Shown piece after piece: positions 1 to 64,000 of a DNA stretch of 64,000 bases. The stretch spans positions 124,001 to 188,000 of IMG/VR virus record IMGVR_UViG_3300035183_000733; one strand, given 5' to 3'. Made by a program: the position numbers and the translations under genes. The notes below the pieces were generated by a model. The model had not been told where the DNA came from and ran no database searches. It was given only the letters and a program-made list of their open reading frames with translations. Each line of letters opens with the position of its first letter. Within the stretch, counting starts at the first letter, position 1.

Positions 1-180
1 GCTGAACTGGTGAGTCCACTTTATGCCGAGATCTCTGAGCTGCTTCTCGATGTCTTCGTTCCACTTAGAACCGGTCATAATGTGCACCTCGTGCCCGTTA
101 TCAACGAGCAATGTCGTTAGCACCGAAAAAACTTTGGGCAGCGCATCTATCACGCCATGAATGTCGAATCCGAACTTCAT
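1..180 (-). CDS. HAD-superfamily phosphatase-like protein (5' part, runs off window)
   Basis: Manual translation MKFGFDIHGVIDALPKVFSVLTTLLVDNGHEVHIMTGS: hydrophobic-D-x-H-G-V variant of HAD motif I and MTG motif II; ATG overlaps the upstream TGA (ATGA). Confidence 0.55.
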   Translation of the reverse strand, partial: MKFGFDIHGVIDALPKVFSVLTTLLVDNGHEVHIMTGSKWNEDIEKQLRDLGIKWTHQFS

Positions 181-527
181 CTGAACCTCCTTAATTTACT
201 TATAGATTTGTAGTTTGTCATTATCAAAACGAACATAGATAGTGCACCAATTATCAGGAACACCCAACGCAGCCAGGATACATAAGGGGCCCACCCTGCA
301 GTGGTAATATCCGGTATCATCCAGCACACGTTCATCAACAGCCAGCAATTGGTGGCTACTGCAACGAGCACCTTGATCAGATGGTAGTCCGCGTGCCAGA
401 ACATAAGCATGGTCGAGTATACTGTCGGCACTATCAGTACGGCCGCGAGCGTATCTTGGTCGGACATCCAGCAGACGTCCATCAAGAACCATAGTATCGA
501 CGATATGTCCTCAATCAGTTTCTTCAT
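177..527 (-). CDS. small multi-pass membrane protein
   Basis: 116 aa, about four hydrophobic segments with an internal WxxxxxCWM repeat. Confidence 0.65.
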   Translation of the reverse strand: MKKLIEDISSILWFLMDVCWMSDQDTLAAVLIVPTVYSTMLMFWHADYHLIKVLVAVATNCWLLMNVCWMIPDITTAGWAPYVSWLRWVFLIIGALSMFVLIMTNYKSISKLRRFR

Positions 528-658
528 GCGTTTATTCCCCTTGCGTTTAATTTCTTGATAACAATCTTCTCCTCATCGCGTAGCTTGGCGGCCTCCTCGT
601 ATTTTTGATTGCGCATTGTGCGGTTCTTTTCCTCCTTTATTCTGCGCAGCTCGAGCAT
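524..658 (-). CDS. 44-aa stand-alone UVR (UvrB/C, ClpC middle-domain) motif protein
   Basis: Not in ORF track; MLELRRIKEEKNRTMRNQKYEEAAKLRDEEKIVIKKLNARGINA; start overlaps the nadE TGA and stop overlaps the next ATG. Confidence 0.7.
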   Translation of the reverse strand: MLELRRIKEEKNRTMRNQKYEEAAKLRDEEKIVIKKLNARGINA

Positions 659-1575
659 CAGGTCCTCGATTTCTTTGTCGAGTCTATCAAGCTCGGGTTG
701 CTTCTAACCGCGCACACGGGGATAGCCACCATCTTGTGACGGTTGGCCCTGTTTCTCGTTCTGTATATGTCGAGCACTTGCTGCTGTCTGTCAGTCAGAT
801 CATGTTCGAGAGGCTTCTGCATTCTATCGGTCTCCTCGTAATCCATGGCCCACTCGAGCTCGGCATACGTGGCGCCGATCTGGTCCTCGTCCGTGCGGCC
901 GTCGTCCCAGAGGCCGTCAGTCGGTCTCGCATCCTGTATCTCGGAGATAATGCCCAGGCACTTGGCCAGCTCATAAACCTCGGTCTTGTTGAGGTCGGCT
1001 ATCGGGCTTAAGTCGACCCCGCCATCTCCATACTTGGTGAAAAAACCCACGCCGAAATCCTCGATGCGATTGCCGGTGCCTGCAACGAGCAACTTATGCT
1101 TGGTCGCCAGATAGTACAGGGCAGTCATCCGCATGCGGGCCCTCGTGTTAGCCCTCGACAGGAATTCGGTCTCACGACCTACTTTCTTCTCCAGTCCATT
1201 GTACGGTGAGTTGGGGAACCTGGTAGTGAACACGGAATCGATGTCGTTAAGCGCGAGCATGAAGTGCTCGTACACGCTGGTGAGGTCGTAATGCACGACG
1301 TCAATATTATGCACGCGCTGTTCCTCCGAGATCCTTACAAGGGAGTCAATGTGCTTGTGTGCCCGCCTGACTTCGTCGGTCTTCTGCGCTATTGGCATGA
1401 CAACGCACACGGTGCGCAACCCTGTCATTGAGCACAGCTTGGAAACTACAGCAGAATCTACTCCGCCCGATACTCCGACCACGAAACCGTTCACGTTGGC
1501 ATTGGTAGCATAATCCTTTAACCACTTAACTATGTGGTTTGCCACCGCCGGCATTTTTAAAACTTTACCGGACAT
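658..1575 (-). CDS. nadE: NH3-dependent NAD+ synthetase
   Basis: GVSGGVDSAV PP-loop, RANTRARMRM, GTGNRIE..GFFTKYGDGGVD..PIADL.K, PTDGLW....DEDQIGATYAELE. Confidence 0.95.
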   Translation of the reverse strand: MSGKVLKMPAVANHIVKWLKDYATNANVNGFVVGVSGGVDSAVVSKLCSMTGLRTVCVVMPIAQKTDEVRRAHKHIDSLVRISEEQRVHNIDVVHYDLTSVYEHFMLALNDIDSVFTTRFPNSPYNGLEKKVGRETEFLSRANTRARMRMTALYYLATKHKLLVAGTGNRIEDFGVGFFTKYGDGGVDLSPIADLNKTEVYELAKCLGIISEIQDARPTDGLWDDGRTDEDQIGATYAELEWAMDYEETDRMQKPLEHDLTDRQQQVLDIYRTRNRANRHKMVAIPVCAVRSNPSLIDSTKKSRT

Positions 1576-2401
1576 TATCTGAATTTATTAGTTTCACCAT
1601 TGTATACGACAGACCGAAATCCTTGGCGACCTCGCCTATCTTCTTTGTTTTACACGCTTCACGAATCTTGGCGTCTCGCTGCTGGCGCTCCTTGGGTGTG
1701 AGTTTCTTCTTCTTGTCCTTGTGCACACCATTGCTGTGCCAGATGCTGTACACGTAATCCTTGCACAGTCCGTGCTTGTCTGCCGTGTACTGTGCCGAGA
1801 ATCCGCCGATCTTGCCCATCTGCACGATGTTCTCGTCGCGGTATCTCTGCGACTCCTTGAACAGATTGTACCCGAGGTTGGATTTTATCTCCCTCATAGT
1901 TTTCTCTCCGTACTTGGATGTGATGCCGCGGTACCAGGTTTTCCATGTTCGGTCGATGCCGCCCGGGTTTTCCTCGGACTTCATGTTCTCGTTGGACTTT
2001 ATCATCTCCTGGTAGTTGGCGACTTCGTTCTTTATCTCGGACAGCGTACGTTCAATGCGTACGTGTTTCAAATCAGTGACATTGTCACGCACAACCTGAC
2101 GGACCCTCGTTGGGGTTATCTCAAAGCGGCTGCCAATGTCCTCCGGCGTCTCGCCCTTCTCGGCAAGCTCGATGATCTGGCGATCCCTGTCCGACAGGTT
2201 GCCCTTGCGGTCATACTGTCCCTTGCGGCCTATGCGCACCCCAATAGCTCGGAGAATGCTGCGTACGTAAAATTTGCCAATCTCCTGTTCATCAGAGATT
2301 TTCTGAATAGCATCGTCCGGCGACACATCGACAGACACGAGCTCCGCATAACGGGCCGCAATCTGCTTGTTCCTCTCTTTGGTGTCTATTCTTTTAGTCA
2401 T
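1565..2401 (-). CDS. protein with four tandem HTH units, putative regulator
   Basis: Repeated R(D/N)xxI...HTH units, e.g. DRDRQIIELAEKGETPEDIGSRFEITPTRVRQVV and QRDAKIREA..KKIGEVAKDFGLSYTMVKLI. Confidence 0.6.
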   Translation of the reverse strand: MTKRIDTKERNKQIAARYAELVSVDVSPDDAIQKISDEQEIGKFYVRSILRAIGVRIGRKGQYDRKGNLSDRDRQIIELAEKGETPEDIGSRFEITPTRVRQVVRDNVTDLKHVRIERTLSEIKNEVANYQEMIKSNENMKSEENPGGIDRTWKTWYRGITSKYGEKTMREIKSNLGYNLFKESQRYRDENIVQMGKIGGFSAQYTADKHGLCKDYVYSIWHSNGVHKDKKKKLTPKERQQRDAKIREACKTKKIGEVAKDFGLSYTMVKLINSDNVR

Positions 2402-2610
2402 GATTCCTCTTTTTAAAACTTGTATTTGGCGGCGTAATCCACCACGTTAGGTCAACACCCTTGTTACCGGCATTAGCATAGTTAATCGCATTCTGCGTCT
2501 GTACTGCCTCAATTCCACCTTGCGGTCGGGTATAATGTATGCGAACTTAATATTCGGGTACTTATACCGTATTTCTCGAAAGAGACAAAGAGACAAAGTA
2601 CTTGTCCCAA

Positions 2611-2841
2611 TCAAAGTTTGTCGTTTTCATTTTGCTTCTTCTTTTTGCGGGTAAACGTCCACCAAAGATAGAGCACGCATGCGATTCCGAGGGCAAGCAA
2701 TCCGTACTGGAAGATTGCCACGAATACGAAGGCGAACGCCTTGATGGCGAACAGTAACGCCAGGATGAGTACGGTAAGTATACTGATGATAACTGCGTGT
2801 TTCATATATAATTTAGATTGGTTTAGGGAAATCTCTTTCAT
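2611..2841 (-). CDS. small membrane protein
   Basis: 76 aa, long hydrophobic stretch followed by a basic tail. Confidence 0.55.
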   Translation of the reverse strand: MKEISLNQSKLYMKHAVIISILTVLILALLFAIKAFAFVFVAIFQYGLLALGIACVLYLWWTFTRKKKKQNENDKL

Positions 2842-3649
2842 TAGGGTTGTACCTGATATTGGTTAATGGCTTGCCCTTTCTGTACGCGTTCCATGTGATA
2901 ATCGTCCACGCAACCATATCACTGTCTGGAGAATTTTTACGTGAGGCCATCTCGGATATAAGTCTGTTACGCAGGACAAACACCGGATGACTCTTGCTAA
3001 GATTCTCTCCGGTGGCAAGCATATTGAAAAATTCCATTGCCTGTTCACGAGATTGTTTTCCTGGCAATTCGCTGAATACCCAATAGAGCGCGCCTACGTA
3101 TCGTGCGTGTATGCACGCTTTGAACTTATTCTTAACCTTGGCCGCAAGATTAGAAACCTCATCCAATTGTTCGACGTGTTGCATCGCAAATTCGAGAACC
3201 TCTTGGTTGTTCATTTTCGCGGCACCTGAGCCATCGTGATAACGTACGAAACGATTCTTCTTCATGTTACAGTAAACACGAATGATACCAGCCTTCTGAT
3301 TGGCATTGCTGAATTTCTGAATTCCAAGCACATCACCAGCGCTTCTCGATTTACCGGTATCTATTGCGGCGAAAGCGGTAGGAGATAAATTACGGGCGAC
3401 GAGGAACTCAAGCGGTTTTCCGTATCTGATAAGTGCAGTCAACCGGTGTTGACCATTGATTAGGTTCCCATTCGTGTCGAACCCTATAGCATCAGTGGTA
3501 GTTTCCCACAGACCCTTATTCATTGATTGTAGCCACTCATCAACCTTTCTGTTGTTCAATGGACGGTTTTCTTTATTTTTCTCCAAGTACAACTTGGCTA
3601 ACTGCGGAGAGATACGCTCCACTCCAACATCGATCATCATTTTTGACAT
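2813..3649 (-). CDS. ParB/Srx-like N-terminal domain protein
   Basis: NRPLNNRKV...IGFDTNGNLINGQHRLTAL matches the ParB-like DGQHR core. Confidence 0.7.
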   Translation of the reverse strand: MSKMMIDVGVERISPQLAKLYLEKNKENRPLNNRKVDEWLQSMNKGLWETTTDAIGFDTNGNLINGQHRLTALIRYGKPLEFLVARNLSPTAFAAIDTGKSRSAGDVLGIQKFSNANQKAGIIRVYCNMKKNRFVRYHDGSGAAKMNNQEVLEFAMQHVEQLDEVSNLAAKVKNKFKACIHARYVGALYWVFSELPGKQSREQAMEFFNMLATGENLSKSHPVFVLRNRLISEMASRKNSPDSDMVAWTIITWNAYRKGKPLTNIRYNPNERDFPKPI

Positions 3650-3689
3650 AACTTTAACTTTTATGGTTTCTTTTTGATTGATTACTTAG

Positions 3690-3697
3690 TAAAGGTA
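3690..3697 (-). promoter_or_regulatory. Bacteroidota-type -7 promoter variant (TACCTTTA)
   Basis: Minus strand cgTACCTTTA in AT-rich intergenic DNA ~40 nt upstream of the 3649 start. Confidence 0.5.
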
Positions 3698-3740
3698 CGA
3701 AATTTTTGACAATATAGTTTACATCTCAGCGGAAATCACT

Positions 3741-5978
3741 TCAAGCCCATTTTATTTCGAGTTTATCTTGTTGTTTTATCTTCTTATAGCAGGTGCCGCA
3801 CATGAACATATAAAACGTCATGCCGTTCGATTCTCTCCTGCTGCACGGATCGTTTATCCTCAAATACGGGTGCGTCTGGCCGAGTATGCTATTGCCGGTA
3901 TACGGTATCAAATTATGAGCCCTGTACTGTCTGAAGTACTTGTGCAACTGCTTGCGATCAGTGAGGCCAAGCAACCACATCAGCTCTTTGTAATGACGTA
4001 TGTGCACGCCTTTGACTATTTTGGATTGGTTCGGTGCGAGCCTCGTGGTACGACAAGGTATACAATCCTCCTCGTGGTATTGCTTCTTGCCTATTCCTGT
4101 GCCACGCTTGACACATACACCCTTCTTATCCATCTCAAAAACAGAACCGCATTCGCCAAGCTCCAAATCGGTGCTGAATCCGGAACTGGATCTCATCCCC
4201 ACGAAACTTATCTCCTTGGCCATGGTCATGCGTTCAACTATAGCGTCATAGTTGTCCTGGAACTGCTTGTCAAGCCACTTGTACGCCTCGTCCTTCATAT
4301 CACTGAGTTCCTTAACCTTCGAGTACAACTTGTTCTTCTCATCCTCGAGGACAGTCCACTCCGCAAGGCTCTCCAATTTTTTCGGGGTTGTCAGCCAGGA
4401 CGCGTTGTAATGTGTCGACTTGCGCACAACATCATAGGTCTGGATCGCAATTGCTGTAGGCTTCTCCTCGCCTTCCTCCAGGGTCTCAAGAAGTTCCTTG
4501 AATATCTCCTTGTGCTCGTCGGTCCAGTATTCCATGTGCGTCGGTGCAACAGGGTCAATCTTGGCGCCCTCGAGCAATTTAAGGTCCATGTGCTCCGACG
4601 CGAGCATTATCTGCTCGGTCTCCACGTTAGAACCAAGGTACTGTATCATCTCCTTCATCAGTAGGACCACGAACGTCTGCTGCCCGGCCTTTAGCTCGGA
4701 AAACTGCTTGAAGAATACTTCGGCGCGGCGGTACACGATTATCTCACCGCTGTGCGCGTAGGCCACCGTGTGTCCGTCTCTGCGAGCGTACATGTCATGT
4801 ATGTAATACTTATCGTCAGATTGCGCGTAAACGAAATCGTAATCCACGGCAAGCTTATCGAGCTTCTTCTTGAACAGGTTCTTCATGTGCTCCTCGAGCT
4901 CTGACCCTTTATCGCGGCGGTCAAAGTAACTGGAAAACTTTTTGTCCTGCTCTACCTGGAAGTCGACAAACTTCTCGCGTATGAACGAATCGTTTTTAGC
5001 GAGCTTATCGTTGCTGCCTCTCAGTTCGTCCATCTCGTGAAACAGGTTGAACGGCAGATCGCACTCGGCATAGTGATCGTCTGCGTCTCTCCAGGCGCTG
5101 CGTCTCTCCAGGCGCACACGCTTCTGATACGGGTTGTCAAAGTCTACCTGGTCGGTGACTATCCAGATGGTGCTGCCCTTGTGTAACGTGAACAGCCAGT
5201 TCGAATATATCGGGTGAACCTCATCGAGCTTGCCAAACATGGTTATGAACACCTTGTTCTCGGCTTGCTTGCTAAGGAACTCTTGCTGGTTCTGTATGTG
5301 AGTAAGCCACATTGTGAGATCCTGGCTGAACCCGATAACAGTGGAGATGTGGTACTCGTCATTTATGCCGATAGTGTCCCCTCCCTCCTTGTACTTGTAC
5401 GCTGTGAACTTACCGTCAACCACCAATTTGTTGATCGCCTCGAGGACGGCAGGATCGATATTAGTCTCCCCGGTTTTAAGCTGGGACGATATTCCGGTAA
5501 CCATCGGGTCGAACTCGTTGGCCTTCCACTCCTTGTAAAGTTTCACGATGTCGAGAACTATGTAGGCGAACTTGCGCTGGCGCTCAATTTCTTCCTCGTT
5601 GAAGTCATCGGCCCCGCCATACCCGAACATGTCAACCCATCCGGCACCCCATCTGTCGGGTGTCGGGATGCGCTCGTACAGACCAGTGATGCCCAAGCCA
5701 TAGTTGAGGCTCGCCTCGATCTTTGCCTTGTACACGGTCTTGCGCAGGTCCTCGGTAGACGTTATCCTGCGGCTGCCCTTCTCATCCCACTCCTTCTGCT
5801 CGCGCTCCATATCCCAGTCGAAAAAATCTGTGATGCGGTCGCACAGCGCTACCAAGCGGTCCTTATAGTTGCCTTGTGTTTGTAGTTTTTCCATTTTTTC
5901 TTGACCAACTTTTGGTTTTCCACAGAAGTAAAGGCCGGGTCTGTCCTTCTTAAAATTGGAATTTTTATTAAATTTCAT
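3741..5978 (-). CDS. large hypothetical protein with C-terminal Cys cluster
   Basis: 745-aa ORF; CIPC and CGTC near the C-terminus; no family recognised. Confidence 0.75.
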   Translation of the reverse strand: MKFNKNSNFKKDRPGLYFCGKPKVGQEKMEKLQTQGNYKDRLVALCDRITDFFDWDMEREQKEWDEKGSRRITSTEDLRKTVYKAKIEASLNYGLGITGLYERIPTPDRWGAGWVDMFGYGGADDFNEEEIERQRKFAYIVLDIVKLYKEWKANEFDPMVTGISSQLKTGETNIDPAVLEAINKLVVDGKFTAYKYKEGGDTIGINDEYHISTVIGFSQDLTMWLTHIQNQQEFLSKQAENKVFITMFGKLDEVHPIYSNWLFTLHKGSTIWIVTDQVDFDNPYQKRVRLERRSAWRDADDHYAECDLPFNLFHEMDELRGSNDKLAKNDSFIREKFVDFQVEQDKKFSSYFDRRDKGSELEEHMKNLFKKKLDKLAVDYDFVYAQSDDKYYIHDMYARRDGHTVAYAHSGEIIVYRRAEVFFKQFSELKAGQQTFVVLLMKEMIQYLGSNVETEQIMLASEHMDLKLLEGAKIDPVAPTHMEYWTDEHKEIFKELLETLEEGEEKPTAIAIQTYDVVRKSTHYNASWLTTPKKLESLAEWTVLEDEKNKLYSKVKELSDMKDEAYKWLDKQFQDNYDAIVERMTMAKEISFVGMRSSSGFSTDLELGECGSVFEMDKKGVCVKRGTGIGKKQYHEEDCIPCRTTRLAPNQSKIVKGVHIRHYKELMWLLGLTDRKQLHKYFRQYRAHNLIPYTGNSILGQTHPYLRINDPCSRRESNGMTFYMFMCGTCYKKIKQQDKLEIKWA

Positions 5979-6019
5979 GGTTATTGAGATTAGGTTATTA
6001 GTAGGTTTTCATTACTTCG

Positions 6020-6027
6020 TAAAGATA
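6020..6027 (-). promoter_or_regulatory. Bacteroidota-type -7 promoter variant (TATCTTTA)
   Basis: Minus strand ttcgTATCTTTA ~40 nt upstream of the 5978 start; same ttcgtatcttta at 54776-54787 on plus. Confidence 0.5.
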
Positions 6028-6097
6028 CGAAGTTTATTTGAATAAAATAAATCTGTGGAAAATATCATAACTACTTGATAGCCAGTATTATGAATAG

Positions 6098-6125
6098 AAA
6101 AGCCCTGGAAATTTTCCAGGGCTTT
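6098..6125 (-). terminator. intrinsic terminator
   Basis: Inverted repeat aaagccctggaa/ttccagggcttt followed by a U run on minus. Confidence 0.8.
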
Positions 6126-6127
6126 GA

Positions 6128-6338
6128 TGTGGTGCCGGTTCGGGGAGATTTCAGAAACATTGCTGAGTATTCATATCTTTATATCATAAGTTTTAATTCC
6201 TAAGATACTAAGTTTTGAAAGCAACTTCGAATTTCTAAAGCCATCTTAACGCTATCAGGACACGACTGCAACATAAGTTGGAAGATCCGATACTCTGCGC
6301 GCGGCTTGCGCCGGTCTCGTACGCCTCCCCTCCCCGAC
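6128..6338 (-). ncRNA. candidate structured ncRNA (~210 nt), family unknown
   Basis: UCGGGGAG(6337-6330)/CUCCCCGA(6147-6140) closing helix, GAGUAU/AUACUC inner helix, CGGC-GCAA-GCCG and CAAC-UUAU-GUUG hairpins; lies between a stop codon and a terminator. Confidence 0.6.
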
Positions 6339-6770
6339 TTATAGTGTAACTTCAGTGCTGTGGTTGTACTGGTCGATGATCTCCTGGAGCTTCTCGATCT
6401 CGTTCTCCTTGCTCTCAATAGCTGCGAGAACTTCCGCCTGCTTCACCTGAGTCTCGTACTCGGTCATAGTGCTGCCGTAGTCAGTATGATTGCCCTCCTT
6501 GGTGTCCAGATTACGCAAGAATGCGATCTGTGAGCGCAACTCTCCGATGTGGAGGATGTGTCTGTTGATGGGCTGATTTGCTGCTGCTATAGCGGACTTA
6601 ATGTGCACGAGCTTATCAGTTAGCTCTTCAAGCTCCTTCAATTTAGCTACCGCGTCAATCGGACGCTGGTTACCCTTGATAACCGAGTTGTGCTGGTTGA
6701 TCAGCTTCTGCGTCTCGGTGATCTTCTTAGTCAATTTATTCTTCTCTTTTAGTGCTGCTGAAAGTTTCAT
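6339..6770 (-). CDS. coiled-coil protein resembling the DIP1984/DUF6847 type
   Basis: MKLSAALKEKNKL...HIKSAIAAAN...ELRSQIAFL...IEKLQEIIDQYN pattern, recalled from the family and not searched. Confidence 0.6.
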   Translation of the reverse strand: MKLSAALKEKNKLTKKITETQKLINQHNSVIKGNQRPIDAVAKLKELEELTDKLVHIKSAIAAANQPINRHILHIGELRSQIAFLRNLDTKEGNHTDYGSTMTEYETQVKQAEVLAAIESKENEIEKLQEIIDQYNHSTEVTL

Positions 6771-6835
6771 CTGTGTATCATTTTAAGTTGTACGAATATA
6801 ATCAATAATAAAATTGCGGTCAAGTTATCTCATAA

Positions 6836-7078
6836 TTATTTCCAGAACGCTGGACGTATCCCCCGTTCGCGTACTTCCTGCATCAGGTACTTTTCCGCGT
6901 CCTCGAACGTCTAAAAGTCGCGGTACGTGATGTTGCCGTCTTTGTCGGTAATTTCGAAATTGGAAGCAACTGTGGTCCACCTCTTGATCCTGCCCTGGCG
7001 CCGCTCTATAGTCTCATCTTTGGACGGTAAAAGTAAACGCTTAACGTTAGAACAGATCCTGTATGTTACGTCGCTCAT
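6836..7078 (-). pseudogene. 80-codon gene interrupted by an in-frame TAG (6911-6913)
   Basis: ATGA-coupled start; MSDVTY...ITYRDF*TFEDAEKYLMQEVRERGIRPAFWK then TAA. Confidence 0.55.
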
Positions 7079-7443
7079 TCGTCATTCCTCCTGTACAGCT
7101 TATTGAGGGCTTGCACTATGGTGTCACGGATCGCAGCAGGTTCCATTCCGGACGACTCGGGATTAACTCCGTCGTCGAAATCGCTGAAGAATCCCACGAG
7201 CGTGTCACCGACCTCCACGCTGACGAACTGCTTACGGAAGTACCAGTCTATCACGATGGTCCCGTGCGGTTGTGTGGTGATGTGTTCCTCTGGTTTGATA
7301 ATCTCCCGGTAGTATTTGGGTAACGACGCCAGAAACTTCGTCGCGTTCTCCTTGCATTCTTTGCTCGGAGCCTTGCCAAAAAAACCTTCCTCGTCGGCGG
7401 TTTCTGGCTTTTTGTTTAGTGCTGATATTAGCTGTTGGTTCAT
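7075..7443 (-). CDS. hypothetical protein
   Basis: 122-aa ORF in the co-directional cluster. Confidence 0.65.
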   Translation of the reverse strand: MNQQLISALNKKPETADEEGFFGKAPSKECKENATKFLASLPKYYREIIKPEEHITTQPHGTIVIDWYFRKQFVSVEVGDTLVGFFSDFDDGVNPESSGMEPAAIRDTIVQALNKLYRRNDE

Positions 7444-7561
7444 TCGTAGAGCTTAAATGTCCATAAAAAATTCAGTTTGAAAGCATCACGAGCCAAGAAT
7501 TGTTCCGGTAATCAATGCCCGTTTCCTTTTCTCTTTCGCCCCTTCAGAAATTATTCAATAA

Positions 7562-7585
7562 AAAAGCGAACTTAGGTTCGCTTTT
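7562..7585 (-). terminator. intrinsic terminator downstream of tmRNA
   Basis: aaaagcgaac-ttag-gttcgctttt perfect hairpin. Confidence 0.7.
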
Positions 7586-7663
7586 AGGGCCGACCGGTAT
7601 GACTAAATATCTTAACCAGTAGCATCCACCAGTTCATTTTTCGAGGAATGAACAAACCTTCAG

Positions 7664-8095
7664 TGGAACCGGGCGGATTCGAACCGCCGTCCAAAAAACC
7701 TCATGACCAGCCTTCTACACGTTTAGGAACGTTTCCAAACCTTCCGAACAGGATGAGATTTTCTAACCTCCCAAAATATCCCAGACTTTCGATCCGGACC
7801 ATCTACCCACGTTACCAGCTTTGACCCGCCGTTGCGTAGGCTCATAGGGGTTGAAGTTTTGGGGTCACTGGACCTGGTCCAGCTTCCCGGTGTTAGGCGA
7901 ACTCAAGTTCTTCTACTTGAGCAGCAACAGGCTGAGCCTTGGTTGCCTTCTCGACTGCTAACACGTCGGCAAGTCCGCCGACCTCGTTAGTGATGTTGCC
8001 ATCTAAAACGTAGACTCATTTTTTACGTGTTGATTCCACAGTAACACGACGTGCTTCTCTGAACCATTGGATCTCTGTCGATGCCGTACGGTCCC
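7664..8095 (-). ncRNA. ssrA: tmRNA
   Basis: 5' GGGACCG pairs with 3' CGGUUCC-A including the G3.U Ala identity pair; 5' ..UCGACAG; T-arm GGCGGUUCGAAUCCGCC; internal tag ORF 7893-8000; CCA not encoded. Confidence 0.9.
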
Positions 8096-8367
8096 ATAGC
8101 ATTCATATATATTCAAGAAATTAACAAAAGTTTCATTACGGGTACAAATGCAACTATAAATCCTCTATCTCGGAGCGGTTGAATTTCCGGCGGATCTTGT
8201 CTATCTCGGACTTGGCCATTAGCGTGCCCACCCGGTCACATACACCTTGCCGCCCGCGTTCTTTACCAGCTTTAGACCGACGAACACTACTGCGTCGATT
8301 TTCTCCTTCATCTTAGGAGTTTGTGTGTTGGCCTTCCCATCTATTAACAGGAACTTTGCCTCGTTGT

Positions 8368-8865
8368 TTATCCATTCTTTTCGTAAATAGTTATCTTGTA
8401 TTTTATCGATGGCTCCACGCTCGGAGTTATCTCCACCGCGATCGTCCACTCGGGGCCGATCTCTGGGAAGAACACGTCGCCCTCGAACTCCTGTTCTATG
8501 GACGTGATGTACATCCTGTCCGCCAGGCCCATGCACTGCTTGTACACATCGGCCCCGCCGATTATGAATATCTCCTCGTCGCCGGTCTTCTTGGCCGCCT
8601 CGATGGCCGCCTCGATGCTCTGTACCACAACGGCGCCCTCGGCCGCGTAACCTTCCTGCCGCGTGACCACTATGTTGGTGCGGTCCTTGAGAGGCCTGAA
8701 CTTGGCAGGTATGGACTCGTAGTTCTTGCGGCCGGTTATCACGCAGTGCCCGGTGGTCGTGTCCTTGAAGAACTTCATGTCCTCCGGCAGGTGCCACGGC
8801 AGTTTATTGTCCTTACCGATTACTCCGTTCTTTGATACGGCTGCTATAATAGAAATCTTACTCAT
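8368..8865 (-). CDS. folA: dihydrofolate reductase
   Basis: NGVIGKDNKLPWHLPEDMKFFK..T..GRKNYESI...RPLKDRTNIV, IIGGA, GDVFFP. Confidence 0.95.
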   Translation of the reverse strand: MSKISIIAAVSKNGVIGKDNKLPWHLPEDMKFFKDTTTGHCVITGRKNYESIPAKFRPLKDRTNIVVTRQEGYAAEGAVVVQSIEAAIEAAKKTGDEEIFIIGGADVYKQCMGLADRMYITSIEQEFEGDVFFPEIGPEWTIAVEITPSVEPSIKYKITIYEKNG

Positions 8866-9259
8866 GTTTTTTCTTCCTGTATGTTTTATGGTCCATCCAC
8901 CCGATCTCCGTCAAATATCCCAAATCCCTGCGCCTCCTGCCTGTGAAGAACAAAGTGTATACGCTCGGAGAGTGTAATTGTTCTATCTTGTGGAACTGCT
9001 CAGCCTTGCGCCCGACGAACTTGCCGGGCCCGAGTATCAGAGTGTCGTACCTCCCTTTCCTGCCGTCCCTCGCCGGCATCCTCTCGGAAAAGAACCCCCT
9101 CAGCACAAAGGACGTGTAATTCCAGGGGTGGTCGTGCATGTGCTTATCCTCGTCCGCCTTGTATATCCCGTGTATGTAAATGGAGAACCATGGCGTCTCT
9201 ATTATACGCCAGCGCTTGAAGTGCAGCTCGCCGTCACGGCTCTTTATTTCCTTTATCAA
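8858..9259 (-). CDS. cupin-fold protein
   Basis: HMHDHPWNYTSFVLRGFFSE and FHKIE metal-binding cupin motifs. Confidence 0.65.
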   Translation of the reverse strand: MIKEIKSRDGELHFKRWRIIETPWFSIYIHGIYKADEDKHMHDHPWNYTSFVLRGFFSERMPARDGRKGRYDTLILGPGKFVGRKAEQFHKIEQLHSPSVYTLFFTGRRRRDLGYLTEIGWMDHKTYRKKKHE

Positions 9260-9273
9260 AAAACAGTCCCATA

Positions 9274-10128
9274 TTACTTAAGCATTTGCATTGCTATGTC
9301 TGCGCCGGGCACGTGGTTCATCAGCGCCATAACTACGTACAGCGCGGCCAGCACCAAAAGGTAAAGCGCCATCGACTTTATCATCATGCGCCCGTCCATT
9401 TTCTCCGTAGTATCGCGGTGCTTCTCTATCAGCTCGTCCATGATCTTCGCGCTCTCATCGGTCAGGTTGGGCTTGTGCTTCTCCAGTTCGGTCAACGTCT
9501 GCTGTATCTTGTGGCTCTGGTACTCGAAGTAAAGCTCGAGGCCACCGATTATTATCAGGACGACAAACGTCCACAGGCCGAGAAACACGACGGCCGCAAG
9601 CATGGCAAGCAGCGCAAGCAGCATGTACGCGAACCCAACGCGCTTGTCTATCGACAAGGTTATTGATTTCAGCACCCTGCCTCCGTCCAGTGGGGTAACA
9701 GGGAACAGATTAAGTATGTTGACCATGGCCATCCACGATGCGCACGCGGCAAATAGGGGGTCCATGGTGGCGCAGTATATGACAAGAGACACCACCGATA
9801 GGGCGAACCCGAATATGGGCCCCATCATAGCGATGTAGACCTCATCCCACCTCGACTTGGCCATGCCGTCCGAGACCGCGAGACCGCCGACGAACGGTAT
9901 CAGGTAGATGCCCTTGGTCTTTATGCCGCAACGCTGCATAGCCCAGATATGACCGTACTCGTGGACTATCAGCATGGACAATATTATCACGGAAAATTGC
10001 CAGGTGAATATGTATGCGTAAGCGGCGAACGAAACGCCGGCGAGAACGAACTTTGTGCTTTTTGCGAGTATGCTCAGGATCTTTGATCCTATCTTCAGAG
10101 CTATCGCTAATAATCCGAATTTTTTCAT
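9274..10128 (-). CDS. site-2 protease (peptidase M50)
   Basis: HEYGH, IAMMGP, NLFPVTPLDGG motifs within hydrophobic segments. Confidence 0.9.
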   Translation of the reverse strand: MKKFGLLAIALKIGSKILSILAKSTKFVLAGVSFAAYAYIFTWQFSVIILSMLIVHEYGHIWAMQRCGIKTKGIYLIPFVGGLAVSDGMAKSRWDEVYIAMMGPIFGFALSVVSLVIYCATMDPLFAACASWMAMVNILNLFPVTPLDGGRVLKSITLSIDKRVGFAYMLLALLAMLAAVVFLGLWTFVVLIIIGGLELYFEYQSHKIQQTLTELEKHKPNLTDESAKIMDELIEKHRDTTEKMDGRMMIKSMALYLLVLAALYVVMALMNHVPGADIAMQMLK

Positions 10129-10133
10129 CTACA

Positions 10134-10141
10134 CAAATATA
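10134..10141 (-). promoter_or_regulatory. Bacteroidota sigma-A -7 element TAnnTTTG
   Basis: Exact TATATTTG on minus just upstream of the 10128 start. Confidence 0.55.
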
Positions 10142-10143
10142 AC

Positions 10144-10169
10144 AAAAAAGGACACCCTGTCGGTGTCCT
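10144..10169 (-). terminator. intrinsic terminator
   Basis: AGGACACC-gacag-GGTGTCCT followed by TTTTT on minus. Confidence 0.75.
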
Positions 10170-10229
10170 GCGCGGAATACGGCTCGCGTGGCCAGTGCCT
10201 TCGTCCTTTGGGCGATGCTAAATTATATA

Positions 10230-10652
10230 TCAGAAGTTGACGGTTATCGTCTTCTTCTTGAAATCGATCTCAATGTCATTGGGGTACATGGAACCACCAA
10301 ACTCAAACTCGCTGGAAAGCACACCGTTCATTTCCCACTCTCCGTCGCCCTTGATGATGCTGAACTCAACCTCATTCTCGCCGTCCTTGTCGTCCGAAGG
10401 TGTGACTACTGTGTAATAGCCGCTGACCCTATGTATAACTGGGGCCATGCTGTTTATGCCAGACTTGCGGTTATCGAAGTTCATCTCCCACACGACGGTC
10501 AGGTCGTTTGCATCTATGTACTGATCCTTGGACTTGTCCACCACAGTGTCCTCACCGTAGTAGCTGACATCGCGGCGCTGCACCTCGGAAGTAAACCCGA
10601 AGTCATACATCTCCGCCTTCTCGTTAAGTTCGGTGAACCTCTTGATCCTCAT
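10230..10652 (-). CDS. putative internal head protein (CTS-like N-terminus)
   Basis: Starts [11 protein letters not shown]. Confidence 0.6.
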
Positions 10653-11074
10653 AACAAAAGTGTTTTTATTAAGTAAGTCACAAGTCCAACGCCAAACATG
10701 ATGGTCCTGTTTAATGGGGTCAACAACTTCTCAGTCTTGGCCGTGGAAGTCTTGCTATGATCGAACCACCCCTTGTCGTACACCCCGTCCAGGTGATGCC
10801 TCGTCACGTAGTAGGAACCGTCGTGCATGAACGGGAACATCAGTATCATGGAGGCCACGTAATACGCGGTCCATGGTAAGCTTTGCATCTGCGCGTAGAA
10901 CGCGACGGCAGCGATGAATGCCACCTGGGCACGCTGCGCCGTGAAGAACGCGTGCTCGTCAACTCCCTTGTGCGCGTCGCACTTTACTTTAGCTGAGAAA
11001 TAGTAAGCCTCGCGCACGCCCTCGAAGGCGGCGTAAGCTATCCACAGTGCGAGTATGCCGAGTATGCCGTACAT
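10649..11074 (-). CDS. membrane protein
   Basis: 141 aa with three hydrophobic segments. Confidence 0.65.
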
Positions 11075-11077
11075 GAA

Positions 11078-11530
11078 TTACTTCTTGTCCTTACCTTTGT
11101 CCTTGCTCTTGGAGGTCTTCTTTGCAGCAGGCTTCTTCTTAGGCTCCGCTTTCTTCTTAGGCTCCGCTTTCTTCTTAGGCTCCGCTTTCTTCTTAGGCTC
11201 CTCTGCCTTCGGCTCTTCCACAATGGGAGCTCCAGCCTTAGGCTCTTCCACCTTCTCTTCAACCACCGGAGCAACTGGCTCGACTATTACCTCGTCCTTG
11301 GGCTGCTCGGTCTCTACCGCAACCTCGGCGTGCATAGGAACTGGTGACACCGACGGGTCCAAAGTCAATGGGTACGCCATGGTCTCTTTCGGCTGGCAGT
11401 TGCTGTTGCTGTCACATCCGCAGTCCTTCTTATGGATCGGCTCCGAACCAGCAGGTACGCTTTTCGCGGCCTTGGCAATGATTACCGCCAGGATGACGAC
11501 AAATGCAATTACTGATACAATAACAAACAT
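11078..11530 (-). CDS. membrane-anchored Lys/Glu/Pro-rich protein
   Basis: N-terminal TM helix, low-complexity body, EPKKK(A) repeats. Confidence 0.65.
   Translation of the reverse strand: MFVIVSVIAFVVILAVIIAKAAKSVPAGSEPIHKKDCGCDSNSNCQPKETMAYPLTLDPSVSPVPMHAEVAVETEQPKDEVIVEPVAPVVEEKVEEPKAGAPIVEEPKAEEPKKKAEPKKKAEPKKKAEPKKKPAAKKTSKSKDKGKDKK
11133..11200. repeat. 18-bp tandem repeat x ~4 (encodes AEPKKK)
   Basis: ttcttcttaggctccgct repeated. Confidence 0.9.
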
Positions 11531-11542
11531 ATCAATTGTGGT

Positions 11543-11947
11543 TTAGTTTTCTTCGTCCTTTTCTTTCTCGTCCTCGGACTCTTCGGACTCTTCGGACTCA
11601 AAATCGTCTATAGATTTGAGCTTCTTCAACTCCTCATCGTCCGGATCGAGGTAGTCGTCAGTAGCCATGAAATTACCGTACTTGAGCGGTCCAGTATACC
11701 CGACGGTCTCGCCCGGGAAGTCCTGCGACATTCCCATGCCCGAGATCTCTCCCTGGTACCTGCTGAACGATGAGCTGTCCGCCTCGTCGACACCCTCGGC
11801 CTTCTCAATGTCCGGTTTCTTGTCGGCGTAGTCGTTCCACGTCCAGATAGACCTCTTGTAATTCTTACGTACGAGCTCGTATCCCTTGTCTCCGGGATAT
11901 GGCTTGATTGCAGACTTCGGTGGTTTGTATGATGATGTGTCGCTCAT
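11543..11947 (-). CDS. hypothetical acidic protein
   Basis: 134-aa ORF; CTS-like LKKLKSIDDFESE near the C-terminus. Confidence 0.6.
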   Translation of the reverse strand: MSDTSSYKPPKSAIKPYPGDKGYELVRKNYKRSIWTWNDYADKKPDIEKAEGVDEADSSSFSRYQGEISGMGMSQDFPGETVGYTGPLKYGNFMATDDYLDPDDEELKKLKSIDDFESEESEESEDEKEKDEEN

Positions 11948-12330
11948 TACTGTGCGAATACGCCGATGACATCCTTTATTTTTAGCGTGACCGGCTTCTT
12001 GTTGCGGTCCTGCGTCTTGATGTTGTCTCCCTCGATCTCCATTACGACGAACTCGCGCTGCCAGTACTTTGGGTTCTGGACGACTATGAGAACCGGTCGC
12101 TGCTTGCTCGGATCCTTCTCTTCCGCAGCCGCATCCATCTTCCCCTTAATGAATCCGGCAAGGTCCTTCTGGTCGACCATCTCCTTGTCATTCTGTGCAA
12201 CGTCTTTGAACACCGGCACGAGTCCCTCGTTTAGTTCTGGATCGGTGCCGCGCTCCTCGTCATTGGGTTCCCTCGGAGCCTCAGCATCCTTCTTCTCGAA
12301 GAGGTCGCTTATTTTCTTAATGTGCTTCAC
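11947..12330 (-). CDS. putative internal head protein (CTS-like N-terminus)
   Basis: Starts MKHIKKISDLFE. Confidence 0.6.
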   Translation of the reverse strand: MKHIKKISDLFEKKDAEAPREPNDEERGTDPELNEGLVPVFKDVAQNDKEMVDQKDLAGFIKGKMDAAAEEKDPSKQRPVLIVVQNPKYWQREFVVMEIEGDNIKTQDRNKKPVTLKIKDVIGVFAQ

Positions 12331-12686
12331 GAAAAGTAGACTTTCATTTTTGTGTCCGGCTCAACGGCCAGCTCCATATTCTCTATCGCGTACTTGTGGT
12401 TCGCATGCGATGCCGGCAATTCGAGATCTCTCCTTAATGTGCCAGCCGTGTTGGCTCCGGTATCGTTATCGAAGAACCTCCACCACAAACCTGCTTTTTT
12501 AGATCCGCCCTTTATTTTCCTCGCACGTCCGTCCAACGCATCGAGCTCGTCCATGAGCTCTACGAGGTCCCTGTTCTCGAGGTAATTCATGAATGCAGTC
12601 TTCAGGTCTGGCACCAGCGCTTGCAGCGCGGCGTCGAGGTTATCCTCGTTTACCGAAAAATCCTCAAATAGTTTTATATTCTTCAT
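12327..12686 (-). CDS. putative internal head protein (CTS-like N-terminus)
   Basis: Starts MKNIKLFEDFSVNE. Confidence 0.65.
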   Translation of the reverse strand: MKNIKLFEDFSVNEDNLDAALQALVPDLKTAFMNYLENRDLVELMDELDALDGRARKIKGGSKKAGLWWRFFDNDTGANTAGTLRRDLELPASHANHKYAIENMELAVEPDTKMKVYFS

Positions 12687-12688
12687 TT

Positions 12689-12860
12689 ATCAATTGTGGT
12701 TTAGTTTTCTTCGTCCTTTTCTTTCTCGTCCTCGGACTCTTCGGACTCAAAATCGTTTAGTTCTGGATCGGTGCCGCGCTCCTCGTCATTGGGTTCCCTC
12801 GGAGCCTCAGCATCCTTCTTCGTTTACCGAAAAATCCTCAAATAGTTTTATATTCTTCAT
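12689..12860. repeat. collapsed tandem duplicate of 11531-12686
   Basis: Three co-linear pieces matching 11531-11607 (one 9-bp repeat unit fewer), 12228-12293 and 12647-12686. Confidence 0.9.
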
Positions 12861-13387
12861 TTAACAATGTAGTTTAGTTTGCCGGCTTCTACCTCCTGCA
12901 TCTTCCAAGCGCCCTGGCCACCTGGCCACTTGTCGAGATGCGCAGTCATCTTAGACGTGTACTGAGTGTTCCTCAGGTTAGCCTGCATCTCGTCGTAGAA
13001 CTTGGTAACTTTCGGATTCTTCTGCAGGTAGTCCTCAACGCATTTGCAGAGCATCTCGAGTACTTTGTTGAGTTCACGCTCGTCGACCTCGATGTGGTTG
13101 TCGTTGGTCTCGAAATTTCCCTTGTCGATAACAGCCTGATCGATAGCATCGACCGGCAATTCCGTTATGGACAGCACTGAGTATTCGGCCTTGCCCTCAG
13201 ATGGTTGTGCGAACTTGCTGAACTTGCCGATGCTTATCACGAAACCGCGCTGAGTCTCCGCCCCTACCTTGAAGAAGTAGTTAGCCACGTCGCCGTTCTT
13301 GGCGTAGAAAAAAGGAAGATCGCCGTAGCCGTCCTCGTTTACGTAGTTCTCGTTTACGAACCTATCGAATGTGAATATCTTCCTCAT
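12857..13387 (-). CDS. putative internal head protein (CTS-like N-terminus)
   Basis: Starts MRKIFTFDRFVNENYVNE. Confidence 0.65.
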   Translation of the reverse strand: MRKIFTFDRFVNENYVNEDGYGDLPFFYAKNGDVANYFFKVGAETQRGFVISIGKFSKFAQPSEGKAEYSVLSITELPVDAIDQAVIDKGNFETNDNHIEVDERELNKVLEMLCKCVEDYLQKNPKVTKFYDEMQANLRNTQYTSKMTAHLDKWPGGQGAWKMQEVEAGKLNYIVK

Positions 13388-13713
13388 TAGTCCTCCATTT
13401 TGTATTTGATGTCCTTGATGTGCGGGAAGTACGCCTTGGCCTCTTCCGGCACCATCTTATTGCCGTAGTCCGCGATAGCGAATGCGTCCTGCCGCTCGTC
13501 ACGCTCATCGGCCACGCCCATGTAAGCGGTCCAGTAGTTCATCTTCGTGTTGTGCACGGCAACGATACCTACCGTCCCCCATTTACCGGCTCCGCGCCAC
13601 TCAACGCCAATGATTGTGCGCTCGTCATCGAGCTTCTTCCAAGCGTTGGCCTTCTCCGCTTCGAGCGCCTCATTGCGGGTCGTCTCGAACTCTCCGAATT
13701 TCTTAAGTCCCAT
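13387..13713 (-). CDS. putative internal head protein (CTS-like N-terminus)
   Basis: Starts MGLKKFGEFETTRNE. Confidence 0.6.
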   Translation of the reverse strand: MGLKKFGEFETTRNEALEAEKANAWKKLDDERTIIGVEWRGAGKWGTVGIVAVHNTKMNYWTAYMGVADERDERQDAFAIADYGNKMVPEEAKAYFPHIKDIKYKMED

Positions 13714-14112
13714 TACTTCTTAAGAGTTAGTTTTACGGACTCGTCCGCCTCATTGATGCGTTAAAATTGTTTATTTTGCTCATTGTAGTGGTAACTATTT
13801 CTTTTCTTATATATCATTCAGAAATTTCTGTTCTTCGGGTATTTCGTGAAGTTAAATGTCATGTCCGGGGACTGGTCGATGAGCCCCTGAGTTATATATA
13901 TCGATTTCGACCCACGGAAGTCCAGTCCAGTCCAGTCCTCGCTCGAAAAAGTGCTCTGCCCGCACAAACCATCTTCGGCGTGACAACGAGGTCGGGCCGT
14001 TGACCATGCACCAGGGTCTAATCTGTATCTGGGTAAAAAAATTAAAAACCGTTCCCTCTACGGAACGGTTATTGTAGAGAATGAATGTTATCTGCTTGGT
14101 ACTGTGCATCCA

Positions 14113-16041
14113 TTACTGATTGGCGGGTTCTTTGCTATTATGGATGTCGTTCCTAAGTATAGGATACAAGCCCTGCACCGTCTTTGGCACGTGCGTCTTG
14201 AACTCGCCGAACTTGTCCTCGTCCACGAGCTTGCGCACGTCGGTACCCGATATGATCCTCCGAGTCTCCATCACCTCGAACTTCTCGTCGAGGTCGAGCT
14301 CGTTGTTGCGCTTGAAGTTAAACTCGAGCTGCTTGCGGTAGTCGTTTATCCTGTCAGGACCCGCGCCCCACAGTATCGGCTCGAACTCCGGCCTCAGCGA
14401 ATCTATGATGTCCTGTATGAAGCCCCTGCCGACTATCCTGTAGCCGATCACGAGGTCGTTGGTGTCCTTGTGCAGGTTGCCAAGCATCGTCCTCAGTGTG
14501 GATATAGTGAACGGGCTGTTGCCCGACTTGTTGTGTCCCGGATGCACGGCGACTATTACGACGGGCAAGCCGTTGGCCTCGTTAAGTTCCTTCACCATCT
14601 CGGCGTGCCCGTTGTGGAACGGCTGGAACCTTCCGACTATTATGTTAACCCTCTTTCCCTTCTTCTTGGATTTCTTCTTGACGTCCTCCTCTTCTTTCGG
14701 CTCATCGGCGGACAAAAGGTCCATAGTGTTTTTGAGCCCGGTCATTTCAGGATCGGAATCATCCACAGAATCACCATCGGTGTCTGCGTCCTCGTCCTCA
14801 ACTTCGGGCCTGCCCCTCTGTGCTATGAACTCGCCGAACAATGGCACGTCGTTTTCGTTGAGGCTCTCCCTTAGGTTCTGTGATAGGTGGTTGTTTATCT
14901 TGTCTATGGTGCCATTGAACTGGCGGATAACCTCCTGGCTGAAGAAGTTGTTTGCCTTCTTCTTGTGCTTGCGCAGAGATGCCAGCATTATCTTGAACAG
15001 TTTCTTGTACGAGTCCGCCGAGTCTATGAGATCGAGCGCCTCCTGGTTCGGTATCATCTGCCTGTTGAGGTCGAACTCCTTTTTCTTCATGTAAGCCGGC
15101 TCGGAGAAGTTGATGTTCTTGTAGTCCTCCCCCCTTTCGGATATGAACTTTATGAATAGGTCGCAGATGAAGTTTATGTACCTGTCGTCGAAGTTACGCC
15201 CCTTCGGCTTGAACTTCTTTAGGTTTAGGTTCTCGACGTAGTTGGCTATGTCGATGAGCGTCATGTAATAGATGTCGTTCGGCGTGTCGTTCGTCTCGTT
15301 GACCCTGTTCTGCGCCATCTGCGAAAATATCGGGTCCACCATCTTGGCAAGCACCACGTCATCGTCGTCGCTGCCGAACCTAAACACTATTCCCTCTATT
15401 GGCTTCTCCAGATCCTTGTTCAGGACCGTGCTGCGCATCTTTGGGTTCAGAATGGATATTACGTACTTCACGAAGGACTCGGTCTTGAACTTCTTCTCGA
15501 GCTCGGCCTGCGGCGTGTCGAGGAAGTCGAGGATCTTTATCCTCTGGTCGTCGTTGAGAACGCCCTGGAATATTATCGGCGCGCGCTCCACCTGCAGGAT
15601 GTCTGCCCACTTATCGAGCTCTTCCTTGTCCTGGATTGTACGGACCATCTTGCCGGCCGAGTTTTTCACGTGAATGTACGACAGCACCAATCCGTTCTTC
15701 GGGAGCTTGTCATAAACAAGCTCCTGCGGATTTGAGTTGGCGAAGTACTCCATACCGAACCTCCATCCACTGGGTAGCTTGGCAAGCACCTTGTCGCCAA
15801 GGCTGTTGATATGCTCGATAGGTGCCTCGTAATAACGCACGAGGGTCCTGTCCACCTGGGAAATTGGGTTTGTAGTGTTGCGCTTGAAGAATTCGATCTT
15901 CTTGCTGATCGGATTCTTCTCTACACCAAAGGCGCTCGCGTCGAGCTTTTCGTTTATAGTGACATAACTGTCGAATAGTTTGTCCAGAAAATCTTTGCCC
16001 TTCTTTTTGTAGATTTCGTTTAAGTGTGCTATTCCCGCCAT
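14113..16041 (-). CDS. RNA-ligase-like nucleotidyltransferase fused to a HIGH-motif (cytidylyl/NMN adenylyltransferase-like) domain
   Basis: N-terminal EKLDAS, FGMEY, PIIFQG, EGIVFR, AKMVDP (ligase motifs I-V); C-terminal GRFQPFHNGH and ISGTDVR. Confidence 0.75.
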   Translation of the reverse strand: MAGIAHLNEIYKKKGKDFLDKLFDSYVTINEKLDASAFGVEKNPISKKIEFFKRNTTNPISQVDRTLVRYYEAPIEHINSLGDKVLAKLPSGWRFGMEYFANSNPQELVYDKLPKNGLVLSYIHVKNSAGKMVRTIQDKEELDKWADILQVERAPIIFQGVLNDDQRIKILDFLDTPQAELEKKFKTESFVKYVISILNPKMRSTVLNKDLEKPIEGIVFRFGSDDDDVVLAKMVDPIFSQMAQNRVNETNDTPNDIYYMTLIDIANYVENLNLKKFKPKGRNFDDRYINFICDLFIKFISERGEDYKNINFSEPAYMKKKEFDLNRQMIPNQEALDLIDSADSYKKLFKIMLASLRKHKKKANNFFSQEVIRQFNGTIDKINNHLSQNLRESLNENDVPLFGEFIAQRGRPEVEDEDADTDGDSVDDSDPEMTGLKNTMDLLSADEPKEEEDVKKKSKKKGKRVNIIVGRFQPFHNGHAEMVKELNEANGLPVVIVAVHPGHNKSGNSPFTISTLRTMLGNLHKDTNDLVIGYRIVGRGFIQDIIDSLRPEFEPILWGAGPDRINDYRKQLEFNFKRNNELDLDEKFEVMETRRIISGTDVRKLVDEDKFGEFKTHVPKTVQGLYPILRNDIHNSKEPANQ

Positions 16042-16054
16042 AACTTTCTGTTTA

Positions 16055-16522
16055 TTAGTTAAGGTTTATCTTTATCTTCTTCTTGTTTTTATATATCACC
16101 TCTTGATCGCCTATCGTTACCTGACCGTTTAGCGGCAACGTGAAGTTCAGGATGACATTCTCTATGGCGGTGATCACGACCTCGAGGAACCTCCTTGATT
16201 TGTACTTCAGCGCATTGGGATCTATGCTTTTTATGTACCCATACAGCTCTATCAGGTTCTCGTCCTTCTGGTGCTGTATTATCTCGTACAGGTCGCTCTC
16301 CACTTCATATACAACCTCGTCCCCTATCCATATATCCCAGTTGCCAGTGAAGTTGGGACCCATGAACCCGGAATCGCCTCGCATCGTCACGAACGATACA
16401 GTCTCGTCCTCGTGCTTCTCTGCACCTATCACGCTCTCGCCTAAGAACAACTGCAGCGCGACAATCAGGAAGCTATTACTATTCTGCACCATCGGGTTTC
16501 TATTTCTTTTTGAGTTCATCAT
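16055..16522 (-). CDS. hypothetical protein
   Basis: 155-aa ORF in the co-directional cluster. Confidence 0.6.
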   Translation of the reverse strand: MMNSKRNRNPMVQNSNSFLIVALQLFLGESVIGAEKHEDETVSFVTMRGDSGFMGPNFTGNWDIWIGDEVVYEVESDLYEIIQHQKDENLIELYGYIKSIDPNALKYKSRRFLEVVITAIENVILNFTLPLNGQVTIGDQEVIYKNKKKIKINLN

Positions 16523-16599
16523 CTATTTTATACCCCACAACCCAATCTGTTTCATATACCCATATAAACCCCTTATGTGTTAGTTCTACGCTCAGTCTT

Positions 16600-16731
16600 T
16601 GGGATTAGCTCGAATGCAAAATTATCTTCGCCATATTTGTTCCAAGCCCTCTGTATGCACATTTTTATGAACATTACCCAATTAAAAATCACCTGTGTTT
16701 TTTATTTACTATGCGATATATGCCAGGTATA
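16600..16731 (-). pseudogene. degenerate GIY-YIG homing endonuclease
   Basis: Fragments PGIYRIVNKNTGDF* and, in a shifted frame, QRAWNKYGEDNFAFELI. Confidence 0.75.
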
Positions 16732-17625
16732 TTATTTTTCAAGTTCGGCCGGGATTTCCAACTTAACCCGTTTTAAAAATTTAATACAATTCCGTTTGAT
16801 TTCGTCCAATTTATCATGGAACATATAATCGGGTTTATTTATATATTCGAACACCTGCTCGAATGTTTCTGCATCTTTGGGCCGTATTCCAGGACCCAGC
16901 ACGAACTCCAGAAAGTCCTTTGGAGACCTGGTTATCAGCTCCTCGTGCTCCGGTTGTATGACCGGATTCTTGAGCAGTTTCTTCTTACCAACGTACGATT
17001 TCCTTATCTTGCTGAGACCGTCGTTGAGCCTCATCATGTAGCCGGAGAACCCGAGCAAGTTGCCGTGCTCGTCGCGTTCCTCCTCTCCCGTTAGCACCGA
17101 CAGGATGGCGGCGAACAGCCAGTTCCTGTGCGCGCTCTTGTACTTGCTCTCGCCCTTCTTGTAGTTGGGGGAATGGTATATGAACTTCGCCCACTCCATA
17201 TTCTTCAGCGGGAGGAAGTCCACCTGTACGTAACCGAGGTTGGGATCACCCTTGATAGGGTACGACATCGACACGACCTCGAGGCCGCGCATCCACTTTA
17301 TCTGGAACTCGGGGAACTTGCGCTTTAGCAAGTCGTACACCTGCTTTAGGCCCTGCGTCTCTACGACGCCCTGCTTCTCACAGAACTCCTTCATGGGTAT
17401 GCCCACGTCGAGGTCACCAGATACGTCCTCGTCGGACTCCTTCTTGCCGGCAGAGCCTATGAGCAGTGCGTCGGTGCCCCAGCTCGAAATACCGAGTGCC
17501 GGGAACACGTTGTCTTGTATCGAGTCAAGCGTAGCCTGCACCTCGCTCTGCTTGATGCTGCGGGTGTTGTCAAGCGCGTTGCCGCCCTCGAAAAGAAAGT
17601 CGTTGAATGTGTGGATATGCTTCAC
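16732..17625 (-). CDS. pol-beta-superfamily nucleotidyltransferase with CTS-like N-terminus
   Basis: MKHIHTFNDFLFE-GGNA; IGSAGKK..SGDLD; VQVDF third Asp. Confidence 0.7.
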   Translation of the reverse strand: MKHIHTFNDFLFEGGNALDNTRSIKQSEVQATLDSIQDNVFPALGISSWGTDALLIGSAGKKESDEDVSGDLDVGIPMKEFCEKQGVVETQGLKQVYDLLKRKFPEFQIKWMRGLEVVSMSYPIKGDPNLGYVQVDFLPLKNMEWAKFIYHSPNYKKGESKYKSAHRNWLFAAILSVLTGEEERDEHGNLLGFSGYMMRLNDGLSKIRKSYVGKKKLLKNPVIQPEHEELITRSPKDFLEFVLGPGIRPKDAETFEQVFEYINKPDYMFHDKLDEIKRNCIKFLKRVKLEIPAELEK

Positions 17626-17654
17626 GATTTATATATCCACAAAAACGGTGATAA

Positions 17655-17775
17655 TTAGGGCTCTGAGTCCTCGCCGAACAGATCCTCGCCCCCTGTAGTC
17701 CGGATAATTCTCCCTGCCATTCACCCAGAATACGGCCAATACGGCTATAACTGGCAACATAAGCAATCCTATCAC
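17655..17775 (-). pseudogene. small membrane protein gene with a +1 homopolymer frameshift
   Basis: GTG start MIGLLMLPVIAVLAVFWVNGRENYPDYRG; removing one base of the C5 run at 17689-17693 gives EDLFGEDSEP then TAA. Confidence 0.4.
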
Positions 17776-17783
17776 AATCTCTC

Positions 17784-18725
17784 CTATTTTTGTTTAACAA
17801 CAAAGAGGCAGCTGTTCGCACCGTCGGAAATTTCCGGGATCACGTACCCATCCTCACCGTCAACAAATATGGACGAAATATCGGCACTCGGCGCATCGTT
17901 GGCGCCAGAATAGTGGTCAACAGACATGCCCTTGGTGTTGTTTGACATCTTGTCCATGGACACCCAAACCACCTCGGAATCATTGGTTAAGTCGTACTTC
18001 TCGAACCAGTTAGAAACCTCCTGTTCGGAGAACAGTCCCAGCTCGTCCACGAAATACTTTACGAACTCCTTCATGGTCCAACGCTTGTCCCAGTGGTTGT
18101 AGTATATCTTGGACTTGTTCTCGTTGATTTTAGTATTGCGAGGATCGAACACAACGTATACAGTGTAAGTTCCCTTCCCGTAATAATTCGTGGTGCACTT
18201 CTTTAGGATTATCCCGTCGTATCCGCGCTTCTCTAACGAAGCTCTGTACTTATCGGCACCGCCAGCATCCTTTATTTCGTCAAAATATATCTGCACCGAG
18301 TCCATATCGTTATCGGCATCGTAGTCCTTGTGTTTGTCATCGATGACGTAAGGCTTATCTATACTGATGGTCACGTTCATAACACGTCCCTTGCCGCTCT
18401 TGGACACGTATTTGCCCTTGTCGGCATCGAAGTGCGTTAGACCTGCGAAGAACTCGGCCATTGTATCGTTATCGGTGAAGAACACGCCCATGCCATTATC
18501 GGGGGAGTCTGTGCCGTACATCCCGTTGGCCTCATCATGACTGACCTGGAACTTATCGAATTTAGGAGACTTTGTACCGTGCAGCACATTGTAAGTGGAT
18601 TCGAACACGAACTGCTCGAACATCTTTATGCGGCGCGGCTCCTTGCCACACGTGTGCGGTATGGCTATCCTGGTTTTTACCCCGTGCTCCTGCATAGAGC
18701 ATGCCTTGCAATAACGTTTTTTCAT
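17784..18725 (-). CDS. ADP-ribosyltransferase-like (ART-PolyVal-type) domain protein
   Basis: LHGT..KFDKF, GMGVFFTD...AEFFA, GYDGII, VVFDP; internal IKMFEQFVFE CTS-like peptide. Confidence 0.6.
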   Translation of the reverse strand: MKKRYCKACSMQEHGVKTRIAIPHTCGKEPRRIKMFEQFVFESTYNVLHGTKSPKFDKFQVSHDEANGMYGTDSPDNGMGVFFTDNDTMAEFFAGLTHFDADKGKYVSKSGKGRVMNVTISIDKPYVIDDKHKDYDADNDMDSVQIYFDEIKDAGGADKYRASLEKRGYDGIILKKCTTNYYGKGTYTVYVVFDPRNTKINENKSKIYYNHWDKRWTMKEFVKYFVDELGLFSEQEVSNWFEKYDLTNDSEVVWVSMDKMSNNTKGMSVDHYSGANDAPSADISSIFVDGEDGYVIPEISDGANSCLFVVKQK

Positions 18726-18757
18726 ATCTTATATATACGCCCCCGAGGTTACCAAAC

Positions 18758-18787
18758 AAGGAGGCCCGACGTTAATCGGGCCTCCTT
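18758..18787 (-). terminator. intrinsic terminator after uvsW
   Basis: aaggaggcccga/tcgggcctcctt hairpin. Confidence 0.75.
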
Positions 18788-20343
18788 TATCTGCGAAGAT
18801 CTATATTGAATTCCTTGTACGGGAACTTCTCCTTCTCGTATATCTTGATGCGTTCGTACATGTGGTTGAGCAAGTAGTTGGGCTTGCCGCCGTGACTGAA
18901 GTCGTCCACGAAGTCCACCACTATCGCCGTCTCCTTATCCGCGTGCAGCCTCATCATACGGCCTATCGATTGTTTGATGATGTTCTCGCTCTTGTACGAC
19001 TCGACAAGGAAGATGTTGTGCAGGTTCTTTATGGATATACCTGTCGAGAAAGTACCGAAGCTTGCTATGAGAATCCTGTTCTCACCCGCTTCCATCCTCT
19101 TCTTGTACTCGTCCCTCAGGCTGTTGTCGGTGTCGCCGTCGACGTAGTACACCTCCTTCTTCGGGTCCTTCTCCCTGATGAGGTCGTATATCGCGCGGCC
19201 GTACCCCTCCTCCACACTCTGGAACAGGACGATGGAGTTCTTGGTGGTCCTTAGTATAAAGTCCACCACAAAGTTCAGCCTCTCCCTCGATCGTATCACG
19301 AGCTTCTTCTCGAGGTTGAATATGTCGGAGCCCTCGAGGTCGGTCCTCGTCTGCTTCAACCTGGCGAGCTGCGCTCTGGTCTCGTCGTTGAGGTAGTTCA
19401 TCCTTACTATGCGGATGTCCACCGGAGTCGCGTACTTGTTCTGGAACAAGAAGTCCGCTGACACCTCGTTAACCATAGGTCCGAGACAAACCTGCGATGT
19501 AAAGAAGTCTGCCGAATCCCTACCTGCCGCCGTGAGCGTGCCGGACAGACCGAACCTGTACCTGCCGCCGCCTCCGTTCGCTATCTTGCCGATTATCTCC
19601 TTTATCGACTTGGCCGGCGTCTGGTGCGCCTCGTCCACGAACGCGCAATCGAAAGAGCCGAGCATCTCCCGCTCGAACTTTACGAGCGTCTGCCAAGTGC
19701 CAATGACCACGTTGGCCTCCGAGCGTATTTCCTTCGCGCCGTCGCCGACCTGCTGGAACTTCATACCCACCCTGTACGCTCCGTACTCCTGGAAGTCCTC
19801 TATTCCCTGCACCACGAGGTTCAGTGTCGGTACTATCATTATGAAACGCTTGATGCGCTTTGTGTGAAGCATGAACGCGATAGCCATGAAGGTTATCAGC
19901 GTCTTGCCGGCCGACGTGGCGAGCTCCTGGCTCGTGCGCCTGAACTTGCAGATCAAGAACGCCGCCTTTATCTGGTAGTCGCGCGGTTTCTTGTTCGGGT
20001 CTCCGCCAATACCATCCTTAAAGAACTCGTTCACCCAAGCGGTGAACTCCTCCATTGTGAGGCCGTCGTCGATGGTGTCTCTCAAACCGTCGATGGTGAC
20101 GCCGAGACCGTACTGCTTCGATACGTTGAGCAACTCGGCCCACAGGCCTATTGGCAGGAACCTCTTCTTCTTGAAGAACTCTATGTTACCGTCCCAGGAC
20201 TTGTTCTTGCTGTACTTCTTCCTGAAGAAATGGTTAGCGACCTTCTTGGTGAAGGAGATCTCAATTTGGCGTAGGTCGAGCTCGTCGTCGTATTCGACGA
20301 GCCTCAACCACTCACCATTGTCCATTACCTCGAAGTGCATCAT
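18787..20343 (-). CDS. uvsW: UvsW-like SF2 DNA helicase
   Basis: PRDYQ, LATSAGKT, IVPTLNLVVQ, FVDEAH, RFGLSGT, GTFSTGISIKNLHNI, QSIGR.MR. Confidence 0.9.
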   Translation of the reverse strand: MMHFEVMDNGEWLRLVEYDDELDLRQIEISFTKKVANHFFRKKYSKNKSWDGNIEFFKKKRFLPIGLWAELLNVSKQYGLGVTIDGLRDTIDDGLTMEEFTAWVNEFFKDGIGGDPNKKPRDYQIKAAFLICKFRRTSQELATSAGKTLITFMAIAFMLHTKRIKRFIMIVPTLNLVVQGIEDFQEYGAYRVGMKFQQVGDGAKEIRSEANVVIGTWQTLVKFEREMLGSFDCAFVDEAHQTPAKSIKEIIGKIANGGGGRYRFGLSGTLTAAGRDSADFFTSQVCLGPMVNEVSADFLFQNKYATPVDIRIVRMNYLNDETRAQLARLKQTRTDLEGSDIFNLEKKLVIRSRERLNFVVDFILRTTKNSIVLFQSVEEGYGRAIYDLIREKDPKKEVYYVDGDTDNSLRDEYKKRMEAGENRILIASFGTFSTGISIKNLHNIFLVESYKSENIIKQSIGRMMRLHADKETAIVVDFVDDFSHGGKPNYLLNHMYERIKIYEKEKFPYKEFNIDLRR

Positions 20344-20349
20344 GGCATT

Positions 20350-20562
20350 TTATTCTTTTTGGACGAGCACCTTGCAATCAACAAGGAACTCGATTGTCTG
20401 AATATTCGGCATATACACGCCGCCAAGTCCTCCCGGAGACGGGTCACCCATCTGTAAAAATTTCTCCACCGCCTCAGTGACGAGCTCGGCAAAAAGCTCA
20501 TCGCACCCACCCGTGTACCGGCGAAGCCTTGAAGAATCTATCTTGTAGTCTGTTATATTCAT
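20350..20562 (-). CDS. hypothetical protein
   Basis: 70-aa ORF between co-directional genes. Confidence 0.5.
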   Translation of the reverse strand: MNITDYKIDSSRLRRYTGGCDELFAELVTEAVEKFLQMGDPSPGGLGGVYMPNIQTIEFLVDCKVLVQKE

Positions 20563-20567
20563 ATTAG

Positions 20568-21119
20568 TTATGAATTTTCCCGCATGAAATTATTTAAGTT
20601 GCTGATGTACTTAATAGAAAATGACATATTTATTGTCTGTTTCTCAATGTCATGGAAGAAATTAACTTGGTCCTCTATCACCTTTATAGTGGCTATCAGA
20701 TCGGCAAGATCACCCTCAACCATCGCGTCAACCTGATTATTAGTAAATTTTTTGGATGCGTTAACGTACCTATCCGTAGCCTGTTTTTTTTCTTTACGTA
20801 ATCTTGTGAGTAATTTGTTTAAAACCCTAACGTACTCGTGCATCTTCTCCCTTGCCTCACCTTGTATATTGAACAATTCTAAATGTGCTCTGACGGCCTC
20901 GTCCGCATTACCGTTTTGATGTGCCTTTGATACGCTAATAATTCTCTGTGTAAACTGGGATCGCTCAATCGCGTATAGTTCCTCGGGATCGGTATCAGCC
21001 AACATCCTATTTTGCATCAACTCCTCCTGCTTAGATATTGCAGCGTGGAGATTCATGCCCGAGTCCCCGTGCATGTGATCGAGCTTGAATATGTCGTGCA
21101 CGTTATTATCCTTGTTCAT
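20568..21119 (-). CDS. UvsY-like recombination mediator (tentative)
   Basis: Helical protein beside uvsW with C-terminal QVDAMVEGD...VNFF..IEKQTINMSFSIK, resembling UvsY. Confidence 0.45.
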   Translation of the reverse strand: MNKDNNVHDIFKLDHMHGDSGMNLHAAISKQEELMQNRMLADTDPEELYAIERSQFTQRIISVSKAHQNGNADEAVRAHLELFNIQGEAREKMHEYVRVLNKLLTRLRKEKKQATDRYVNASKKFTNNQVDAMVEGDLADLIATIKVIEDQVNFFHDIEKQTINMSFSIKYISNLNNFMRENS

Positions 21120-21129
21120 CTCTATTATA

Positions 21130-21555
21130 TCAAAATAAACTGTTTTTGTTCCTCTTGCCGACGCTCACGATCTTGGCCTTTTTATTGACAATCTTGGCCT
21201 CCTTTGGCTCGTCAAAATCCACGTCAATCTTCACCTCGTCGACGTCGGCCTTGAACTCTATCGGGGCCTTGAGCGTTCCCTTGACCTTCGCCTTGTCTGG
21301 GTCCCACTCGTCGAGCTGCCTCTGGTTCTCGTCGTTTATCTCAGAAGGGGAGTTCATCGTCTGTGTTCTGTTTTTTAATGCGGTCTCGTAGTTATTTATT
21401 GCCTCATCGATTGTGAAATCGTCGTATCCGACAGGTCCCCGGTTGTCGCGCACGTGCGTATACCCAGCCTCCTTGGCCAGCTGCAGCGCCAGGCCGTAGT
21501 ACGAGGCCGCCTCGTGAGAATTTATTATCTGGGTCTCCACATGAAGAATCTTCAT
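21130..21555 (-). CDS. hypothetical protein
   Basis: 141-aa ORF. Confidence 0.6.
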   Translation of the reverse strand: MKILHVETQIINSHEAASYYGLALQLAKEAGYTHVRDNRGPVGYDDFTIDEAINNYETALKNRTQTMNSPSEINDENQRQLDEWDPDKAKVKGTLKAPIEFKADVDEVKIDVDFDEPKEAKIVNKKAKIVSVGKRNKNSLF

Positions 21556-21616
21556 GTTCTCGAGCCATGGCGCGTCCTTGGGATGTACCTTGTCCTCGGT
21601 ATTTGTGTGCCATCTG

Positions 21617-22741
21617 TTATATGTTTATTCCGTCAAGTTTGTGCTGCGTGAAGTAGTCCTCGAAGTCGTACTTCTTGTTGTTCGCCCACTCGTAAACGCG
21701 TACGTCGTTCAAGTCCTTTATCTTGTGCGCGGGTATCTCGTTGTCGGACAGGAACTTCTTCCACATGAACACGCTGTCGCCAGCCGCCAGGTACTCGAGC
21801 GCCTTGTTGCGACCCGCCTCGTCGTTGTCCTGGAACCACCTCTTGTTGTCCAGGTCGAACGGCCACTCGTTATTTATGGAGCACGTCGCGGCCGAGTTGC
21901 CCCCGAAGCAGAAGTGGTCGAGCGGGCCCTCGAATATAGTTATCATCCTGTTGAAGTCCATCTGGAGCACGCCAAATATCGTGCTGAGGTGGTTCACCTT
22001 CGACACGTACTCGAGGAACGCAGGATCGTTGCGGCGCATGAACTTCGACCACACGTCCTCGATGCCGTAGGTCTTGTACTTCGCTCCCGTCTTCTCTGCC
22101 TCGCCGAACTGTCTCGTCTGCATGCCGAATATCCAGTCGCCGGACTTGTCGAGATTGAATATGAAGAGCCGCTTCCTGTAGTTGTCCCACGCGAAATGGT
22201 TGCCGAGCTTCTGCTGCCTCTTGGACAGGTACACGCCGATGGGGTGGTTCTCCCAGATGTTGTAGAGCTTGCACGCCTTCATCATGTCCGCCCTCGGCAC
22301 GAGGGCCTTGGAGAAATCTATGGACGACATCGCGTCCACATTCAGCTCATAACTCCGCATCTTGCTGAGCCGAGACGTCTTCTTGCTCTCGTCTATGCTC
22401 AGGCGCGCCGCCACCTTCTCGTCCTCGGTCAGCTCGTCGTAGCAGTCGAAGTCCTTGAGGAACCAGATGAAGTCGGTGTACTTCTCGCATCCCGCGTTGT
22501 AGCACTTGAAGTAAAGCCAGTTGGTGTAGAAGTTGCCCCTCTTCTTGCGAGGGTCTGCCGAGTCGCCGCAGTACGGGCAGCAGAAGTTCTGCCTCACGCC
22601 CTTGTGTAGTACGGTCTGTCTCTCAGAGTCGCCGGGGAACCTCTTCCTGAGCACAGCGTGCAGCAGCGTGTCCACCCTGTCAAGCGACATCTGTACCTGC
22701 GGCTTGGATTCGCCGGACATCTTGAATTCTAAATTCTGCAT
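21617..22741 (-). CDS. T4 gp61-like DNA primase
   Basis: Zn finger CCPYCGDS...KRG...FKCYNAGC; TOPRIM IFEGPLD and QDNDEAG. Confidence 0.85.
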   Translation of the reverse strand: MQNLEFKMSGESKPQVQMSLDRVDTLLHAVLRKRFPGDSERQTVLHKGVRQNFCCPYCGDSADPRKKRGNFYTNWLYFKCYNAGCEKYTDFIWFLKDFDCYDELTEDEKVAARLSIDESKKTSRLSKMRSYELNVDAMSSIDFSKALVPRADMMKACKLYNIWENHPIGVYLSKRQQKLGNHFAWDNYRKRLFIFNLDKSGDWIFGMQTRQFGEAEKTGAKYKTYGIEDVWSKFMRRNDPAFLEYVSKVNHLSTIFGVLQMDFNRMITIFEGPLDHFCFGGNSAATCSINNEWPFDLDNKRWFQDNDEAGRNKALEYLAAGDSVFMWKKFLSDNEIPAHKIKDLNDVRVYEWANNKKYDFEDYFTQHKLDGINI

Positions 22742-22779
22742 CGATTGTATCTTGATTGTGCGTTAATGATAATGAAGAA

Positions 22780-22807
22780 GAGAGGAAGCCTTACGGGGCT
22801 TCCTCTC
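22780..22807 (-). terminator. hairpin after gp32-like gene
   Basis: gagaggaagcc/ggcttcctctc 11-bp stem. Confidence 0.7.
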
Positions 22808-22845
22808 AGAATTGACGCGGCCTTACGGGACCTTGTCGTACGCCC

Positions 22846-23811
22846 TTACAGGTTGTTGTAGAGGTCGTCGAGGCTCGATACAGAACCACTGCCTTTTGTC
22901 TCCGCCTTAGAAGCGGCCTTCGCGCCGGTACCGCCCATCAGGTCGTCGAAGCTGGTCGATGGCCTGGCTGCCGGAGTCTCCGATGCCGTGCCGTCCGATG
23001 CAGGGGTCTTGGTTCCGGCCTTGCCTGCGCCACCGAGGATCTGCTCCACGAGCCTTCCGTCAGGTATGATGTTGCGAATGGCGTTCAGGACTTTCTCGTA
23101 CTGCTCCTCGGTCCACTCCTTGTAGTCGTACTTCTCGAGCTCTGGCGAGTTAGCCTTGAGCCACTCCACCACGCGAGCCATGTCCTCCTTTGTCCTCTGG
23201 ATAGGCTTGCCTTCCAGGACGAGCGGGGTCTTGTCACCCACGAACTCGCAGAGGTCGTAGTTGTTCCACTTCTGCTTCTTCACGATGTGAAGCGCGAAAA
23301 GCTTGCCGTTGAAGAGGTCGTACGGGTTGATTGGCTCGCCGAACTCCGATGGCTTAAGAAGCGCCTCGATTTTCTGGTTGATCTTGATGCCGAATTTGAA
23401 CACCATGATTTTGCCCTCGAGCTCAGGCTGGTTCGGATCTTTGATGATCTGAACGAGGCTGAAGAAGTTGTCGTTCCTCGAGAACTTCTCTGCCAGCTCC
23501 TGGTCGCGTACTGATGTGCTCTTCTTGAGCTTCCAGAACGTGTCCGCGAGTATCGACTTCTTGCCCACTGTAGCGGGATCGTCGACACCGAAGCTCTCCC
23601 CCGAGATAGGGTCTTCGAGCCAGTAGTAGCTCTTCTTGATTTTAGACTTCTCGCTGTTCCTCACGTTAGGGAGGAAGCGGATAAGCGCTTTGTAGATGCC
23701 GTCGCGTCCTTTGTCGGCGGATGGCGCATAGATCTCTCCGGCCTTACCGGTCTTCTGCGGAGTAATTAGATTCTCCGATGAGAGGTTGAAAATGTCGAAC
23801 TCGTTGCTCAT
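22846..23811 (-). CDS. T4 gp32-like single-stranded DNA-binding protein
   Basis: ALIRFLP, YQIIKDP.QPELEGKIMVFKFG.KI-type core, WNNYD.CEF, acidic SLDDLYNNL tail; start set at ATG 23811. Confidence 0.85.
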   Translation of the reverse strand: MSNEFDIFNLSSENLITPQKTGKAGEIYAPSADKGRDGIYKALIRFLPNVRNSEKSKIKKSYYWLEDPISGESFGVDDPATVGKKSILADTFWKLKKSTSVRDQELAEKFSRNDNFFSLVQIIKDPNQPELEGKIMVFKFGIKINQKIEALLKPSEFGEPINPYDLFNGKLFALHIVKKQKWNNYDLCEFVGDKTPLVLEGKPIQRTKEDMARVVEWLKANSPELEKYDYKEWTEEQYEKVLNAIRNIIPDGRLVEQILGGAGKAGTKTPASDGTASETPAARPSTSFDDLMGGTGAKAASKAETKGSGSVSSLDDLYNNL

Positions 23812-24229
23812 GACTTTGATGCTTTTTAATTTGACTTTAAATGAACTTTGATTGGGCGCTGAATGTACTCCGACGTTCAATCGTCCCTTTTACTCTCCCC
23901 CCCCTCACATGTTTCGGCCAGGGGGGTCCGAGTTTTTCCGTGCGCTAAATTTTCCAGTCTTCGGGAACATTTGCACCAAACAGGCGTAAAAAAATTAACC
24001 CAAGATGCCCCGGGATTAGATATACCTTCGACTGTTGATCTAACCACAGAACCGAGTCTCTCGCTAAAACTGAGAACTTCACAGGATCCGTCGCGCTCCA
24101 ACCGTCCAATGCGGCCCGAAGGGCGATGTTGTCTGTCTGATTTATATACCGGGAGGTCCATAGCGCCTTGTACGCGCTTTTGCTACAAATATTTCACACC
24201 GGTCGGATATATACCCTAAAGATTTCCGC

Positions 24230-24886
24230 ATGAGAATATTAGGGATTGACCCATCGCTCTCGTCCACGGCCGTCTGCGTCATGTCCGACGACGCCACAGA
24301 GTTTTACTGTTTCACCAGGGGGAAGACCACTAAGTGGTCCAAGGTGGCTGAGCCTTTCGCCAGGATGGTCCTGGTCGATTACGACGGTCGCGGGCAGTAC
24401 TCCGACTCCGAGGTGCAGAAGCTGGTGGACTATCAGCGCAACGCGAACCACATAGTAGACACTCTCGAGCTCAAGCCTGGTGACCAGGTGCTCATCGAGG
24501 GATACGCGTTCCGCGCACCTGGCGCGATCGTCGACCTCGTTATGTTCGGTACGTTCCTCCGGAAGAGGATACTCGACGCCGGGGCAGAGCTGAGGATAGT
24601 CGCGCCGATGTCGCTCAAGAACGAGTTCGCCAAGCTGACGTACGGTGCCGATAAGAAGGGCGTGGCGAGGAACCCGGCAGGGGTCGCTGGCGGCAAGTTT
24701 ACAAAGCACGAGATGCTCGAGGCGATGTTCGCGCTCGATCTACCTTACGTGAGGGAGTCCGGGTTCAGGAAGAACCTGTCGACGTATTACGACGAGATGA
24801 TGAATATGGCGGCCATACCTTCGCCGATAAACGATTGTGTGGACGCCAAGGCGCTCTGCGTTCTCAGGAAAGAGGGCAAGCTGTGA
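24230..24886 (+). CDS. RuvC-like Holliday junction resolvase
   Basis: ILGIDPSLSSTAVC, VLIEGY, DCVDA acidic catalytic pattern. Confidence 0.8.
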   Translation: MRILGIDPSLSSTAVCVMSDDATEFYCFTRGKTTKWSKVAEPFARMVLVDYDGRGQYSDSEVQKLVDYQRNANHIVDTLELKPGDQVLIEGYAFRAPGAIVDLVMFGTFLRKRILDAGAELRIVAPMSLKNEFAKLTYGADKKGVARNPAGVAGGKFTKHEMLEAMFALDLPYVRESGFRKNLSTYYDEMMNMAAIPSPINDCVDAKALCVLRKEGKL

Positions 24887-25299
24887 GGAGGTGCGCGCAA
24901 TACACCATTGATGGCCGGCTCTTGATGGAGTGGGACTCTCCGGCCTCAGCCGCGAGGGATTTGTCTCTGTCCAGGAGTGGGATCGTCCGTGCATGCAAGG
25001 GCGAGCTGAAGACGTGCGGCAATTTCAGGTGGTCGTATGTCGAAGACAGGGCGCCGGAGGACATAGGCGACGAGCAGGTCATGTTCCTGTACGGCATTGT
25101 GCCTGCCGGCATGGAGACGCTCGGTCGCTGGAGGACCATAAGGGCTGCTGCGAGGGACCTCGGCGTGGACTCGTCGCTCGTCTGCAAGGTTGCCAATGCT
25201 AAAAGATTCTCGTGGGACGGCGTCGTGTTCGTCTGGGCCGAAACAGTTGACGAGGCACGAGTATTATGTATAGAGAGAGCAATATCAAGAATATCATGA
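24883..25299 (+). CDS. NUMOD1 DNA-binding repeat protein (no nuclease domain seen)
   Basis: QYTIDGRLLMEWDS..SAARDL..SRSGIVRACKGELKTCGNFRWSY plus a second copy; GTG overlaps the upstream TGA. Confidence 0.7.
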   Translation: MRRCAQYTIDGRLLMEWDSPASAARDLSLSRSGIVRACKGELKTCGNFRWSYVEDRAPEDIGDEQVMFLYGIVPAGMETLGRWRTIRAAARDLGVDSSLVCKVANAKRFSWDGVVFVWAETVDEARVLCIERAISRIS

Positions 25300-25514
25300 A
25301 AAAATACATTGACAGACTCGGCGTGGGCTTCACGGAGTGGATGACATCGCCCGAACAGATTGAATTATTCGAGAGGATGTGCGCCGCACAGGACCGCTGC
25401 CACAGGCCCGTCAAGGAGTGCTATATGGACGTGGCGGAGTCCCTGAATCTCGAGGCGCAGATAAAGGGCAGGCCTAAGCGCGCATTCATACAGGCCGACC
25501 CGCGTTTGAACTAA
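25296..25514 (+). CDS. hypothetical protein
   Basis: ATGA-coupled 72-aa ORF starting MKKYIDRLG. Confidence 0.55.
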   Translation: MKKYIDRLGVGFTEWMTSPEQIELFERMCAAQDRCHRPVKECYMDVAESLNLEAQIKGRPKRAFIQADPRLN

Positions 25515-25525
25515 CCGAAAATAAA

Positions 25526-25552
25526 AAGCCCCGATTTTTCAAATCGGGGCTT
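25526..25552. terminator. bidirectional terminator
   Basis: aagccccgattt/aaatcggggctt between convergent genes. Confidence 0.8.
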
Positions 25553-25580
25553 CTTTTATCTTACGAATTCGTCTTTGTAC

Positions 25581-25724
25581 TTACTTGGCCGCGAACTTGT
25601 GCAGCTCGTCGAGCGTATCAAGCACCCACGCCTCGACCGAATCGTCTCCGTCGAAGGAGTCCTTTGTGCCTTCACCCAACTGGTCTGTCAGGAACGAGTT
25701 CATGTCGTCGGCCGTATTTTTCAT
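25581..25724 (-). CDS. small acidic hypothetical protein
   Basis: Manual translation MKNTADDMNSFLTDQ...ELHKFAAK (47 aa). Confidence 0.4.
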   Translation of the reverse strand: MKNTADDMNSFLTDQLGEGTKDSFDGDDSVEAWVLDTLDELHKFAAK

Positions 25725-25878
25725 CTTGTATCGTGTTATTTCATCACCATGAAGGTGTACTTCCCTTTAGGGAATTTTTTGATCTCCTCGGCGCCATGCG
25801 CGATTGCGATTACTTTACCGTCGTCGCCCCACTTGTCGCGGGAACCAAGAGGGAGTGGGAAAATAAACAGGAGGATAA

Positions 25879-26235
25879 ATGAGCATAGTGACGAAATTCG
25901 AATTGTTTGAGTCCGAAAGCGTTCCGTTGTACGACCTATGGACAATATACATGGGGATCGTAGACGGGATAAATGACATCATATCCGAAGAGGGCGAGCT
26001 CAGCGATGCGTACTGGAAGGAGAACGTGGAGAAGGACCTTGACGAGATAACCAGCTACGTGAAGATGAAGCACCAGGTGGACGAGAAGAAAGCAGAGATT
26101 CTAAAGAACCTGGAGGAACTACTGGACGGGCTCGAGGGTGCGATAGGATTCGGCAGCGTAAGCGAGGATAGGTACTTCAAGAAAGGCGTCATAAACAAGG
26201 CGAAGAAGTTTCTAAATAAATACAAGGACAGATGA
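25879..26235 (+). CDS. putative internal head protein inside the inverted segment
   Basis: Starts MSIVTKFELFESE. Confidence 0.6.
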   Translation: MSIVTKFELFESESVPLYDLWTIYMGIVDGINDIISEEGELSDAYWKENVEKDLDEITSYVKMKHQVDEKKAEILKNLEELLDGLEGAIGFGSVSEDRYFKKGVINKAKKFLNKYKDR

Positions 26236-26518
26236 AAAAATAATGCTATTCGAGCAGTTCCTCAACGAGGGAAAACGCAACAAGTTCTATCTCTTGAACT
26301 CAGGCGAGAAGATCGACACGTCGAATCCGATGTCGAACGGCCTCGTGTCCGGCCGGGAAGGATCCGGCAAGGAGGAGGACAAGATGACCTACCTGTTCGT
26401 CAAGACGTACAAGTACAAGAACCCGATCGTCATCGCCGGCAGCGACAAACCGGAAGGCTACGGCGTGGACACGGAAGGCGAGAAGTCAAATATCGCGCTG
26501 CTCGACGACATAAACCGC
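26232..26518 (+). pseudogene. 5' part of a CTS-bearing gene split by the inversion
   Basis: ATG AAAAAA TAATG is one A short of MKKIMLFEQFLNE; the 3' part lies at 25736-25837 on minus. Confidence 0.6.
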
Positions 26519-26732
26519 ACTACGTCCCACAAAGCGCACAGCACATCCTCGGTGATACTTTCTGGTCCACGTCCTTGTGCGTGCAGTACTCGCGTTCGAG
26601 CTCCACGAACTTGCAGTTGGCGCAGTTCGTACCCTTTATGCCTTACGGCAATGTTATCAGGTCTGCAGCCTTTGCGCGTTCGAGTTTCTCGGCCGCCGTG
26701 CCGTGTTCGTTTATCTCTCTTATGTACTTCAT
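26519..26732 (-). pseudogene. Cys-rich CTS-bearing gene with internal TAA, broken by the inversion
   Basis: MKYIREINE...LITLP*GIKGTNCANCKFV..YCTHKDV..RMCC; TAA at 26643-26645. Confidence 0.55.
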
Positions 26733-27298
26733 TTCTTCTCCGTCCAAGCTTTGCTTATTGCTGCGCCGAGCGCGGTTGACACGAGCCTGCTTGTGAACAT
26801 GTCATAGAGAATGCCCTTCTCTATACCGAGCGCCTTTGCTATGATACGGCCAATCATCGGTCCGGCAAGGAATCCTGCCGCGCCTCCGACCAATTTGCCG
26901 AAGAATCCCTCGTCGAGGTTGCGTATGTCGCCGTCGTACTCGTTCTCGAAAACGACCATCATTTCGTCGAGCTGCTGGTTCTCCTCCTCGGTGAGGTAGG
27001 ATATGCCATTGCTCTTGCTCGCCACATGGTCCTTGTACAATGGTACCGCCTCGTTCTCGTTTGCGGCCTCCGCCCTTTTTATTCTCGCCTTGATGGCGTT
27101 CTGTATCATCTTGAATTCCGGCTCGTCGTTGCCCAGTGTCCATGTCAGTGCATTGTCCGCGTTCCTTGCCGGGTATATCGTGAACGTTTCTGTATTTAGG
27201 ATGTCCTTTAGCGTGTTTGCGATTCCGGCTTCTCGTGCCTGTTTGCCCTCGTTGAGTTCACCCTGCTTCTTGCTCCTGTATTCGTTGAATAACTCCAT
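26729..27298 (-). CDS. putative head/ejection protein with C-terminal glycine-zipper hydrophobic hairpin
   Basis: MELFNE..LNE; LDE-GFFGKLVGGAAGFLAGPMIG...LVSTALGAAI. Confidence 0.6.
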   Translation of the reverse strand: MELFNEYRSKKQGELNEGKQAREAGIANTLKDILNTETFTIYPARNADNALTWTLGNDEPEFKMIQNAIKARIKRAEAANENEAVPLYKDHVASKSNGISYLTEEENQQLDEMMVVFENEYDGDIRNLDEGFFGKLVGGAAGFLAGPMIGRIIAKALGIEKGILYDMFTSRLVSTALGAAISKAWTEKK

Positions 27299-27300
27299 GA

Positions 27301-27572
27301 TTATTTGTGTTTCTTTGCGTCTTTGTCGAACCTCGAGTGCTACTTCTTCATCTTCTTCAGCGCGTCGAGCTTTACCGTCTTTACAAACTTGCCCTTGTCG
27401 TATATGCTGTACGTGCCGAGCGTCTTGCCCGGCTTGTACGTGTCGACGATATTGTTCATTATAGGGTCACTTTGTAAATTATAGAGTTATCCTCGAACAT
27501 ACCATGCACCTCCTCTATCTTGGAGCGGCTCGCCTCGTTCAGTTTGCTGAATTCTTTAAAATTGTGGATCAT
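27301..27572 (-). pseudogene. CTS-bearing gene with -1 homopolymer frameshift and internal TAG
   Basis: MIHNFKEFSKLNE..KVT; one extra base in the G3 run at 27464-27466 continues PIMNNIVDTYKPG..KKMKK*(27340-27342)HSRFDKDAKKHK. Confidence 0.45.
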
Positions 27573-27590
27573 GACTCGTTTATTATTTTC

Positions 27591-28394
27591 TTATATATCA
27601 TCGTCCTCTACGGGATTCTTGAAGTTAACGGTGCCTGATTGCAGGCGCGCGAGCAATTTCGACACAGCAAGGTTCTTGTCCATTCCGGCCTTCTTTGCTG
27701 AGGCCTTTGGCTGGGGCATGAATCTTCTGTTGGGTGAGCCGGCGAGCTTCTTCCCTGTTATTTCTACCAGGTTCTCTGCCATGTCCCGGAGCCCCGTTAC
27801 TTTCAGCACGGATTGCGGCACGTTCTTCTCGATCCACCCGATTGCGGTTTTTTCGTCCACGTCGAACGCATCCTTGCCGGGTCCCGGGTCTTTCGTCTTT
27901 ACCTCGCCGAATTCGACAGCTATCGCCATCTGGACCGCCTTCAGTATGTCTATTGGGCCGAGCCCGGGTATGTTGAGGTTGTACGCCTGTATCTTGGCGT
28001 TGGGGGCTATCATGTACGCAGTCGTCCACCTGTGGTGGCCGTCTATGATGTACTTGCCGTTGGCTATTATTATAGGGTTGTCCATTGACAGTACTTTGTT
28101 TGCGGCTATGTCCCTGGCGAATTCGGGCATCTTCTCGAGCGAGTCGTCCAGCGATAGTTCCGATTGCGTCGGTGTGAGCGAGCTAATAGTTACAGCTATT
28201 TCATCGGCAGATACCACCTCGTCGTGCTTGAGCCCGTCGAGCTTGCCTGCCGCCATTACGGATAGGACCCTCGGATTGCTGACCGCGTCTTTCAGTTCCT
28301 TTACGAATTTTTCGTAAGGCAGCGACATGAGCTTCTTTATCTCGTCTCCGGCCAGGCTCTCGTTCAGCTGATTAAATTTCTTGAGGTGCCTCAT
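27591..28394 (-). CDS. ParB/Srx-like domain protein with CTS-like N-terminus
   Basis: MRHLKKFNQLNE; LTPTQ...PIIIANGKYIIDGHHRW. Confidence 0.7.
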   Translation of the reverse strand: MRHLKKFNQLNESLAGDEIKKLMSLPYEKFVKELKDAVSNPRVLSVMAAGKLDGLKHDEVVSADEIAVTISSLTPTQSELSLDDSLEKMPEFARDIAANKVLSMDNPIIIANGKYIIDGHHRWTTAYMIAPNAKIQAYNLNIPGLGPIDILKAVQMAIAVEFGEVKTKDPGPGKDAFDVDEKTAIGWIEKNVPQSVLKVTGLRDMAENLVEITGKKLAGSPNRRFMPQPKASAKKAGMDKNLAVSKLLARLQSGTVNFKNPVEDDDI

Positions 28395-28945
28395 TAGTCG
28401 CGTTTTACTATTAGGTCCATCTTGTTGAATCTGAACGTTGCATCGAACGTCTTGAACTCCGGCTGGTTGTCGGAGTAACTCAGCTGTATCTCGGATATTC
28501 CGGTCAGCACGAGCTTGTTGAACCTCGCGGTCATTATGATGTGGCCCTCCTGGTTGAGGAAGTCGATGTTGAGGTCGTCGAAGTACGGCGGGTTCTCCTC
28601 GAGGACCTCGAGGTACTTGAGCGCGTTCTCCATGAATATCCAGTAGTTGATGTATCCGTCGAGCGCCTTCATCGTCACCGTCATGTCGCGGGTGAACAGG
28701 TCGTACACGGGCTTGGAGTTCTTGTAGTTCTGCTCCTTGCCGAACTTCCTTGTCTGCGACACTGGCTCCATGCTGAGGCTCGGGAACGTAACCGACTGAA
28801 CGTGCGCGTTCATCATGGTGTGCACCGTGTCGAACGGTAGCGGGTTGCGCTTCACATACGGCAAGTACTTGTCCTCGATGTCCTTGTCGAAGAAACCCCT
28901 CGGGAAGTTGAAGATAAAATTACTGCTCCTGCTATTGATAATCAT
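28394..28945 (-). CDS. tail-tube/baseplate-junction-like virion protein (tentative)
   Basis: QSVTFPSLSMEP..., ISEIQLSYSD..FKTFDATFRF, reminiscent of gp19/gp48/gp54-type folds. Confidence 0.4.
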   Translation of the reverse strand: MIINSRSSNFIFNFPRGFFDKDIEDKYLPYVKRNPLPFDTVHTMMNAHVQSVTFPSLSMEPVSQTRKFGKEQNYKNSKPVYDLFTRDMTVTMKALDGYINYWIFMENALKYLEVLEENPPYFDDLNIDFLNQEGHIIMTARFNKLVLTGISEIQLSYSDNQPEFKTFDATFRFNKMDLIVKRD

Positions 28946-28956
28946 CTACGTCGTTG

Positions 28957-31053
28957 TTACTTTGACTCTGAGTTGCCCTTGCTCTTTACCTCGACCTTTG
29001 TCTTGACCGGGGCCACCGGAGCCACCTGCGCGACTATCGATGTCTGCAGCGTTACCACAGCGGGTTTGACGCCCGGTATCTGCGCCTGGATCTCGTTGGC
29101 CGTTACCGGATTAAGGTTGGAGGGCAACTTGATGCCGCCTTCTATCACAGGCTTCAGTTCATTCTTCACGTCGACCGTGCCCGTCGTTGTCTTTACCGAG
29201 CCGGCCTTTATCTGATGTAGAGCGGCCTCGAGCGCCTTGTTCTTCGCCTCGAGCGTGCGGATGACCTCCTCGCTCTTTGCGTTAGTGGAGGACTTCTTGG
29301 CTATCTTGTCTTCGTTCGCCTGGTATTGCGCGCGTTCGTCCACGTGGTAGAACTTGCCCTGGTATATCGTCGTCTCTGATCCGTCTGGAAATCTCGACGT
29401 TATCCAGAATTGTCTGTTCGACGACTTGAGGATCGTCTCCGCATCGGATCCCTGCACCTTGTACACGAGGTCACCCTTGGTCGGATCTCCTATTACGGAT
29501 TCGGGGAGATGGGGGAACCTGAGCTTCTCGCCGTTGTCGTTTATGAACACGAGGAAGTACTCCGCGTTCATGCCGAGGTCGAGCGGCACTGGGACTCCGC
29601 CGGTTGATTTCTCCGTCCTGAGTATTGTGAACTTGAAGAAGTTGTCGAACGGCGCCAGTATTATTCCCGCTTCGCCTTGCCCGTAAACGGTCGACGACGC
29701 AGCAGTCTTGTCCGCCCTGAGCTGTCCATTCTGGTCGAGGAACACCGTCTCCTTCGACACCGTCATTATGGACCTGTCGAAGAACGCCGGGGCGACCTTC
29801 GTATTAACCGGAACCACCTCCGTCACCGTGTTCAAGAACGCCTCGTTCTGCATCACTGGGCCGGACACAATCTTGTTGTACACCTTCAGGGGCTCTGGCT
29901 CGTTGAGGAGCTGGATCTTCTGTATGTACCTGCCCCACATCTTGGGGTTGTAGCTCGTGACGCTCGCGACCCTGATGATCTGCATGGAGTCGAACTTGTT
30001 GTACATCCTGACGGTGTATTCTATGGTGAAGCTGAATGCCGTAGCAGCGTTTAGTATGACCGGTCTAAACAGGTTCGGCCGGTCGAACGCGTCCTCCTGT
30101 ATGGACTGCACACGAGCGGTCGTCTTGAAGTTGCTGCCTATCTGCTCTATGACTTGTATCTCGTGTATGACCACCCAGTTGTTCCCCGGAAGCGCGTTGG
30201 CGTTGAATATGAAGTCCTCGATGAACCCGCCGTCCCATGAGGCGAAGTACTCGTAGTAGTCGCCACCGTTGCTCTCTTGTATCACAGCGCTGAGGCTCGC
30301 GTACTCGTCGGCCTGGTTTATGGCCACCGTCTTTGATGGTCCCGTGTTGTAGATATTGTACCTCGCCGCACCGACCTTCTGCGCAGTGGTGCTAACGATG
30401 TTGGTCGCAGTTATCTCGATTGGTGCGCCGCGGAGAAGTCCCATGCCATTGCTGGTTATCTTCGCGATAAGTGTGTTGACCTGCGACGGGTTGCCCTCAA
30501 GTGAGTAGTATATGTCGTTGTTGAGCTTGACGCTCGGTATCTTCACCACGAGGTACTTGTCGTACAACCTATCTCCGAGGAATATCGGTTTCGGATTGTA
30601 CTCGAACCAGTCGCCGTCCTTCAGGAACACGACCTCCATCATTGTCAGCTTCTTGCCGGATCGCTCGCTCGCTTTCACGTCGAGTATGACGCCGTCGAGC
30701 CCTTCAAAGTTGTACCCAGCAAGCAGGTGGAATATCACCGTGTCGTACGGGACATTAGCCGCCGTCACCGTGGATACGGCGAGCTGCGTGTCGTAGCTGA
30801 GCCAGTCCGGAACCTGGTCCTTGTCGAGGTCGGCGTGCTTTGCGGGCGATATTTTGATCGCGCTGCGCTCGCGCACGTTGTTGGTGACGGTCGTTGCCGA
30901 GTCCTGGTTCAGGATCTGGTTCTCGCCGGTGTGCCCGTTGATTACCTTCGTCAATGTATAGCTGAGGTTCTCTGGTAGCACGGGGTCCGTGTACCTGAAC
31001 TCCATGAGGATGAAGTCGGTCAGCTGAATGAACTTGCTTGTGTAGTTTGCCAT
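28957..31053 (-). CDS. large virion structural protein (putative)
   Basis: 698-aa beta-rich ORF in the structural context. Confidence 0.6.
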   Translation of the reverse strand: MANYTSKFIQLTDFILMEFRYTDPVLPENLSYTLTKVINGHTGENQILNQDSATTVTNNVRERSAIKISPAKHADLDKDQVPDWLSYDTQLAVSTVTAANVPYDTVIFHLLAGYNFEGLDGVILDVKASERSGKKLTMMEVVFLKDGDWFEYNPKPIFLGDRLYDKYLVVKIPSVKLNNDIYYSLEGNPSQVNTLIAKITSNGMGLLRGAPIEITATNIVSTTAQKVGAARYNIYNTGPSKTVAINQADEYASLSAVIQESNGGDYYEYFASWDGGFIEDFIFNANALPGNNWVVIHEIQVIEQIGSNFKTTARVQSIQEDAFDRPNLFRPVILNAATAFSFTIEYTVRMYNKFDSMQIIRVASVTSYNPKMWGRYIQKIQLLNEPEPLKVYNKIVSGPVMQNEAFLNTVTEVVPVNTKVAPAFFDRSIMTVSKETVFLDQNGQLRADKTAASSTVYGQGEAGIILAPFDNFFKFTILRTEKSTGGVPVPLDLGMNAEYFLVFINDNGEKLRFPHLPESVIGDPTKGDLVYKVQGSDAETILKSSNRQFWITSRFPDGSETTIYQGKFYHVDERAQYQANEDKIAKKSSTNAKSEEVIRTLEAKNKALEAALHQIKAGSVKTTTGTVDVKNELKPVIEGGIKLPSNLNPVTANEIQAQIPGVKPAVVTLQTSIVAQVAPVAPVKTKVEVKSKGNSESK

Positions 31054-31056
31054 CTT

Positions 31057-31155
31057 TTATAATATTTTATGTTCCCACAGGAATCCACCTGCTTGCTTGA
31101 TTTTGCCAGAACATGTCGAATCTGTCCTAATAATTTTTTCCGCCTCTATTTCTAT
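31057..31155 (-). pseudogene. NUMOD1 (homing endonuclease C-terminal) remnant
   Basis: ..STCSGKIKQAGGFLWEHKIL* with no start codon. Confidence 0.6.
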
Positions 31156-31157
31156 TT

Positions 31158-31967
31158 TTAAAATTGTATAGGGTCATAAGATAATCCTATCCCAATAAAT
31201 GGTCCTATCTTCATGTTGCCGCGGAGGTCGCTGCCGATGCCGAACCCAATCTGTGGTCCGATGCCGAAACGCTTCTTCTTCGCGACCGGTGTCGTTAGGT
31301 CCGGCTTCTTCGGTATCAATATCACGCCGTCGAGGTCGTTGAACTTAACAAGCGGTGATCCGGATCTTGCCCACACCTCGTAGTTGTCCTTGTTCTCCTT
31401 GAATCCCATGACCAGCTTTACCTTCATGTTGTTCTCAAATATGGTAGTCGTGCTCGAGAATATCGTGTTGTTGTCGAGCTTAAACTTGCTCTCGCCCCTG
31501 AGGTTCCACACGAGCGCGCTGTCCGCGTAAGTGTCCTTGAACGTCAGTCCGTATGTCTTGCCGTCCGGGTACCTCACAAGGTCATTCGATATTGTGATCT
31601 CTCCGCGGTCCACGCCGACGCCGGCCTTGACGAGGCTCTTGACCGTGCCTATCTCCTTCTTGAGCTCGGAGTACAAGTCGTTGTTCAGCTTCTCGAGGTC
31701 TTCCACCTTGGTGACGAACGAGCTCTTGACTGCCTCGAGTTCACCGGCGCGGTTCTTCATGTAGCGAACGGAGTCGTTGAGCGCCCTGATGTTCTGCGCG
31801 TTGACGAGCTCCTGTCTCTTCATCTCGTCCTTCAGTTGCGCCTGTTTCTGACATCCTCTGAAATAGAACATGACGAGCAGTACAATTGCCGCTATCATCA
31901 AAAACTGTCTTTTGTTGGGGTTGCGGACCCAATCCATCAACCAATTAAATACGCTCGATGTATTCAT
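31158..31967 (-). CDS. membrane-anchored coiled-coil protein, spanin-like candidate
   Basis: N-terminal TM, coiled coil, C-terminal KKKRFGIGPQIGFG..PFIGIGLSYDPIQF beta-hairpin. Confidence 0.5.
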   Translation of the reverse strand: MNTSSVFNWLMDWVRNPNKRQFLMIAAIVLLVMFYFRGCQKQAQLKDEMKRQELVNAQNIRALNDSVRYMKNRAGELEAVKSSFVTKVEDLEKLNNDLYSELKKEIGTVKSLVKAGVGVDRGEITISNDLVRYPDGKTYGLTFKDTYADSALVWNLRGESKFKLDNNTIFSSTTTIFENNMKVKLVMGFKENKDNYEVWARSGSPLVKFNDLDGVILIPKKPDLTTPVAKKKRFGIGPQIGFGIGSDLRGNMKIGPFIGIGLSYDPIQF

Positions 31968-32241
31968 TGTCTTGTGCTTTATTTTGTGTTTCTTCTACCC
32001 ATTCCAAAGTGCGCGGGTCCAGCTTGCCGGGTCCGTATTTGAAGGCCATGTTGACCATCATCATTTCCTCGTCTGCCCTCGCGAGATCGAGCTCAGTGAC
32101 GAGCATCTCCTTCCTCTCCTGCATCTCCTTCAGCTGCGACTCCAGGTCCATTATCTTGCCGTGCAGGTCCTTGTAGTTCGTCAACTTTTCTATTATGGCG
32201 GCGAGGTCGTCCGCGGATAACTTTTTCCTAATCTGATCCAT
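31945..32241 (-). CDS. small coiled-coil protein
   Basis: 98 aa with heptad pattern; AATATATA motif upstream. Confidence 0.6.
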   Translation of the reverse strand: MDQIRKKLSADDLAAIIEKLTNYKDLHGKIMDLESQLKEMQERKEMLVTELDLARADEEMMMVNMAFKYGPGKLDPRTLEWVEETQNKAQDNEYIERI

Positions 32242-32343
32242 GTTCTGCCTATTTTCTTATATATTCGTATCAAAATAGGCACCCATGGACTTTACAAGGT
32301 CGAAAGTTGCAAGCTCAGAGACAACCACACATGGGGCGATTTC

Positions 32344-32697
32344 GTGCTCGAGGACCTCGGAGAAGGCAAGGGCCAGATAATGATAAACTCAGACTACGGC
32401 ACCTGGACGTACTACTGGGGCGCGATGGACAAGGGCATCAGAGAATTCCTTATCGGCTGCGACACGTCGTACCTGATGGGCAAGTTCGGCGGTGCCAGGA
32501 CATGGTTCGATTCGGAGGCCACGAGACAGAACTTCAAGAACACGCTCGACGAGAGCCTTAAGAACGGGGAACTAACCAAGGAGGATCACGAGGAGCTCAT
32601 GGAGGAGATCGACAACTCGGATTTCAACTCCGCGGCAAAGACAGAGCGACGGTCAATTGACGAATTTGACAATTCACTTTTTGCCAAAGGAATCTGA
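32344..32697 (+). CDS. hypothetical phage protein, possibly truncated at both ends
   Basis: SDYGTWTYYWGAM..FL..CDTSYL core; frame stays open upstream without a clean ATG. Confidence 0.5.
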   Translation: MLEDLGEGKGQIMINSDYGTWTYYWGAMDKGIREFLIGCDTSYLMGKFGGARTWFDSEATRQNFKNTLDESLKNGELTKEDHEELMEEIDNSDFNSAAKTERRSIDEFDNSLFAKGI

Positions 32698-32730
32698 TGT
32701 CGCGTTGCATCCTAACATAAAAACAGAAAA

Positions 32731-33711
32731 ATGAAATTAAAAGTCCTATTCCCGTGCAACCCGCTTGAGAACAAGCAGGTCGACCCGGATTACCAAAGCG
32801 AATTCGCCGCGGTCAAGTTACTCGGGGGCGAGGTTCGTCTGTTCGATTTTGACGTCTTCAAGAAGGCCGTTCGCACGGCCGAGGAAGCCGACGGTGGTTC
32901 ACCAGAGTTCAAGGAGGCGCTCGCCGAAATGACAATGTCGTTCCAGGACGGCAACCCCGGTAAAGAGTCGGTCGACTGGGTATACCGTGGCTGGATGATG
33001 ACGCCAACCGAGTACGAGTACTTCTACGACGCATGCAACGACCTTGGAATGAAGTTGCTGAACTCGCCAACGCAGTACGTGGCGTGCCACATGTACCCGC
33101 TCGTACACAACTACATAAAGGAGTACGCCATCGACACGTACATCCAGGAGGAGACAGGCGACCAGTTCGACTACGAGAAGATGCGCAGTTACTTCGAGAA
33201 CAAGTACGGCGGGCTGACGCTCGACCGCAAAGTGTTCGTCAAGGACTGGGTTAAATCCGCCAAGGAAACAGAGAACGCGTCCGTCATACAGGACTGGGAG
33301 GACGAAGCGGCAGCGAGGCAGACTGTTTCGAACATGCGCGCCGAGCGCGGGAATAGCTTCAACGAGGGCTACGTGTTCAAGAAGTACGTGGACTTCCGCA
33401 AGCGCCCCGACGGCAAGCCAGAGGAGTGGCGGGCATTCTTCGTTTACGACAGGCTCGTGAGCTTCTCGCCCACGCACGGGGTTGGAAGCTTGGACATAGC
33501 GCCGCCGCAGTGGCTGCTCGATATTGCCAAGAGGATACCGAGCGACTTCTACACAATAGACATCGGGATGCTTAACGATGGCGAGCTCGTGATAATAGAG
33601 ACCGGAGACGGAGGAGTGTCCGGATTGTCTCCAGATCAGCTCCCGGTATCTTTCTACTCGTCCGTATTATCGAAACTCGAGGAACACACTGTGCTCGTAA
33701 GAGAGAATTGA
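32731..33711 (+). CDS. ATP-grasp protein (DUF4343/R2K-type)
   Basis: VYRGWMM, VFVKDWVKSAK, VFKKYVDF, EEWRAFF, FYTIDIG..VIIETGDGGVSGL. Confidence 0.75.
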   Translation: MKLKVLFPCNPLENKQVDPDYQSEFAAVKLLGGEVRLFDFDVFKKAVRTAEEADGGSPEFKEALAEMTMSFQDGNPGKESVDWVYRGWMMTPTEYEYFYDACNDLGMKLLNSPTQYVACHMYPLVHNYIKEYAIDTYIQEETGDQFDYEKMRSYFENKYGGLTLDRKVFVKDWVKSAKETENASVIQDWEDEAAARQTVSNMRAERGNSFNEGYVFKKYVDFRKRPDGKPEEWRAFFVYDRLVSFSPTHGVGSLDIAPPQWLLDIAKRIPSDFYTIDIGMLNDGELVIIETGDGGVSGLSPDQLPVSFYSSVLSKLEEHTVLVREN

Positions 33712-33781
33712 TATGAATATATTTGAAACAATTAAAGAACATAATTGAGGCGATGATTTCGCCCACGCCACTGATATAACA

Positions 33782-34795
33782 ATGGGAGGATCACTATCAA
33801 ACAAGAGGCTCGAGGCCCAAGAATTCGAACAGCTGACTATGAGGCTTGGACAGCGTCTGTGTAAAATACTCATACCGGCCGGAGTCATGTGGATGATGGT
33901 CCCGTATTATCGAAAGAAGAAGGATTTCGGCGACGTCGACTACGTGGTGAAGGCCGATGCCGGGGACATAATCCCGCTCGTCGAACAGGAGTTCAACCCG
34001 GAGTCCATGCTCGTGAACGACGGCATAATATCATTCACGTTCGAGGGGTTCCAGGTGGACCTTATATGCACCTCTAAAAATTTCGATACCTCCGTCGCAT
34101 ACTTCAGCTACAACGACATAGGCAACCTGCTCGGCAGGATATACCGCAAGCTCGGGCTGAAGTTCGGCCACGAGGGCCTGCTGTATCCGTTGCGCGACGA
34201 ACGGGGCTCTGTGCGCAAGAACATAGTCGTGTCCACCGAGATGATAAAAATACTCGGGTTCATAGGGTGCAGCTACAAGACGTGGTCCGAGGGATTCAGC
34301 ACAATGGAGCAGATGTTCCGGTTCGTGGCGTCCAGCCAGTACTTCGACAGGTCCATATACGAGGGCGAGCTGTCCGCCATAAACAAGAAGCGAGACAAGA
34401 AGCGCAAGACGTTCAGCTACTTCTTGAACTGGCTCGAGATAGCACAACCGGACAACAGGTACGCATTCAAGTCAAGGGACGCCCGGGACGAGTACATACC
34501 GTCGATAGAGGCGTATTTCGGGGTATCCATAGAGGATCAGCGCAAGGAGCTCGAAGCCGAGCTCGCCAAGGAGTCCAGGTTCAAAGAGAAGTTCAACGGC
34601 GATTTGCTGATGATGCTGACGCCACTGAAGGGCCTACATCTTGGCCAGTTTGTCGGCATGTACAAGAAGAAGATGCTCGGTATCGAAGGCGAACTGACGA
34701 AAGACCACAATGACGCGTTCGAGGACCTCATCCTATCCATGGAGCAGGACGACATAAATATGAGCGTGATAAACTTTTACGACGGGATAAAATGA
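33782..34795 (+). CDS. PolX/pol-beta-like nucleotidyltransferase
   Basis: KDFGDVDYVV, FQVDLI, YFSYNDIGNLLG..KLGLKFGHEGL. Confidence 0.65.
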   Translation: MGGSLSNKRLEAQEFEQLTMRLGQRLCKILIPAGVMWMMVPYYRKKKDFGDVDYVVKADAGDIIPLVEQEFNPESMLVNDGIISFTFEGFQVDLICTSKNFDTSVAYFSYNDIGNLLGRIYRKLGLKFGHEGLLYPLRDERGSVRKNIVVSTEMIKILGFIGCSYKTWSEGFSTMEQMFRFVASSQYFDRSIYEGELSAINKKRDKKRKTFSYFLNWLEIAQPDNRYAFKSRDARDEYIPSIEAYFGVSIEDQRKELEAELAKESRFKEKFNGDLLMMLTPLKGLHLGQFVGMYKKKMLGIEGELTKDHNDAFEDLILSMEQDDINMSVINFYDGIK

Positions 34796-35043
34796 ATCAG
34801 ATCAACCAAAGGCTGAGGGACTTCATGAAGTCGGACCTCAAGGACATGCTGTCCAAGTGCACGCCTGGCGAACAACACCGCTTCAAGCAAATGTACTCTC
34901 ACAAAAACCTGGACATCGACATCAATACGGCCGTGGATAATTTCGTCGACGGCAATGGGATGTCCACACCCGACCTGCTGTGGAAGATCAACAATGCGAT
35001 GAACCAATGCGAGAGGACGATTAAGAAGAAGATTGAAGCATGA
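34792..35043 (+). CDS. hypothetical protein
   Basis: 83-aa ATGA-coupled ORF. Confidence 0.6.
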   Translation: MNQINQRLRDFMKSDLKDMLSKCTPGEQHRFKQMYSHKNLDIDINTAVDNFVDGNGMSTPDLLWKINNAMNQCERTIKKKIEA

Positions 35044-35300
35044 TACTTATAGGCAGCCGTGCCATAAAGGAACACTTCCCTGATTTCAAACGTACGCACC
35101 ACCGGTGGTGGCGAGGGAGATCGCGAGCACGTCGAGCGCGTAGTACACGTACATTTTCCGGCACGACCTGTACATCCGATACACTGGATTTTACTGCAGC
35201 CAGGAGGGCACAGAGTGGGACTCGGATTTTGAGCAGGTGTTCCCGCGCAAAATAATCACAACTAATCCGCCGCCGAACGAGGTGATAAAACAGACGAAGC
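35040..35300 (+). pseudogene. chimeric remnant: NTase-like N-terminus joined to a frameshifted paralog of 35301-35690
   Basis: MILIGSRAIKEHFPDFKR breaks off after ~19 codons; downstream fragments read GGGEGDREHVERVV and DLYIRYTGFYCS; 17-bp identity gagcacgtcgagcgcgt at 35125 and 35514. Confidence 0.55.
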
Positions 35301-35690
35301 ATGAATACAGAATTGGGACAGCAGATAGTCGACTTCCTATACGCGCTCGCGGACGAGCGCGAGAAGGACATCCGGTGGGTAATCGAGAACTGGATAGACG
35401 ATGAGATCGACGAGGACCCGGAAGATGAGGACAACATCATAATACAGAAGATCGAGAAGATGTTCGGTAAGATGGAGTTTGTATCGTCCGACGGCGGTCA
35501 CGAGGGTGGAGGAGAGCACGTCGAGCGCGTGATCAGATTCGGCGACGTTCACATTCGTTTCACCGGGTACTACGACAGTAATAACGGTATAGAATTCGAT
35601 GGAGGATTCGAATACGTGTTGCCTCGCAGGACTCTCAAGATGGTGTACGAAACGCCAGATGAACGAGGCGACAAAAAAGACGAAGTTTAG
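35301..35690 (+). CDS. acidic hypothetical protein
   Basis: 129 aa; GGHEGGGEHVERV..IRFTGYYDSNNG. Confidence 0.6.
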   Translation: MNTELGQQIVDFLYALADEREKDIRWVIENWIDDEIDEDPEDEDNIIIQKIEKMFGKMEFVSSDGGHEGGGEHVERVIRFGDVHIRFTGYYDSNNGIEFDGGFEYVLPRRTLKMVYETPDERGDKKDEV

Positions 35691-36637
35691 TACTGCTTGG
35701 ACGTGGTGCCGTCCTTGTATATTATTATCTTCAGGCCGGGCTCTGTCAACTGGACTTCCCTTCCGAGCACGTCCGTTATTTTCAAGATCTCCTTTACTGG
35801 GGCCGCTGGGTTATTGACCACAATAATCCCGGAGTAGTCAAAAACGCCGTTAAAGTCGACTTGCCTGAACCTGTAGTAGTTGAATCCCCTCTGGTACTTG
35901 TTGTCCACGAAGGAGTAGTTGGTAGTTGTATGACTGTTGCCGGCGCCGTTCACCGTTCCTATGACCGTCCAGTTTATTCCGTCTGTGCTGCGCTCGATCT
36001 CGAACCTGTCGTTGTTTATCTCGGTGGCACAAGACCATTTTAGTAGATTGCCCGTGTCGGTAGCTACGCCCTCAAATGATAGTAGTTCTATCGGCAGTAT
36101 CGAGCACGAGAACGTGGCAGTCGTGTTGTACGCGCCCCAGTTCCAGTTCAAGTTAAATCCACTGTTGGCAGAAAAGTTGTCCACAAGTATTATGTACGAC
36201 TCCCCGGAATTGACCGTCATGGCCATCACCCATCTGTCGCCGAACACGTCTTCCGATAAATCGAGCGCGCCATTGCCAACTCCGGTGTTACCGCCTCCTG
36301 CTGCATAAGAACACCTCAATGGCGCTGTTGTCGGAGGGCAAGCTGGTGATGTACCCCACACAGCGAAATCGAAATCGTCCGAGTTCACATTTGGGTTTAT
36401 ACGAAACACCATTGTGCCGCCAGTGAGTATGTTAACCTGCAGCCACACCGAACGGTGCTCTATGCCGAGGCACCCGCGGTTCGTAGCGTTCAGCTCTTGT
36501 ACGCCAGCATTACTTGGCGTGAAAGTGAAGGTGCTCGTGTTAAACAAGCAGTACGCTGGACAATCGCTCGACTGTCCGTACGATACTAATACCGCAAGCA
36601 GGAATCCTATTATCGTTATTATTCTCTTAAACTTCAT
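35687..36637 (-). CDS. secreted protein with T9SS-type C-terminal region
   Basis: Signal peptide ..VSYG-Q; LPIELLSFEG..ATEINNDRFEIERS..YYRFRQVDFNG domain; short CTD ITDVLGREV..IIIYKDGTTSK. Confidence 0.75.
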   Translation of the reverse strand: MKFKRIITIIGFLLAVLVSYGQSSDCPAYCLFNTSTFTFTPSNAGVQELNATNRGCLGIEHRSVWLQVNILTGGTMVFRINPNVNSDDFDFAVWGTSPACPPTTAPLRCSYAAGGGNTGVGNGALDLSEDVFGDRWVMAMTVNSGESYIILVDNFSANSGFNLNWNWGAYNTTATFSCSILPIELLSFEGVATDTGNLLKWSCATEINNDRFEIERSTDGINWTVIGTVNGAGNSHTTTNYSFVDNKYQRGFNYYRFRQVDFNGVFDYSGIIVVNNPAAPVKEILKITDVLGREVQLTEPGLKIIIYKDGTTSKQY

Positions 36638-36927
36638 TTGATTGCCCTTTCGAACTTATCCACTGTGTAACCATGCTGCGCTGATTCTGCGCTGAATGAG
36701 CTATCACCCACAAGAACGTACGACTCAAATTTGAACAGGTCAGTAGTGTCATTGAATATTGGGAACGTCTCGAACCTGTACCTAATGTATTCAGTAGCTT
36801 CCTTAGCACTGCCTATGTTGTCAACACCAGCAAGCCCAATGGTGTATTCGTACTTAGGTTTCTGCGGCGTCGGCAGAGTGAACCCAAGCGTGACCATAAC
36901 AGTTAGAAATGATAAAATGTACTTCAT
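36634..36927 (-). CDS. small secreted protein
   Basis: N-terminal signal-like hydrophobic stretch. Confidence 0.55.
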   Translation of the reverse strand: MKYILSFLTVMVTLGFTLPTPQKPKYEYTIGLAGVDNIGSAKEATEYIRYRFETFPIFNDTTDLFKFESYVLVGDSSFSAESAQHGYTVDKFERAIK

Positions 36928-36929
36928 GC

Positions 36930-37259
36930 TTACGAGTTTAGTTGTTGTGTTTCGTCTGGCAACGCCGGTTGGTCCGGATTGGCGACATCTCCTTGCGGCA
37001 GCTCCTTAGCTGAATCGGCGGGTGTTCCAGAGTCCTTGCTCTTGCGGTAGCCGAGCAAGCCGGCGCCGATGGTTATGACCACGATGCTCTGCGTCATGAT
37101 GTCGTTCTTGGAGTCTATGAAATAGTCGGTGACTCCTACGAGGAACCCTATAAGGCCCACGCCCATGGTGAATACGCCCATAGTTCCTGATCCGGACGTT
37201 TTGCCGTCCGAGTTGGACGTCATCTGCGCCCAGGAGAATTTGTTTATGTCCGCTCTCAT
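36930..37259 (-). CDS. two-TM membrane protein, holin candidate
   Basis: Two hydrophobic helices and a charged tail. Confidence 0.4.
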   Translation of the reverse strand: MRADINKFSWAQMTSNSDGKTSGSGTMGVFTMGVGLIGFLVGVTDYFIDSKNDIMTQSIVVITIGAGLLGYRKSKDSGTPADSAKELPQGDVANPDQPALPDETQQLNS

Positions 37260-37267
37260 CGTTTTAA

Positions 37268-37573
37268 TTAGTTATTTTGTTGGGGCTCCGGTGGAGTCGC
37301 CGGGTTCTGCTCGCGTATGTACGCTTGTATCTTTGCGAGGACGAACTTGTGCGCCTCCTCGTAGATGATGCCCTGCGCTTGGTCGAGCACCTCCTGCAGC
37401 GTGTATCCTTCGGAATCCAACTTGTTTATGTCGAACTTTACGGATACTATGCGACGCAAGTACTCGCAGTCGTGATAAGTCGTGTCTGCGGTCTTGACTT
37501 TTATCTTCGTCAGTATCGAGCGACCCTCCGGGTGTGATGCCAGCGTGGCATCTATTATCTCCATTGTGTTCAT
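37268..37573 (-). CDS. hypothetical protein
   Basis: 101-aa ORF directly downstream of the fibre gene. Confidence 0.55.
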   Translation of the reverse strand: MNTMEIIDATLASHPEGRSILTKIKVKTADTTYHDCEYLRRIVSVKFDINKLDSEGYTLQEVLDQAQGIIYEEAHKFVLAKIQAYIREQNPATPPEPQQNN

Positions 37574-37575
37574 GA

Positions 37576-40500
37576 TTACAATCCGTGTTTGAATGCTCTG
37601 AAAAAGTATGAAAATGTAGCTGAACCAGACATTGTGAATGCACTACCATATCCGGGATATGTCGATTCCAACCTGACCGCGACTTTATTACCGGCCGGTA
37701 CAAGAAATTCTATGCCACCATGGACATCGCTGAGTTGGCGACGATACATTGTTCCACCGGTACCGTTTAATCTTAATTCCCATATAACAAGACCGCTACT
37801 GTTACCACTACCGACCGCCACAATGGTTCTATCGTATGCGACAGCGGCAATCTCAAGATGAAATAATTGTACACCACTCGACACCGTTGTCGTACCGACA
37901 CCAGTTTTTGTAAACGTTACGATTAAAGCATCGCCTACGGTGGATTGGGTGGCAACTATTGGGGCAGATCCACCGGTTGATATTCCAACAAAGGATGATG
38001 CAGTAGGACCAGGATTAACGAACGTGCTCTTAACTGCCTGCACAGAACCGTATGATTGTACAACGTCGGATGAGTTGGCGTTACCGAGCTGCACGGTGGC
38101 TCCTGATGATATGGACCCGATCGTTACCTGTGTCGACGGCGTTATGTTTACCGCGTATGTAGAACCGGCCGCTCCGACAGCCACGATACCGTTCAGTCCA
38201 GTGTTCGCTCCAGGACCTGCATCTATCAGCACGTGACCGCCCGTTGCTGGGCCGCCTCCGGTGTTCGCCGCACCGCCTGATATGCTGAGGGCTATGCCGC
38301 TACCTCCAACAACGCCGTTCTGCGCGACGCTGATCTTCGGCTTGAAGAATTGTCCTATGAATTGCAGACCAGACGCGCTGAAGTTGGCGACTGGATACAA
38401 ACTCGCGCCGCTGTTTACGGCGATGGATATTCTACCGCGTTGGTTGGTCGGGTTCGTTCCCGATACCTCGTAGTACTCTCCCATGACTGCACCAATGGAC
38501 CTCTGCGCACCTGAGCCATTCTTGACCGCGTATTCCAGCATAACTGGAATGCCTGTGAGATAAGGGCTTGGACCTCCGCCAAAAGTAGTTCCCGTGTTCC
38601 TGCCCTCGAGCAGGAGTACACGCGCCATGTCGCCTACCTCCGATACTACGCCGAACTGCGGCACCGGCACAGCGGTGGATGCGAATATTATCGGGGAGGA
38701 ACTGATCCTGTAGCGTGGAGTTCCAAAACTTATATCACCAGGCGCGAACAGTGTGGTGGCCAAGTACGAAGCGGGGCCTGCCGTGCTTGCGTGCGTGGCA
38801 GTCACGAGCGATATAGTGTTGGCGAATGTTGTGTTCACGACCGGAGATCCGCTCCAGCCTATCATTATCGCGTCGTTAGCGTTCGACTGGTTACCGTTGC
38901 CACCGAGGACAACGGACCTTAGCCCTGCCGCCTTGTTATTGGTACCTACCGTGAACGATACGTCGCCTACGTCGGAAGCGTAATTGAGAATGTTTGACCT
39001 CGATCCTATGGTCACGGCGCCGTAAACTTGGAACTTCGTCTGAGGCTTGGCCTCGACGACTGTTCCGGCCGTTAATGTCGCGTTTGCCGCTTGGAATGGA
39101 ACGAAATCAAGATAGTCTATGCCGTTGTGAACCGGCGCTCCACTCCACGGGCCCTTATACCACTTGCCGGTTGTGAGAACCGCAGGACCAGCGGTGATGT
39201 ACTCGCTGAACCTGTCGCCTATACCCACGAATCCGTCTCCGAATCCCGAATAGTTGGTGCTGTCGTTTATTACAATCGACTTCTGACCAGTTGACCAGTT
39301 GTACCCACTAAGGGTGGTGATGTCGTTCGCCCACATCTGTGTGACTGTAGGGTTGGACTGCGTGCCTGCGTAGACTGCGCCTGACCTGATTCGGAAGAAT
39401 CCATTACCGTCGGACCTCGACCAGAAGTATGTCTCGCCATTTGACCAAGCCGATACCTGGTTTCTCATGCCGGCAGTAAGAGTATCGCCTGCCGCGAGGC
39501 TCGTCGACATCAGCCTTGTATTCGCGCTGTCCCATCCCTGGAATATGAGACCACCGTCCGATGCACTGCCGGAAGCGGGGTGCCCGGCCGTGATGCCGTG
39601 TATGGAATAATCGCCAGCGCCAGTTCCGGGCGCGAGGTGTATGTTCGAGTGTCCTGATGTACCGAATCCTGCGGCCGCGTTGTAGCTCTGCACGTTAAGC
39701 TTTGCACCTACAAGTCCGCCAAGCAGGGTTCCTGTCGCGGTCTTGATGTAGTCCGGGTCGCCCATCCACATGCGCGGGAGTCCGCCTCCGCCAGATGGAC
39801 CAGAGTCCGCCGCGAAGTAGTATCCGTCATTGGCCGTACCGCCTGTACCGAATCTTAATGCCGGCCTTGGTGGGTTGACGAATGTGAAGACTCCTACGGT
39901 CGTGTTGGCAGATGTTGCGCCGCCTCCGAGTGCTATGAAGTGGTTATACGTGGCGTCGGTCTTGTGCTCTATGCGCATCTCCGAAGATCTCCACGGCATG
40001 CCGGAAGATTCGAAGAAGCTTCTCACGTTCCTGAAGTTGAGCTGGTCTGTGTTGAACCCCGATACTTTTGCCCTCCAGCGTGCCCACATGTTTGTGGCGC
40101 CGGCCGTTACCGGAAGCTGCACGTTGAGCTGGTCGTACCTGAAATCGTAAGGCGTAGCATCACCGGCGACGGCGTTGCTGAAAGCGTTGGCTACGCCTAT
40201 GGACCCGCTGTCATTTATGGAGAACAACCTCTCGGTCGAACTCGTCAATGCGTTGTGTCCGCCCACGTGCCAGTTTAATCCGGATGGTGTGTTGTAGAAC
40301 GACATCAACCTCTCGGTAGGGTTGAGCTGTATTTTGAACGCGTTGCTGTTGAACTCGTACCTGCTTATGCTGCCCGTGCCCGTCTGCTTTATTAAGTCGA
40401 GAGATGTTCCAAATGCAGAGAACTCGATGTTGCCGGTTGGGTTTACGAGCTCCCACGAGTATTCGGTATTTGCGATTATGGTATTTACGGAGATGTACGA

Positions 40501-41067
40501 TTGCTTTGCCGCAAGGTTCTCTGCGCCAGACTCGAGCACACCGAACATCTGCTGTGGCGAGCCCGGAGATCCGATAAGTTTTAGCTTGTACGGCCCCGTC
40601 TGTGGCGCTCCAACGCCGTAGTTTATCGGGGATAGAACGAGGGACTTGAGCGGCGTAGGGCTGCTGAATATAACACGGTCAGAGTCACCGATGGCGTCCT
40701 TGAACACGCCGGAAACCGTGAGGTTGCCGATGAGCGTCCACGATGGGGGCGAACCCGCGTACTGGTAGATGTTGAGCGTATTAGTGTCGAACCAGTAATC
40801 GCCTTCGGCTGGAGCCGGCGTTATCGGACCAAACGAGATGGGGTCCGTGTTCTCCACGTACCACTTGGTGCCAGGCACGCCCGGGTCACCCTGGAATCCC
40901 TGGATGCCCTGACTTCCAGGTACACCCTGGATGCCCTGGATGCCCTGAATACCTGGAGGACCCCCGCCCATATTCAAAATCTGGTCGAAGTTAAAGTTGC
41001 ACTTGTCCGTGAACAACTGCTGGTCGTCGCTCGGTATAAGCCTGAATAGATTTAGTACGGTTGCCAT
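37576..41067 (-). CDS. tail fibre-like protein with short collagen-like segment
   Basis: 1163 aa, G/S/T/A-rich; GPPGIQGIQGIQGVPGSQGIQGFQGDPGVPG; EGDYWFDT motif. Confidence 0.7.
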   Translation of the reverse strand: MATVLNLFRLIPSDDQQLFTDKCNFNFDQILNMGGGPPGIQGIQGIQGVPGSQGIQGFQGDPGVPGTKWYVENTDPISFGPITPAPAEGDYWFDTNTLNIYQYAGSPPSWTLIGNLTVSGVFKDAIGDSDRVIFSSPTPLKSLVLSPINYGVGAPQTGPYKLKLIGSPGSPQQMFGVLESGAENLAAKQSYISVNTIIANTEYSWELVNPTGNIEFSAFGTSLDLIKQTGTGSISRYEFNSNAFKIQLNPTERLMSFYNTPSGLNWHVGGHNALTSSTERLFSINDSGSIGVANAFSNAVAGDATPYDFRYDQLNVQLPVTAGATNMWARWRAKVSGFNTDQLNFRNVRSFFESSGMPWRSSEMRIEHKTDATYNHFIALGGGATSANTTVGVFTFVNPPRPALRFGTGGTANDGYYFAADSGPSGGGGLPRMWMGDPDYIKTATGTLLGGLVGAKLNVQSYNAAAGFGTSGHSNIHLAPGTGAGDYSIHGITAGHPASGSASDGGLIFQGWDSANTRLMSTSLAAGDTLTAGMRNQVSAWSNGETYFWSRSDGNGFFRIRSGAVYAGTQSNPTVTQMWANDITTLSGYNWSTGQKSIVINDSTNYSGFGDGFVGIGDRFSEYITAGPAVLTTGKWYKGPWSGAPVHNGIDYLDFVPFQAANATLTAGTVVEAKPQTKFQVYGAVTIGSRSNILNYASDVGDVSFTVGTNNKAAGLRSVVLGGNGNQSNANDAIMIGWSGSPVVNTTFANTISLVTATHASTAGPASYLATTLFAPGDISFGTPRYRISSSPIIFASTAVPVPQFGVVSEVGDMARVLLLEGRNTGTTFGGGPSPYLTGIPVMLEYAVKNGSGAQRSIGAVMGEYYEVSGTNPTNQRGRISIAVNSGASLYPVANFSASGLQFIGQFFKPKISVAQNGVVGGSGIALSISGGAANTGGGPATGGHVLIDAGPGANTGLNGIVAVGAAGSTYAVNITPSTQVTIGSISSGATVQLGNANSSDVVQSYGSVQAVKSTFVNPGPTASSFVGISTGGSAPIVATQSTVGDALIVTFTKTGVGTTTVSSGVQLFHLEIAAVAYDRTIVAVGSGNSSGLVIWELRLNGTGGTMYRRQLSDVHGGIEFLVPAGNKVAVRLESTYPGYGSAFTMSGSATFSYFFRAFKHGL

Positions 41068-41108
41068 CTATGTTTTATTCTCATTTATCTTCCTTATATA
41101 TCCCTGAC

Positions 41109-44100
41109 TTATATTCGCCCGATGTCGAACGATATAGCTATGGACACCTCGGATGCGGTGTCAATCTTGTACTCGAAACTGTACAAGAAATCCGAAATCC
41201 TCGTCACTGTGAAGTTCTTGTCGTGCGAGTAGCCATTTATCAGCTTGTTGGCGTCCGAAAGGTCTCCCCTAACTATTGGCAATGCAAGGGTGTTGTCCTT
41301 GTACTTCTTCGTATAAGGGTCTGCCTGCTTCACCTCGTAAACCGGCAGCACGTTCAGCGTCAAGTATTCTACGACGTCGTCGTCGATGGAGTCCGGATCG
41401 CCGACGCCGAACTCTGGCATCAGGAGTTTTACGAACTCCGCATTGGCCCCTGTCTCCACGAAGAACCTGAGCAACCTCTTCTTTATGTTGACGAGCCCGC
41501 TGACGGTGGTAGCATTCTGCGTCCACGCAATCTCGGAATCCACGTTGTCCATGTTTATTAGGGCAAGCGTAGCTACCTCCTCCACGGTGAAGTCCTGCAA
41601 CCTTATGCTGTCCTGCGTCTTCATTATCTTAGTGCCCATGAAGTTCTTGATCTCCTTCATCTCGCGAGTTCCCGCCTGGTTTACGAAGTTGGTCTTGCTG
41701 CTGAACATCCTCCAGAACCCAGGGTCCCAACTCGAGCGGAACACGAAGTGATCCTTCTGGTCTATAGCAATCTCGCCCACGAGCGGGTACAGTGACTTGT
41801 ATTTGTCGTTGTTCGCAAGATCGAGCACCTTGCTGTTGGACACCTTGAGGTAGTTCATGTTCTTTATCAGACCAAAGTCCTTCACGTTGGGATTGAAAGT
41901 GGCTTGCTTGAACGACAGGTCAAATGAAGGTCCTGCAATCTCGTCTTGCTTTTGTCCCTTGAAGAACAAAACGTTCCTGAATTTTGGTTCGTAAGGTCCG
42001 TCGTATCGGTACTGAATTGATGCAGAGTTGACCTTGGTCAGGTTCACCCCTATGATAGGCACGTTGTTGAATTCTTCTGGCTTGTCCTCATCAATCAGCG
42101 GTATTAGCGATTCGAGCTTGTTTATAGTTGCTGGTTCGAGGAGTTCGAGATAGAATTCGTCGCTCGTCTCTACGTTGGTAAAACCGTTCCACCTGTACGT
42201 CTTATACTTGACGTACTGGCTGTACTCGTTTATCTTCTGTGCGATCGTTGCGAATGCCACCCTCTGCATTATAGGAGTGTAAAAGTTGGTTCCACCTTCT
42301 TTTTGGTACGTTGCGAATCCCTGCCACTCGAAGGACGATCCGAACGGTATCGATATTGCGTTTGACGCAACAGGTAGGTCGAACTGATCGACGCTGAACG
42401 GTGCGTAAAAGTTGTCATACGGGGACGACGGATCCTGTGGGTATCCGGGTGTCCCTGGTATACCGAACAGGATTTGCGTCTGTGTGGTGCTGTGCGGGTA
42501 TGGGAACTTGGTGTCGCCGAACACGAACTTGCCGTAGAAGGTGTTCTCCTTCCTGAAGTTCTGAATCTCGTCCCTGAGGTCCCAATCGTAGTCCGGATTG
42601 TTGTACACGTAAGCGTATGTGAAGGGGCCTATCGGCCCCGATGGTGAAGCCATGGTGAGCGATGTGCTCAGCTTGATGTCTCCAATCTGGTGCACGTCGG
42701 TTCCGGTTAGCAGTAGAGTTCCGGAGTTGTTGTATATGTGCTCCACCTTCTTGCTCTTCAGTGAGTACAGAGTAATGTAATCTGTGGATATGTCCACCAG
42801 ATCCTGATACCTAACTTCCGGCGAGTATATGCTGCCCATGTTATTTGGATCGATGAGCGACAGCGTCCTGTAGTCCTCCAGTATTAGGTCTATCACTATG
42901 GTCACGGTCTTGAACGTCTCGTTGTTGTAGACGTTTATAGTGACCGGAGATTCTACGACTTCTGGCGTCTCCTTGTGCACTCTCAGTATACATGAAAATT
43001 TGTAACCATCAAACTTAGTCGATCCCTGCTTGAACGGTGGTTTGATAGCGCGCAACTGAGGCGCAGCAGTGTCTCTGATTACTTCCTTTATCTGGACCTT
43101 CACGCCACGGAAGAAAGTTTCGCACACACCGGTCTCCGAGTTGAAGTCGAATATGGTGTACCTGTCTTGGTCCGGAGTGTTTGCTGACGGTTGGAATGTG
43201 AAATACTCCAAGAAGTAATCTTGTGCGCTCGGATCCGCATTATTGAGATCTGATATGTCCAGCTTGTCCGGAAAGAAGTAGTAGTTGTCGTTCAATGACG
43301 ATTCTGGATAGTTGTGCGGCTGCCCCTCGAGATAGTACCACTCGTGCGTGAACGCTTCCGGATTCTGTGTCTTCTGTGTGAAAGAAGGCGAGAAGTTGAA
43401 CGATCCAAAAACTGGGTGCGTGTTGAGCCTGTATCCGTTATCGCGAATGTCTGTCCCACCTGAATAGACCCACTTGCTCGTGGACGGCATCATCCTCGAC
43501 TTTATGGCAAACTCTTTAAGGAAGTTCTCCTTTAGGTAATCATATTCTGACGGTACCGTATTGAAGAAGAACTTGTCCCTCTGCGTGAATAACAGCGTGC
43601 TCTTGTCCACAGCCTCTTCCTCGACAGTCAAGAAATCCCTGAACGTAAAGAATCCCGGGAAAGAACGGATGTCGCCATCAAGTGTGCGAGCATCAAGATC
43701 AATTACGACAGGCGTGCCTATAGAATACGTGTATGTAGGAAACAGTGGCTGAGCTACAAAAGTAGATCCAGTATTGTAAACGGTAGGTGCGTTGTTGTTA
43801 AAAGGATCTACGTAGTTTATGGATTCTGTAGTATCACCGAGTACAACATACGTGTGACCGGCTATCAGTGTTTCATACGGCATCACCGCGCGTTGATAGA
43901 ATACAAGCGCCACGACCACTGGTGTTCCGTTAACGACCGTGAAGGAGTCAACGCCGGATACCCCGTAGAATGCGGCACCGCCGAACACGGAAGAACCGTT
44001 GTAATCTATTTCGTCGGAAGGTTCGCCGAGTACGAGGTACCTGCGTCCGGCTACTATCATGTTAGGCTCGTCTGCCGGTATGTCGAAGTATCTGTGGTAC

Positions 44101-46541
44101 TCTCTTATTGGAGTCCTCGAATACGATGAGCTGAAGAAGTCGCCGTCTATGTCCTTCAGGTTGAAGAACGAGAACAGACCGACTTTAGGCCTGAACAGGT
44201 TGTACGCGGTGAACGTCTTCGTGGTTGTGCCAACGAGCGGTTCATCGAGCAGGTCATCGATATACGCGACGCCAAAATCGTTCCAGCCATCGAGACCCGC
44301 TATGTCGCTACCACCGGTTTCGAGTATGGGATCGTCTACATATCTTCCGACGTGAACTATCTTTGCGAGTCCGAGCTTGGACTTAACGAATACCTCCCCG
44401 TTATTAGTGAGCCTCTCAAAGTTCTCGAGGTCGTACCTGAATCTTATCTTGTTGTTGTCGGTGCCTCCCTCGAAGTACACCTTCTGTGCCGAGCTCGTTA
44501 CGAGCTGGCGCTGTAGTTCCATCCTGGTGAAGTCCGTTACATCAATGTTGCAGAAGAACGCATTCGGCGCGCTTGATCCTGAACGCATCCTTATCACCAC
44601 TTCGCTGTCTATTGCTATGGCGTCCCAAGTGCGTTGCTCTATCCTGTTGAATGCCGATGCTATTGACTGTGCAATCTCGGACAATGTCCCGTATGGGTGG
44701 AAGTAGATAGGGTTGTAGTTGTTAGCCGCGAGCGACTGGCCAGGACCCCATCCCTCTACAATGGATATGTGCCCATTTGTGGTGGTGAGGTCAATTGGCA
44801 AGTTTATGTTGAACGTAGTATATCCCAGCGAGAACACTGCGGCCGAAACTATGGTTCTCTTGATGCGGACGTTCTGTCCGTATTGGATCTCTATCTCGTC
44901 GCCTACGTTGTAGTAGGGGACGTAGTTTCCGTATATCGACACAAGCGTGCCGTTGGCCGGAATCGTGAACACCCTGCGGAGGTCGTTAGCCGTTATCTCG
45001 TCGAACGGCCCGTCGACGTCCGTCTGTGATCCGATGTTCCAGTGTATCTTTATTTTATCGCCGGGGTACAGTTGGTCCTTCACGTTCAGCACCATGTACG
45101 ATCTTCCCTTGTCGGTCAGCAGCGAACCGAACCCCTCAATCAGTCTCCTGCCTTCTCCTGCGAAGTCACCGAGGTTCACCGATTTGTTGCGGATCTGAAT
45201 ATCGGTGTCAGTTGTGTTGTACGTGCCGATGACCTCTGGGTTTTGGTTGAACGAGTAGAACAATCCTTTCTTGTCCTGCACCCAGTAGAGGCGCGGCTCG
45301 AAATTGGCACCGGTGAAATCGTTCGAACTCGGGATGAATCCGTCGGGGTTCATGTAATACAGTCGCACGCCGTCCTCGTTGTTCTGGTAGAACGCCTCGC
45401 CCTGGTCCCTGTAACCGCGGTTAGGACGCTTAGGTGCCGGAGTGTTGCCCGAAACACCTCTGTTTGCGAACAGTTTGTCGCCGTCGAGCTCGAAGCTTCC
45501 CGTAGGTATCTCGTTAACGTAAAACCCGAAGTACCTTGGTATGCTATAGAGGCTTGCCGACTCGTCGTTGAACAGGAACTCCATGTTGAGCAGGTGCGGA
45601 CAAATAATGCCGTGCCTCTGGAACCCGTTAGTCACGTACTCCTCGAACTCCATCTGCGTCTGCGCGGACTGCCAGTATTTGCGCATAAACTCGCCCTTGC
45701 TCGATAGAATACCGTCCTGGTACGCTATTCCGTTCCAGGTAGTCATCAGCCCGTCCTCGAACTTAGTCGTTATAGGCGCGGCAGGAAATCTCGGGTTGTT
45801 CCTGAAATTACGTATGTACTGCCCTATCTTGCTCGAAGATGTGAGGTCGAACGTCTTTATTATCTGCGCTCTCTTCATTATGCTGTTGAACTGCGCAACG
45901 TCGTCAATTGGGAGGTCCTTGTTTTCATTCAAGCTCACGACCTTGCCGCTACCCTGGTAAACTGTATAGGTTGTAGAGACGTTGCTGGTGAAGGTGTCGC
46001 CGTCCACGTAGAGGTTGTTCTCATAGACCACCTGGTATCCATCCCCGACAACCTTGTATTCTGTAGGTGTATCAATAACTATAGACCCGCTCGGGACGTC
46101 GTCGTTGTACGGGAAGTCTGTGGGTTCGTCTACCCTCAGGATTATGAAGTAGTTCGGTATGTCCTCCCTCAGCCACAACGGCGCGAGGTACGAATACGCC
46201 TCGTCGTAAAGTTTGCTGATTAGTGGTTCGGCACCCATTGAATAGAACAGCTCAAGCTGTGATGCGAACTTCGTGCCGGTGGACTCCGGATTGGAGTCCT
46301 GACGCACCTCGAACAATACTTCCGGTGGGACGGACCCGATGAAATCGCGCACGTCCACGTCGAAGCTGGAAGTTTGAGAGAGCCGGAACTTCTTGAACTC
46401 CGAACCGGACAGGACCTTGTTGGCGTCTATGGTGTTTAGCCAGATGTCGCCCTTGGAGTCAACCGTTAGTTTTATGTTTCCCGACAACTTCGGATTGGTT
46501 CTCACCAATCCGAAGGACGAGGTCTTATCGCTTAAGTTCAT
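41109..46541 (-). CDS. giant virion structural protein (baseplate/tail, putative)
   Basis: 1810-aa intact beta-rich ORF among structural genes. Confidence 0.65.
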   Translation of the reverse strand: MNLSDKTSSFGLVRTNPKLSGNIKLTVDSKGDIWLNTIDANKVLSGSEFKKFRLSQTSSFDVDVRDFIGSVPPEVLFEVRQDSNPESTGTKFASQLELFYSMGAEPLISKLYDEAYSYLAPLWLREDIPNYFIILRVDEPTDFPYNDDVPSGSIVIDTPTEYKVVGDGYQVVYENNLYVDGDTFTSNVSTTYTVYQGSGKVVSLNENKDLPIDDVAQFNSIMKRAQIIKTFDLTSSSKIGQYIRNFRNNPRFPAAPITTKFEDGLMTTWNGIAYQDGILSSKGEFMRKYWQSAQTQMEFEEYVTNGFQRHGIICPHLLNMEFLFNDESASLYSIPRYFGFYVNEIPTGSFELDGDKLFANRGVSGNTPAPKRPNRGYRDQGEAFYQNNEDGVRLYYMNPDGFIPSSNDFTGANFEPRLYWVQDKKGLFYSFNQNPEVIGTYNTTDTDIQIRNKSVNLGDFAGEGRRLIEGFGSLLTDKGRSYMVLNVKDQLYPGDKIKIHWNIGSQTDVDGPFDEITANDLRRVFTIPANGTLVSIYGNYVPYYNVGDEIEIQYGQNVRIKRTIVSAAVFSLGYTTFNINLPIDLTTTNGHISIVEGWGPGQSLAANNYNPIYFHPYGTLSEIAQSIASAFNRIEQRTWDAIAIDSEVVIRMRSGSSAPNAFFCNIDVTDFTRMELQRQLVTSSAQKVYFEGGTDNNKIRFRYDLENFERLTNNGEVFVKSKLGLAKIVHVGRYVDDPILETGGSDIAGLDGWNDFGVAYIDDLLDEPLVGTTTKTFTAYNLFRPKVGLFSFFNLKDIDGDFFSSSYSRTPIREYHRYFDIPADEPNMIVAGRRYLVLGEPSDEIDYNGSSVFGGAAFYGVSGVDSFTVVNGTPVVVALVFYQRAVMPYETLIAGHTYVVLGDTTESINYVDPFNNNAPTVYNTGSTFVAQPLFPTYTYSIGTPVVIDLDARTLDGDIRSFPGFFTFRDFLTVEEEAVDKSTLLFTQRDKFFFNTVPSEYDYLKENFLKEFAIKSRMMPSTSKWVYSGGTDIRDNGYRLNTHPVFGSFNFSPSFTQKTQNPEAFTHEWYYLEGQPHNYPESSLNDNYYFFPDKLDISDLNNADPSAQDYFLEYFTFQPSANTPDQDRYTIFDFNSETGVCETFFRGVKVQIKEVIRDTAAPQLRAIKPPFKQGSTKFDGYKFSCILRVHKETPEVVESPVTINVYNNETFKTVTIVIDLILEDYRTLSLIDPNNMGSIYSPEVRYQDLVDISTDYITLYSLKSKKVEHIYNNSGTLLLTGTDVHQIGDIKLSTSLTMASPSGPIGPFTYAYVYNNPDYDWDLRDEIQNFRKENTFYGKFVFGDTKFPYPHSTTQTQILFGIPGTPGYPQDPSSPYDNFYAPFSVDQFDLPVASNAISIPFGSSFEWQGFATYQKEGGTNFYTPIMQRVAFATIAQKINEYSQYVKYKTYRWNGFTNVETSDEFYLELLEPATINKLESLIPLIDEDKPEEFNNVPIIGVNLTKVNSASIQYRYDGPYEPKFRNVLFFKGQKQDEIAGPSFDLSFKQATFNPNVKDFGLIKNMNYLKVSNSKVLDLANNDKYKSLYPLVGEIAIDQKDHFVFRSSWDPGFWRMFSSKTNFVNQAGTREMKEIKNFMGTKIMKTQDSIRLQDFTVEEVATLALINMDNVDSEIAWTQNATTVSGLVNIKKRLLRFFVETGANAEFVKLLMPEFGVGDPDSIDDDVVEYLTLNVLPVYEVKQADPYTKKYKDNTLALPIVRGDLSDANKLINGYSHDKNFTVTRISDFLYSFEYKIDTASEVSIAISFDIGRI

Positions 46542-46548
46542 CTATTCG

Positions 46549-49500
46549 TTATTGAGCGTTGTTGTTAGTAGTCTGAGACCTGATAGCGCTTAGCCTGTCG
46601 AGTGCTACGTTAGGCACGAATACTGGCTGGACTAACGTATCTTGTTCGTACTTACATGACACCTCCACGTCGAAGGACACGAGCGACTCGTTCCTTATCT
46701 GTATGTCGATGCCTATTTTCTTTGTATAAGTAATGTTCGATATGTTTCCAGTAGAGCGATACCCGCCGACGTAAGCCAGCTTGTCCGAACACCTGAATTG
46801 GAACACCAGCGGTATGTTGACTGCTTTCTCCTCGCCGAACTCGAGTAGCCTCTTTGCGAGCTCCGTCGTTCCGTCCACCGCTATTGCTGTGTAGTCGAGA
46901 GGCGCGAGGAACAGGTATGCGCCGCACGTGTACCTTCCCACAAGGAACTCGTCGTTCTTGTAGAAGCCGAGCTTGGCCGGATAATGTGTAGGGTCGGTCG
47001 CGCCTGACGTGTAAACCGCCGGCTGCACGTAGGCGAGCTGCTGCTTAGGATCTGTCTGAGTCACGTCCTTCCAGAAGAAGTCCGAGTGCATGTACTTAGG
47101 GTACAGCATAGGTGATGTTGATGACACGAATTGTGGAAGGAACGTAGAAGGTCCGAACGCACCCGTAATATCCGGGTGGTCTTTGTGCAAACAGAATTCC
47201 GACAGAAATCCGCCGCCAGTGCCGATACCAGACCCGTTCCAGATGTTAGGGTCGACCGGACCCGTAGCCGTACCGGGATCGGTAGGGAACAGGTAGCATC
47301 CGTTTATCGGCGAAGACGGGTTGAGCACGCCAGGTACGCCCTGATTTGCCGTTGTCGCCATGCCACTGACGTTGACGGTCTTGCCGTATAGTATCTCGTC
47401 GAGACCCACGTTCTTGTACCTCATGTAAGCCCATAGTCCTTTCACCTGTGCCGACTGGAACGGTGACTGGTGGAATATGGAGTTGACGTTCGGCTGCACT
47501 ATACCGGTGAGGGTGAGCGGAGCGTGGTCGTACCTCCTGTTGTTCGCGTAGTCTGTGTTGCTGTTACCGAACGAAGCGTCCACTATTGTTCCCTGGCCGC
47601 CGAACATGTAGCTGGCGAGCTCGAGTGCAGTGGCCGCGCTGTTCTCCACGCGCAGGATGTATGTCTTTGTTATGACCTTGCCGTGTTCGAATGTTACGGA
47701 TGTGCCAGAACCTGTCTTGATGAGGTCCTTGTAGTATCCCGCGAACAATGATGTCGAAGAGTTCGGCGTGACCTTGATGACGTTTCCATCTGAGTCGATG
47801 AGGTAAAGAACGAGTGTGCCCTTTGCCTTTTCGATGAGTTGTCTCAATGTTGTCAGTTCGGTGTCGATGCTCTTCAGCTTCTCAAACAGGTCGATGACCT
47901 TACCCTCTGCAGTAAAGAATCCTGATTGTATGTCGGACGATGCGTGTGCATAGTACCTGTCTCCGCTCGTGAATGATGACAGCAAGTGTAAGTCGAGACC
48001 TCTGGCGTTCAGTTCCTCTTGGAACTTTACACGGGTCTCCTCATTAGCAGCCTCCGTCAAGGATGCCGCGTTGTCGTCCGCTATCTGGAGATCCTCCGGG
48101 AACGGCACGGTTATTATCGCGCTCCAGTCCGACTCGAGCGGGTTAAGGGGCCATCCGGCCTCCGATATTGACTTGATGCGTATCTGTACCTGCTCTCCCT
48201 TGGAGATCGGTATGTCCACCTGGTTGATGTTGACCGCCTCGTTGTCCTGCACGTCCTCTACGTCCCACTCATAGAAACCTGTGGTCTCGTTGTAGATGCG
48301 CTTGCGAACATCTGATTTTATCTCGGTCCAGTTTGAAAATGAACCCGATTTTCTCGTCCCGTCGTTGTCGAGGAACGCCATCTCGCGGTTCTGTGGCGCG
48401 TTGCCGTCCTTCTTTATGTAGCGGTACGCTATCTTGAACTGTATAACCTCCTGATCGCCGGTCTTCGTGCTCGGCTTTGGTGCTGGTATCGGGAAGAACC
48501 CGCGTATAGCGTACTTGGTTGATGACAGAACGGTAGGGTTCTCCTTCGTCTTAGTCGCGAGCTCTTTCACGACCGAACTATACAAGTTCACCTTGGATAT
48601 TTTCTCGCGAGCAAGCGTCTCAAGGTCGGCCTTTATCTTACGCTTCTCTGCGTCGGACTTGGTGCTCGAGTTATTGTTGAGATCGTTCTTCTTGTTGTTG
48701 ATAGATTCGTCGATAGCGCGTATCTCGTTTTCGAGTTTAACCTTAGATGTCAGCTTCTGCTTGATCTCTTCGGCCTCTTTAGTATCCTTCTTGTGTTCGT
48801 TTATAGCAACTACCTGGAAGTTCGTCACGTCGAGCGTCGGCGCGTTTGGTATCTCTCCAAGTACGCTCGGTATGATCTTTTCCTTGGCAGCATTTATGAA
48901 CTGCATGCCGAAATCGACCACCTGTGTCTTATAGAACGTCTCGAGTGACAGGTTACCCGACGTTGTAGGTATTATGAGCTCATTGGTCCATACTCCAACG
49001 CCAGGCGAGTAGCTGCTCGCTGCCACATCAAAGTTAGCATCGATCGGCTTCAAGAATATCACCTGACGCTCGTCGAATCCGACGTTGACTTGCACCTCTT
49101 TGCTCCTGAATGGTGGTGAGTATATCGTTAGTATGTCCGCGCCCAGTGTTATGGACTGCGATCCGGTGAGACGCTTGAATACCACAGAGTTCTCCGCAGC
49201 GTCGAGCGATTCTATCTCGTACTTGGAACCATCTTGGGTTATCACAGCATCCCCTATCTTGAGGGTCTTGGTGTTCTCGAGGCCGCTTAGTATGTCGGTG
49301 TACGAGAGCCTGTTGAGCTTGTACTTCCGCTTCTTTACAGTGATGGTCTTGCTGTTGGATGTGACGTCTACCTCCTCGTCGGAAATCTTGAGCACGTCGA
49401 ACGTGCCCTTGTACCTCACAACGGACAGCGGCAAATCCACCGTATCCTCGTCCACGAAGAACGCGATGTTCTGCCTGTCAAGGTCTATTAGAAACTGTTG

Positions 49501-50037
49501 GAACTGGATGTCGTTCTTGCCCTTGTAATTGTCGTCGAAGAACTTTTTCTGCTCGTCGGTATTGGCCGCGACTATGATACGTTTCACGACCGCCCTGCGC
49601 ATGTCTTCTGGGACGAGCCCGGTCACGTCAAACGATACGTAAAGCAACGGGTTAAGGAAACTCTCGAAGAACCAGTTGTTCTTGATACGGAACTCGGCTG
49701 GTACTTGCAGCGTGCTGATGGCAGCGGGATCCTTTAGGATTGACGCCTCGAATATCTTCTTGGTCGTGCCGTCCGGTAACTTCACGAGCGTCGACGTGTC
49801 GCCGAGACCGGACAACTGTAGGATATTGTTGTCGATGCGGCTTATCTCTTGCTTGATGAAACCGAACGAAGGTATCACGTACTGCGTCTCCGTCCCGTCG
49901 TCCTGTATCACGGAGATAGGCACGGATTCTTGGTTGCTGGTAGTGGCCTCCGATATTTTTGATATGATCTCCAAGGAGTTCCTCTGGAGTATCATGAACT
50001 GCTCAAGCAGCGAGGTTATCGAGTTTTTGGTTCCCAT
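46549..50037 (-). CDS. large virion structural protein with coiled-coil segments
   Basis: 1162-aa ORF; TATATATA motif upstream. Confidence 0.65.
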   Translation of the reverse strand: MGTKNSITSLLEQFMILQRNSLEIISKISEATTSNQESVPISVIQDDGTETQYVIPSFGFIKQEISRIDNNILQLSGLGDTSTLVKLPDGTTKKIFEASILKDPAAISTLQVPAEFRIKNNWFFESFLNPLLYVSFDVTGLVPEDMRRAVVKRIIVAANTDEQKKFFDDNYKGKNDIQFQQFLIDLDRQNIAFFVDEDTVDLPLSVVRYKGTFDVLKISDEEVDVTSNSKTITVKKRKYKLNRLSYTDILSGLENTKTLKIGDAVITQDGSKYEIESLDAAENSVVFKRLTGSQSITLGADILTIYSPPFRSKEVQVNVGFDERQVIFLKPIDANFDVAASSYSPGVGVWTNELIIPTTSGNLSLETFYKTQVVDFGMQFINAAKEKIIPSVLGEIPNAPTLDVTNFQVVAINEHKKDTKEAEEIKQKLTSKVKLENEIRAIDESINNKKNDLNNNSSTKSDAEKRKIKADLETLAREKISKVNLYSSVVKELATKTKENPTVLSSTKYAIRGFFPIPAPKPSTKTGDQEVIQFKIAYRYIKKDGNAPQNREMAFLDNDGTRKSGSFSNWTEIKSDVRKRIYNETTGFYEWDVEDVQDNEAVNINQVDIPISKGEQVQIRIKSISEAGWPLNPLESDWSAIITVPFPEDLQIADDNAASLTEAANEETRVKFQEELNARGLDLHLLSSFTSGDRYYAHASSDIQSGFFTAEGKVIDLFEKLKSIDTELTTLRQLIEKAKGTLVLYLIDSDGNVIKVTPNSSTSLFAGYYKDLIKTGSGTSVTFEHGKVITKTYILRVENSAATALELASYMFGGQGTIVDASFGNSNTDYANNRRYDHAPLTLTGIVQPNVNSIFHQSPFQSAQVKGLWAYMRYKNVGLDEILYGKTVNVSGMATTANQGVPGVLNPSSPINGCYLFPTDPGTATGPVDPNIWNGSGIGTGGGFLSEFCLHKDHPDITGAFGPSTFLPQFVSSTSPMLYPKYMHSDFFWKDVTQTDPKQQLAYVQPAVYTSGATDPTHYPAKLGFYKNDEFLVGRYTCGAYLFLAPLDYTAIAVDGTTELAKRLLEFGEEKAVNIPLVFQFRCSDKLAYVGGYRSTGNISNITYTKKIGIDIQIRNESLVSFDVEVSCKYEQDTLVQPVFVPNVALDRLSAIRSQTTNNNAQ

Positions 50038-50116
50038 TATTTTTCCTATTTGAAAATTTTCTGCCCAATCTGGGCTTCACTTATATATATTACAAGTAAA
50101 AACAAGCCCCATTTTA

Positions 50117-51082
50117 ATGGTCAATGATTTCGATAAGTTTTCCGGCGATTCAGAGATGGTCCAGATATTCAACACTGGTGACGTCAAAGCATTCTACGGC
50201 CAGCCAGAATCCGACCATTTCGGCACCTTTTTGATAGTGCAAAAGTGCGACCTGGGCACGCCGGTGCTCGTTTACGATTGGGCTGCAGACTCGAAACAGT
50301 TCCTGAATTTGCAGAAAGCGTTCACCAGAAACCTCTATAACAACTACACAGAAATTAAGCTCGGCAAGCTGAATACGCTCAGAAAGCTCGTTGCTGACGG
50401 CGTGTCTTGGCTGCCAAAGACGGCGTTTACCGCCGATGACGGGTGGGGTGGGGTGAAGTTCCCTGCTATATGCAAGGCCGCCAATTCGTACGATTCCAAG
50501 GGCGTTGAGAAGATAGACAAGAAGAGGGATGTGCCGGACTACATCGACATAGTGCAGGAGATCATCCCGATAGACAGGGAATTCAGGATAGTTGCCTTCA
50601 GGGGCAAGTCCAACGATACGATTCAGGTCCTACAGATACTCGAGAAATCGCCCAAGAACGAAAAGGCCAAGGACCTCCGCGTGGACGAAGCATTGTCCAA
50701 GGAGGATCTCAAGAACCGCCCCAATACAAAATTCAAGTGGACCCTGCTCGACCCGGCCAAGGAGAAGGCAATCATAGACGCATCCGCGAAGATAATAAAG
50801 TACATATTCGCCGACAATCCCGGCCTGAATTTCTCCGGGTTCGATATAGCCGTAGATGTCGATGGTAAGGCTTGGTACATAGAGCACAACATGCTGCCGG
50901 CCCCGGTCGGCCCCACGTTCCTACTGCTATACAAGGCCATCTTTGAAGACTGGTATAAGAGGCGTCTCGGTCAAGACATGCGGACCAAGCTCGAATCCCT
51001 CGCAACCAAATACTGCCAAGGCACCGCCAGGAAGATCGACTTCGAGTGGGACAACCCGATGCCAGAACCTATTTCCATATAA
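50117..51082 (+). CDS. RimK-like ATP-grasp protein
   Basis: FPAICKA.NSYDSKGVEK, IVQEII..DREFRI, GFDIAV..GKAWYIEHN. Confidence 0.7.
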   Translation: MVNDFDKFSGDSEMVQIFNTGDVKAFYGQPESDHFGTFLIVQKCDLGTPVLVYDWAADSKQFLNLQKAFTRNLYNNYTEIKLGKLNTLRKLVADGVSWLPKTAFTADDGWGGVKFPAICKAANSYDSKGVEKIDKKRDVPDYIDIVQEIIPIDREFRIVAFRGKSNDTIQVLQILEKSPKNEKAKDLRVDEALSKEDLKNRPNTKFKWTLLDPAKEKAIIDASAKIIKYIFADNPGLNFSGFDIAVDVDGKAWYIEHNMLPAPVGPTFLLLYKAIFEDWYKRRLGQDMRTKLESLATKYCQGTARKIDFEWDNPMPEPISI

Positions 51083-51106
51083 CTTTTATTTTGTCAATAA
51101 AGTCTT

Positions 51107-51114
51107 TATCTTTG
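51107..51114 (+). promoter_or_regulatory. Bacteroidota sigma-A -7 element TAnnTTTG
   Basis: Exact TATCTTTG 25 nt upstream of ATG 51140. Confidence 0.6.
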
Positions 51115-51139
51115 TTTGTATAACTCAAAAAACAAGAAA

Positions 51140-51559
51140 ATGAAAAGAAACCAAGAAGGCCACGAGGCCGCCGTGTCCGAAATCTATAAACGGACATCCA
51201 TCAAAAATCCTCGCAAATTGAACCTCGAACGCATCTGCAAGAAGCACAAAATTTGCCGCATCATCGGAAGATCGCTCATTTCAGCCGGGTACCTCGAGAG
51301 AATGGAAGACGGTCGCTACCGTTGGATCGGACGCAAGAATCCATCGATCCCATCTGTAGTCGAGGACGCGGTTAAATACAGCACCCAATACAAATACGGA
51401 AGCAGGCAGGTGATCAAACCTCAGCCGAAAAAAGCGAAGACGCCACGCGTTAATGTAACCGGCCACGGTCACAAGCAGCAGACCATCGAGCTTGCTAAAA
51501 AATTCGCGGGTCATGGAGAGATTGCTTTCGCCAACCAGTTGATGGACCGCATCAAATAA
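51140..51559 (+). CDS. basic hypothetical protein, possibly DNA-binding
   Basis: Lys/Arg-rich ORF after a host-type promoter. Confidence 0.55.
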   Translation: MKRNQEGHEAAVSEIYKRTSIKNPRKLNLERICKKHKICRIIGRSLISAGYLERMEDGRYRWIGRKNPSIPSVVEDAVKYSTQYKYGSRQVIKPQPKKAKTPRVNVTGHGHKQQTIELAKKFAGHGEIAFANQLMDRIK

Positions 51560-51580
51560 TACCGGACTTAAACCAAAAAT

Positions 51581-51607
51581 AAAAAGCCGCTCTCGAAGCG
51601 GCTTTTT
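51581..51607. terminator. bidirectional terminator
   Basis: aaaaagccgct/agcggcttttt between convergent genes. Confidence 0.85.
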
Positions 51608-51608
51608 A

Positions 51609-53687
51609 TTATCGTATCTGGTCTATTATGAAAACGTAGTTGTCCGGGTCCACACAGGTGATGTCGAATATTGGTTTGTCTCCGGCGTCGTCGAACTGCG
51701 CTCCGGTGAGCGCTCCTATTATGACCCCGTAAGATCCAGCACCGAGTCTGTTCTCCGAGTCTGTGACGAGGAGAATGCTGTACGTGCTCATGTCGAGTAT
51801 GTCCTCGAACACCAGCCTAAATGTTTGTCCGCGCTGCCATCTCGTGCTCTTGTCTTCTATCCTTAGGTAGATGTCGCCCGTCGCCGTTATAGTCAGGCCA
51901 TTTGTGAAGTGCCTGAAGTAGTTTGTGAATGGCTGCAGAACCACGGTGAGTCCGGTCGATACGTCACCCTGGTAAGGCACTGTAGACTGGATGTTGAATG
52001 CTTGGTTGGTGTTAGATAGCGTAACCTGGTTCGGAGTGCTCCTGTCAACGAGTAGTCCAAGTCCCTGCTTGATAACGTCAAGGTTGTACGATACGTCGAG
52101 GCTCGTCCTGCCTTGCACGAGGTTGTTCAGCTCGTCGATGTACTTGTTGATCAAGGCCATTATTGACCCGGAGTTGTCCAGCATCGCTTGGTTGGCGATG
52201 AGTGTCTCTTCCAGCTCGGTTATTCTGAGATCGAGCTCTTCGTACTGTTCCTGGTTGATGATGAGAGACTCGAGCTCAAGAATCTTGTCCTTGAGCGCGG
52301 CAATCTCCGCAACTTGGTCTGTTAGTATGGTTGACGCGTTCTGTAGGATATTCATCGTGTCGACGAACAGCTCCATAGAAAACGTGTTGTAATCGTTTAT
52401 TGCTTTCTCTACACCTACGTTATCTACCGAGGTATCAAACTTGATATTGAGTTTGAAACCGTACGCGTTACCATTAAGTTTGGTTACTACGTTTGGCTTG
52501 AACTTCGCGAAGCGTGGTATCCCGTACTCCGTAGAGATCTGCTCTACGTTCTCAAGGAACAGCACACCGTATAGGTTGGTTGCGAAGTCCTCCGGGTTGT
52601 TCGGATCGTACACGTCGTAGTACACGAGTACGGCGTTGAACTCGAAAGGCTGTGCATCAACAGTGGAGTTGTACTCCATCAGAGTAGATATTCTCGGATT
52701 GTCCACGATCGGCTTGTAGCTGTTCGGGTCGAAGTCGAGCATGATACCGTCCAACCTGCTGCGGATGTAATCTACTTGGGTAGGTCCGTATATCTTCCTT
52801 ATCTTGTCATTAAGTACGTCTGTGAATACCGGGTCGGTAAAGTAAGCGTTAGGACCAGACTTGGGATCATACCAGTTTTGCGGTATATCGTATGCGCTTG
52901 TGAATGTGTTATAGAAGAAGCTTTGTGGCTGAGTCAGTGTGTCCTGGTCGAAGAACGCATTTATTGATAGTCCGGCCGGGTGAACGTCGTAGTAGTGCCT
53001 GCCCTGTAGTATCTCGTTGTCGAGCGGGTCTACCGGTTCGTTTATGAACAGCCCGTCCTCCGGATAGTTTGCGTCCGCCAGCGTCTTGAACATGACGAGC
53101 GGCGTGTTGCCGTCTGACGTAGGTATGTGTATGTATAGCTCCGAGTAGGCGTTTGTGCTGTTCTGCACGGAGTTCACTATCTCGATGTCGCCGAGGTACT
53201 GAACCACGCGGTAGTATCTGTTGGGGCCCGTAAGAACCTCAGGTTCCTCCGTATATCTCGGGTTGGTGAGCTGATTTAGCGTGCTCTGCATAGCGTTAGC
53301 CGCAACGAACCTTATTGCGCCGAGTTCCTTTAGCCACTTGAAGAATACGCGCTCTGATATGTTCTGCTTCACGTTCCGGTTGTACGTGTCCTGTGATACG
53401 AGGGTTGCCTCGAGGTTAAGACAGTAGTTCTGGAACGATTCTGCGAGGTTCACGTCCTGATCCGGGTCGAGACCGTTGATCATGTGACCGTCGATGGCCA
53501 TGAACTGGATCTTGTTGTCCGAGAACGCAGGCGTGGCGATGTTCGGTATGTTCAAGAGCGCGAACTTCGTGAACTTGAACTTGTTGACGTTGCTGTTGAA
53601 CGTCATCGCGATGTCTTCTGCAGAGGACGAGAAAGTGTAGAACGTTCCGCCCTGTACTTGTAATGGTTTTATGAATGGGGTGACCAT
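51609..53687 (-). CDS. virion structural protein (putative baseplate)
   Basis: 692 aa; FNAVLVYYDVYD..NLYGVLFL core and a coiled-coil segment. Confidence 0.6.
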   Translation of the reverse strand: MVTPFIKPLQVQGGTFYTFSSSAEDIAMTFNSNVNKFKFTKFALLNIPNIATPAFSDNKIQFMAIDGHMINGLDPDQDVNLAESFQNYCLNLEATLVSQDTYNRNVKQNISERVFFKWLKELGAIRFVAANAMQSTLNQLTNPRYTEEPEVLTGPNRYYRVVQYLGDIEIVNSVQNSTNAYSELYIHIPTSDGNTPLVMFKTLADANYPEDGLFINEPVDPLDNEILQGRHYYDVHPAGLSINAFFDQDTLTQPQSFFYNTFTSAYDIPQNWYDPKSGPNAYFTDPVFTDVLNDKIRKIYGPTQVDYIRSRLDGIMLDFDPNSYKPIVDNPRISTLMEYNSTVDAQPFEFNAVLVYYDVYDPNNPEDFATNLYGVLFLENVEQISTEYGIPRFAKFKPNVVTKLNGNAYGFKLNIKFDTSVDNVGVEKAINDYNTFSMELFVDTMNILQNASTILTDQVAEIAALKDKILELESLIINQEQYEELDLRITELEETLIANQAMLDNSGSIMALINKYIDELNNLVQGRTSLDVSYNLDVIKQGLGLLVDRSTPNQVTLSNTNQAFNIQSTVPYQGDVSTGLTVVLQPFTNYFRHFTNGLTITATGDIYLRIEDKSTRWQRGQTFRLVFEDILDMSTYSILLVTDSENRLGAGSYGVIIGALTGAQFDDAGDKPIFDITCVDPDNYVFIIDQIR

Positions 53688-53710
53688 CTATACTTTCCTT
53701 TCTTTGATTA

Positions 53711-54433
53711 TTAGATAAGAGTCATCATGTTCTGACCGATAACAATCCAGCCAGCATTAGATACGCTGTACATGAGCGTGATGCTCGACTTGAATGGATT
53801 GACGTCGAAGTCGATGCTGCCTGTGTTGTAGCCTACGATGTTCGCCACGTCGAGTCCGCATGCGCCAGTCCCCTTCTTTATCAATGTTATCGTGTGTCCG
53901 TCGAGGAGAGATCCGTCTGGTGATAGTGTCAGAAGTGCCGGGGATGCGGTTCCGTCAAATATGATAATCCTGTCGGAGTTGAGCACTGTGTGCGTGTTTG
54001 TCACGCCGATGTCGAGGTACCCGTTTACGAGACCGCCCTGTAACGCTACCACGTCGAGGAAGTCTGCCTGCCCTTGCTGCAACAGGGAGCCCTGGTTCGT
54101 TACGCTTCCGCCGAGTGATACATTAACGGTTGTAGCCGTCAGTGTTGATCCGAGTGTCAGGGATGTGGCGGTCATCAGTCCGCTCGATCCGGTCAGTGTT
54201 ATGGTCGGAGATCCGTTTGCCGGCAACTGGATGGAGTTAAATGCTCCTACCTTTCCCTTAATCTGTCCACCTGTGGCGGCAGATACGTCAAGGTTACCAG
54301 ATGTCAGCGAGATGTTGAACACCGCCTCGAGGGTGTCTATCTCACTCTTGAGCGAGTTGAAGTTGGCGTTAATGGTGAGCCTCGAACCTGAGAACGAGTC
54401 CGTGCCAAGTATCTCTGTGATAATTACGGCCAT
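53711..54433 (-). CDS. short fibre/virion protein (putative)
   Basis: EILGTDSFSGSRLTINANF N-terminus, G/S/T-rich; GATATATA upstream. Confidence 0.55.
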   Translation of the reverse strand: MAVIITEILGTDSFSGSRLTINANFNSLKSEIDTLEAVFNISLTSGNLDVSAATGGQIKGKVGAFNSIQLPANGSPTITLTGSSGLMTATSLTLGSTLTATTVNVSLGGSVTNQGSLLQQGQADFLDVVALQGGLVNGYLDIGVTNTHTVLNSDRIIIFDGTASPALLTLSPDGSLLDGHTITLIKKGTGACGLDVANIVGYNTGSIDFDVNPFKSSITLMYSVSNAGWIVIGQNMMTLI

Positions 54434-54852
54434 GGTAGTTTAGTTTTTATCTTTTGTAGTATATATCCGGACCGAAAAAATGCCCCGTCTCATTAAAGCA
54501 ATTTGTACAGCGTATTTTCCTTCGGCATGTACACCTCTCGATCCAGCTTGATGGATCCACAGAAGCAGCTTCCATACGCTGCGTTTCCCTCCAGGGTGGT
54601 TTATCTTGTCGCCATGTTGCACACGAACACACACTATGCGCCGAATCCACCTTGGTCTCTATCCTTATCATTCTCAATTTTATGCGGAAATTTGGTCAAG
54701 GTTTCCGCATTTTATATTATTGATTGCCAAGTGGTTACAATTATTTTGTTAAATTGTTTTTTATTTCAAATAAAGTTCGTATCTTTACTATATCAAATCA
54801 AGCAAACAAATGGAAAAATGTATTGTAACCCTTAAAAATGTGAAGACCTTCC

Positions 54853-55074
54853 GTGGGACCGAAGGAGATGAAGAAGCTCGAGAGAAAATTTGACAACCAT
54901 CTTATATGGGGGATACCGGGCGCGGTAGCGTACACTCAGGTGAAGTTCCCAGCGTCCCTTTCTAAATATCCAACAGACAAGCTGCAGGCGGCCATCGACA
55001 AATACAAGGTGAATTTCAAGCCGGGTGAGGTTTTTTGGAACACCAATTTGGAGGCATTAAAACTTAAAGCGTAA
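54853..55074 (+). CDS. hypothetical protein
   Basis: 73-aa GTG-start ORF downstream of TATCTTTA (54780-54787). Confidence 0.45.
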   Translation: MGPKEMKKLERKFDNHLIWGIPGAVAYTQVKFPASLSKYPTDKLQAAIDKYKVNFKPGEVFWNTNLEALKLKA

Positions 55075-55094
55075 CTAATCAACTCAAAAATAAA

Positions 55095-57197
55095 ATGAAA
55101 AAGTCAATTCTAATGTTGGCTATCGGCCTGATGGCCGGTACCATTAACGCTCAGACGTGGTTGCCTTGCGGCGCCGGTGTTAGTTATCTGGTTAATTGCA
55201 TGGAGGTTTATTCCGGTAATCTGTACATAACGAATTACACGAACCCCAATCCGGGCGACATCGACCGTTGGAACGGCACAACAATGACCAACGTGTACAA
55301 CTCAATTTACCAGTACGGCGACCTCGCCACTTCTGGTTCTACAATTTACACCACTGGTTTAAGTATGGGTCAAGGCCTCTACAACTCTGCCACTGGCAAT
55401 TCCGGAACGTGGACACAGATTGGCACATTCCTCGGAGGTCAAATGCAATTATGCTGGTTCAATGGCCAGCTATACCGCTCAAACATGTCCGGCGCCTCGG
55501 TGCAGCGCCTTGTTGGAACCACGTGGACCAACGTGCCATTGACCTATGCTTCGACCGTTGGAACGCCTGAAATCAAGGACCAGGGCTCGTTGCTATACCT
55601 CGGCGGGCGATGGAACTTGGGCGCTACCTACTATGGTTTAACCACAATCAACACATCTAATGTGCAGGCCGCGTACGGACCTACAATCACCTCGGGCCAG
55701 ACCGTGACCGATTTCGTATTCAGTGGAACAAACCTTTATGTTTGTATGAGTGGTGCCGGACCGCTTGGCGGTTTTTTCAGACAGAACGGTTCCACATGGG
55801 ATCCTATCTTGACCGGATACAACTCGATTAGTCGTTGCGAGACATACGGAGGCAAGCTGTACTTTACTGCCGGAACTTCTCCGTGCACAATCTACTGTTA
55901 CGACCCAACTCAGATAATCAGTGGCACTAACCCGAGCACCATCGCGACTATTTCTGCCGGTGGTGTTACAGACATGCAAGTCTACAACAACTCGCTCTAT
56001 ATTGGAGGTTCGTTCACGAGCGTGAACACCGTTTCATCCGGAGTAGTCGCTGCCAATAACATCATACGTTATAGCGTGCCATTCCCGGCGGCCTCTTTCA
56101 GCACATCTCCAGGTTCACTATGTGGTCTTGGTACAATGACAACAACAAACACTTCAACAGGTGCAACATCATATCAATGGTATGTGAACGGAACACCTTA
56201 CGCGACATCAACCAACACAACCGTTAACGCATGGACATACACCAGTCCTACTCCGTTCGTGGCTGGCACGTTCACTGTTTGCCTTACCGCTATCAATGGT
56301 CTTATTCGCGATTCAGTTACTCAAGTAATAAACACACTGGCTAATCCTATACCTCCAACGATTAGTGCGCTCGGCTCTACGACTTTTTGTAACGGTGGTA
56401 GCACAACTCTTCTGTGCTCTGCTTCTCCTAACTACTCTTGGAGTTCAGGCCAGACTACGTCGTCAATTTCTGCGACTACTTCCGGCACATACTATTGTAA
56501 TGCCGTGGCTGCGAACGGGTGTGCGACTCCATCCACTAATTCTATCACTGTAACTGTTTATGCCAACCCTACCGCGTCCATCACCGCGTCCGGTCCTACG
56601 ACCTTCTGTGCTGGTGACAGCGTGACGTTGACAGGTTCTGGCGCCCCAAACTATTCGTGGTCGCCAACCGGCAGCACGAGCTCTACTATCAACGTCAACT
56701 CCACAGGAGCTTATATGTTGACCGTGACAGATTCAAACGGATGTATTGGCACTGCCACTCAGTCTGTGACCGTTAACCCGTTGCCAACGCCTACGATCAC
56801 GCAGGTTGGCGCGGATTTGACAACCGGTACTTACTCCACATATCAGTGGTTGTTAAACGGTAGCATCATACCTACAGCAAACACTCAGACGTGGACACCA
56901 GTGTCAAACGGTAACTACCAGGTCGTAGTATTCAATGCGAGCGGCTGTTCGGATACGTCGGCCGTGTTTATTTGGATGAGCACGGGCATGAGTGAATTTA
57001 CGAACGGAACCGGATACACCATCACTAAGGTCGATGGAACGATCCGTGTGACGTTAGAAAAAAATGATAGGGTTGAGGTGTACGACTTGCTTGGCAACCT
57101 CGTATATTCGTCAACACAACAATACCACTCGATCGCTGTTACACCTGGAGTGTACGTGATCAGGGGAAGAAATTTTGTAAGGAAAGTTGGTTTGTGA
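55095..57197 (+). CDS. secreted beta-propeller/Ig-PKD repeat protein with T9SS type-A-like CTD
   Basis: Signal peptide ..TINA-Q; G.TTFC.G..TL...YSWS..T.S.I.V..TG.Y repeats; C-terminal VYDLLGNLVY..PGVYVI..FVRKV. Confidence 0.8.
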   Translation: MKKSILMLAIGLMAGTINAQTWLPCGAGVSYLVNCMEVYSGNLYITNYTNPNPGDIDRWNGTTMTNVYNSIYQYGDLATSGSTIYTTGLSMGQGLYNSATGNSGTWTQIGTFLGGQMQLCWFNGQLYRSNMSGASVQRLVGTTWTNVPLTYASTVGTPEIKDQGSLLYLGGRWNLGATYYGLTTINTSNVQAAYGPTITSGQTVTDFVFSGTNLYVCMSGAGPLGGFFRQNGSTWDPILTGYNSISRCETYGGKLYFTAGTSPCTIYCYDPTQIISGTNPSTIATISAGGVTDMQVYNNSLYIGGSFTSVNTVSSGVVAANNIIRYSVPFPAASFSTSPGSLCGLGTMTTTNTSTGATSYQWYVNGTPYATSTNTTVNAWTYTSPTPFVAGTFTVCLTAINGLIRDSVTQVINTLANPIPPTISALGSTTFCNGGSTTLLCSASPNYSWSSGQTTSSISATTSGTYYCNAVAANGCATPSTNSITVTVYANPTASITASGPTTFCAGDSVTLTGSGAPNYSWSPTGSTSSTINVNSTGAYMLTVTDSNGCIGTATQSVTVNPLPTPTITQVGADLTTGTYSTYQWLLNGSIIPTANTQTWTPVSNGNYQVVVFNASGCSDTSAVFIWMSTGMSEFTNGTGYTITKVDGTIRVTLEKNDRVEVYDLLGNLVYSSTQQYHSIAVTPGVYVIRGRNFVRKVGL

Positions 57198-57218
57198 GTT
57201 TGGTTTGATTGATGGAAG

Positions 57219-57250
57219 AGACCCTGGCGAAAGCTGGGGCTTTTTCTTTT
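57219..57250 (+). terminator. intrinsic terminator
   Basis: ccctggc-gaaa-gctgggg followed by a T run. Confidence 0.7.
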
Positions 57251-57527
57251 ATCCAACCAGGGTGTTCGTGAAGGTGTCATCGAACTTGCTCTTCCAGGCC
57301 GTTTGCGCCGCCTCTGACGAGAAGAGAATCCCGTGCCTTGAGTACGCCAGGGCCTGTCCGCCTTTGACCACCACGACGCACGGTATCGGGTACATGTTCC
57401 TGTACCCGGTGGTGGCTTTGAACCCGGAGTCTATCCCGTCCATGTACACCTCGTATCCTTTTATGCTTCCCTTGTGCGTCCCCTCTGGCATGTTGGGCAG
57501 GTCGTAGTATGGCTTTATGTTTCTCAT
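57249..57527 (-). CDS. hypothetical protein
   Basis: 92-aa ORF abutting phoH. Confidence 0.6.
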   Translation of the reverse strand: MRNIKPYYDLPNMPEGTHKGSIKGYEVYMDGIDSGFKATTGYRNMYPIPCVVVVKGGQALAYSRHGILFSSEAAQTAWKSKFDDTFTNTLVG

Positions 57528-58310
57528 TTAATTCTTGTTCTTTGTGTCGGGCAGGGATCCTTCCGCCTGCGCCTTCTCGTAGTTGTCCACTATCTTTATG
57601 AGCAGCGGGTGACGCACGATGTCTTCCCTTGTGAACTTGAAGTTGAATACGAGTTCGTCCTCGCCGAGGATCTTCTCTATGAAGAAGTCGAACGCAACGT
57701 ACCTCTTGTTGATGTCGTTCTGGTGCTGGTCTCCTATGAGCATCATCTTGGTGTTCTTGCCCATCCTCGTTACGAGTGTGAGCAGCTGCTTCACGTCGCA
57801 GTTCTGGAGCTCATCGGCAATGATGTAGCAGTCCTTAAGCGTACGGCCGCGCATGAACGCGATAGGAACGAATTCTATTACCTTGGAGAACATAGCGGAC
57901 TTAAGGTCCTTGGGCTCCATCATCTCGTTGAGGTTGTCGAGGAACGATGCTACAAACGGTGCTACCTTTTCGTCGAGGTCGCCAGGTAGGAATCCAGTTT
58001 CCTCTCCGGAAGTTTCGAGCGGCTTCACCAGGTAGATCTTCTTTATCTCACCCTTGCGCAGAGCCTCGACCGCTGCATAACATGCAGTGAATGTCTTCGA
58101 CGTTCCCGGGGGACCGGTGATGGTTGTGATTACGCTTTTCGATATACCCTTGTACAAGTCCTGCTGCTTCGGCGAAAGAACCACCTTTTTGAAGTGAGTG
58201 AACTCTTGTACCACCTTCGCGTCGTCGTATGCTTCCTGCATTTCGTAGTTGGACAGCTTCTTCTTGCCGTTCTTCTTGATGCGGTCTTTGCTCTCTTTGG
58301 ATAAACCCAT
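57528..58310 (-). CDS. phoH: PhoH-like ATPase
   Basis: GPPGTSKT, GFLPGDLDEK, AFMRGRTL, IADELQN, TRMG, GDQHQND, DIVRHPL. Confidence 0.95.
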   Translation of the reverse strand: MGLSKESKDRIKKNGKKKLSNYEMQEAYDDAKVVQEFTHFKKVVLSPKQQDLYKGISKSVITTITGPPGTSKTFTACYAAVEALRKGEIKKIYLVKPLETSGEETGFLPGDLDEKVAPFVASFLDNLNEMMEPKDLKSAMFSKVIEFVPIAFMRGRTLKDCYIIADELQNCDVKQLLTLVTRMGKNTKMMLIGDQHQNDINKRYVAFDFFIEKILGEDELVFNFKFTREDIVRHPLLIKIVDNYEKAQAEGSLPDTKNKN

Positions 58311-58331
58311 TATGTTTAAGTTGGTTATGCT

Positions 58332-58961
58332 TTATATATCGTCGCGTCCCTTGAGATGCTTCAGCTTCTTCTCTACCTTTTTTATCTTTATTATCTCAGG
58401 GTTGTACACCACAAGGTGGTACACCTGCGGCAGCTTATGCAGATATGCGTCGTATCCTATGGCCGTCATCGATTTTCCGAATTCCTTCGAGTCTCTGCCA
58501 TACAGGTCGTTGTACAGCCCGAGCGCCGCGTCGAGCATGTTGTCGTTGTCCATGGCGGCCTCTACTGCCATCTCCTTCGCCATATCGATGTCCTGCGCGT
58601 AATTCTGCAGGTTCATCTCGAGCTCCTCTTTGTCCGGATACAGGTCTATGAACTTCCTGAGCTTAGCCTCGTCCGGTTTAGTCTTCTTGTCGAGCACGCG
58701 TTCCGGATCGAGCTCCATGGTTGCGGTGTATATCCAGCCTGGGTCCGATCCGTAGCTTCCCTCTGCATAACCAGACGCCTGCCACTTGAGCCTGCTCCAG
58801 TATATGCCGGGTCCCATCGCGTTCCTGTCGCGGGAATAGTCTTCGGCGTCGAGGTAACGGCCGACGAAGGTGTCAAGCTTCTGCCTGTCCCCGTGATACC
58901 ACAATCCGTCTATGAGTTTCTTGCTTATCATTTGTTGTCGAGAAATCTTTTTTACATGCAC
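58332..58961 (-). CDS. ADP-ribosyltransferase-like (ART-PolyVal-type) domain protein
   Basis: WYHG..KLDTF, GPGIYWS...ASGYA, GYDA, VVYNP; true start uncertain. Confidence 0.55.
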   Translation of the reverse strand: MHVKKISRQQMISKKLIDGLWYHGDRQKLDTFVGRYLDAEDYSRDRNAMGPGIYWSRLKWQASGYAEGSYGSDPGWIYTATMELDPERVLDKKTKPDEAKLRKFIDLYPDKEELEMNLQNYAQDIDMAKEMAVEAAMDNDNMLDAALGLYNDLYGRDSKEFGKSMTAIGYDAYLHKLPQVYHLVVYNPEIIKIKKVEKKLKHLKGRDDI

Positions 58962-59247
58962 TTATTGTCCGTGTAATCCGTGTAATCCATATTTGCTTCT
59001 TAAGTAAGGAGTCGTTGCAGTCGAGATAATCCGTGTAGAGCACGTGATACACGACTGGTATTCTTACGACCTTCTTCCTGAACGGACCGTTTATAGATGC
59101 GCCCGAAGCCTCGTTCTCGAGGAACCTATCGACCTCCTTGTTGACCTTGTTTTTCTGAACCGCCGTTATTTTTGAACCGCATGGATCTTGCGCGAAAAGC
59201 GACAGTGACATCATAATCGCAGCGAATAGTGATAACAGCTTCTTCAT
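58952..59247 (-). pseudogene. internally deleted M43 (pappalysin-like) secreted metalloprotease
   Basis: Signal ..SLFA-Q, RIPVVYHVLY, then out-of-frame MDYTDYTDNKCM* Met-turn fragment; no HExxH remains. Confidence 0.65.
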
Positions 59248-59260
59248 AACTGTTTAGTTT

Positions 59261-62200
59261 TTATTTGAGGTCTAATGGAGTTTTGCCGAATGTTTTGTAT
59301 CCGGACGCTTTCACGTATCCCTTGCGCAGCACGTGCGCGGGGTTGCCATGCGTATCGTCTACCCAGCATTCTATAGAATATGTCGACTCTTCGATGAAGT
59401 TGAATATCAAGTTCTCGTGCTTTACGTCTATGACGGTCTCGCCGGTGGCCTCGTTGATGATGACCCACCTGGTGTTGTCTTTTCCAGGTATCTCGGAGTG
59501 GTTGTGGATGAAGAACACAGGCACGCCAAGTGGGACCTCGAAATCGTCCTTGAATACTCTGAGGTCGTTGTTGCTGAATGACTGTGATCCAGCCCAAGAC
59601 GGTAGGTGCCCACGGTGCTGTGCCCATGGAGTAGGGTATTCTGGACCGAGCGGCTCGGTCTTCACAAATCCCTTTGCCTGCCAGTACGCATAGCTGCTCG
59701 ACGCATTACTTATCAGGTCCTGCAAAGGCGTGTCGAGGAACAGCATGTTAGGATCTATAGACGGGTAAGTCGCGAGTAAATTCGTCAAGTCGTTCTGCTG
59801 CACGAGCCACGTAGGATACGTCCAGCTGTATGGGTCTCCCACGATGCCGCCAGGTGACGACGCCTGCATATAGTCGACGAAGTGCCAACCGTCCGCCCCG
59901 CTCGCCTTGGCGCTCGCCTTGATGTACGGAGGTGATGCTGGCCCCTCGAACACGTGGAAGTCGAACTTCATCAATCCTGGATTTGTGGACGCCTGTAGCT
60001 GCGCAACCGCCTCGAACAGATCGAGCGGCGCTATCGATGGCGACTGATCCACAAACGTGAACCAAGGATAATCGTCTATCCTTATCTGGTCTCCGATCTG
60101 CGGGTTGTATATCTTGAATCCGCCGAGGAAGTCGCCGTGGTAGTCCATCATGTCCCACGTCGAGTGGTACAGCTCGTCCCATGACACGTCCATGTTCATC
60201 CACCTGAGCGCGTATGTGGTACCGAACCTTCTCGCCGGGTTGTCTTTCTCCTCGCTCTCCGCTATGACGACGTTGAGGTCCGCGTAGTTGCCGGTGTACG
60301 GACTTAGTATCTGCGCGTCCTCTTGGTTCCTGTAGCGCTTCCAGTTTATCAGCTGTTCGTGCACGGGTGAATTGTAAAGGCTGATGCCCTCTATAGGAAA
60401 CTCCCACGTAGAACCGGCGAGGTCGTCCCAGGTGTCTGTGGTGCTGTCCCACTGGTATACTGGGAAGTTTCTCCATCTTGCGAATGCTGCAATCTGCAGC
60501 TCCCTTGCGAGGACTTCTATGTATTCGTTCTTTATCTCTACTGACTTTGCGTTGAACATGTCGTACATGTTCATAGTGACCCTGTACTTGCCTGTGTACG
60601 GCAGAAAGTGTGGGAGGTTGTAGTAGTCCTGTATCCTACCCCTTATAGAGAAGTAATAAGGCCTGTCCCCGAATTTCTCTATTATCCACTCTATCTCGTA
60701 GAACATGGAGAAGTCTATCGTATCCCAGGTGAAAGTATTGACATCAGTATCGTCCCATGCGATGTCCAGGTCATCCCACGTGAATTGGGAGATCTTGCCC
60801 TTTAGAATGACGGGACAGCCTGCGACTACGCCCGGCTCGTCCTCTATGTACTTGTCCTTCTCGTCTCTGTACGGCCACGGGAATTTCTTGAGCTCGTCGT
60901 AGAATTCGGTTATGGATTCTAACAGCCCTGGCACGGCGTACGGCGGATAGTGCTGGCCCGTACTGTACGGGTTCACGAGGTTGTCGTAATTGTCGACTGG
61001 CAGGTCGAGTCCTGGACTGAACCTCGTGGTCATGAACCTGCGGATGTCGCGGATGTAACCCACCTGCGGGTCCGCCTCGAATTCTATATCGGCGCCGACT
61101 TTCTGCGGTATGACCTTGAGCTCGTCGGTCCAGCTTCTGGTGCCGTACCTTTCAAAGTAGATACCCTCGCCGACTATGTCGACTATCCTCGCGTTAAGCG
61201 GTACGTACTCGCGCTTGAGTTTCTCTTTGAGAGCGAAAAGCTTCAAGAGCACCTCCTCGTTAGAGAACATGAATGCGTTTTGTGTCCCCGGTATTCCGAA
61301 CTGGTCCACCTCTCCGGTCTCCACCGTTATGTCATAGAACAGACCGAAATTGCCGGTCTTCCTGTATGTCTTGCTCGGTATTAGCGGGTGCTTTAACAGC
61401 GGCTTGTTCGTCTCGTTGAACAGCTGATCTATCTGCATCTGCAATACTTTACCGTAGTTCTCTGAGCTCTCGTCCACATTCAGCCAGTACTCCTTGATGC
61501 GCATGTCCTGGTAGCCGAAGAACCTCACTATGTTGATGAGACCCTTGTACGCGCCCATGTACGGGAATATGTCCTCTCCCGCGACGAACATCTCCTTACG
61601 CTTCTCGTTCAGCATCTGGTAGTCCGGGAGCGCCTCTTTTATGTCGTAATCGCGAAGCATTATCGCGTCGCTGTGCGTGAGCTTGCGACCGAAGTTCTCG
61701 AGCATCAATCTCAATCGGTCGTCCTCGCCGACGGTCTCGCCCTGTAGGGCTATCTTCGCGACTATCCTCGGCGTAGGGAACGACATGTCCTCGATGATGA
61801 GCGTACGGTCGTATATGTCCTCGTCTGGTGACGTGAATCCGAGGTTTATCTTTAGTGGCTCGGAGTTGATGCTCACCACTATCTTCTGCTCATCAGGACT
61901 TATCTCCGTGTACGCTACTGCTGGGTTGCCGTAGTCTATGGTCTCGTACCTCGTAATGTATGGAACACCGTCTTCCTCGGTGACCTGAAACTGGAATATG
62001 TTGGCCTCAGCATCGTTGGTCTCCCACCTCGCACGCCAAACTTCCTGTGTCGGGGATGTCTGTTGACCCAGTACTGGGAATGTGAGCGTGTCTGCTCCAG
62101 GAGATCCGTATATTACGTTCTCGAGTATGAATATGTGTTCGTTTTCGTACAGGCCAATTGACACCTTGGAGAAGTACATATTGCCCTCCCAGTATCCGGT

Positions 62201-62269
62201 CTCCTCGTTGAAGGAGAAGTTCAGGTTATTGCCGGTCTTATCGTAAAATTTCAGGTGCTTATATGACAT
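59261..62269 (-). CDS. baseplate wedge-like protein
   Basis: 1002 aa; GAYKGLINIVRFFGY-type segment and C-terminal PKD-like repeat. Confidence 0.6.
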   Translation of the reverse strand: MSYKHLKFYDKTGNNLNFSFNEETGYWEGNMYFSKVSIGLYENEHIFILENVIYGSPGADTLTFPVLGQQTSPTQEVWRARWETNDAEANIFQFQVTEEDGVPYITRYETIDYGNPAVAYTEISPDEQKIVVSINSEPLKINLGFTSPDEDIYDRTLIIEDMSFPTPRIVAKIALQGETVGEDDRLRLMLENFGRKLTHSDAIMLRDYDIKEALPDYQMLNEKRKEMFVAGEDIFPYMGAYKGLINIVRFFGYQDMRIKEYWLNVDESSENYGKVLQMQIDQLFNETNKPLLKHPLIPSKTYRKTGNFGLFYDITVETGEVDQFGIPGTQNAFMFSNEEVLLKLFALKEKLKREYVPLNARIVDIVGEGIYFERYGTRSWTDELKVIPQKVGADIEFEADPQVGYIRDIRRFMTTRFSPGLDLPVDNYDNLVNPYSTGQHYPPYAVPGLLESITEFYDELKKFPWPYRDEKDKYIEDEPGVVAGCPVILKGKISQFTWDDLDIAWDDTDVNTFTWDTIDFSMFYEIEWIIEKFGDRPYYFSIRGRIQDYYNLPHFLPYTGKYRVTMNMYDMFNAKSVEIKNEYIEVLARELQIAAFARWRNFPVYQWDSTTDTWDDLAGSTWEFPIEGISLYNSPVHEQLINWKRYRNQEDAQILSPYTGNYADLNVVIAESEEKDNPARRFGTTYALRWMNMDVSWDELYHSTWDMMDYHGDFLGGFKIYNPQIGDQIRIDDYPWFTFVDQSPSIAPLDLFEAVAQLQASTNPGLMKFDFHVFEGPASPPYIKASAKASGADGWHFVDYMQASSPGGIVGDPYSWTYPTWLVQQNDLTNLLATYPSIDPNMLFLDTPLQDLISNASSSYAYWQAKGFVKTEPLGPEYPTPWAQHRGHLPSWAGSQSFSNNDLRVFKDDFEVPLGVPVFFIHNHSEIPGKDNTRWVIINEATGETVIDVKHENLIFNFIEESTYSIECWVDDTHGNPAHVLRKGYVKASGYKTFGKTPLDLK

Positions 62270-62285
62270 GTATTATAATCCTTGC

Positions 62286-63146
62286 TTAATTATACCACTT
62301 TATGTTCGGTAGTTCCATTATTTCCTTGCCCATTTCTGACAGCATCTTGCCCATGGAACTGTAAGTGAGCGCACGCCAGTGTAAAGGTGTCTTGCCCGTC
62401 TTAGAGTTCAGCACGATTTTCAACCGTTCGCCGGATAGATTCTTCTCACTCATTCCGAGCGCTTTGAGCATATTCGGCTTGCTACTGAACCCGACCTTTT
62501 GTGGCTTGATCTTACCGTCTTGTATTGTCAGCCTATAATAATCATCGCCAAGCAGAACCATGTTGGCATCCTGTGCATCGGTATTGTCTGCTTTTTTCCT
62601 ACCGTATGATAATACTCTCTGTATCGGTATCGCGTAGAGCCTGGTCGTCCCATCCGGTTGTTTCTCCCCGGTCATTAGTATCATGCTCCCGAGTCCGGCC
62701 TTCGTAAAATTCTCGTTGACATTCTCGTTCATTATCTCTGCATCATCTTGATCGAACACTGCAACCATGTTACCGTCGCGTACCGTGTGACCGTCGAACT
62801 TCTGTAAACGTTCTTTGATGAACAGCGCGTCGTATCCCTGTGATATTAGCTTGGCCTTCCAATTTTTGAAAAACTCGGTATCCTTGGTGTGCTCCATTCG
62901 TATTGCGTCCCACTCGTCCATAGTTATAACTTTCGGATTCTCGTAAGTCAGCTTGCATTTCATGATGTTCTCTCCGAACATCTTGGCAAGCTCTGCATCA
63001 TCAGCAAACCAAATACCGAAAGCCGATGGGCCGCTCTTAGTTTTTGACATATCAAACTTGTCAAACTTACTGTCGGTACCATGATACCAAACAGAACCAT
63101 CGGTATTCTCGGACTCAAATAAGCTATAAGTTTTTATGTGCTTCAT
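62286..63146 (-). CDS. CTS-bearing ADP-ribosyltransferase-like domain plus a second domain
   Basis: Start reset to ATG 63146 (ATGA coupling): MKHIKTYSLFE; WYHGT..FDKF, FGIWFADD..AKMF, GYDA, VAVFD; NENVNE linker. Confidence 0.6.
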   Translation of the reverse strand: MKHIKTYSLFESENTDGSVWYHGTDSKFDKFDMSKTKSGPSAFGIWFADDAELAKMFGENIMKCKLTYENPKVITMDEWDAIRMEHTKDTEFFKNWKAKLISQGYDALFIKERLQKFDGHTVRDGNMVAVFDQDDAEIMNENVNENFTKAGLGSMILMTGEKQPDGTTRLYAIPIQRVLSYGRKKADNTDAQDANMVLLGDDYYRLTIQDGKIKPQKVGFSSKPNMLKALGMSEKNLSGERLKIVLNSKTGKTPLHWRALTYSSMGKMLSEMGKEIMELPNIKWYN

Positions 63147-64000
63147 ATCTTTGGTTTTCCCACCATTAGTTTTATGTGTTCTTTTCCGCCTATATCGCGA
63201 CCGTACCATCCGTCGCCTAGCATATCTGGGTCCGTAGGATGTTTGCCATAGAACATTATATCTTTACCTGGCATCAACTTTTTTATCTCGTCCTTGTCGT
63301 TGATGACGTTGATGTGATACTTGTTTATCAATATCTGCGCGAGCTTGCCGGACACCTCACTGTAGTAACCTATCTTAGATAAATCTTTAGCCTTATGCTC
63401 AAGATACACTTTCTTCGTGTCCTTCTGTCCGTCGTGTCCGACTCCGGAGAATTTTATACCGTATTTTGTCTTCTGTCCGAACACAATTAGATCGAGGTCG
63501 GGGCTTCCATGAATATCGACTCCGCTCCAGAAGTTCCAATCCTTGTCGGCAAAGACGTCCTCTGGCTTTTTGATTTTTGCATGACCACCTATTTCTGAGT
63601 ACGCTGTCGATATTAGATCGAAGAACTCCTTAGAAAGTTCCGGGTGTTCCTTTGGATTTATCTCCACCCACTGGTTTCTCTTCGGATCGAGTATCTCGCC
63701 AGACTTCTCGTCCATCTTAACGAGCTGCAGCACGTGTTTCTGGAATTCTTCGCGAGAAATACGGTGCTCGAGATCGTCCATTATTATCTCAGTGTTCCCG
63801 CTGTAATTATCGGCGAGCCACTTCTTCGTAATATTGGGGTCTATCCATGTATCCTTCTTGCCGAGTATAACAGTCATAGTCGGGGTGGCGCTTGCTGTTC
63901 GGTCCACTTGCACATCGGTCGATTGCTTATGCAAAGCCGGGTTGAATAATATGCCTGGAACGTTCAGCTTTCTGCACAGCCAAAACGCGAGGAACCCGCC
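63143..64000 (-). CDS. YqiA/YcfP-like alpha/beta hydrolase C-terminal half fused in frame to a second domain (5' end outside window)
   Basis: Frame open to the window edge: GGFLAFWL..GILFNPAL..VILGKKD..ID..EHRI, then an unrelated LISTAYSEIGG domain. Confidence 0.55.
   Translation of the reverse strand, partial: GGFLAFWLCRKLNVPGILFNPALHKQSTDVQVDRTASATPTMTVILGKKDTWIDPNITKKWLADNYSGNTEIIMDDLEHRISREEFQKHVLQLVKMDEKSGEILDPKRNQWVEINPKEHPELSKEFFDLISTAYSEIGGHAKIKKPEDVFADKDWNFWSGVDIHGSPDLDLIVFGQKTKYGIKFSGVGHDGQKDTKKVYLEHKAKDLSKIGYYSEVSGKLAQILINKYHINVINDKDEIKKLMPGKDIMFYGKHPTDPDMLGDGWYGRDIGGKEHIKLMVGKPKI

Follow-up and report, generated by a model that had tools for sequence, protein, structure and literature searches.

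Why phages carry a tmRNA has, to our knowledge, never been tested experimentally, and the gene considered here adds a second question, namely why such an RNA should encode a tag of unusual length and ending. The gene lies in a 64-kb window, by which is meant the whole stretch of DNA that was analysed, corresponding to positions 124,001-188,000 of a 373,759-bp IMG/VR virus record (G000) that CheckV rates as 100% complete. Coordinates are positions in this window unless a record is named with them. A preliminary description of the window had proposed a phage tmRNA at 7664-8095 with a 35-residue tag that ends in -EFA and lacks a terminal Ala-Ala. It must therefore be asked whether the RNA is a translatable tmRNA, whether its tag is really so long, and what the tag might do to the proteins that receive it.

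The identification is provided by a covariance model. A cmscan search of Rfam places the full length of RF00023 (tmRNA; model positions 1-374) on the minus strand at 7661-8095. The match scores 86.7 bits, where the gathering score is 47, and has an E value of 3.1e-32. RF00023 is the sole Rfam family above threshold in the 64-kb window, and this is the only match to it above the cut-off in the whole 373,759-bp genome. The ends given in the preliminary description proved to be exact (Table 1). The acceptor strand GGGACCG (8095-8089) pairs with CGGUUCC (7671-7665), including a G3:U pair, which is the mark of alanine acceptors. The G3:U pair is invariant in all members of the family described below, and the T-stem and acceptor pairs covary. 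The bases that directly follow discriminator A7664 are CUG, so that CCA is not templated, as had been read from the letters. The terminator-like hairpin downstream of the mature 3' end, which is missing from the consensus-scan output, implies a 3' trailer that has to be trimmed before CCA addition. ARAGORN makes no call in the window, even with relaxed thresholds, and the assignment therefore depends on the covariance model and on comparison with five relatives.

Table 1. Features of the tmRNA locus, in window coordinates
Feature	Position	Strand	Basis and remarks
tmRNA gene, mature G1 (8095) to discriminator A (7664)	7664..8095	-	432 nt before CCA addition; RF00023 and homologues in G001, G004, L062, L063, L143
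tRNA-like domain, 5' half: acceptor 5' strand GGGACCG including G3, then GGCAUCGAC D-loop analogue	8077..8095	-	sequence
PK1 region: CGUGUU/AACACG interleaved with UGUGGA/UCUACG	8009..8048	-	stem search; ends 8 nt before resume codon
Frame-setting motif UAGAU, upstream of resume codon	8001..8005	-	UA[AG]A[UC] in 6/6 members
Resume codon GGC (Gly)	7998..8000	-	Rfam alignment; GGC or GGA in 6/6
Tag frame, 35 codons, ending -EFA	7896..8000	-	open at 34-36 codons in 6/6
Hairpin A, GUCGGCG-GACU-UGCCGAC (codons V-G-G-L-A-D), inside tag frame	7965..7982	-	consensus fold with two-sided changes; single folds of every lineage
Branched "expanded helix 5" domain	7890..7964	-	consensus fold; same architecture in G001, G004, L063, L143
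Closing stem, GUGUUAG (V-L-A codons) with CUAACAC, containing the UAA stop	7964-7958 with 7896-7890	-	pairs covary
Hairpin B	7947-7923	-	enclosed by closing stem
Hairpin C, CUCAAGU/ACUUGAG, QVEELE codons	7922-7901	-	enclosed by closing stem
UAA stop, predicted within stem, not loop	7893..7895	-	folds
tRNA-like domain, 3' half: T-arm GGCGG-UUCGAAU-CCGCC, acceptor 3' strand CGGUUCC, discriminator A	7664..7688	-	sequence
Terminator-like hairpin GCGAAC-CUAA-GUUCGC and U6	7560..7581	-	about 80 nt downstream of mature 3' end; read from sequence, weak
M50 (site-2 type) membrane metallopeptidase	9277..10128	-	PF02163, 72 bits; also L062:104-958, L048:8001-8900; context, not a proven part

Six sequences from five lineages, all on huge-phage or metagenome contigs, make up the family (G000, L062, G001, G004, L063 and L143), which was searched for by exact patterns only. 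With the neighbouring M50 peptidase gene as a lead, a 482-kb phage (G001) was found with a tmRNA of 101.1 bits beside the same gene and with its own SmpB. A degenerate DNA pattern for the last nine codons of the tag then yielded three more members: G004, a 508-kb genome with a tmRNA of 83.6 bits and its own SmpB; L062, 93% identical to the G000 tmRNA; and the divergent L063. Because these members had been picked by their C-terminus, a second scan relied on the N-terminal and middle motif NEVG..[A/S]D[V/I]L alone. It recovered G001 and G004 and revealed a new lineage (L143/L141), in which the frame is kept and the tag ends in -LVA. Beyond these members, the C-terminal pattern gave two matches in 185,579 bacterial and archaeal species genomes, both unlike the family tmRNAs by blastn and with upstream frames broken by stop codons. 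No match to the tmRNA was found by blastn in 50,697 GenBank phage records, and a T-arm pattern scan of viral contigs returned 36 unrelated tmRNAs, mostly of the alphaproteobacterial two-piece type, and no kin. A 745-aa neighbour used as a query found no relatives; when SmpB alone was the query, the only matches were two small and distant contigs that lack a tmRNA.

ARAGORN misses four of the six family tmRNAs and, in the other two (G004 and L143), sets a downstream start that gives a tag of 16 aa; on the family tag its output reads "Tag not identified". Therefore, surveys of viral tmRNAs that are based on ARAGORN will undercount this group and report its tags as too short. Other viral-contig tmRNAs have long tags by ARAGORN (L023:2493-2810, L039:4527-4965 and L044:5542-5980), at 33 aa with the end ...QLAAA or 30 aa with the end ...VAVAA, and these keep the terminal Ala-Ala.

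The tmRNA lies 132, 223 and 60 kb inside the 374-, 482- and 508-kb records of G000, G001 and G004, and on the fragment L141 it is 2 kb from a tail-sheath gene. In G000 its neighbours are the M50 membrane peptidase, an RNA-ligase/cytidylyltransferase fusion, a UvsW-like helicase and an NAD synthase. Such deep internal positions and phage neighbours point to a phage gene and not to a host gene at a prophage junction. That a host tmRNA was captured at such a junction or by mis-assembly, as might be supposed because integration commonly targets tmRNA genes and because IMG/VR labels G004 a "provirus", can be rejected as extremely improbable given these positions, the phage genes on both flanks and the finding of no bacterial tmRNA with the family tag end among the 185,579 species genomes.

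Several features of the surroundings were recorded as context. The M50 gene adjoins the tmRNA in G000, L062 and G001, with 42% identity between the G000 and G001 copies, but it is not within 6 kb of the tmRNA in G004 or L141, and a functional tie between the two was for that reason not adopted. The ligase fusion, located at 14116-16041 (-) and 6 kb from the tmRNA, is a 642-aa protein with an N-terminal RNA-ligase domain and a C-terminal cytidylyltransferase-like domain; it could serve in RNA repair or be NAD-related, and the NAD synthase lies at 661-1575 (-). The L141 fragment with the tail-sheath gene also encodes a 740-aa class I aminoacyl-tRNA synthetase of the Ile/Val/Leu type (L141:2053-4272, +), 3 kb from the tmRNA.

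The absence of smpB that had been remarked on for the window is true of the window itself, but not of the phage: SmpB is encoded at G000:195001-195453, 7 kb past the right edge, with 165 bits to the Pfam model (PF01668) and 170 bits to the equivalog NF003843 against a cut-off of 130. All three complete phages (G000, G001 and G004) encode SmpB, in each case with an intact basic C-terminal tail (GKK..DKR..IK.R). The phage thus supplies both members of the rescue pair itself, and its RNA need not rely on host SmpB.

The tag itself is conserved as a reading frame. The six tags are GNITNEVGGLADVLAVEKATKAQPVAAQVEELEFA in G000 (35 codons), GNITNEVGGYADVLAVVKATKAQPVAAQVEELEFA in L062, GNVITNEVGSKADVLAVLKTVKAKPSVAQVEELEIA in G001, GNVITNEVGSLSDILSVLAKSKTTATQVEELEIA in G004, GEIKNEVGSKADVLGVLKAMKSQTVASQVEELELA in L063 and GNITNEVGSRADVLAVINAQSKTVATQVEAELVA in L143. 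All six RNAs have UA[AG]A[UC] ahead of a GGC or GGA start, a UAA stop and no encoded CCA. Differences in tag length amount to 3 or 6 nt, which are multiples of three, and the minimum substitutions across the six sequences number 24, 12 and 36 at codon positions 1, 2 and 3 (chi-square p 0.0025). In the C-terminal half of the tag the corresponding counts are 15, 6 and 15, with no third-position excess. Judged by this alignment, the 34-36-codon frame is under coding constraint, and no other G000 reading frame has a tag-like end. The tags end in EFA, EIA, ELA or LVA, following a pattern of acidic, then hydrophobic, then Ala, in which the hydrophobic residue and Ala are always final; the Ala-Ala after a hydrophobic residue that characterizes the canonical ssrA degron is absent from these ends. 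Net charge ranges from -1.2 to -4.2 in the five tags that were analysed.

Instead of providing a template for tagging, the RNA might chiefly be a decoy or a regulator that, for instance, titrates host SmpB or senses stalled ribosomes; PMC4131195 suggests such a role for mycobacteriophage DS6A, whose tmRNA consists of the TLD only. For the present family this is very improbable: the phage supplies its own SmpB, the tag frame is under coding constraint and every element of a translatable tmRNA is retained, although a heavily structured open reading frame could hamper translation and the function of a phage tmRNA is not known to have been demonstrated.

If the RNA is a template, the length of the tag depends on the resume codon. 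The consensus resume codon of the Rfam alignment falls with high posterior probability on GGC at 8000-7998, directly after UAGAU. The motif corresponds in position to U85-A86 of the E. coli tmRNA, and the role of bases upstream of the resume codon is addressed in PMC2481249. Translation might instead resume downstream, where ARAGORN sets the start for G004 and L143, leaving a tag of ordinary length. The program there chooses in-frame GCA codons that follow UAUUA- or UUAAC-like contexts, but its two starts fall at non-homologous alignment columns and have no counterpart in L063. Moreover, the first 18 alignment columns, which are upstream of ARAGORN's start, carry 9, 6 and 21 substitutions at the three codon positions (p 0.005) and indels of 3 nt; UA[AG]A[UC] is invariant immediately 5' of GGC or GGA, and PK1 ends 8-10 nt ahead of this start in four of the six members. 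A downstream start is thus very unlikely, and resumption at GGC, and with it the long tag, is held with high confidence. The preliminary description had named both the GGC at 8000 and the 35-residue frame ending in -EFA, and had recognized that a downstream codon would undo them; the covariance alignment and the five further members agree with its choice, the substitutions and indels speak against a short tag, and of the two programs it had named for a check, cmscan supports GGC and ARAGORN is silent on G000.

How unusual such a tag would be for the host can be estimated from SmpB. Among the best 120 matches to the phage SmpB, the named ones belong only to Bacteroidota (Cytophagales, Chitinophagales and Flavobacteriales), at 48-55% identity. 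Between any two of the three phage SmpBs the identity is 45-50%, and with the best bacterial match of each it is 52-59%; the phage proteins form long branches within the Bacteroidota diversity in which a single phage clade is not resolved. The huge phage therefore probably infects Bacteroidota. A sample of 121 Bacteroidota genomes contained 117 with a tmRNA, of which 51 were read with ARAGORN and 50 were called. The tag is 8-10 aa long in 49 of the 50 and ends in LAA or MAA in all 50, so that the phage tag is not like those of the inferred host phylum. If the host is indeed a member of the Bacteroidota, the phage tag would be about 3.5 times longer than host tags and would have a different end, which bears out, for the probable host phylum, the early remark that the tag is unlike typical short tags ending in -AA. 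The one long tag in this sample, of 24 aa by ARAGORN's call and ending in ...SLAA, is from a Bacteroidales MAG (JAOAFV010000020; L072:1503-1889, -), and its resume codon may be mis-set.

The fold of the RNA offers an account of the tag's length. Structures were derived with RNAalifold on the family and by independent single folds of each lineage, and the two agree. Helix 2 is present in the six family members. The interleaved stems of PK1 can be drawn in all six, with a gap of 8-10 nt to the resume codon in four, and its first stem keeps a fixed position while both of its sides vary (CGUGUU/AACACG, CGUGC/GCACG, AUCGC/GCGAU, AUCGG/CCGAU and GUCGC/GCGAC). Shuffles of single sequences gave no significant result for PK1, and the support for it is thus comparative only. 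Within the tag frame, about six weakly paired codons come first, then the 7-bp hairpin A and then the branched domain. The mRNA-like domain of G000 has a folding energy of -46.2 kcal/mol and a z-score of -3.15, with none of 200 shuffles as stable; the z-scores across the lineages are -3.15 (G000), -4.18, -4.40, -2.73 and -0.82.

In canonical tmRNAs helix 5 is simple, and its loop holds the stop codon (PMC1168896). In the phage family the stop is instead predicted in the closing stem, which is a departure from the typical arrangement and not a disqualifier. In short, the length of the tag results from the growth of helix 5 into a branched, almost fully paired domain. Hairpin C is invariant in five members, and in L143 it is replaced by another register (ACUCAG/CUGAGU), by which the peptide becomes QVEAELVA. 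The hairpin explains why the QVEELE codons are near-invariant even at their third positions, and selection on the peptide is therefore confounded over the last 8 residues; the change of register in L143 leaves in place the acidic stretch and the hydrophobic-Ala end. The family indicates that a tmRNA tag frame can triple in length by elaboration of helix 5 and still be translatable.

Further partner genes are found in the complete genomes. G000 encodes a ClpP at about 106.3-107.0 kb (L069:1360-2046:+). Among the several ClpP models of NCBIfam, NF011091 fits this protein best, with 385.6 bits where the cut-off is 361, and a head-maturation model gives only 94 bits; by these scores it is a true ClpP and not a prohead protease. 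Each of the three complete phages has a ClpP match, the other two being at G004:189419-189946 and G001:236681-237085. The G001 copy contains one in-frame TAA. A CCA-adding/PcnB-family nucleotidyltransferase is present in G000, and an enzyme of the CCA type is present in all three complete genomes. Searches of G000 found no Lon, ClpX/ClpA-type AAA_2 protein, SspB, ClpS, S41 protease or AlaRS. Beside a tRNA cluster, G000 also has the gene for a free-standing GGQ (RF-1 domain) protein of 135 aa (G000:317658-318065, +), with a counterpart at G001:3724-4041 (-) and none in G004. This protein does not reach any of the curated cut-offs (RF1, RF2, PrfH and ArfB) and may be a codon-independent release or rescue factor.

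The G000 genome has 49 tRNA genes. It is plausible, as an inference from gene content (these tRNAs, the RNA ligase, the CCA enzyme and the GGQ factor), that the need for rescue arises from RNA-cleaving defences of the host or from host shut-off. Two of the tRNA genes have a CUA anticodon and would be amber suppressors (G000:19877-19952 and G000:42187-42258). Recoding of TAG was considered and set aside, since coverage by long frames rises from 0.83 under code 11 to 0.89 with TAG read-through, a smaller gain than with TGA or TAA, and no alternative genetic code was used in the analysis. Read-through of TAG by the suppressors could itself yield non-stop ribosomes that need rescue.

From the observed identity, reading frame, conservation and partner genes, a course can be inferred for charging, for tagging in vivo and for the fate of tagged proteins. 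The tmRNA precursor would be trimmed, CCA would be added by the CCA-type nucleotidyltransferase of the phage or by that of the host, and host AlaRS would charge the RNA by way of G3:U. The SmpB-tmRNA complex would enter stalled ribosomes, where translation would resume at GGC, and Ala and the 35-residue tag would be appended before termination at UAA frees the ribosome. The degron would then be read by a partner other than that of the short ...[L/M]AA tag of the host, and tagged proteins might pass to the phage ClpP through a host unfoldase. As a whole, the comparison of sequences makes it probable that a functional tmRNA and the phage's own SmpB carry out phage-borne trans-translation, with the end of the tag most likely acting as a retargeted C-terminal degron.

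What is essential in trans-translation is generally the release of the ribosome and not the breakdown of the tagged protein. This would suit a tag that is no degron at all and leaves tagged proteins spared, as the preliminary description had inferred as one possibility, or marked or sequestered. A tag of this kind is possible but rather unlikely. Hydrophobic-Ala forms the last two residues in all six members, and one of the ends, -LVA, is read by ClpXP in E. coli no less well than -LAA (PMC10862746). The last five residues carry a charge of -2 and the end is without the canonical Ala-Ala, which would favour sparing, given that strong degrons in E. coli tend to be non-acidic (PMC10862746); so would the failure to find a phage unfoldase or adaptor in G000. 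A functionless tag, however, would have no need for a conserved frame of 34-36 codons with a third-position bias, and ClpP is conserved in all three complete genomes. The hydrophobic-Ala ends, the activity of -LVA in E. coli and the true ClpP together lean toward a degron that is retained or re-routed, and a retargeted degron would accordingly seem somewhat more probable than a sparing tag.

A more specific arrangement can be imagined, in which the phage tmRNA and SmpB rescue ribosomes, the tag is ignored by the ssrA machinery of the host, and the products are passed to the phage ClpP through a putative adaptor or unfoldase, or are kept; the base-paired tag template may in addition protect the RNA against nucleases. 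This is unlikely as a complete scheme; if true, it would mean that phage ribosome rescue is decoupled from the protein quality control of the host.

Parts of this picture are already known. Phage tmRNAs were catalogued in 2014 from Bxz1-group mycobacteriophages and from Bacillus phage G, at which time no smpB was known in any phage (PMC4131195), and odd tags are thus familiar from these phages. Metagenomic huge phages with tmRNA, SmpB, release factors, many tRNAs and other translation genes are described by Al-Shayeb et al. (2020), whose tmRNA passages report calls made with ARAGORN and do not discuss the tags (PMC7162821); G000 is an instance of the same phenomenon at the level of gene content, including the pairing of tmRNA with SmpB. 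What is new is the conserved tag of 34-36 aa, the branched helix 5 and the presence alongside the tmRNA, in each of the three complete genomes, of SmpB, ClpP and a CCA-type enzyme; no description of a conserved long tag family or of a structured open reading frame was found in the published literature. Since the tag is conserved, is unmistakably of the phage type and is unlike the tags of the probable host phylum, it could be traced by mass spectrometry or with antibodies and offers a handle on the purpose of phage tmRNAs, all the more because the cognate SmpB and a ClpP are encoded in the same genomes.

Other known systems can be set beside the phage family. The ssrA tags of Mycoplasma and Mesoplasma are about 27 aa long, end in ...AFA and are read by Lon. 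Lon is the main protease in M. pneumoniae (PMC8403727). Like these tags, the phage tag is long and, in G000 and L062 only, has an aromatic-Ala end, and the mycoplasmas provide a precedent for a degron that is addressed to a different protease. The two differ in that no sequence homology is established, the phage has no Lon, the host phylum is another one and acidic residues precede the phage end.

Bacillus phage G (498 kb; PMC4131195) has a tag, AKLNITNNELQVA (L133:1568-1609), that resembles the phage family in containing NITN.E and in its hydrophobic-Ala end (...ELQVA). It is unlike the family in its 13-aa tag, its 309-nt RNA, its genome without SmpB and a tmRNA that ARAGORN recognises. The RNA has no detectable homology to the G000 family, and the likeness in NITN.E could be convergence or an A-rich start that is common to tmRNA frames. 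The tmRNA of the Bxz1 group (PMC4131195) is likewise phage-encoded and without CCA, with a long acidic tag that does not end in Ala-Ala (25 aa, ...EEAAALV), and at 435 nt and 73.9 bits with Rfam it is similar to that of G000. Unlike G000, it comes from a genome without SmpB and from a phage of another host phylum, and it has a shorter tag and no sequence relationship to the family.

The one-piece tmRNA (RF00023) and SmpB of Bacteroidota share with the phage the tRNA-like domain with G3:U, helix 2, PK1, the U-A-purine motif, a Gly or Ala resume codon and UAA. Many Bacteroidota tags have the same first residues, GN or GE, as the phage tags, and the phage SmpBs are 50-59% identical to those of Bacteroidota. 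Scores with RF00023 are 84-101 bits for the phage family and 105-198 bits for Bacteroidota tmRNAs. Compared with the latter, the phage tag has 34-36 residues in place of 8-10 and ends in E[F/I/L]A or LVA in place of [L/M]AA, and the virus-encoded RNA has a helix 5 that is a branched domain of three hairpins, with the stop codon in a stem and not in a loop.

Follow-up and report, generated by a model that had tools for sequence, protein, structure and literature searches.

The window, by which we mean the whole 64,000-nt stretch analysed, is part of the 374-kb genome of an uncultured T4-like giant phage (GC 50%) recovered by metagenomics from a microbial mat. Genes in several parts of it begin with variants of one short peptide, hereafter the tag, whose consensus is MKHIKLFE[EQ]F[ILV][NS]E. 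A first group lies on the minus strand. It starts with a 140-aa gene (10230..10652; an 11-residue tag followed by K) and a 127-aa gene with a GTG start (11947..12330; (M)KHIKKISDLFE followed by K), neither with a known domain, and a 119-aa gene (12327..12686; MKNIKLFEDFSVNE followed by D) whose tag is encoded by one of the two copies (12643-12694) of a 52-nt direct repeat. The second repeat copy (12817-12868) falls at an orphan tag (12807..12860; MKNIKLFEDFSVNE..., 17 codons and then a stop), and the 174 nt between the two copies are absent in related strains. These are followed by a 176-aa gene with no known domain (12857..13387; MRKIFTFDRFVNE followed by N), a 108-aa gene (13387..13713; MGLKKFGEFETTRNE followed by A) with late-promoter-like motifs at 13807-13814 and 13892-13899, and a broken tag gene (13733..13783) that begins MSKINNFNA... 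and stops after 16 codons. Here related strains differ from the window by an insertion of 7 nt and a deletion of 3 nt, and nearby they have 777 and 804 other letters. Also on the minus strand, a 297-aa gene with a GTG start (16732..17625; (M)KHIHTFNDFLFE followed by GG) has a late motif ending 3 nt before its start. The gene for an ART-PolyVal ADP-ribosyltransferase (17784..18725, minus strand; E 1.6e-12) has one just upstream of its ATG at 18725, and its tag, RRIKMFEQFVFE, sits after a 31-residue CxxC..HxC extension.

A second group occupies both strands. On the plus strand are a 118-aa gene with no known domain (25879..26235; MSIVTKFELFE followed by S) and a short-form tag gene of 178 aa (26243..26779; MLFEQFLNE followed by G); an ATG at 26232 reaches a stop after three codons (ATG AAA AAA TAA) in an A-run, and the open frame begins at 26243. 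The minus strand carries a weak short-form tag gene of 189 aa (26729..27298; MELFNE followed by Y) and two truncated tag genes. One of these (26643..26732; MKYIREINE followed by H) stops after 29 codons and resembles the start of an 85-aa open frame in the closest relative (..RAKAADL[I/V]TL); the other (27459..27572; MIHNFKEFSKLNE followed by A) stops after 37 codons and has a late motif at 27591-27598. Next to it is a 267-aa tagged gene (27591..28394, minus strand; MRHLKKFNQLNE followed by S) with a ParB-like nuclease match. Near the right end, both on the minus strand, lie a second tagged ART-PolyVal ADP-ribosyltransferase gene (62286..63146, 286 aa; MKHIKTYSLFE followed by S) and the 3' part (63143..64000) of a 364-aa UPF0227 hydrolase-like gene (MRHLINFRLFE followed by A), which starts 237 nt past the window end and is the first of an array of tagged genes extending rightward. 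All 15 N-termini listed in the original prediction are present at their coordinates; its list lacked the truncated tag at 12860, which joins those at 13783, 26732 and 27572.

Across the genome, the pattern M-[KR]-x-[ILV]-K-x-[FY]-x-x-[FL]-(0-4 residues)-E is found on at least 41 of 456 predicted proteins, where about one would be expected by chance. With these full-length tagged genes come roughly 10 orphan tags. The earlier estimate of about 15 genes is therefore sound for the window but too low for the genome, and the tag extends throughout the clade. The motif scan of the genome proposed as a check was made with a 10-column matrix. At ≥12 bits it recovered 41 of the 456 predicted N-termini, compared with 0.84 per genome in shuffled N-termini and 3 of 2425 internal Met positions. 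Scanning all six frames gave 37 matches, and the reversed sequence gave 0. When the matrix was built from other IMG/VR contigs alone, 37 home N-termini reached ≥8 bits as opposed to 0.6 in shuffles. A hydrophobic-[N/F]-E motif at residues 9-16 ends 27/41 tags but occurs in only 11/403 untagged N-termini. The looser hydrophobic-x-E is present at residues 9-16 in 34/41 tags, and the lack of such a site within residues 9-18 in 7/41 counts against reading the tag as a capsid-targeting sequence (CTS) of the T4 type.

The median tagged protein is 151 aa long, and most have a single domain. As predicted, what follows the tag is unrelated from one protein to the next: an all-against-all BLASTP of the cargo found similarity confined to the ADP-ribosyltransferase (ART) paralogs and one other pair, and the Pfam domains are unrelated, which leaves the tag as the sole shared part. 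Replication proteins lack it, also as predicted, and structural proteins do likewise. The cargo includes ADP-ribosyltransferases and ParB-like, 2H/Acb1-like, SprT-like, NUDIX and topoisomerase IB domains along with many small ORFans. Matches to ART, GNAT, topoisomerase IB, NUDIX, SprT-like, 2H and UPF0227 hydrolase models reach Pfam's cut-offs. The predicted ART-like cargo is borne out by family-model matches to ART-PolyVal (PF18760, cut-off 31.2 bits), at 48.8 bits for 17784-18725 and 41.8 bits for 62286-63146, and two further proteins outside the window score 71.3 and 62.6 bits. GNAT and ART are combined in one protein only. The predicted ParB-like domain is matched (E 2e-4), but below Pfam's cut-off (21.8 vs 23.6 bits), and the nucleotidyltransferase proposed for the gene starting at 17625 has no Pfam match and is only a lead, from language-model neighbours. 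Most small tagged proteins match nothing in Pfam or PHROGs. The suggestion that internal Glu sites mark polyproteins did not hold as a general rule. Tagged proteins show no excess of internal hydrophobic-[N/F]-E sites (1.5 vs 2.5 per 1000 residues), and only the 62286 ORF has paired sites at a domain boundary (IMNE/NVNE at residues 137-145, directly after the ART domain).

Topoisomerase IB offers a view of the tag on a conserved protein. In all 25 of the closest ortholog clusters the tag stands just before the start of the conserved domain, and more distant orthologs bear a different N-terminal peptide. The clade-specific N-terminal peptides on these orthologs suggest that the tag is modular. 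In the 21 kb around one distant ortholog no obvious recurrent tag of a second dialect was seen.

The late-promoter-like motif ATATATAA lies upstream of the protease, portal, sheath, baseplate wedge and tail fibre genes. At the operon level it is enriched at tagged genes (23/41 vs 83/415, p = 2e-6), although the exact motif is absent from 18/41, which weighs against the CTS-cargo reading.

The genome also encodes the expected partners of a cleavable tag. An S77 gp21-type prohead protease is identified by PF03420 (E 3.4e-11, above cut-off) and phrog_207 (E 1.5e-40), and a profile of the clade's proteases matches the T4 gp21 structure 5JBL at E 0.003. It makes up roughly the first 230 residues of a 662-aa protein and is fused to a scaffold-like region of eleven 14-residue repeats, each containing LAE. 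A gp23-type capsid protein (PF07068, E 7e-43) has a propeptide with ..HSLNE followed by S at residues 39-44, which is invariant across the clade and lies near the position where mature T4 gp23 starts. More distant relatives have other hydrophobic-x-E versions at this site. Protease N-termini carry LNE, INE or LQE near residue 9, where T4 gp21 has LIE-9. The cut-site motif is thus common to the capsid propeptide, the scaffold-like repeats and the protease itself, and T4 gp21 cleaves after L/I-X-E (PMC9026906). The protease gene and the invariant capsid site both agree with the prediction of gp21-type cleavage after Glu. A fold of the protease domain (28-row alignment) together with residues 1-30 of the 28394 gene product scored 0.00, which, being without controls, counts neither way.

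The T4 CTS is the textbook portable packaging tag and is known on few proteins. It reads MKTYQEFIAE (PMC8442874), with residues 4 and 7 mapped to targeting and 8 and 10 to processing (PMC9026906). On our tag matrix it scores −11.7 bits ungapped and 17.2 bits with one analyst-chosen 3-residue gap, a score attained by 0.04% of T4 CTS shuffles and by 0/419 untagged N-termini; the need to choose a gap weighs against the CTS-cargo reading. In this gapped alignment the functionally mapped residues coincide with F7, F10, [ILV]11 and E13 of the tag consensus. Both peptides have hydrophobic or aromatic residues three apart followed by [ILV]-x-Glu, and the tag, like the CTS of T4 IPI, IPII, IPIII and Alt, would be a short N-terminal propeptide on otherwise unrelated proteins. 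Both genomes encode a gp21-family protease and a gp23-type capsid protein, include ADP-ribosyltransferases among the cargo and place cargo genes in variable loci. There are also differences. The tag exceeds the T4 CTS by about 3 residues (MKHIKL-FEQFINE vs MKT-YQEFIAE) and is more degenerate, the protease is fused to its scaffold-like repeat region, and much of the cargo is enzymatic and net acidic, whereas T4 internal proteins are small and basic. At least 41 packaged species per genome (~9% of genes), with far more tagged genes in the closest relative, would greatly exceed T4's handful and count against the CTS-cargo reading.

Every computationally testable feature agrees with the predicted T4 CTS-like tag, with its Glu site, on modular cargo. 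The same tag on at least 41 unrelated proteins suggests that these are probably loaded into the head and delivered with the DNA, and we consider it likely, with a fair degree of confidence, that the shared peptide is a T4-type CTS on cargo destined for the head and probably for injection. The cargo domains (ART, as in T4 Alt, GNAT, ParB-like and 2H) match proteins known or predicted to be injected. While the T4 system is experimentally established, the present one is known from genes, from which we infer packaging, cleavage, scaffold binding, presence in the virion and ejection. Tagged proteins would be made late in infection together with head and tail proteins, and their N-terminal amphipathic segment (M-K-x-I-K-x-F-x-x-F) would bind the scaffolding core of the assembling prohead. 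The gp21-type (S77) protease would then cut after the Glu of the hydrophobic-x-Glu at the tag's end, as it would the capsid propeptide, its own N-terminus and the scaffold repeats. Released cargo would remain in the head with the DNA and at the next infection would probably be ejected into the cell, where it could act before phage gene expression.

Head targeting may instead serve a different end. The tag could be a prohead-targeting signal, or a mark for the prohead protease, on proteins that themselves function in head assembly (as scaffold, inner body, size-determining factors, or enzymes activated or destroyed by cleavage) rather than as delivered effectors. In T4, the core proteins gp67, gp68 and IPIII take part in assembly and are gp21 substrates (PMC9026906), the cut-site motif here is also on the capsid protein and protease, and the acidity of the cargo (net −3.4 charges per 100 aa), itself a point against the CTS-cargo reading, brings it closer to scaffold proteins than to T4's basic internal proteins. 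However, catalytic domains such as ART, 2H/Acb1-like, ParB-like, SprT-like, topoisomerase IB and NUDIX are typical of injected effectors and have no obvious role in assembly. The cargo is also almost wholly different between relatives and differs even between strains, which fits an arms race and not conserved assembly. We regard a purely assembly-related role as unlikely.

More doubtful still is a role away from the capsid, in which the tag would direct proteins to another late structure (a membrane, a replication compartment or another protein shell) or act as an unrelated degradation signal. Amphipathic N-terminal helices have many targeting roles, and the AAA ATPase, ATP-grasp, NUDIX and topoisomerase IB cargo could equally well work in the cytoplasm of the infected cell, which counts against the CTS-cargo reading, as do several tag-bearing contigs with no detectable gp23 or S77 gene. 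Nevertheless, in the gapped alignment the tag matches the T4 CTS at functionally mapped residues, its end carries the motif seen at the capsid propeptide boundary, and most tagged proteins are soluble, with a membrane-like stretch in 3/41.

It is very improbable that the peptide is the by-product of a nucleotide-level feature, either an AT-rich start that loads ribosomes without a Shine-Dalgarno sequence or a recombination cassette. The regions upstream of tagged genes do lack Shine-Dalgarno sequences, late motifs are in several cases 3-5 nt away from the start codon, and two copies of the tag make up the 52-nt repeat, the site of a 174-nt difference from related strains. The tag is conserved as amino acids and not as DNA, however: synonymous codons vary freely, tags use the G/C-ending codons preferred by the genome (GC3 0.60, not below the 0.555 of untagged N-termini), and the amino-acid pattern is constant across contigs of 21% to 50% GC. 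On this codon evidence a translation ramp was rejected, and recombination at the tag accounts for turnover, not conservation. Least probable of all is descent of the tagged genes from one ancestor of which only the N-terminus, without portable function, was kept, since for all the many small tagged genes in tandem arrays and the few recognisable paralogs, the cargo comes from unrelated Pfam families (the ParB-like one just below cut-off) and the topoisomerase IB orthologs join a conserved domain to clade-specific N-terminal peptides.

Seen as CTS-bearing cargo, the tagged proteins can be compared with other head-borne proteomes. In phiKZ and SPN3US, which belong to another lineage than this phage, many head-internal proteins are cut after Glu by a prohead protease and then enter the host, as proposed here for the tagged proteins. 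We know of no common N-terminal tag on these ejection proteins, whose propeptides are diverse and whose cut motif differs. The Dar proteins of phage P1 are loaded through a hierarchy of partner proteins and are not known to share a cleavable N-terminal peptide. SPN3US is reported to have about 50 or more head proteins, with ejection proteins exceeding 40 MDa (PMC7411985, PMC10052503), and P1 DarA, DarB, DdrB and Hdf are described as anti-defence proteins that enter the assembling head and are injected along with the DNA (PMC5512222; PMC12810830). Polyvalent proteins resemble the tagged cargo in bearing effector domains with a predicted role soon after injection; ART, GNAT, ParB-like and 2H phosphoesterase domains occur in both, and polyvalent proteins also have metallopeptidases of a different clade (Iyer et al. 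2017, PMC5512222). The overlap is in domain types only: polyvalent proteins string 2 to 15 domains into one giant polypeptide, and the tagged proteins are mostly single-domain. Here the domains sit in individual genes, each bearing a tag, so it would be the tag and not fusion that determines packaging.

A broader proposal, which we hold tentatively and at slightly less than an even chance, is that the tag is a clade-wide packaging code readable from sequence. Tens to perhaps more than 100 genes per genome would carry a dialect of the CTS, and a ready-made proteome of enzymes and inhibitors (ART, topoisomerase IB, NUDIX, 2H/Acb1-like phosphodiesterase, proteases and small ORFans) would be delivered with the DNA, the tagged arrays being libraries of effectors that evolve fast and are reshuffled through recombination at the tag. 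Sequence alone would then suffice to predict which proteins uncultured phages package. If the tag works as in T4, about one in ten of a huge phage's genes would encode a virion-borne protein, which would bear on the many genes of unknown function in huge phages. Under the same condition, injected anti-defence and takeover candidates could be listed from the sequences of uncultured phages, with many small ORFans flagged as candidate inhibitors, and new tag dialects would become available for loading foreign proteins into capsids.

Members of an uncultured clade of T4-like huge phages share the tag, on cargo that is replaced rapidly; in the closest relative, 20 kb contain 29 tagged genes. Related strains occur at wastewater sites. 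Strain-level differences at tagged loci suggest that these genes stand at the front of a phage-host arms race. A prior description of the tag in huge phages was not found in the literature searched, coverage of which was incomplete. A megablast of 20 kb against INPHARED gave no match, and the capsid proteins of this phage and two tagged contigs have best matches only in uncultured huge phages, with identities of 45-51% to LR756500.1 and 38-41% to Lak phages. Identity as a Jug phage was rejected because GC differs (27-30% in Jug, 50% here). Within 42 kb around the capsid gene, the matrix gave marginal matches only: 1 in LR756500.1, 0 in Lak-B5 and 1 in Tenacibaculum phage pT24. A loose DNA pattern for the tag was weakly enriched in Lak-B5 and pT24 (9 vs 2 each) and clearly enriched in LR756500.1 (28 vs 8), where sampling confirmed a dialect of the tag.

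A short N-terminal peptide (the tag) shared by proteins of this phage is probably a capsid-targeting propeptide of the T4 type, in a new and longer dialect that dozens of modular cargo genes bear in an uncultured clade of huge phages; its functional steps we infer from sequence. Injection of the cargo as effectors is likely, though less certain than the capsid-targeting role. We found no earlier description of such a tag system in the searchable literature. The record containing the window at its positions 124001–188000 (373,759 bp, 50% GC, rated complete by CheckV) most likely derives from a microbial mat metagenome, and assemblies from wastewater, soil, and mine drainage contain strains that are 93–95% identical. 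The phage is T4-like, with a gp23-type major capsid protein (PF07068, E 7e-43), an S77 gp21-type prohead protease, portal, tail sheath, baseplate wedge protein, and tail fibres. By capsid protein, the named phages closest to it are LR756500.1, a huge phage (45% identity), and the Lak megaphages (40%), both uncultured, with Tenacibaculum phages more distant; closer relatives are many in IMG/VR, including a 482-kb genome (77%). Our simple gene call comprised 456 genes, and A-rich sequence lies upstream of start codons in place of Shine–Dalgarno sites. No tRNA genes were found within the window.

All 15 tagged N-termini listed in the original prediction were found, with corrections to starts and frames, but the tag is far commoner than reported. 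Scored with a 10-column matrix at a threshold of ≥12 bits, it occurs in 41 of 456 predicted proteins, compared with 0.84 per genome for shuffled N-termini and 3 of 2425 internal methionines; a six-frame scan gave 37 matches, and the reversed sequence none. This enrichment is not circular, because a matrix built from other contigs alone recovers 37 N-termini in the home phage (0.6 in shuffles). The core of the tag spans the first ten residues, M-[KR]-x-[ILV]-K-x-[FY]-x-x-[FL], and a hydrophobic-x-Glu site ends at residues 9–16 in 34 of 41 tags. The narrower site hydrophobic-[N/F]-Glu is present in 27 of 41 tags versus 11 of 403 untagged N-termini. The consensus of 213 tags from other contigs is MKHIKLFE[EQ]F[ILV][NS]E, and the next residue is mostly A, S, K, or G. 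Such a large set of tagged proteins would be without precedent, which counts against the capsid-targeting reading.

Several listed genes required revision. Two use GTG starts, and three (13783, 26732, and 27572) are truncated, ending after 16–37 codons. The start at 26232 (+) yields three codons before a stop; the open frame begins at 26243 and carries a short-form tag. The intervening sequence (26232–26245, +), an ATG and an A-run leading into a stop, may be a real break or a homopolymer assembly error. In the 17784 ORF, a 31-residue extension (18633–18725, −) with CxxC..HxC spacing precedes the tag. Judging by this spacing, the extension is possibly a small zinc-binding element; alternatively, the Met within the tag might serve as the translation start. 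An additional orphan tag, on a very short frame at 12860, had been overlooked, and such tags number ~10 genome-wide once short frames are counted.

The T4 capsid targeting sequence is MKTYQEFIAE (PMC8442874), in which residues 4 and 7 matter most for targeting and residues 8 and 10 for processing, and the T4 protease gp21 cleaves after L/I-X-E (PMC9026906). With one 3-residue gap (MKT---YQEFIAE), this peptide reaches 17.2 bits against the tag matrix, a score matched by 0.04% of its shuffles and by 0 of 419 untagged N-termini, and its four mapped residues coincide with F7, F10, [ILV]11, and E13 of the tag. We chose the gap ourselves, so the match is a strong resemblance and not proof of homology.

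Predicted cut sites in the head proteins agree with the end of the tag. The prohead protease lies outside the window (662 aa; genome 111219–113207, −; L089:11219–13207 in the stretch examined), carries a Pfam S77 domain in its N-terminal part, and has its invariant His and Ser in blocks that align to T4 gp21. Downstream of the domain are eleven tandem 14-residue repeats (YSEYLAENLDKNIS), each containing LAE, and the protein resembles a fusion of a protease with a putative scaffold that would be cut into pieces. Capsid protein residues 36–46 read ..CHYHSLNE|SAG.., invariant in the home phage and in 22 of 22 aligned relatives; by alignment, this SLNE site is near the start of mature T4 gp23. More distant relatives carry ELYE, KLYE, AITE, or KLNE at this position, all hydrophobic-x-E. 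Protease N-termini of the clade have LNE or INE near residue 9, much as T4 gp21 has LIE-9. Since the capsid and protease motifs agree, the tag ends in the motif that is present at each site where cleavage by a T4-type head protease is expected. The suggestion that tagged proteins are polyproteins is not supported, because they show no enrichment of internal cut-site motifs; only the 62286 ORF stands out, with two such sites where its ART domain ends.

The tag is conserved at the level of protein rather than DNA. Synonymous codons differ freely among tags, which use the genome’s preferred G/C-ending codons (GC3 0.60, versus 0.555 for untagged N-termini), and one amino-acid pattern spans contigs of 21% to 50% GC.

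An octamer resembling the T4 late promoter, ATATATAA, has 69 copies genome-wide, mostly as GATATATAA[A/G], and lies shortly upstream of protease, portal, sheath, baseplate wedge, and tail fibre genes. From this placement we infer that it acts as a late promoter. At the operon level it accompanies 23 of 41 tagged versus 83 of 415 other genes (odds ratio 5.1, p = 2e-6); copies in the window include those at 17629–17636, 18729–18736, 27591–27598, 41094–41101, and 50081–50088, all on the minus strand. The octamer often ends 3–26 nt short of the start codon, and some late mRNAs may therefore be leaderless or nearly so. Some tags have no cut site and some no nearby late motif, which also weighs against capsid targeting.

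Among cargo domains foreseen in the window, ADP-ribosyltransferase is borne out by Pfam (ART-PolyVal, 17784 and 62286), the ParB-like nuclease match at 28394 falls under Pfam’s cut-off, and the possible nucleotidyltransferase at 17625 is a lead only. Gene g225 of our call encodes a UPF0227 hydrolase. Outside the window, tagged genes encode ART-PolyVal (g232, g402), GNAT with a weak ART-PolyVal match under Pfam’s cut-off (g6), a 2H phosphoesterase at the cut-off with Acb1 just under (g228), a SprT-like metalloprotease (g246), a NUDIX hydrolase (g32), a type IB topoisomerase (g437), a possible AAA ATPase by weak matches under Pfam’s cut-offs (g123), and, with a weaker tag, an ATP-grasp enzyme (g295). 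At a threshold of E 0.01, Pfam gave no match for 20 of 40 tagged proteins scanned. Iyer et al. assigned ART, GNAT, ParB-like, 2H, and metallopeptidase domains to effectors injected with phage DNA, and the tagged cargo has domains of these kinds (PMC5512222, PMC7824862); T4’s packaged enzyme Alt is an ADP-ribosyltransferase (PMC9026906). As predicted, sequences downstream of the tag are unrelated, with no mutual similarity except among ART paralogs and one other pair. Also as predicted, replication proteins lack the tag (a gp32-like single-strand-binding protein, 22846–23811, −; a superfamily 2 helicase, 18787–20343, −). Large structural proteins are untagged too. Another untagged neighbour (14113–16041, −) has a cytidylyltransferase-like C-terminal part. 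Membrane-like stretches occur in 3 of 41 tagged proteins. Against the capsid-targeting reading, the cargo is acidic (net charge per 100 residues −3.4, versus −0.4 for other proteins), whereas T4’s internal proteins are basic. Two tagged genes may have fused in a 416-aa tagged protein encoded outside the window (L084:4330–5580, +), in which a second segment resembling the tag (MNHLRKYNDF.., residue 143) precedes a GNAT domain and a weak ART-PolyVal match.

Orthologs of the topoisomerase show that the tag varies by lineage while the cargo is retained. The tag directly precedes the conserved WWKKYTKY domain start in all 25 closest ortholog clusters (52–91% identity). Orthologs at 44–56% identity carry another N-terminal peptide, ..ERIKxLLExVxxEA.., also ending hydrophobic-x-E, and still more distant ones have neither. 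This peptide may be a second tag dialect, in another phage lineage; around one such gene (locus L228), it did not obviously recur in the surrounding 21 kb.

The motif recurs across the genome and in related phages by both matrix and DNA pattern; in some tag-bearing contigs gp23 was not detected. In 80 related contigs (1.24 Mb around capsid genes) there were 84 tagged frames, a few of which start at a Met within the capsid protein, and none in the reversed control; once those capsid frames and one conserved family are set aside, the cargo shows no homology to home proteins. A strict DNA pattern for MKxIKxFExF found at least 233 tagged frames in the 726 kb of IMG/VR matches listed, versus 1 in the control. 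In the closest relative (the 482-kb contig; L232, L233), one 20-kb stretch contains 29 tagged genes and another contains 23, arrays far denser than in the home genome, with genes mostly ~100 aa and beginning MKHIKLFExFLNE. The LR756500.1 dialect is MKYI[KL]EYEEF[IL]xE. A gp23-type capsid gene was above Pfam’s cut-off in five of ten tag-bearing contigs tested, with a weak partial match in a sixth, and was not detected in three large contigs and one 20-kb fragment. Neither gp23-type capsid protein nor S77 protease was detected in tag-bearing records L143 (501 kb), L144 (348 kb, inverted terminal repeats, 24% GC), and L110 (219 kb), whose tag-like frames include, in one record, a family of nine paralogs. 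The tag may reach beyond recognisable T4-like phages, or these genes may be too divergent to find. In record L103 (313 kb; L225–L227), gp23 family matches fall in three short, widely separated frames, the pattern that splitting or piecewise duplication of the capsid gene would leave.

Tagged loci differ between strains. A 52-nt direct repeat (12643–12694 and 12817–12868; 96% identical, 174 nt apart) comprises two copies of one tag DNA, and two related strains, from wastewater and mine-drainage assemblies, lack exactly those 174 nt; the tag has therefore served as a duplication or deletion site. Within 13737–14014, which includes the broken tag gene, 777 and 804 other letters interrupt the stretch in a related strain, and related strains carry frame-changing differences inside that gene (a 7-nt insertion at 13758, a 3-nt deletion at 13785). 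Such differences, together with the orphan tags, indicate rapid gain and loss of tagged genes. The stretch 13737–14014 is a between-strain indel hot spot.

What the first reader, a model, noticed from the sequence alone, without database searches (positions are those of the whole stretch)
14113..17625. RNA-ligase-like/HIGH-transferase fusion near a CTS-tagged pol-beta NTase: candidate nucleotide-tagging or RNA-repair module
The 642-aa protein joins a covalent nucleotidyltransferase (ligase motifs, with an atypical KLDA in motif I) to a HIGH-motif adenylyl/cytidylyltransferase via an acidic linker. The second gene upstream encodes a GS..DxD NTase carrying the CTS-like tag, and an ART-like gene is next. 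One active site could make a dinucleotide (NAD-like or CDP-X) that the other transfers to RNA ends or proteins, or the set could heal and seal tRNAs cut by anticodon nucleases (inference). I know of no characterised enzyme with this architecture.
Basis: partly seen in the sequence, partly recalled or inferred. Interest (0 to 1): 0.7.

Follow-up and report, generated by a model that had tools for sequence, protein, structure and literature searches.

The report
Phage ligase–NMNAT fusion repair module
A huge T4-like phage encodes an RNA-ligase-like enzyme fused to an NAD-synthesis-like enzyme; this always travels with a small DNA-polymerase-beta-like enzyme as a conserved, uncharacterised kit, most likely for extending and re-sealing broken nucleic-acid strands.

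Summary
Window 14113-16041(-) encodes a 642-aa protein with four parts:
- an Rnl2-type ligase (invariant Lys32, Glu98, Glu216, Lys233);
- a helical domain;
- a disordered acidic/basic linker;
- an archaeal-NMNAT-like HIGH adenylyltransferase (GRFQPFHNGH, SGTDVR).

There are at least 539 full-length homologues, all from large phage contigs, and none is characterised.

The 297-aa gene at 16732-17625(-) is an active-looking pol-beta-superfamily nucleotidyltransferase. Its model is closest to family X polymerases. It has no Pfam family and is not RlaP by sequence.

This NTase is the true conserved partner, present in 36 of 50 loci. In distant phages the NMNAT-like part, the NTase and the ligase are three adjacent genes. 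In one locus the NMNAT-like part is fused to the NTase instead. A 176-aa downstream protein is fused to the ligase-NMNAT protein in others. The ART gene is not conserved (0 of 50).

The "CTS-like tag" is a real, enriched N-terminal motif resembling T4's MKTYQEFIAE. The module genes also carry the promoter motif found upstream of the portal and capsid operons.

Best reading: a late-made, probably virion-delivered extend-and-seal kit. The NMNAT-like acceptor and the substrate (RNA or DNA) are unresolved.

The parts
15307..16041 (-). Fusion protein aa 1-245: Rnl2-type covalent nucleotidyltransferase (ligase) domain. Motif I Lys32 is at 15946-15948.
   Evidence: PF09414 at E 1.5e-5. K32, E98, E216 and K233 are invariant. 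Matches T4 Rnl2 1s68/2hvq at Z 12.2/12.1 over residues 1-242, and Foldseek E 5e-7.
14869..15306 (-). Fusion protein aa 246-391: all-helical domain after the ligase core, in the position of the Rnl2/Trl1 C-terminal helical domain.
   Evidence: The DSSP helices span residues 256-386 with pLDDT about 76-96. Foldseek alignments to full-length T4 Rnl2 span 353-376 columns. Trl1 ligase alignments reach residue 320.
14668..14868 (-). Fusion protein aa 392-458: disordered acidic-then-basic linker holding a conserved F402-x-x-F405 (FGEF) short motif.
   Evidence: pLDDT is below 50. F402 is invariant and F405 is at least 90% conserved. Composition.
14116..14667 (-). Fusion protein aa 459-642: archaeal-NMNAT-like HIGH-superfamily adenylyltransferase. 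HNGH is at 14605-14616; SGTDVR is at aa 598-603.
   Evidence: PF01467 at E 1.5e-8. phmmer hit to 1f9a at E 3e-5. VIA Z 15.6 with 153 of 164 residues aligned. NCBIfam NMNAT models score far below their cut-offs.
16732..17625 (-). 297-aa pol-beta-superfamily NTase with a Pol X-like palm plus second subdomain; the conserved partner of the ligase. GTG start. The N-terminal tag is aa 1-13 (17587-17625). GS...DxD is at 17407-17457.
   Evidence: Alignment A3 invariants. AF2 pLDDT is 90.6, with residues 1-14 below 50. Closest folds are Pol beta/lambda/mu at Foldseek E 6e-5 and ASFV PolX at Z 9.4 with 164 of 176 residues aligned. A homologue is adjacent in 36 of 50 loci.
16055..16522 (-). 155-aa protein of unknown function between the NTase and the fusion; an occasional module member.
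   Evidence: A homologue sits in the same position in 11 of 50 loci. No Pfam, PHROG or NCBIfam hit.
12857..13387 (-). 176-aa DUF6934-like protein carrying the same N-terminal tag; the fourth module member.
   Evidence: A homologue lies downstream in 33 of 50 loci. It forms the C-terminal extension of the roughly 866-aa ligase-NMNAT proteins. DUF6934 is a lead. Tag.
17784..18725 (-). ART-PolyVal ADP-ribosyltransferase; a neighbour, not a conserved module member. The tag MFEQFVFE begins at Met35 (ATG 18621-18623).
   Evidence: PF18760 at E 1.7e-12. Found in 0 of 50 loci. Tag.
18729..18736 (-). ATATATAA promoter-like motif 3 nt upstream of the ART ORF.
   Evidence: There are 13 copies in the window against 0.9 expected. 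The motif also lies upstream of the portal gene and of the protease/capsid operon.
17629..17636 (-). ATATATAA motif 3 nt upstream of the NTase GTG.
16089..16096 (-). ATATATAA motif 47 nt upstream of the fusion gene's ATG.
14047..14070 (-). Terminator-like hairpin (9-bp stem plus T-run) about 45 nt after the fusion gene's stop. It lies inside the 85-aa ORF 13852-14109, which is therefore probably not a gene.

Best explanation
The 642-aa protein is a true bifunctional enzyme. Its first part is an Rnl2-type polynucleotide ligase that works through a Lys32-AMP intermediate and seals 3'-OH/5'-phosphate nicks; it includes a helical accessory domain. A flexible linker ties this to an NMNAT-like ATP-dependent adenylyltransferase.

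The protein is one component of a conserved module of huge T4-like phages. The obligate partner is the upstream 297-aa Pol X-like nucleotidyltransferase. A frequent fourth member is the 176-aa DUF6934-like protein.

Most likely mechanism (inferred): 'extend and seal'. The NTase adds one or a few nucleotides to a recessed or trimmed 3'-OH. Ribonucleotides are likely, since Rnl2-type ligases need a ribo 3' end. The ligase then seals the nick. The NMNAT-like domain carries out a PPi-releasing AMP transfer onto a phosphate-bearing acceptor. The default acceptor is NMN, giving NAD+. The alternative is the 5'-phosphate end itself.

The genes have their own late-type promoters. The NTase, the 176-aa protein and the stand-alone NMNAT-like versions carry a T4-CTS-like N-terminal peptide. 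The kit is therefore probably loaded into the prohead, trimmed by the gp21-type protease, and delivered with the DNA into the next cell.

Shown: folds, motifs, the co-occurrence and fusion pattern, and enrichment of the tag and the promoter motif. Inferred: substrates, order of steps, and packaging.
For: **Domain identities.**

**NTase.** The catalytic motifs are invariant. The closest folds are Pol beta/lambda/mu/ASFV PolX in four libraries, with a two-subdomain match of 164-194 residues; TUTases match only about 95 residues.

**Gene linkage.**
- The NTase lies directly upstream of the ligase in 36 of 50 loci.
- In L050, L052, L053, L063 and L064 the order is NMNAT-like gene, NTase gene, then a roughly 420-aa ligase gene. 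Two of the junctions in L050 are 2 nt apart.
- In L058 the NMNAT-like domain is fused to the NTase, with a ligase-like gene nearby.
- ESM Atlas clusters combine CTP_transf_like with NTP_transf_2, with or without PAP2.
- The 176-aa protein is fused to ligase-NMNAT in the roughly 866-aa forms.

**Precedent.** RlaP NTases associate with RNA ligases and add 1-2 NMP to RNA 3' ends (PMC7824862; bioRxiv 10.64898/2025.12.29.696909).

**Tag.**
- 10 ORFs carry it against 0-1 in shuffles.
- It is shared by stand-alone NMNAT-like and 176-aa homologues.
- T4 IPII and IPIII start with MKTYQEFIAE.
- A gp21-type protease is present.
- Residues 1-14 of the NTase are unstructured.

**Promoter.** The ATATATAA motif is enriched about 14-fold and lies upstream of the portal gene, the protease/capsid operon and the three module genes. 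It is absent upstream of uvsW, primase and gp32.
Against: No activity has been measured. The N-terminal ligase assignment rests on a borderline Pfam score, motif conservation and a predicted fold. Profile searches against PDB sequences found no ligase, and hhalign to T4 Rnl2 gave negligible probability, although motifs I and III lined up.

Motif V has a single invariant Lys rather than KxK (my reading). The Pol X likeness is structural only and modest (Z 9.4, TM about 0.35). No Pol X or RlaP HMM matches.

The C-domain scores far below NMNAT equivalog cut-offs: 28.5 against 181 bits. Its role in an extend-and-seal pathway is unexplained.

Fifteen of the 50 loci have the fusion but no NTase within 10 kb. 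Some distant ligases replace the motif III Glu with Ser.

The ligase itself lacks the N-terminal tag. Packaging is inferred only from resemblance to T4. The tag also resembles the T4 clamp-binding ends SLDFLFG and SLDFLYE.
Confidence: 0.45

Rival explanations
1. A DNA-maintenance role at the replication or recombination stage rather than an injected kit. The Pol X-like enzyme fills short gaps in phage DNA or RNA-DNA junctions, possibly with ribonucleotides. The Rnl2-like ligase seals the ribo-terminated nick, for example during primer-junction processing or concatemer grooming before packaging. The shared short peptide would then be a hub-binding (clamp-type) motif, not a capsid-targeting signal.
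For: - The module has a fixed place beside uvsW (44 of 50 loci), a primase-like gene (43 of 50) and gp32 (34 of 50).
- The NTase has a Pol X-like fold.
- The tag of the 297-aa protein, NDFLFEG, is close to the T4 gp43 and gp55 clamp-binding ends LDFLFG and LDFLYE.
- A conserved FxEF motif persists inside the disordered linker of the fusion, as short linear binding motifs do.
- The genome has a separate RlaP and an Rnl5-like RNA ligase available for RNA repair.
- Established precedent for sealing after ribonucleotide addition: bacterial LigD POL+LIG and mycobacterial LigC/Prim-PolC (my knowledge, not tested here).
Against: - The genome already has an NAD-dependent LigA and a small ATP-ligase-like gene.
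- The tag sits at N-termini and ends in Glu, like the T4 CTS. T4 clamp motifs are C-terminal.
- An ART-PolyVal protein, a domain typical of injected proteins (PMC5512222), carries the same tag.
- The module genes use the structural-gene promoter motif, which uvsW, primase and gp32 lack.
Confidence: 0.2
2. An NAD+-centred counter-defence. The C-domain is simply an NMN adenylyltransferase that rebuilds NAD+ depleted by host NADase defences or consumed by the phage's own LigA, ART and PARP-like enzymes. Its fusion to the ligase or the NTase would reflect only co-expression or co-delivery, not a shared reaction pathway.
For: - The best sequence and fold matches are NMNATs.
- Both ATP-binding signatures and an SPF loop matching the archaeal NPFT segment are conserved.
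- The phage invests heavily in NAD: NAMPT, Nudix, a second HIGH NTase, PARP-like and LigA genes.
- Phage NAD+ salvage by NadV plus HIGH NTases is documented (PMC7824862, PMC9503650).
Against: - The genome already has a NAMPT / HIGH-NTase / Nudix cluster at 304-309 kb.
- The domain scores far below NMNAT equivalog thresholds.
- Its partners are always the ligase and/or the pol-beta NTase, in three different gene or fusion arrangements, which argues for a shared pathway.
- No NMN-producing enzyme is in the module.
Confidence: 0.15
3. The HIGH domain makes a dinucleotide (NAD-like or CDP-X), and the ligase-like domain or the NTase transfers it onto RNA ends or proteins. This would be capping or tagging rather than repair, possibly feeding the neighbouring ART.
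For: - Two nucleotidyl-transfer sites sit on one chain.
- The NAD pyrophosphate bond is chemically the same as the ligase AppN intermediate (established chemistry).
- An ART gene is adjacent in this genome.
Against: - The ART is absent from all 50 related loci.
- The ligase keeps the full nick-sealing motif set and a helical domain like that of Rnl2.
- There is no NAD-binding Ia-type domain, and no evidence for a protein target.
Confidence: 0.07

Closest known systems
T4 RNA ligase 2 (Rnl2, gp24.1) and kinetoplastid RNA-editing ligases
   Same: This is the best structural match for residues 1-242 (Z 12.2), and Foldseek aligns the full length. It shares motifs I, III and IV and a Lys in motif V, followed by a helical domain. 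In T4 too, rnlB lies about 3 kb from uvsW. In editosomes an Rnl2-type ligase works with a pol-beta TUTase (established knowledge).
   Different: There is no significant sequence-profile match. Motif V has a single Lys. The protein is fused to an NMNAT-like domain, has its own Pol X-like partner, and has late-type promoters.
RlaP (PF10127) plus RNA ligase repair pairs
   Same: A pol-beta-superfamily NTase genomically tied to an RNA ligase. RlaP adds 1-2 NMP to damaged RNA 3' ends before ligation (PMC7824862; bioRxiv 10.64898/2025.12.29.696909).
   Different: None of the 23 members of the 297-aa family matches PF10127 at E up to 1, whereas the genome's real RlaP scores 59.9 bits elsewhere. The fold is closest to Pol X. 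There is an added HIGH NTase and a 176-aa partner.
Archaeal NMNAT / NadM / NadR adenylyltransferase domains
   Same: GRFQPFHxGH and SxTxxR signatures; fold Z 13.5-15.6 (2qjo_A 13.5, 2qjt_B 13.7, 1f9a_A 15.6), with rmsd 2.3 A for 1f9a.
   Different: It scores 28.5 bits against the 181-bit equivalog cut-off. It is never paired here with Nudix or a kinase, only with a ligase and/or a pol-beta NTase.
Minimal viral Pol X plus ligase repair (ASFV PolX with ASFV ligase) and bacterial LigD POL+LIG
   Same: A small palm-plus-one-subdomain polymerase-like NTase (ASFV PolX: 164 of 176 residues aligned) encoded with a nick-sealing ligase. The logic is fill-then-seal.
   Different: There is no sequence homology. 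The ligase here is of the RNA-ligase type. Templated synthesis is unproven. The system is from a phage, not a eukaryotic virus or a bacterium.
T4 capsid-targeting sequence proteins (IPI-III, Alt)
   Same: An N-terminal MK..[YF]-x-[ED]-F-[ILV]-x-E peptide. A gp21-type protease is in the genome. An ART carries the tag, as T4 Alt is a packaged ART (established knowledge).
   Different: Neither packaging nor cleavage has been shown. Here the cargo would be nucleotidyl-transfer enzymes.

Membership tests
ATP-dependent polynucleotide ligase, Rnl2 type (PF09414) | Motif I lysine nucleophile (KxDG) | tested here: met
   E31, K32 and D34 are invariant in 34 sequences. The family consensus is EKMDG; this protein has EKLDA. 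The Lys is kept even in the 25-30% identity clades.
ATP-dependent polynucleotide ligase, Rnl2 type (PF09414) | Motifs III, IV and V (Glu, Glu-Gly, Lys-x-Lys) | tested here: inconclusive
   E98, E216-G217 and K233 are invariant. Motif V shows only one invariant Lys. Some distant clades have Asp or Ser at motif III.
ATP-dependent polynucleotide ligase, Rnl2 type (PF09414) | Family HMM above the gathering score | tested here: inconclusive
   This protein scores 25.6 bits against a 27-bit cut-off. Relatives score 27-36.4 bits.
ATP-dependent polynucleotide ligase, Rnl2 type (PF09414) | Ligase nucleotidyltransferase fold plus a helical C-domain | tested here: met
   Foldseek E 5e-7 to 2hvq/2hvr over 353-376 columns. 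VIA Z 12.2 to 1s68. Rnl5, Trl1 and REL1 score Z 10.7-11.6.
ATP-dependent polynucleotide ligase, Rnl2 type (PF09414) | Covalent Lys-AMP formation and sealing of nicks with a 3'-OH RNA strand | not testable with these tools
   Needs biochemistry.
NMN adenylyltransferase (archaeal type, TIGR01527 / NF002243) | HxGH and SxxxxR ATP-binding signatures and a Rossmann-like HIGH fold | tested here: met
   H476-N-G-H479 and S598...R603 are conserved. Z 15.6 to 1f9a.
NMN adenylyltransferase (archaeal type, TIGR01527 / NF002243) | Equivalog HMM above the curated cut-off | tested here: not met
   TIGR01527 scores 28.5 against 181.2 bits. NF002243 scores 33.7 against 127 bits.
NMN adenylyltransferase (archaeal type, TIGR01527 / NF002243) | NMN as the acceptor substrate | not testable with these tools
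   Only an SPF loop aligned to the archaeal NPFT segment could be noted.
RlaP (PF10127), for the 297-aa protein | Family HMM match | tested here: not met
   No PF10127 hit for any of 23 members at E up to 1. The genome's own RlaP is found at 57 kb with 59.9 bits.
RlaP (PF10127), for the 297-aa protein | Genomic association with an RNA ligase | tested here: met
   36 of 50 loci, mostly directly upstream on the same strand.
Family X DNA polymerase, for the 297-aa protein | Pol-beta catalytic carboxylate triad on the palm | tested here: met
   G57-S58...D71-x-D73 and D136 are invariant.
Family X DNA polymerase, for the 297-aa protein | Palm plus nucleotide-selecting subdomain arrangement | tested here: inconclusive
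   The top hits in PDB, AFDB and Swiss-Prot are Pol beta/lambda/mu/ASFV PolX. The support is modest, however: E 6e-5 to 2e-4, Z 9.4, TM 0.35-0.4.
Family X DNA polymerase, for the 297-aa protein | Sequence-family membership; 8-kDa/HhH DNA-binding domains | tested here: not met
   No Pfam or PDB-profile hit. The model has no such domains, as in ASFV PolX.
T4-type capsid-targeting sequence | N-terminal peptide of the MKTYQEFIAE type ending in Glu, with a gp21-type protease in the genome | tested here: met
T4-type capsid-targeting sequence | Actual packaging into heads and cleavage | not testable with these tools
   Needs virion proteomics.

The most novel reading that the evidence does not exclude
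The NMNAT-like enzyme has been recruited from NAD synthesis to polynucleotide ends. It would make, or resolve, the A(5')pp(5')N bond on a 5'-phosphorylated strand. This is the same bond as in NAD+ and in the ligase step-2 intermediate. Together with a Pol X-like NTase and an Rnl2-like ligase it would form a virion-delivered 'extend, adenylylate, seal' machine that repairs phage or host nucleic acid in the first moments of infection. This would also give Rnl2-type ligases a defined biological pathway.
Probability: 0.12. Interest if true: 0.85.

Novelty: new variant of a known kind. Interest (0 to 1): 0.62.

Why it matters
Rnl2-type ligases are standard laboratory tools, yet their role in phage biology has stayed unclear since their discovery. 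This module places one in a defined, widely conserved set of partners: at least 539 ligase-NMNAT clusters and at least 376 NTase clusters, all unannotated. The partners can be purified and tested together.

If the NMNAT-like domain acts on nucleic-acid ends, that would be a new use of the HIGH fold. If the tagged enzymes are packaged, nucleic-acid repair enzymes would join the list of proteins that phages inject with their DNA. The Pol X-like family has no Pfam model and could be a new source of compact template-dependent or terminal transferases.

Tried and rejected
- **Megablast** of the locus against phage records gave no match.
- **Profile searches against PDB sequences** with the ligase part (A2) and the NTase family (A3) found no ligase or polymerase.
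- **hhalign** of A2 against T4 Rnl2 gave a probability below 1%, although motifs I and III aligned. It is not used as evidence.
- **Complex prediction** of the fusion with the 297-aa protein returned no verdict, score 0.00. This is neither for nor against binding.
- **C-terminal extension of the roughly 1000-aa homologues.** No Pfam hit was found. The Atlas gave only weak restriction-endonuclease-like leads at 0.78-0.79. Left unexplained.
- **The 176-aa protein.** Only a DUF6934 lead was found.
- **The fusion as the replicative DNA ligase.** Rejected, because the genome has a LigA.
- **The ART as a module member.** Rejected: 0 of 50 loci.
- **PPi-recycling by the HIGH domain.** I considered reverse NMNAT regenerating ATP. 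It is made less likely by a polyvalent protein that joins an inorganic pyrophosphatase with a HIGH NTase and a weak Rnl1-like region.
- **A GIY-YIG endonuclease remnant at 16573-16698.** Pfam gives no support.
- **Sequencing runs.** Only DNA runs from a microbial mat hold the locus, and the RNA runs hold only small shares.
- **NMN-pocket residues.** A residue-level comparison was not done, because no accessible source listed the residues.

Full report
**Setting.** The window is bases 124001-188000 of a 373,759-bp virus record from a microbial-mat metagenome. The phage is T4-like. The window holds a gp32-like gene (22846-23880), a primase-like gene (21617-22741) and a UvsW-type helicase (18787-20343). 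Elsewhere the genome has a gp23-type capsid gene, a T4-type portal and a gp21-type prohead protease. All genes of the finding are on the minus strand.

**The 642-aa protein (14113-16041).**
- Pfam finds RNA_ligase PF09414 at aa 26-234. E is 1.5e-5 and the score, 25.6 bits, is just under the 27-bit cut-off. Pfam also finds CTP_transf_like PF01467 at aa 467-604, E 1.5e-8.
- A database search returned at least 539 full-length homologues of 43-83% identity on contigs up to 437 kb. Sources name them at most 'cytidyltransferase-like'.
- In an alignment of 34 of them, E31-K32-x-D34, G96-x-E98-Y99, E216-G217-x-V-F-R-F-G and K233-x-x-D236-P237 are invariant. So are G-R-F-Q-(P-F)-H-x-G-H and S598...R603.
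The only real deviation I see is a single Lys in motif V.
- The AF2 model (pLDDT 81) has a ligase core at aa 1-245, a helical domain to about aa 390, a disordered acidic-then-basic linker at aa 392-458, and a Rossmann-like domain.
- Foldseek ranks full-length T4 Rnl2 first at E 5e-7. An independent aligner gives Z 12.2 to Rnl2 for residues 1-241 and Z 15.6 (rmsd 2.3 A) to M. jannaschii NMNAT for residues 464-637.
- NCBIfam NMNAT equivalogs are matched far below their cut-offs. The C-domain is therefore NMNAT-like but not demonstrably an NMNAT.
- Sequence profiles alone do not reach any solved ligase.

**The 297-aa protein (16732-17625).**
- It has no Pfam, PHROG or NCBIfam hit.
- Twenty-three relatives share an invariant G-S...S-G-D-x-D, a third Asp (D136) and an S-P...E-S-K-Y-K...R-N block.
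- Its model (pLDDT 90.6) is closest to family X polymerases in four libraries: Pol beta/lambda/mu and ASFV PolX. The match spans both subdomains, 164-194 residues. Terminal uridylyltransferases, CCA enzymes and CD-NTases match only the roughly 95-residue palm.
- The support is modest (Z 9.4) and structural only.
- The family has at least 376 clusters, all 'hypothetical'. Relatives occur in Lak megaphages, Atu_ph07 and a Sinorhizobium jumbo phage.
- It is not RlaP by sequence. The genome's real RlaP lies at 57 kb.

**Who belongs together.** I fetched 79 related loci from IMG/VR and compared the window's proteins with the 50 loci that carry a ligase-like gene.

| Gene | Loci with a homologue (of 50) |
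|---|---|
| 297-aa NTase | 36 (almost always directly upstream, same strand) |
| UvsW | 44 |
| Primase-like | 43 |
| gp32 | 34 |
| 176-aa protein (12857-13387) | 33 |
| 134-aa protein (11543-11947) | 30 |
| 155-aa protein | 11 |
| ART | 0 |

HMMs of the three enzyme parts then revealed alternative arrangements:
- **Three separate genes.** In L050, L052, L053, L063 and L064 the order is a roughly 200-aa NMNAT-like gene, the NTase gene, then a roughly 420-aa ligase gene without an NMNAT domain. In L050 two junctions are 2 nt apart.
- **NMNAT-like domain fused to the NTase.** In L058 one 503-aa ORF carries both, followed by an NTase paralogue and a ligase-like gene.
- **NMNAT-like gene next to the NTase.** L056, L059-L061, L065 and L067 show this without a visible ligase.
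- **The 176-aa protein fused on.** The roughly 866-aa ligase-NMNAT proteins carry it as a C-terminal extension.
- **Atlas clusters.** ESM Atlas clusters of viral proteins combine CTP_transf_like with NTP_transf_2, sometimes with a PAP2 phosphatase.

These interchangeable fusions are strong evidence that the ligase, the NMNAT-like enzyme, the NTase and the 176-aa protein act in one process. The ART is a local neighbour only.

**The tag and the promoters.**
- The strict pattern FxxF[LIVMF]xE lies within 10 residues of a start codon in 10 ORFs of the genome. Twenty codon-shuffled genomes gave 0-1 each. Ten of the 19 occurrences in long ORFs are N-terminal.
- Carriers include the NTase, the ART (from Met35), the 176-aa protein and window ORF 26243.
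- Stand-alone NMNAT-like proteins and 176-aa homologues in other phages carry the tag too. Stand-alone ligases do not.
- The fusion keeps a conserved FGEF in its linker.
- The tag closely parallels the N-terminus MKTYQEFIAE of T4 IPII and IPIII. That peptide is known as the capsid-targeting sequence cut by gp21 (established knowledge). Residues 1-14 of the NTase are unstructured in the model.
- A rival resemblance exists. The T4 clamp-binding C-termini are SLDFLFG and SLDFLYE.
- Separately, ATATATAA occurs 13 times in the window against 0.9 expected, and 69 times in the genome. It is mostly on the coding strand upstream of genes, including the portal (46 nt), the protease/capsid operon (26 nt) and the largest structural-looking ORFs. 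It lies 3, 3 and 47 nt upstream of the ART, the NTase and the fusion, but not upstream of uvsW, primase or gp32.
- A hairpin follows uvsW, and a terminator-like hairpin follows the fusion.
- The block is thus a late-type transcription island inside the replication cluster. This, together with an ART-PolyVal carrying the tag (a domain of injected proteins, PMC5512222), makes capsid delivery the better reading of the tag. It remains unproven.

**What it most likely does.** The closest functional precedents are three. RlaP-RNA ligase pairs add 1-2 nucleotides to damaged RNA 3' ends and then ligate (PMC7824862; bioRxiv 10.64898/2025.12.29.696909). Editosome TUTase-REL1 pairs are the second. Pol X/ligase or LigD POL/LIG fill-and-seal systems are the third.

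I therefore favour an extend-and-seal pathway on nicked or gapped duplex nucleic acid whose 3' strand ends in ribonucleotides. This fits both RNA repair and ribo-patch DNA repair.

The NMNAT-like step is the open piece. It could make NAD+, or it could transfer AMP to or from a 5'-phosphate end, since the bond is the same.

The module contains no kinase or phosphoesterase, so classical healing of 2',3'-cyclic-phosphate/5'-OH breaks is not encoded within it. The genome does have AAA_33 kinases, a canonical RlaP, an Rnl5-like ligase and a full NAD salvage island elsewhere.

A 2507-aa polyvalent ORF in another phage joins an inorganic pyrophosphatase, a weak Rnl1-like region and a HIGH NTase. This suggests the ligase-HIGH pairing recurs among injected proteins and runs in the PPi-releasing direction.

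**Verdict.** The fusion and the NTase are parts of a large, conserved, unannotated phage module. It is a new variant of the known 'RNA ligase plus pol-beta NTase' theme, extended by an NMNAT-like enzyme and a probable capsid-delivery signal. The substrates and the role of the NMNAT-like domain need biochemistry.

Noticed in passing
Whole genome; examples at window 17587-17625, 18600-18623, 13349-13387 and 26243-26266: A class of proteins starts with MK..x.F[NDE]xF[VLI]xE. The strict form is found 10 times. Looser forms such as MKHLKLFETF, MKHIKSFDDH and MKIFRFEEF appear downstream of many ATATATAA motifs. All are of unknown function apart from the NTase and the ART.
   Followed up: partly
Window 2804, 10223, 13807, 13892, 16089, 16839, 17629, 18729, 27591, 32257, 41094, 50081, 58332 (motif starts): ATATATAA is about 14-fold enriched and sits upstream of the portal gene, the protease/capsid operon and large structural ORFs. 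It is probably this phage's late promoter, a variant of T4's TATAAATA, which itself occurs only once in the window.
   Followed up: partly
L008 = genome 299001-312000 (outside the window): An NAD/ADP-ribose and RNA-end island. It holds a 229-aa ATP-ligase/capping-like protein, a PARP-like protein (427 aa), a CCA-adding/polyA-polymerase-type enzyme, a second HIGH NTase, two Nudix proteins and a NAMPT. A LigA lies at 94-95 kb and an Rnl5-like ligase with an OB domain at 318 kb.
   Followed up: partly
L070:4007-11527: A 2507-aa polyvalent-type ORF in another phage with an inorganic pyrophosphatase (PF18823), a weak Rnl1-like match and a strong CTP_transf_like domain.
   Followed up: no
Window 18624-18725: The ART ORF can start 34 codons before the tag. 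That extension contains CxxC...HxC, a possible small zinc-binding element. The ATATATAA motif is only 3 nt from the first ATG, so the true start (Met1 or Met35) is uncertain.
   Followed up: no
Window 13852-14109: The 85-aa ORF just after the fusion contains the terminator-like hairpin and has no homologues in 50 loci. It is probably not a gene.
   Followed up: partly
Window 16573-16698: A short ORF fragment between the NTase and the 155-aa gene contains AWNKYGEDNFAFELI. From memory this recalls GIY-YIG homing endonucleases, but Pfam gives no support.
   Followed up: yes
L010 (T4 106000-116000): In T4 itself, rnlB (RNA ligase 2) lies about 3 kb from uvsW. This echoes the ligase-uvsW proximity conserved in 44 of 50 loci here.
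   Followed up: no
L090 (Atu_ph07 45370-58191): Downstream of the Atu_ph07 relative of the 297-aa NTase is a run of seven similar-sized (about 250-360 aa) hypothetical genes. Upstream is a primase/helicase gene. It may be a paralogue array.
   Followed up: no
Window 55095-57197 (+): A 700-aa protein with a BiPBP_C domain and a weak type-IX-secretion C-terminal sorting domain match. This may hint at a Bacteroidota host.
   Followed up: no
L051, L055, L057 ligase genes: In these 25-27% identity relatives the motif III Glu is replaced by Ser and motif IV is altered, while the motif I Lys is kept. They may be ligases that have changed or lost activity.
   Followed up: no
Genome 196385-197017 (L103): A 210-aa paralogue of the 297-aa NTase (28% identity) lies elsewhere in the genome, with a weak Polbeta PF18765 match.
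   Followed up: no
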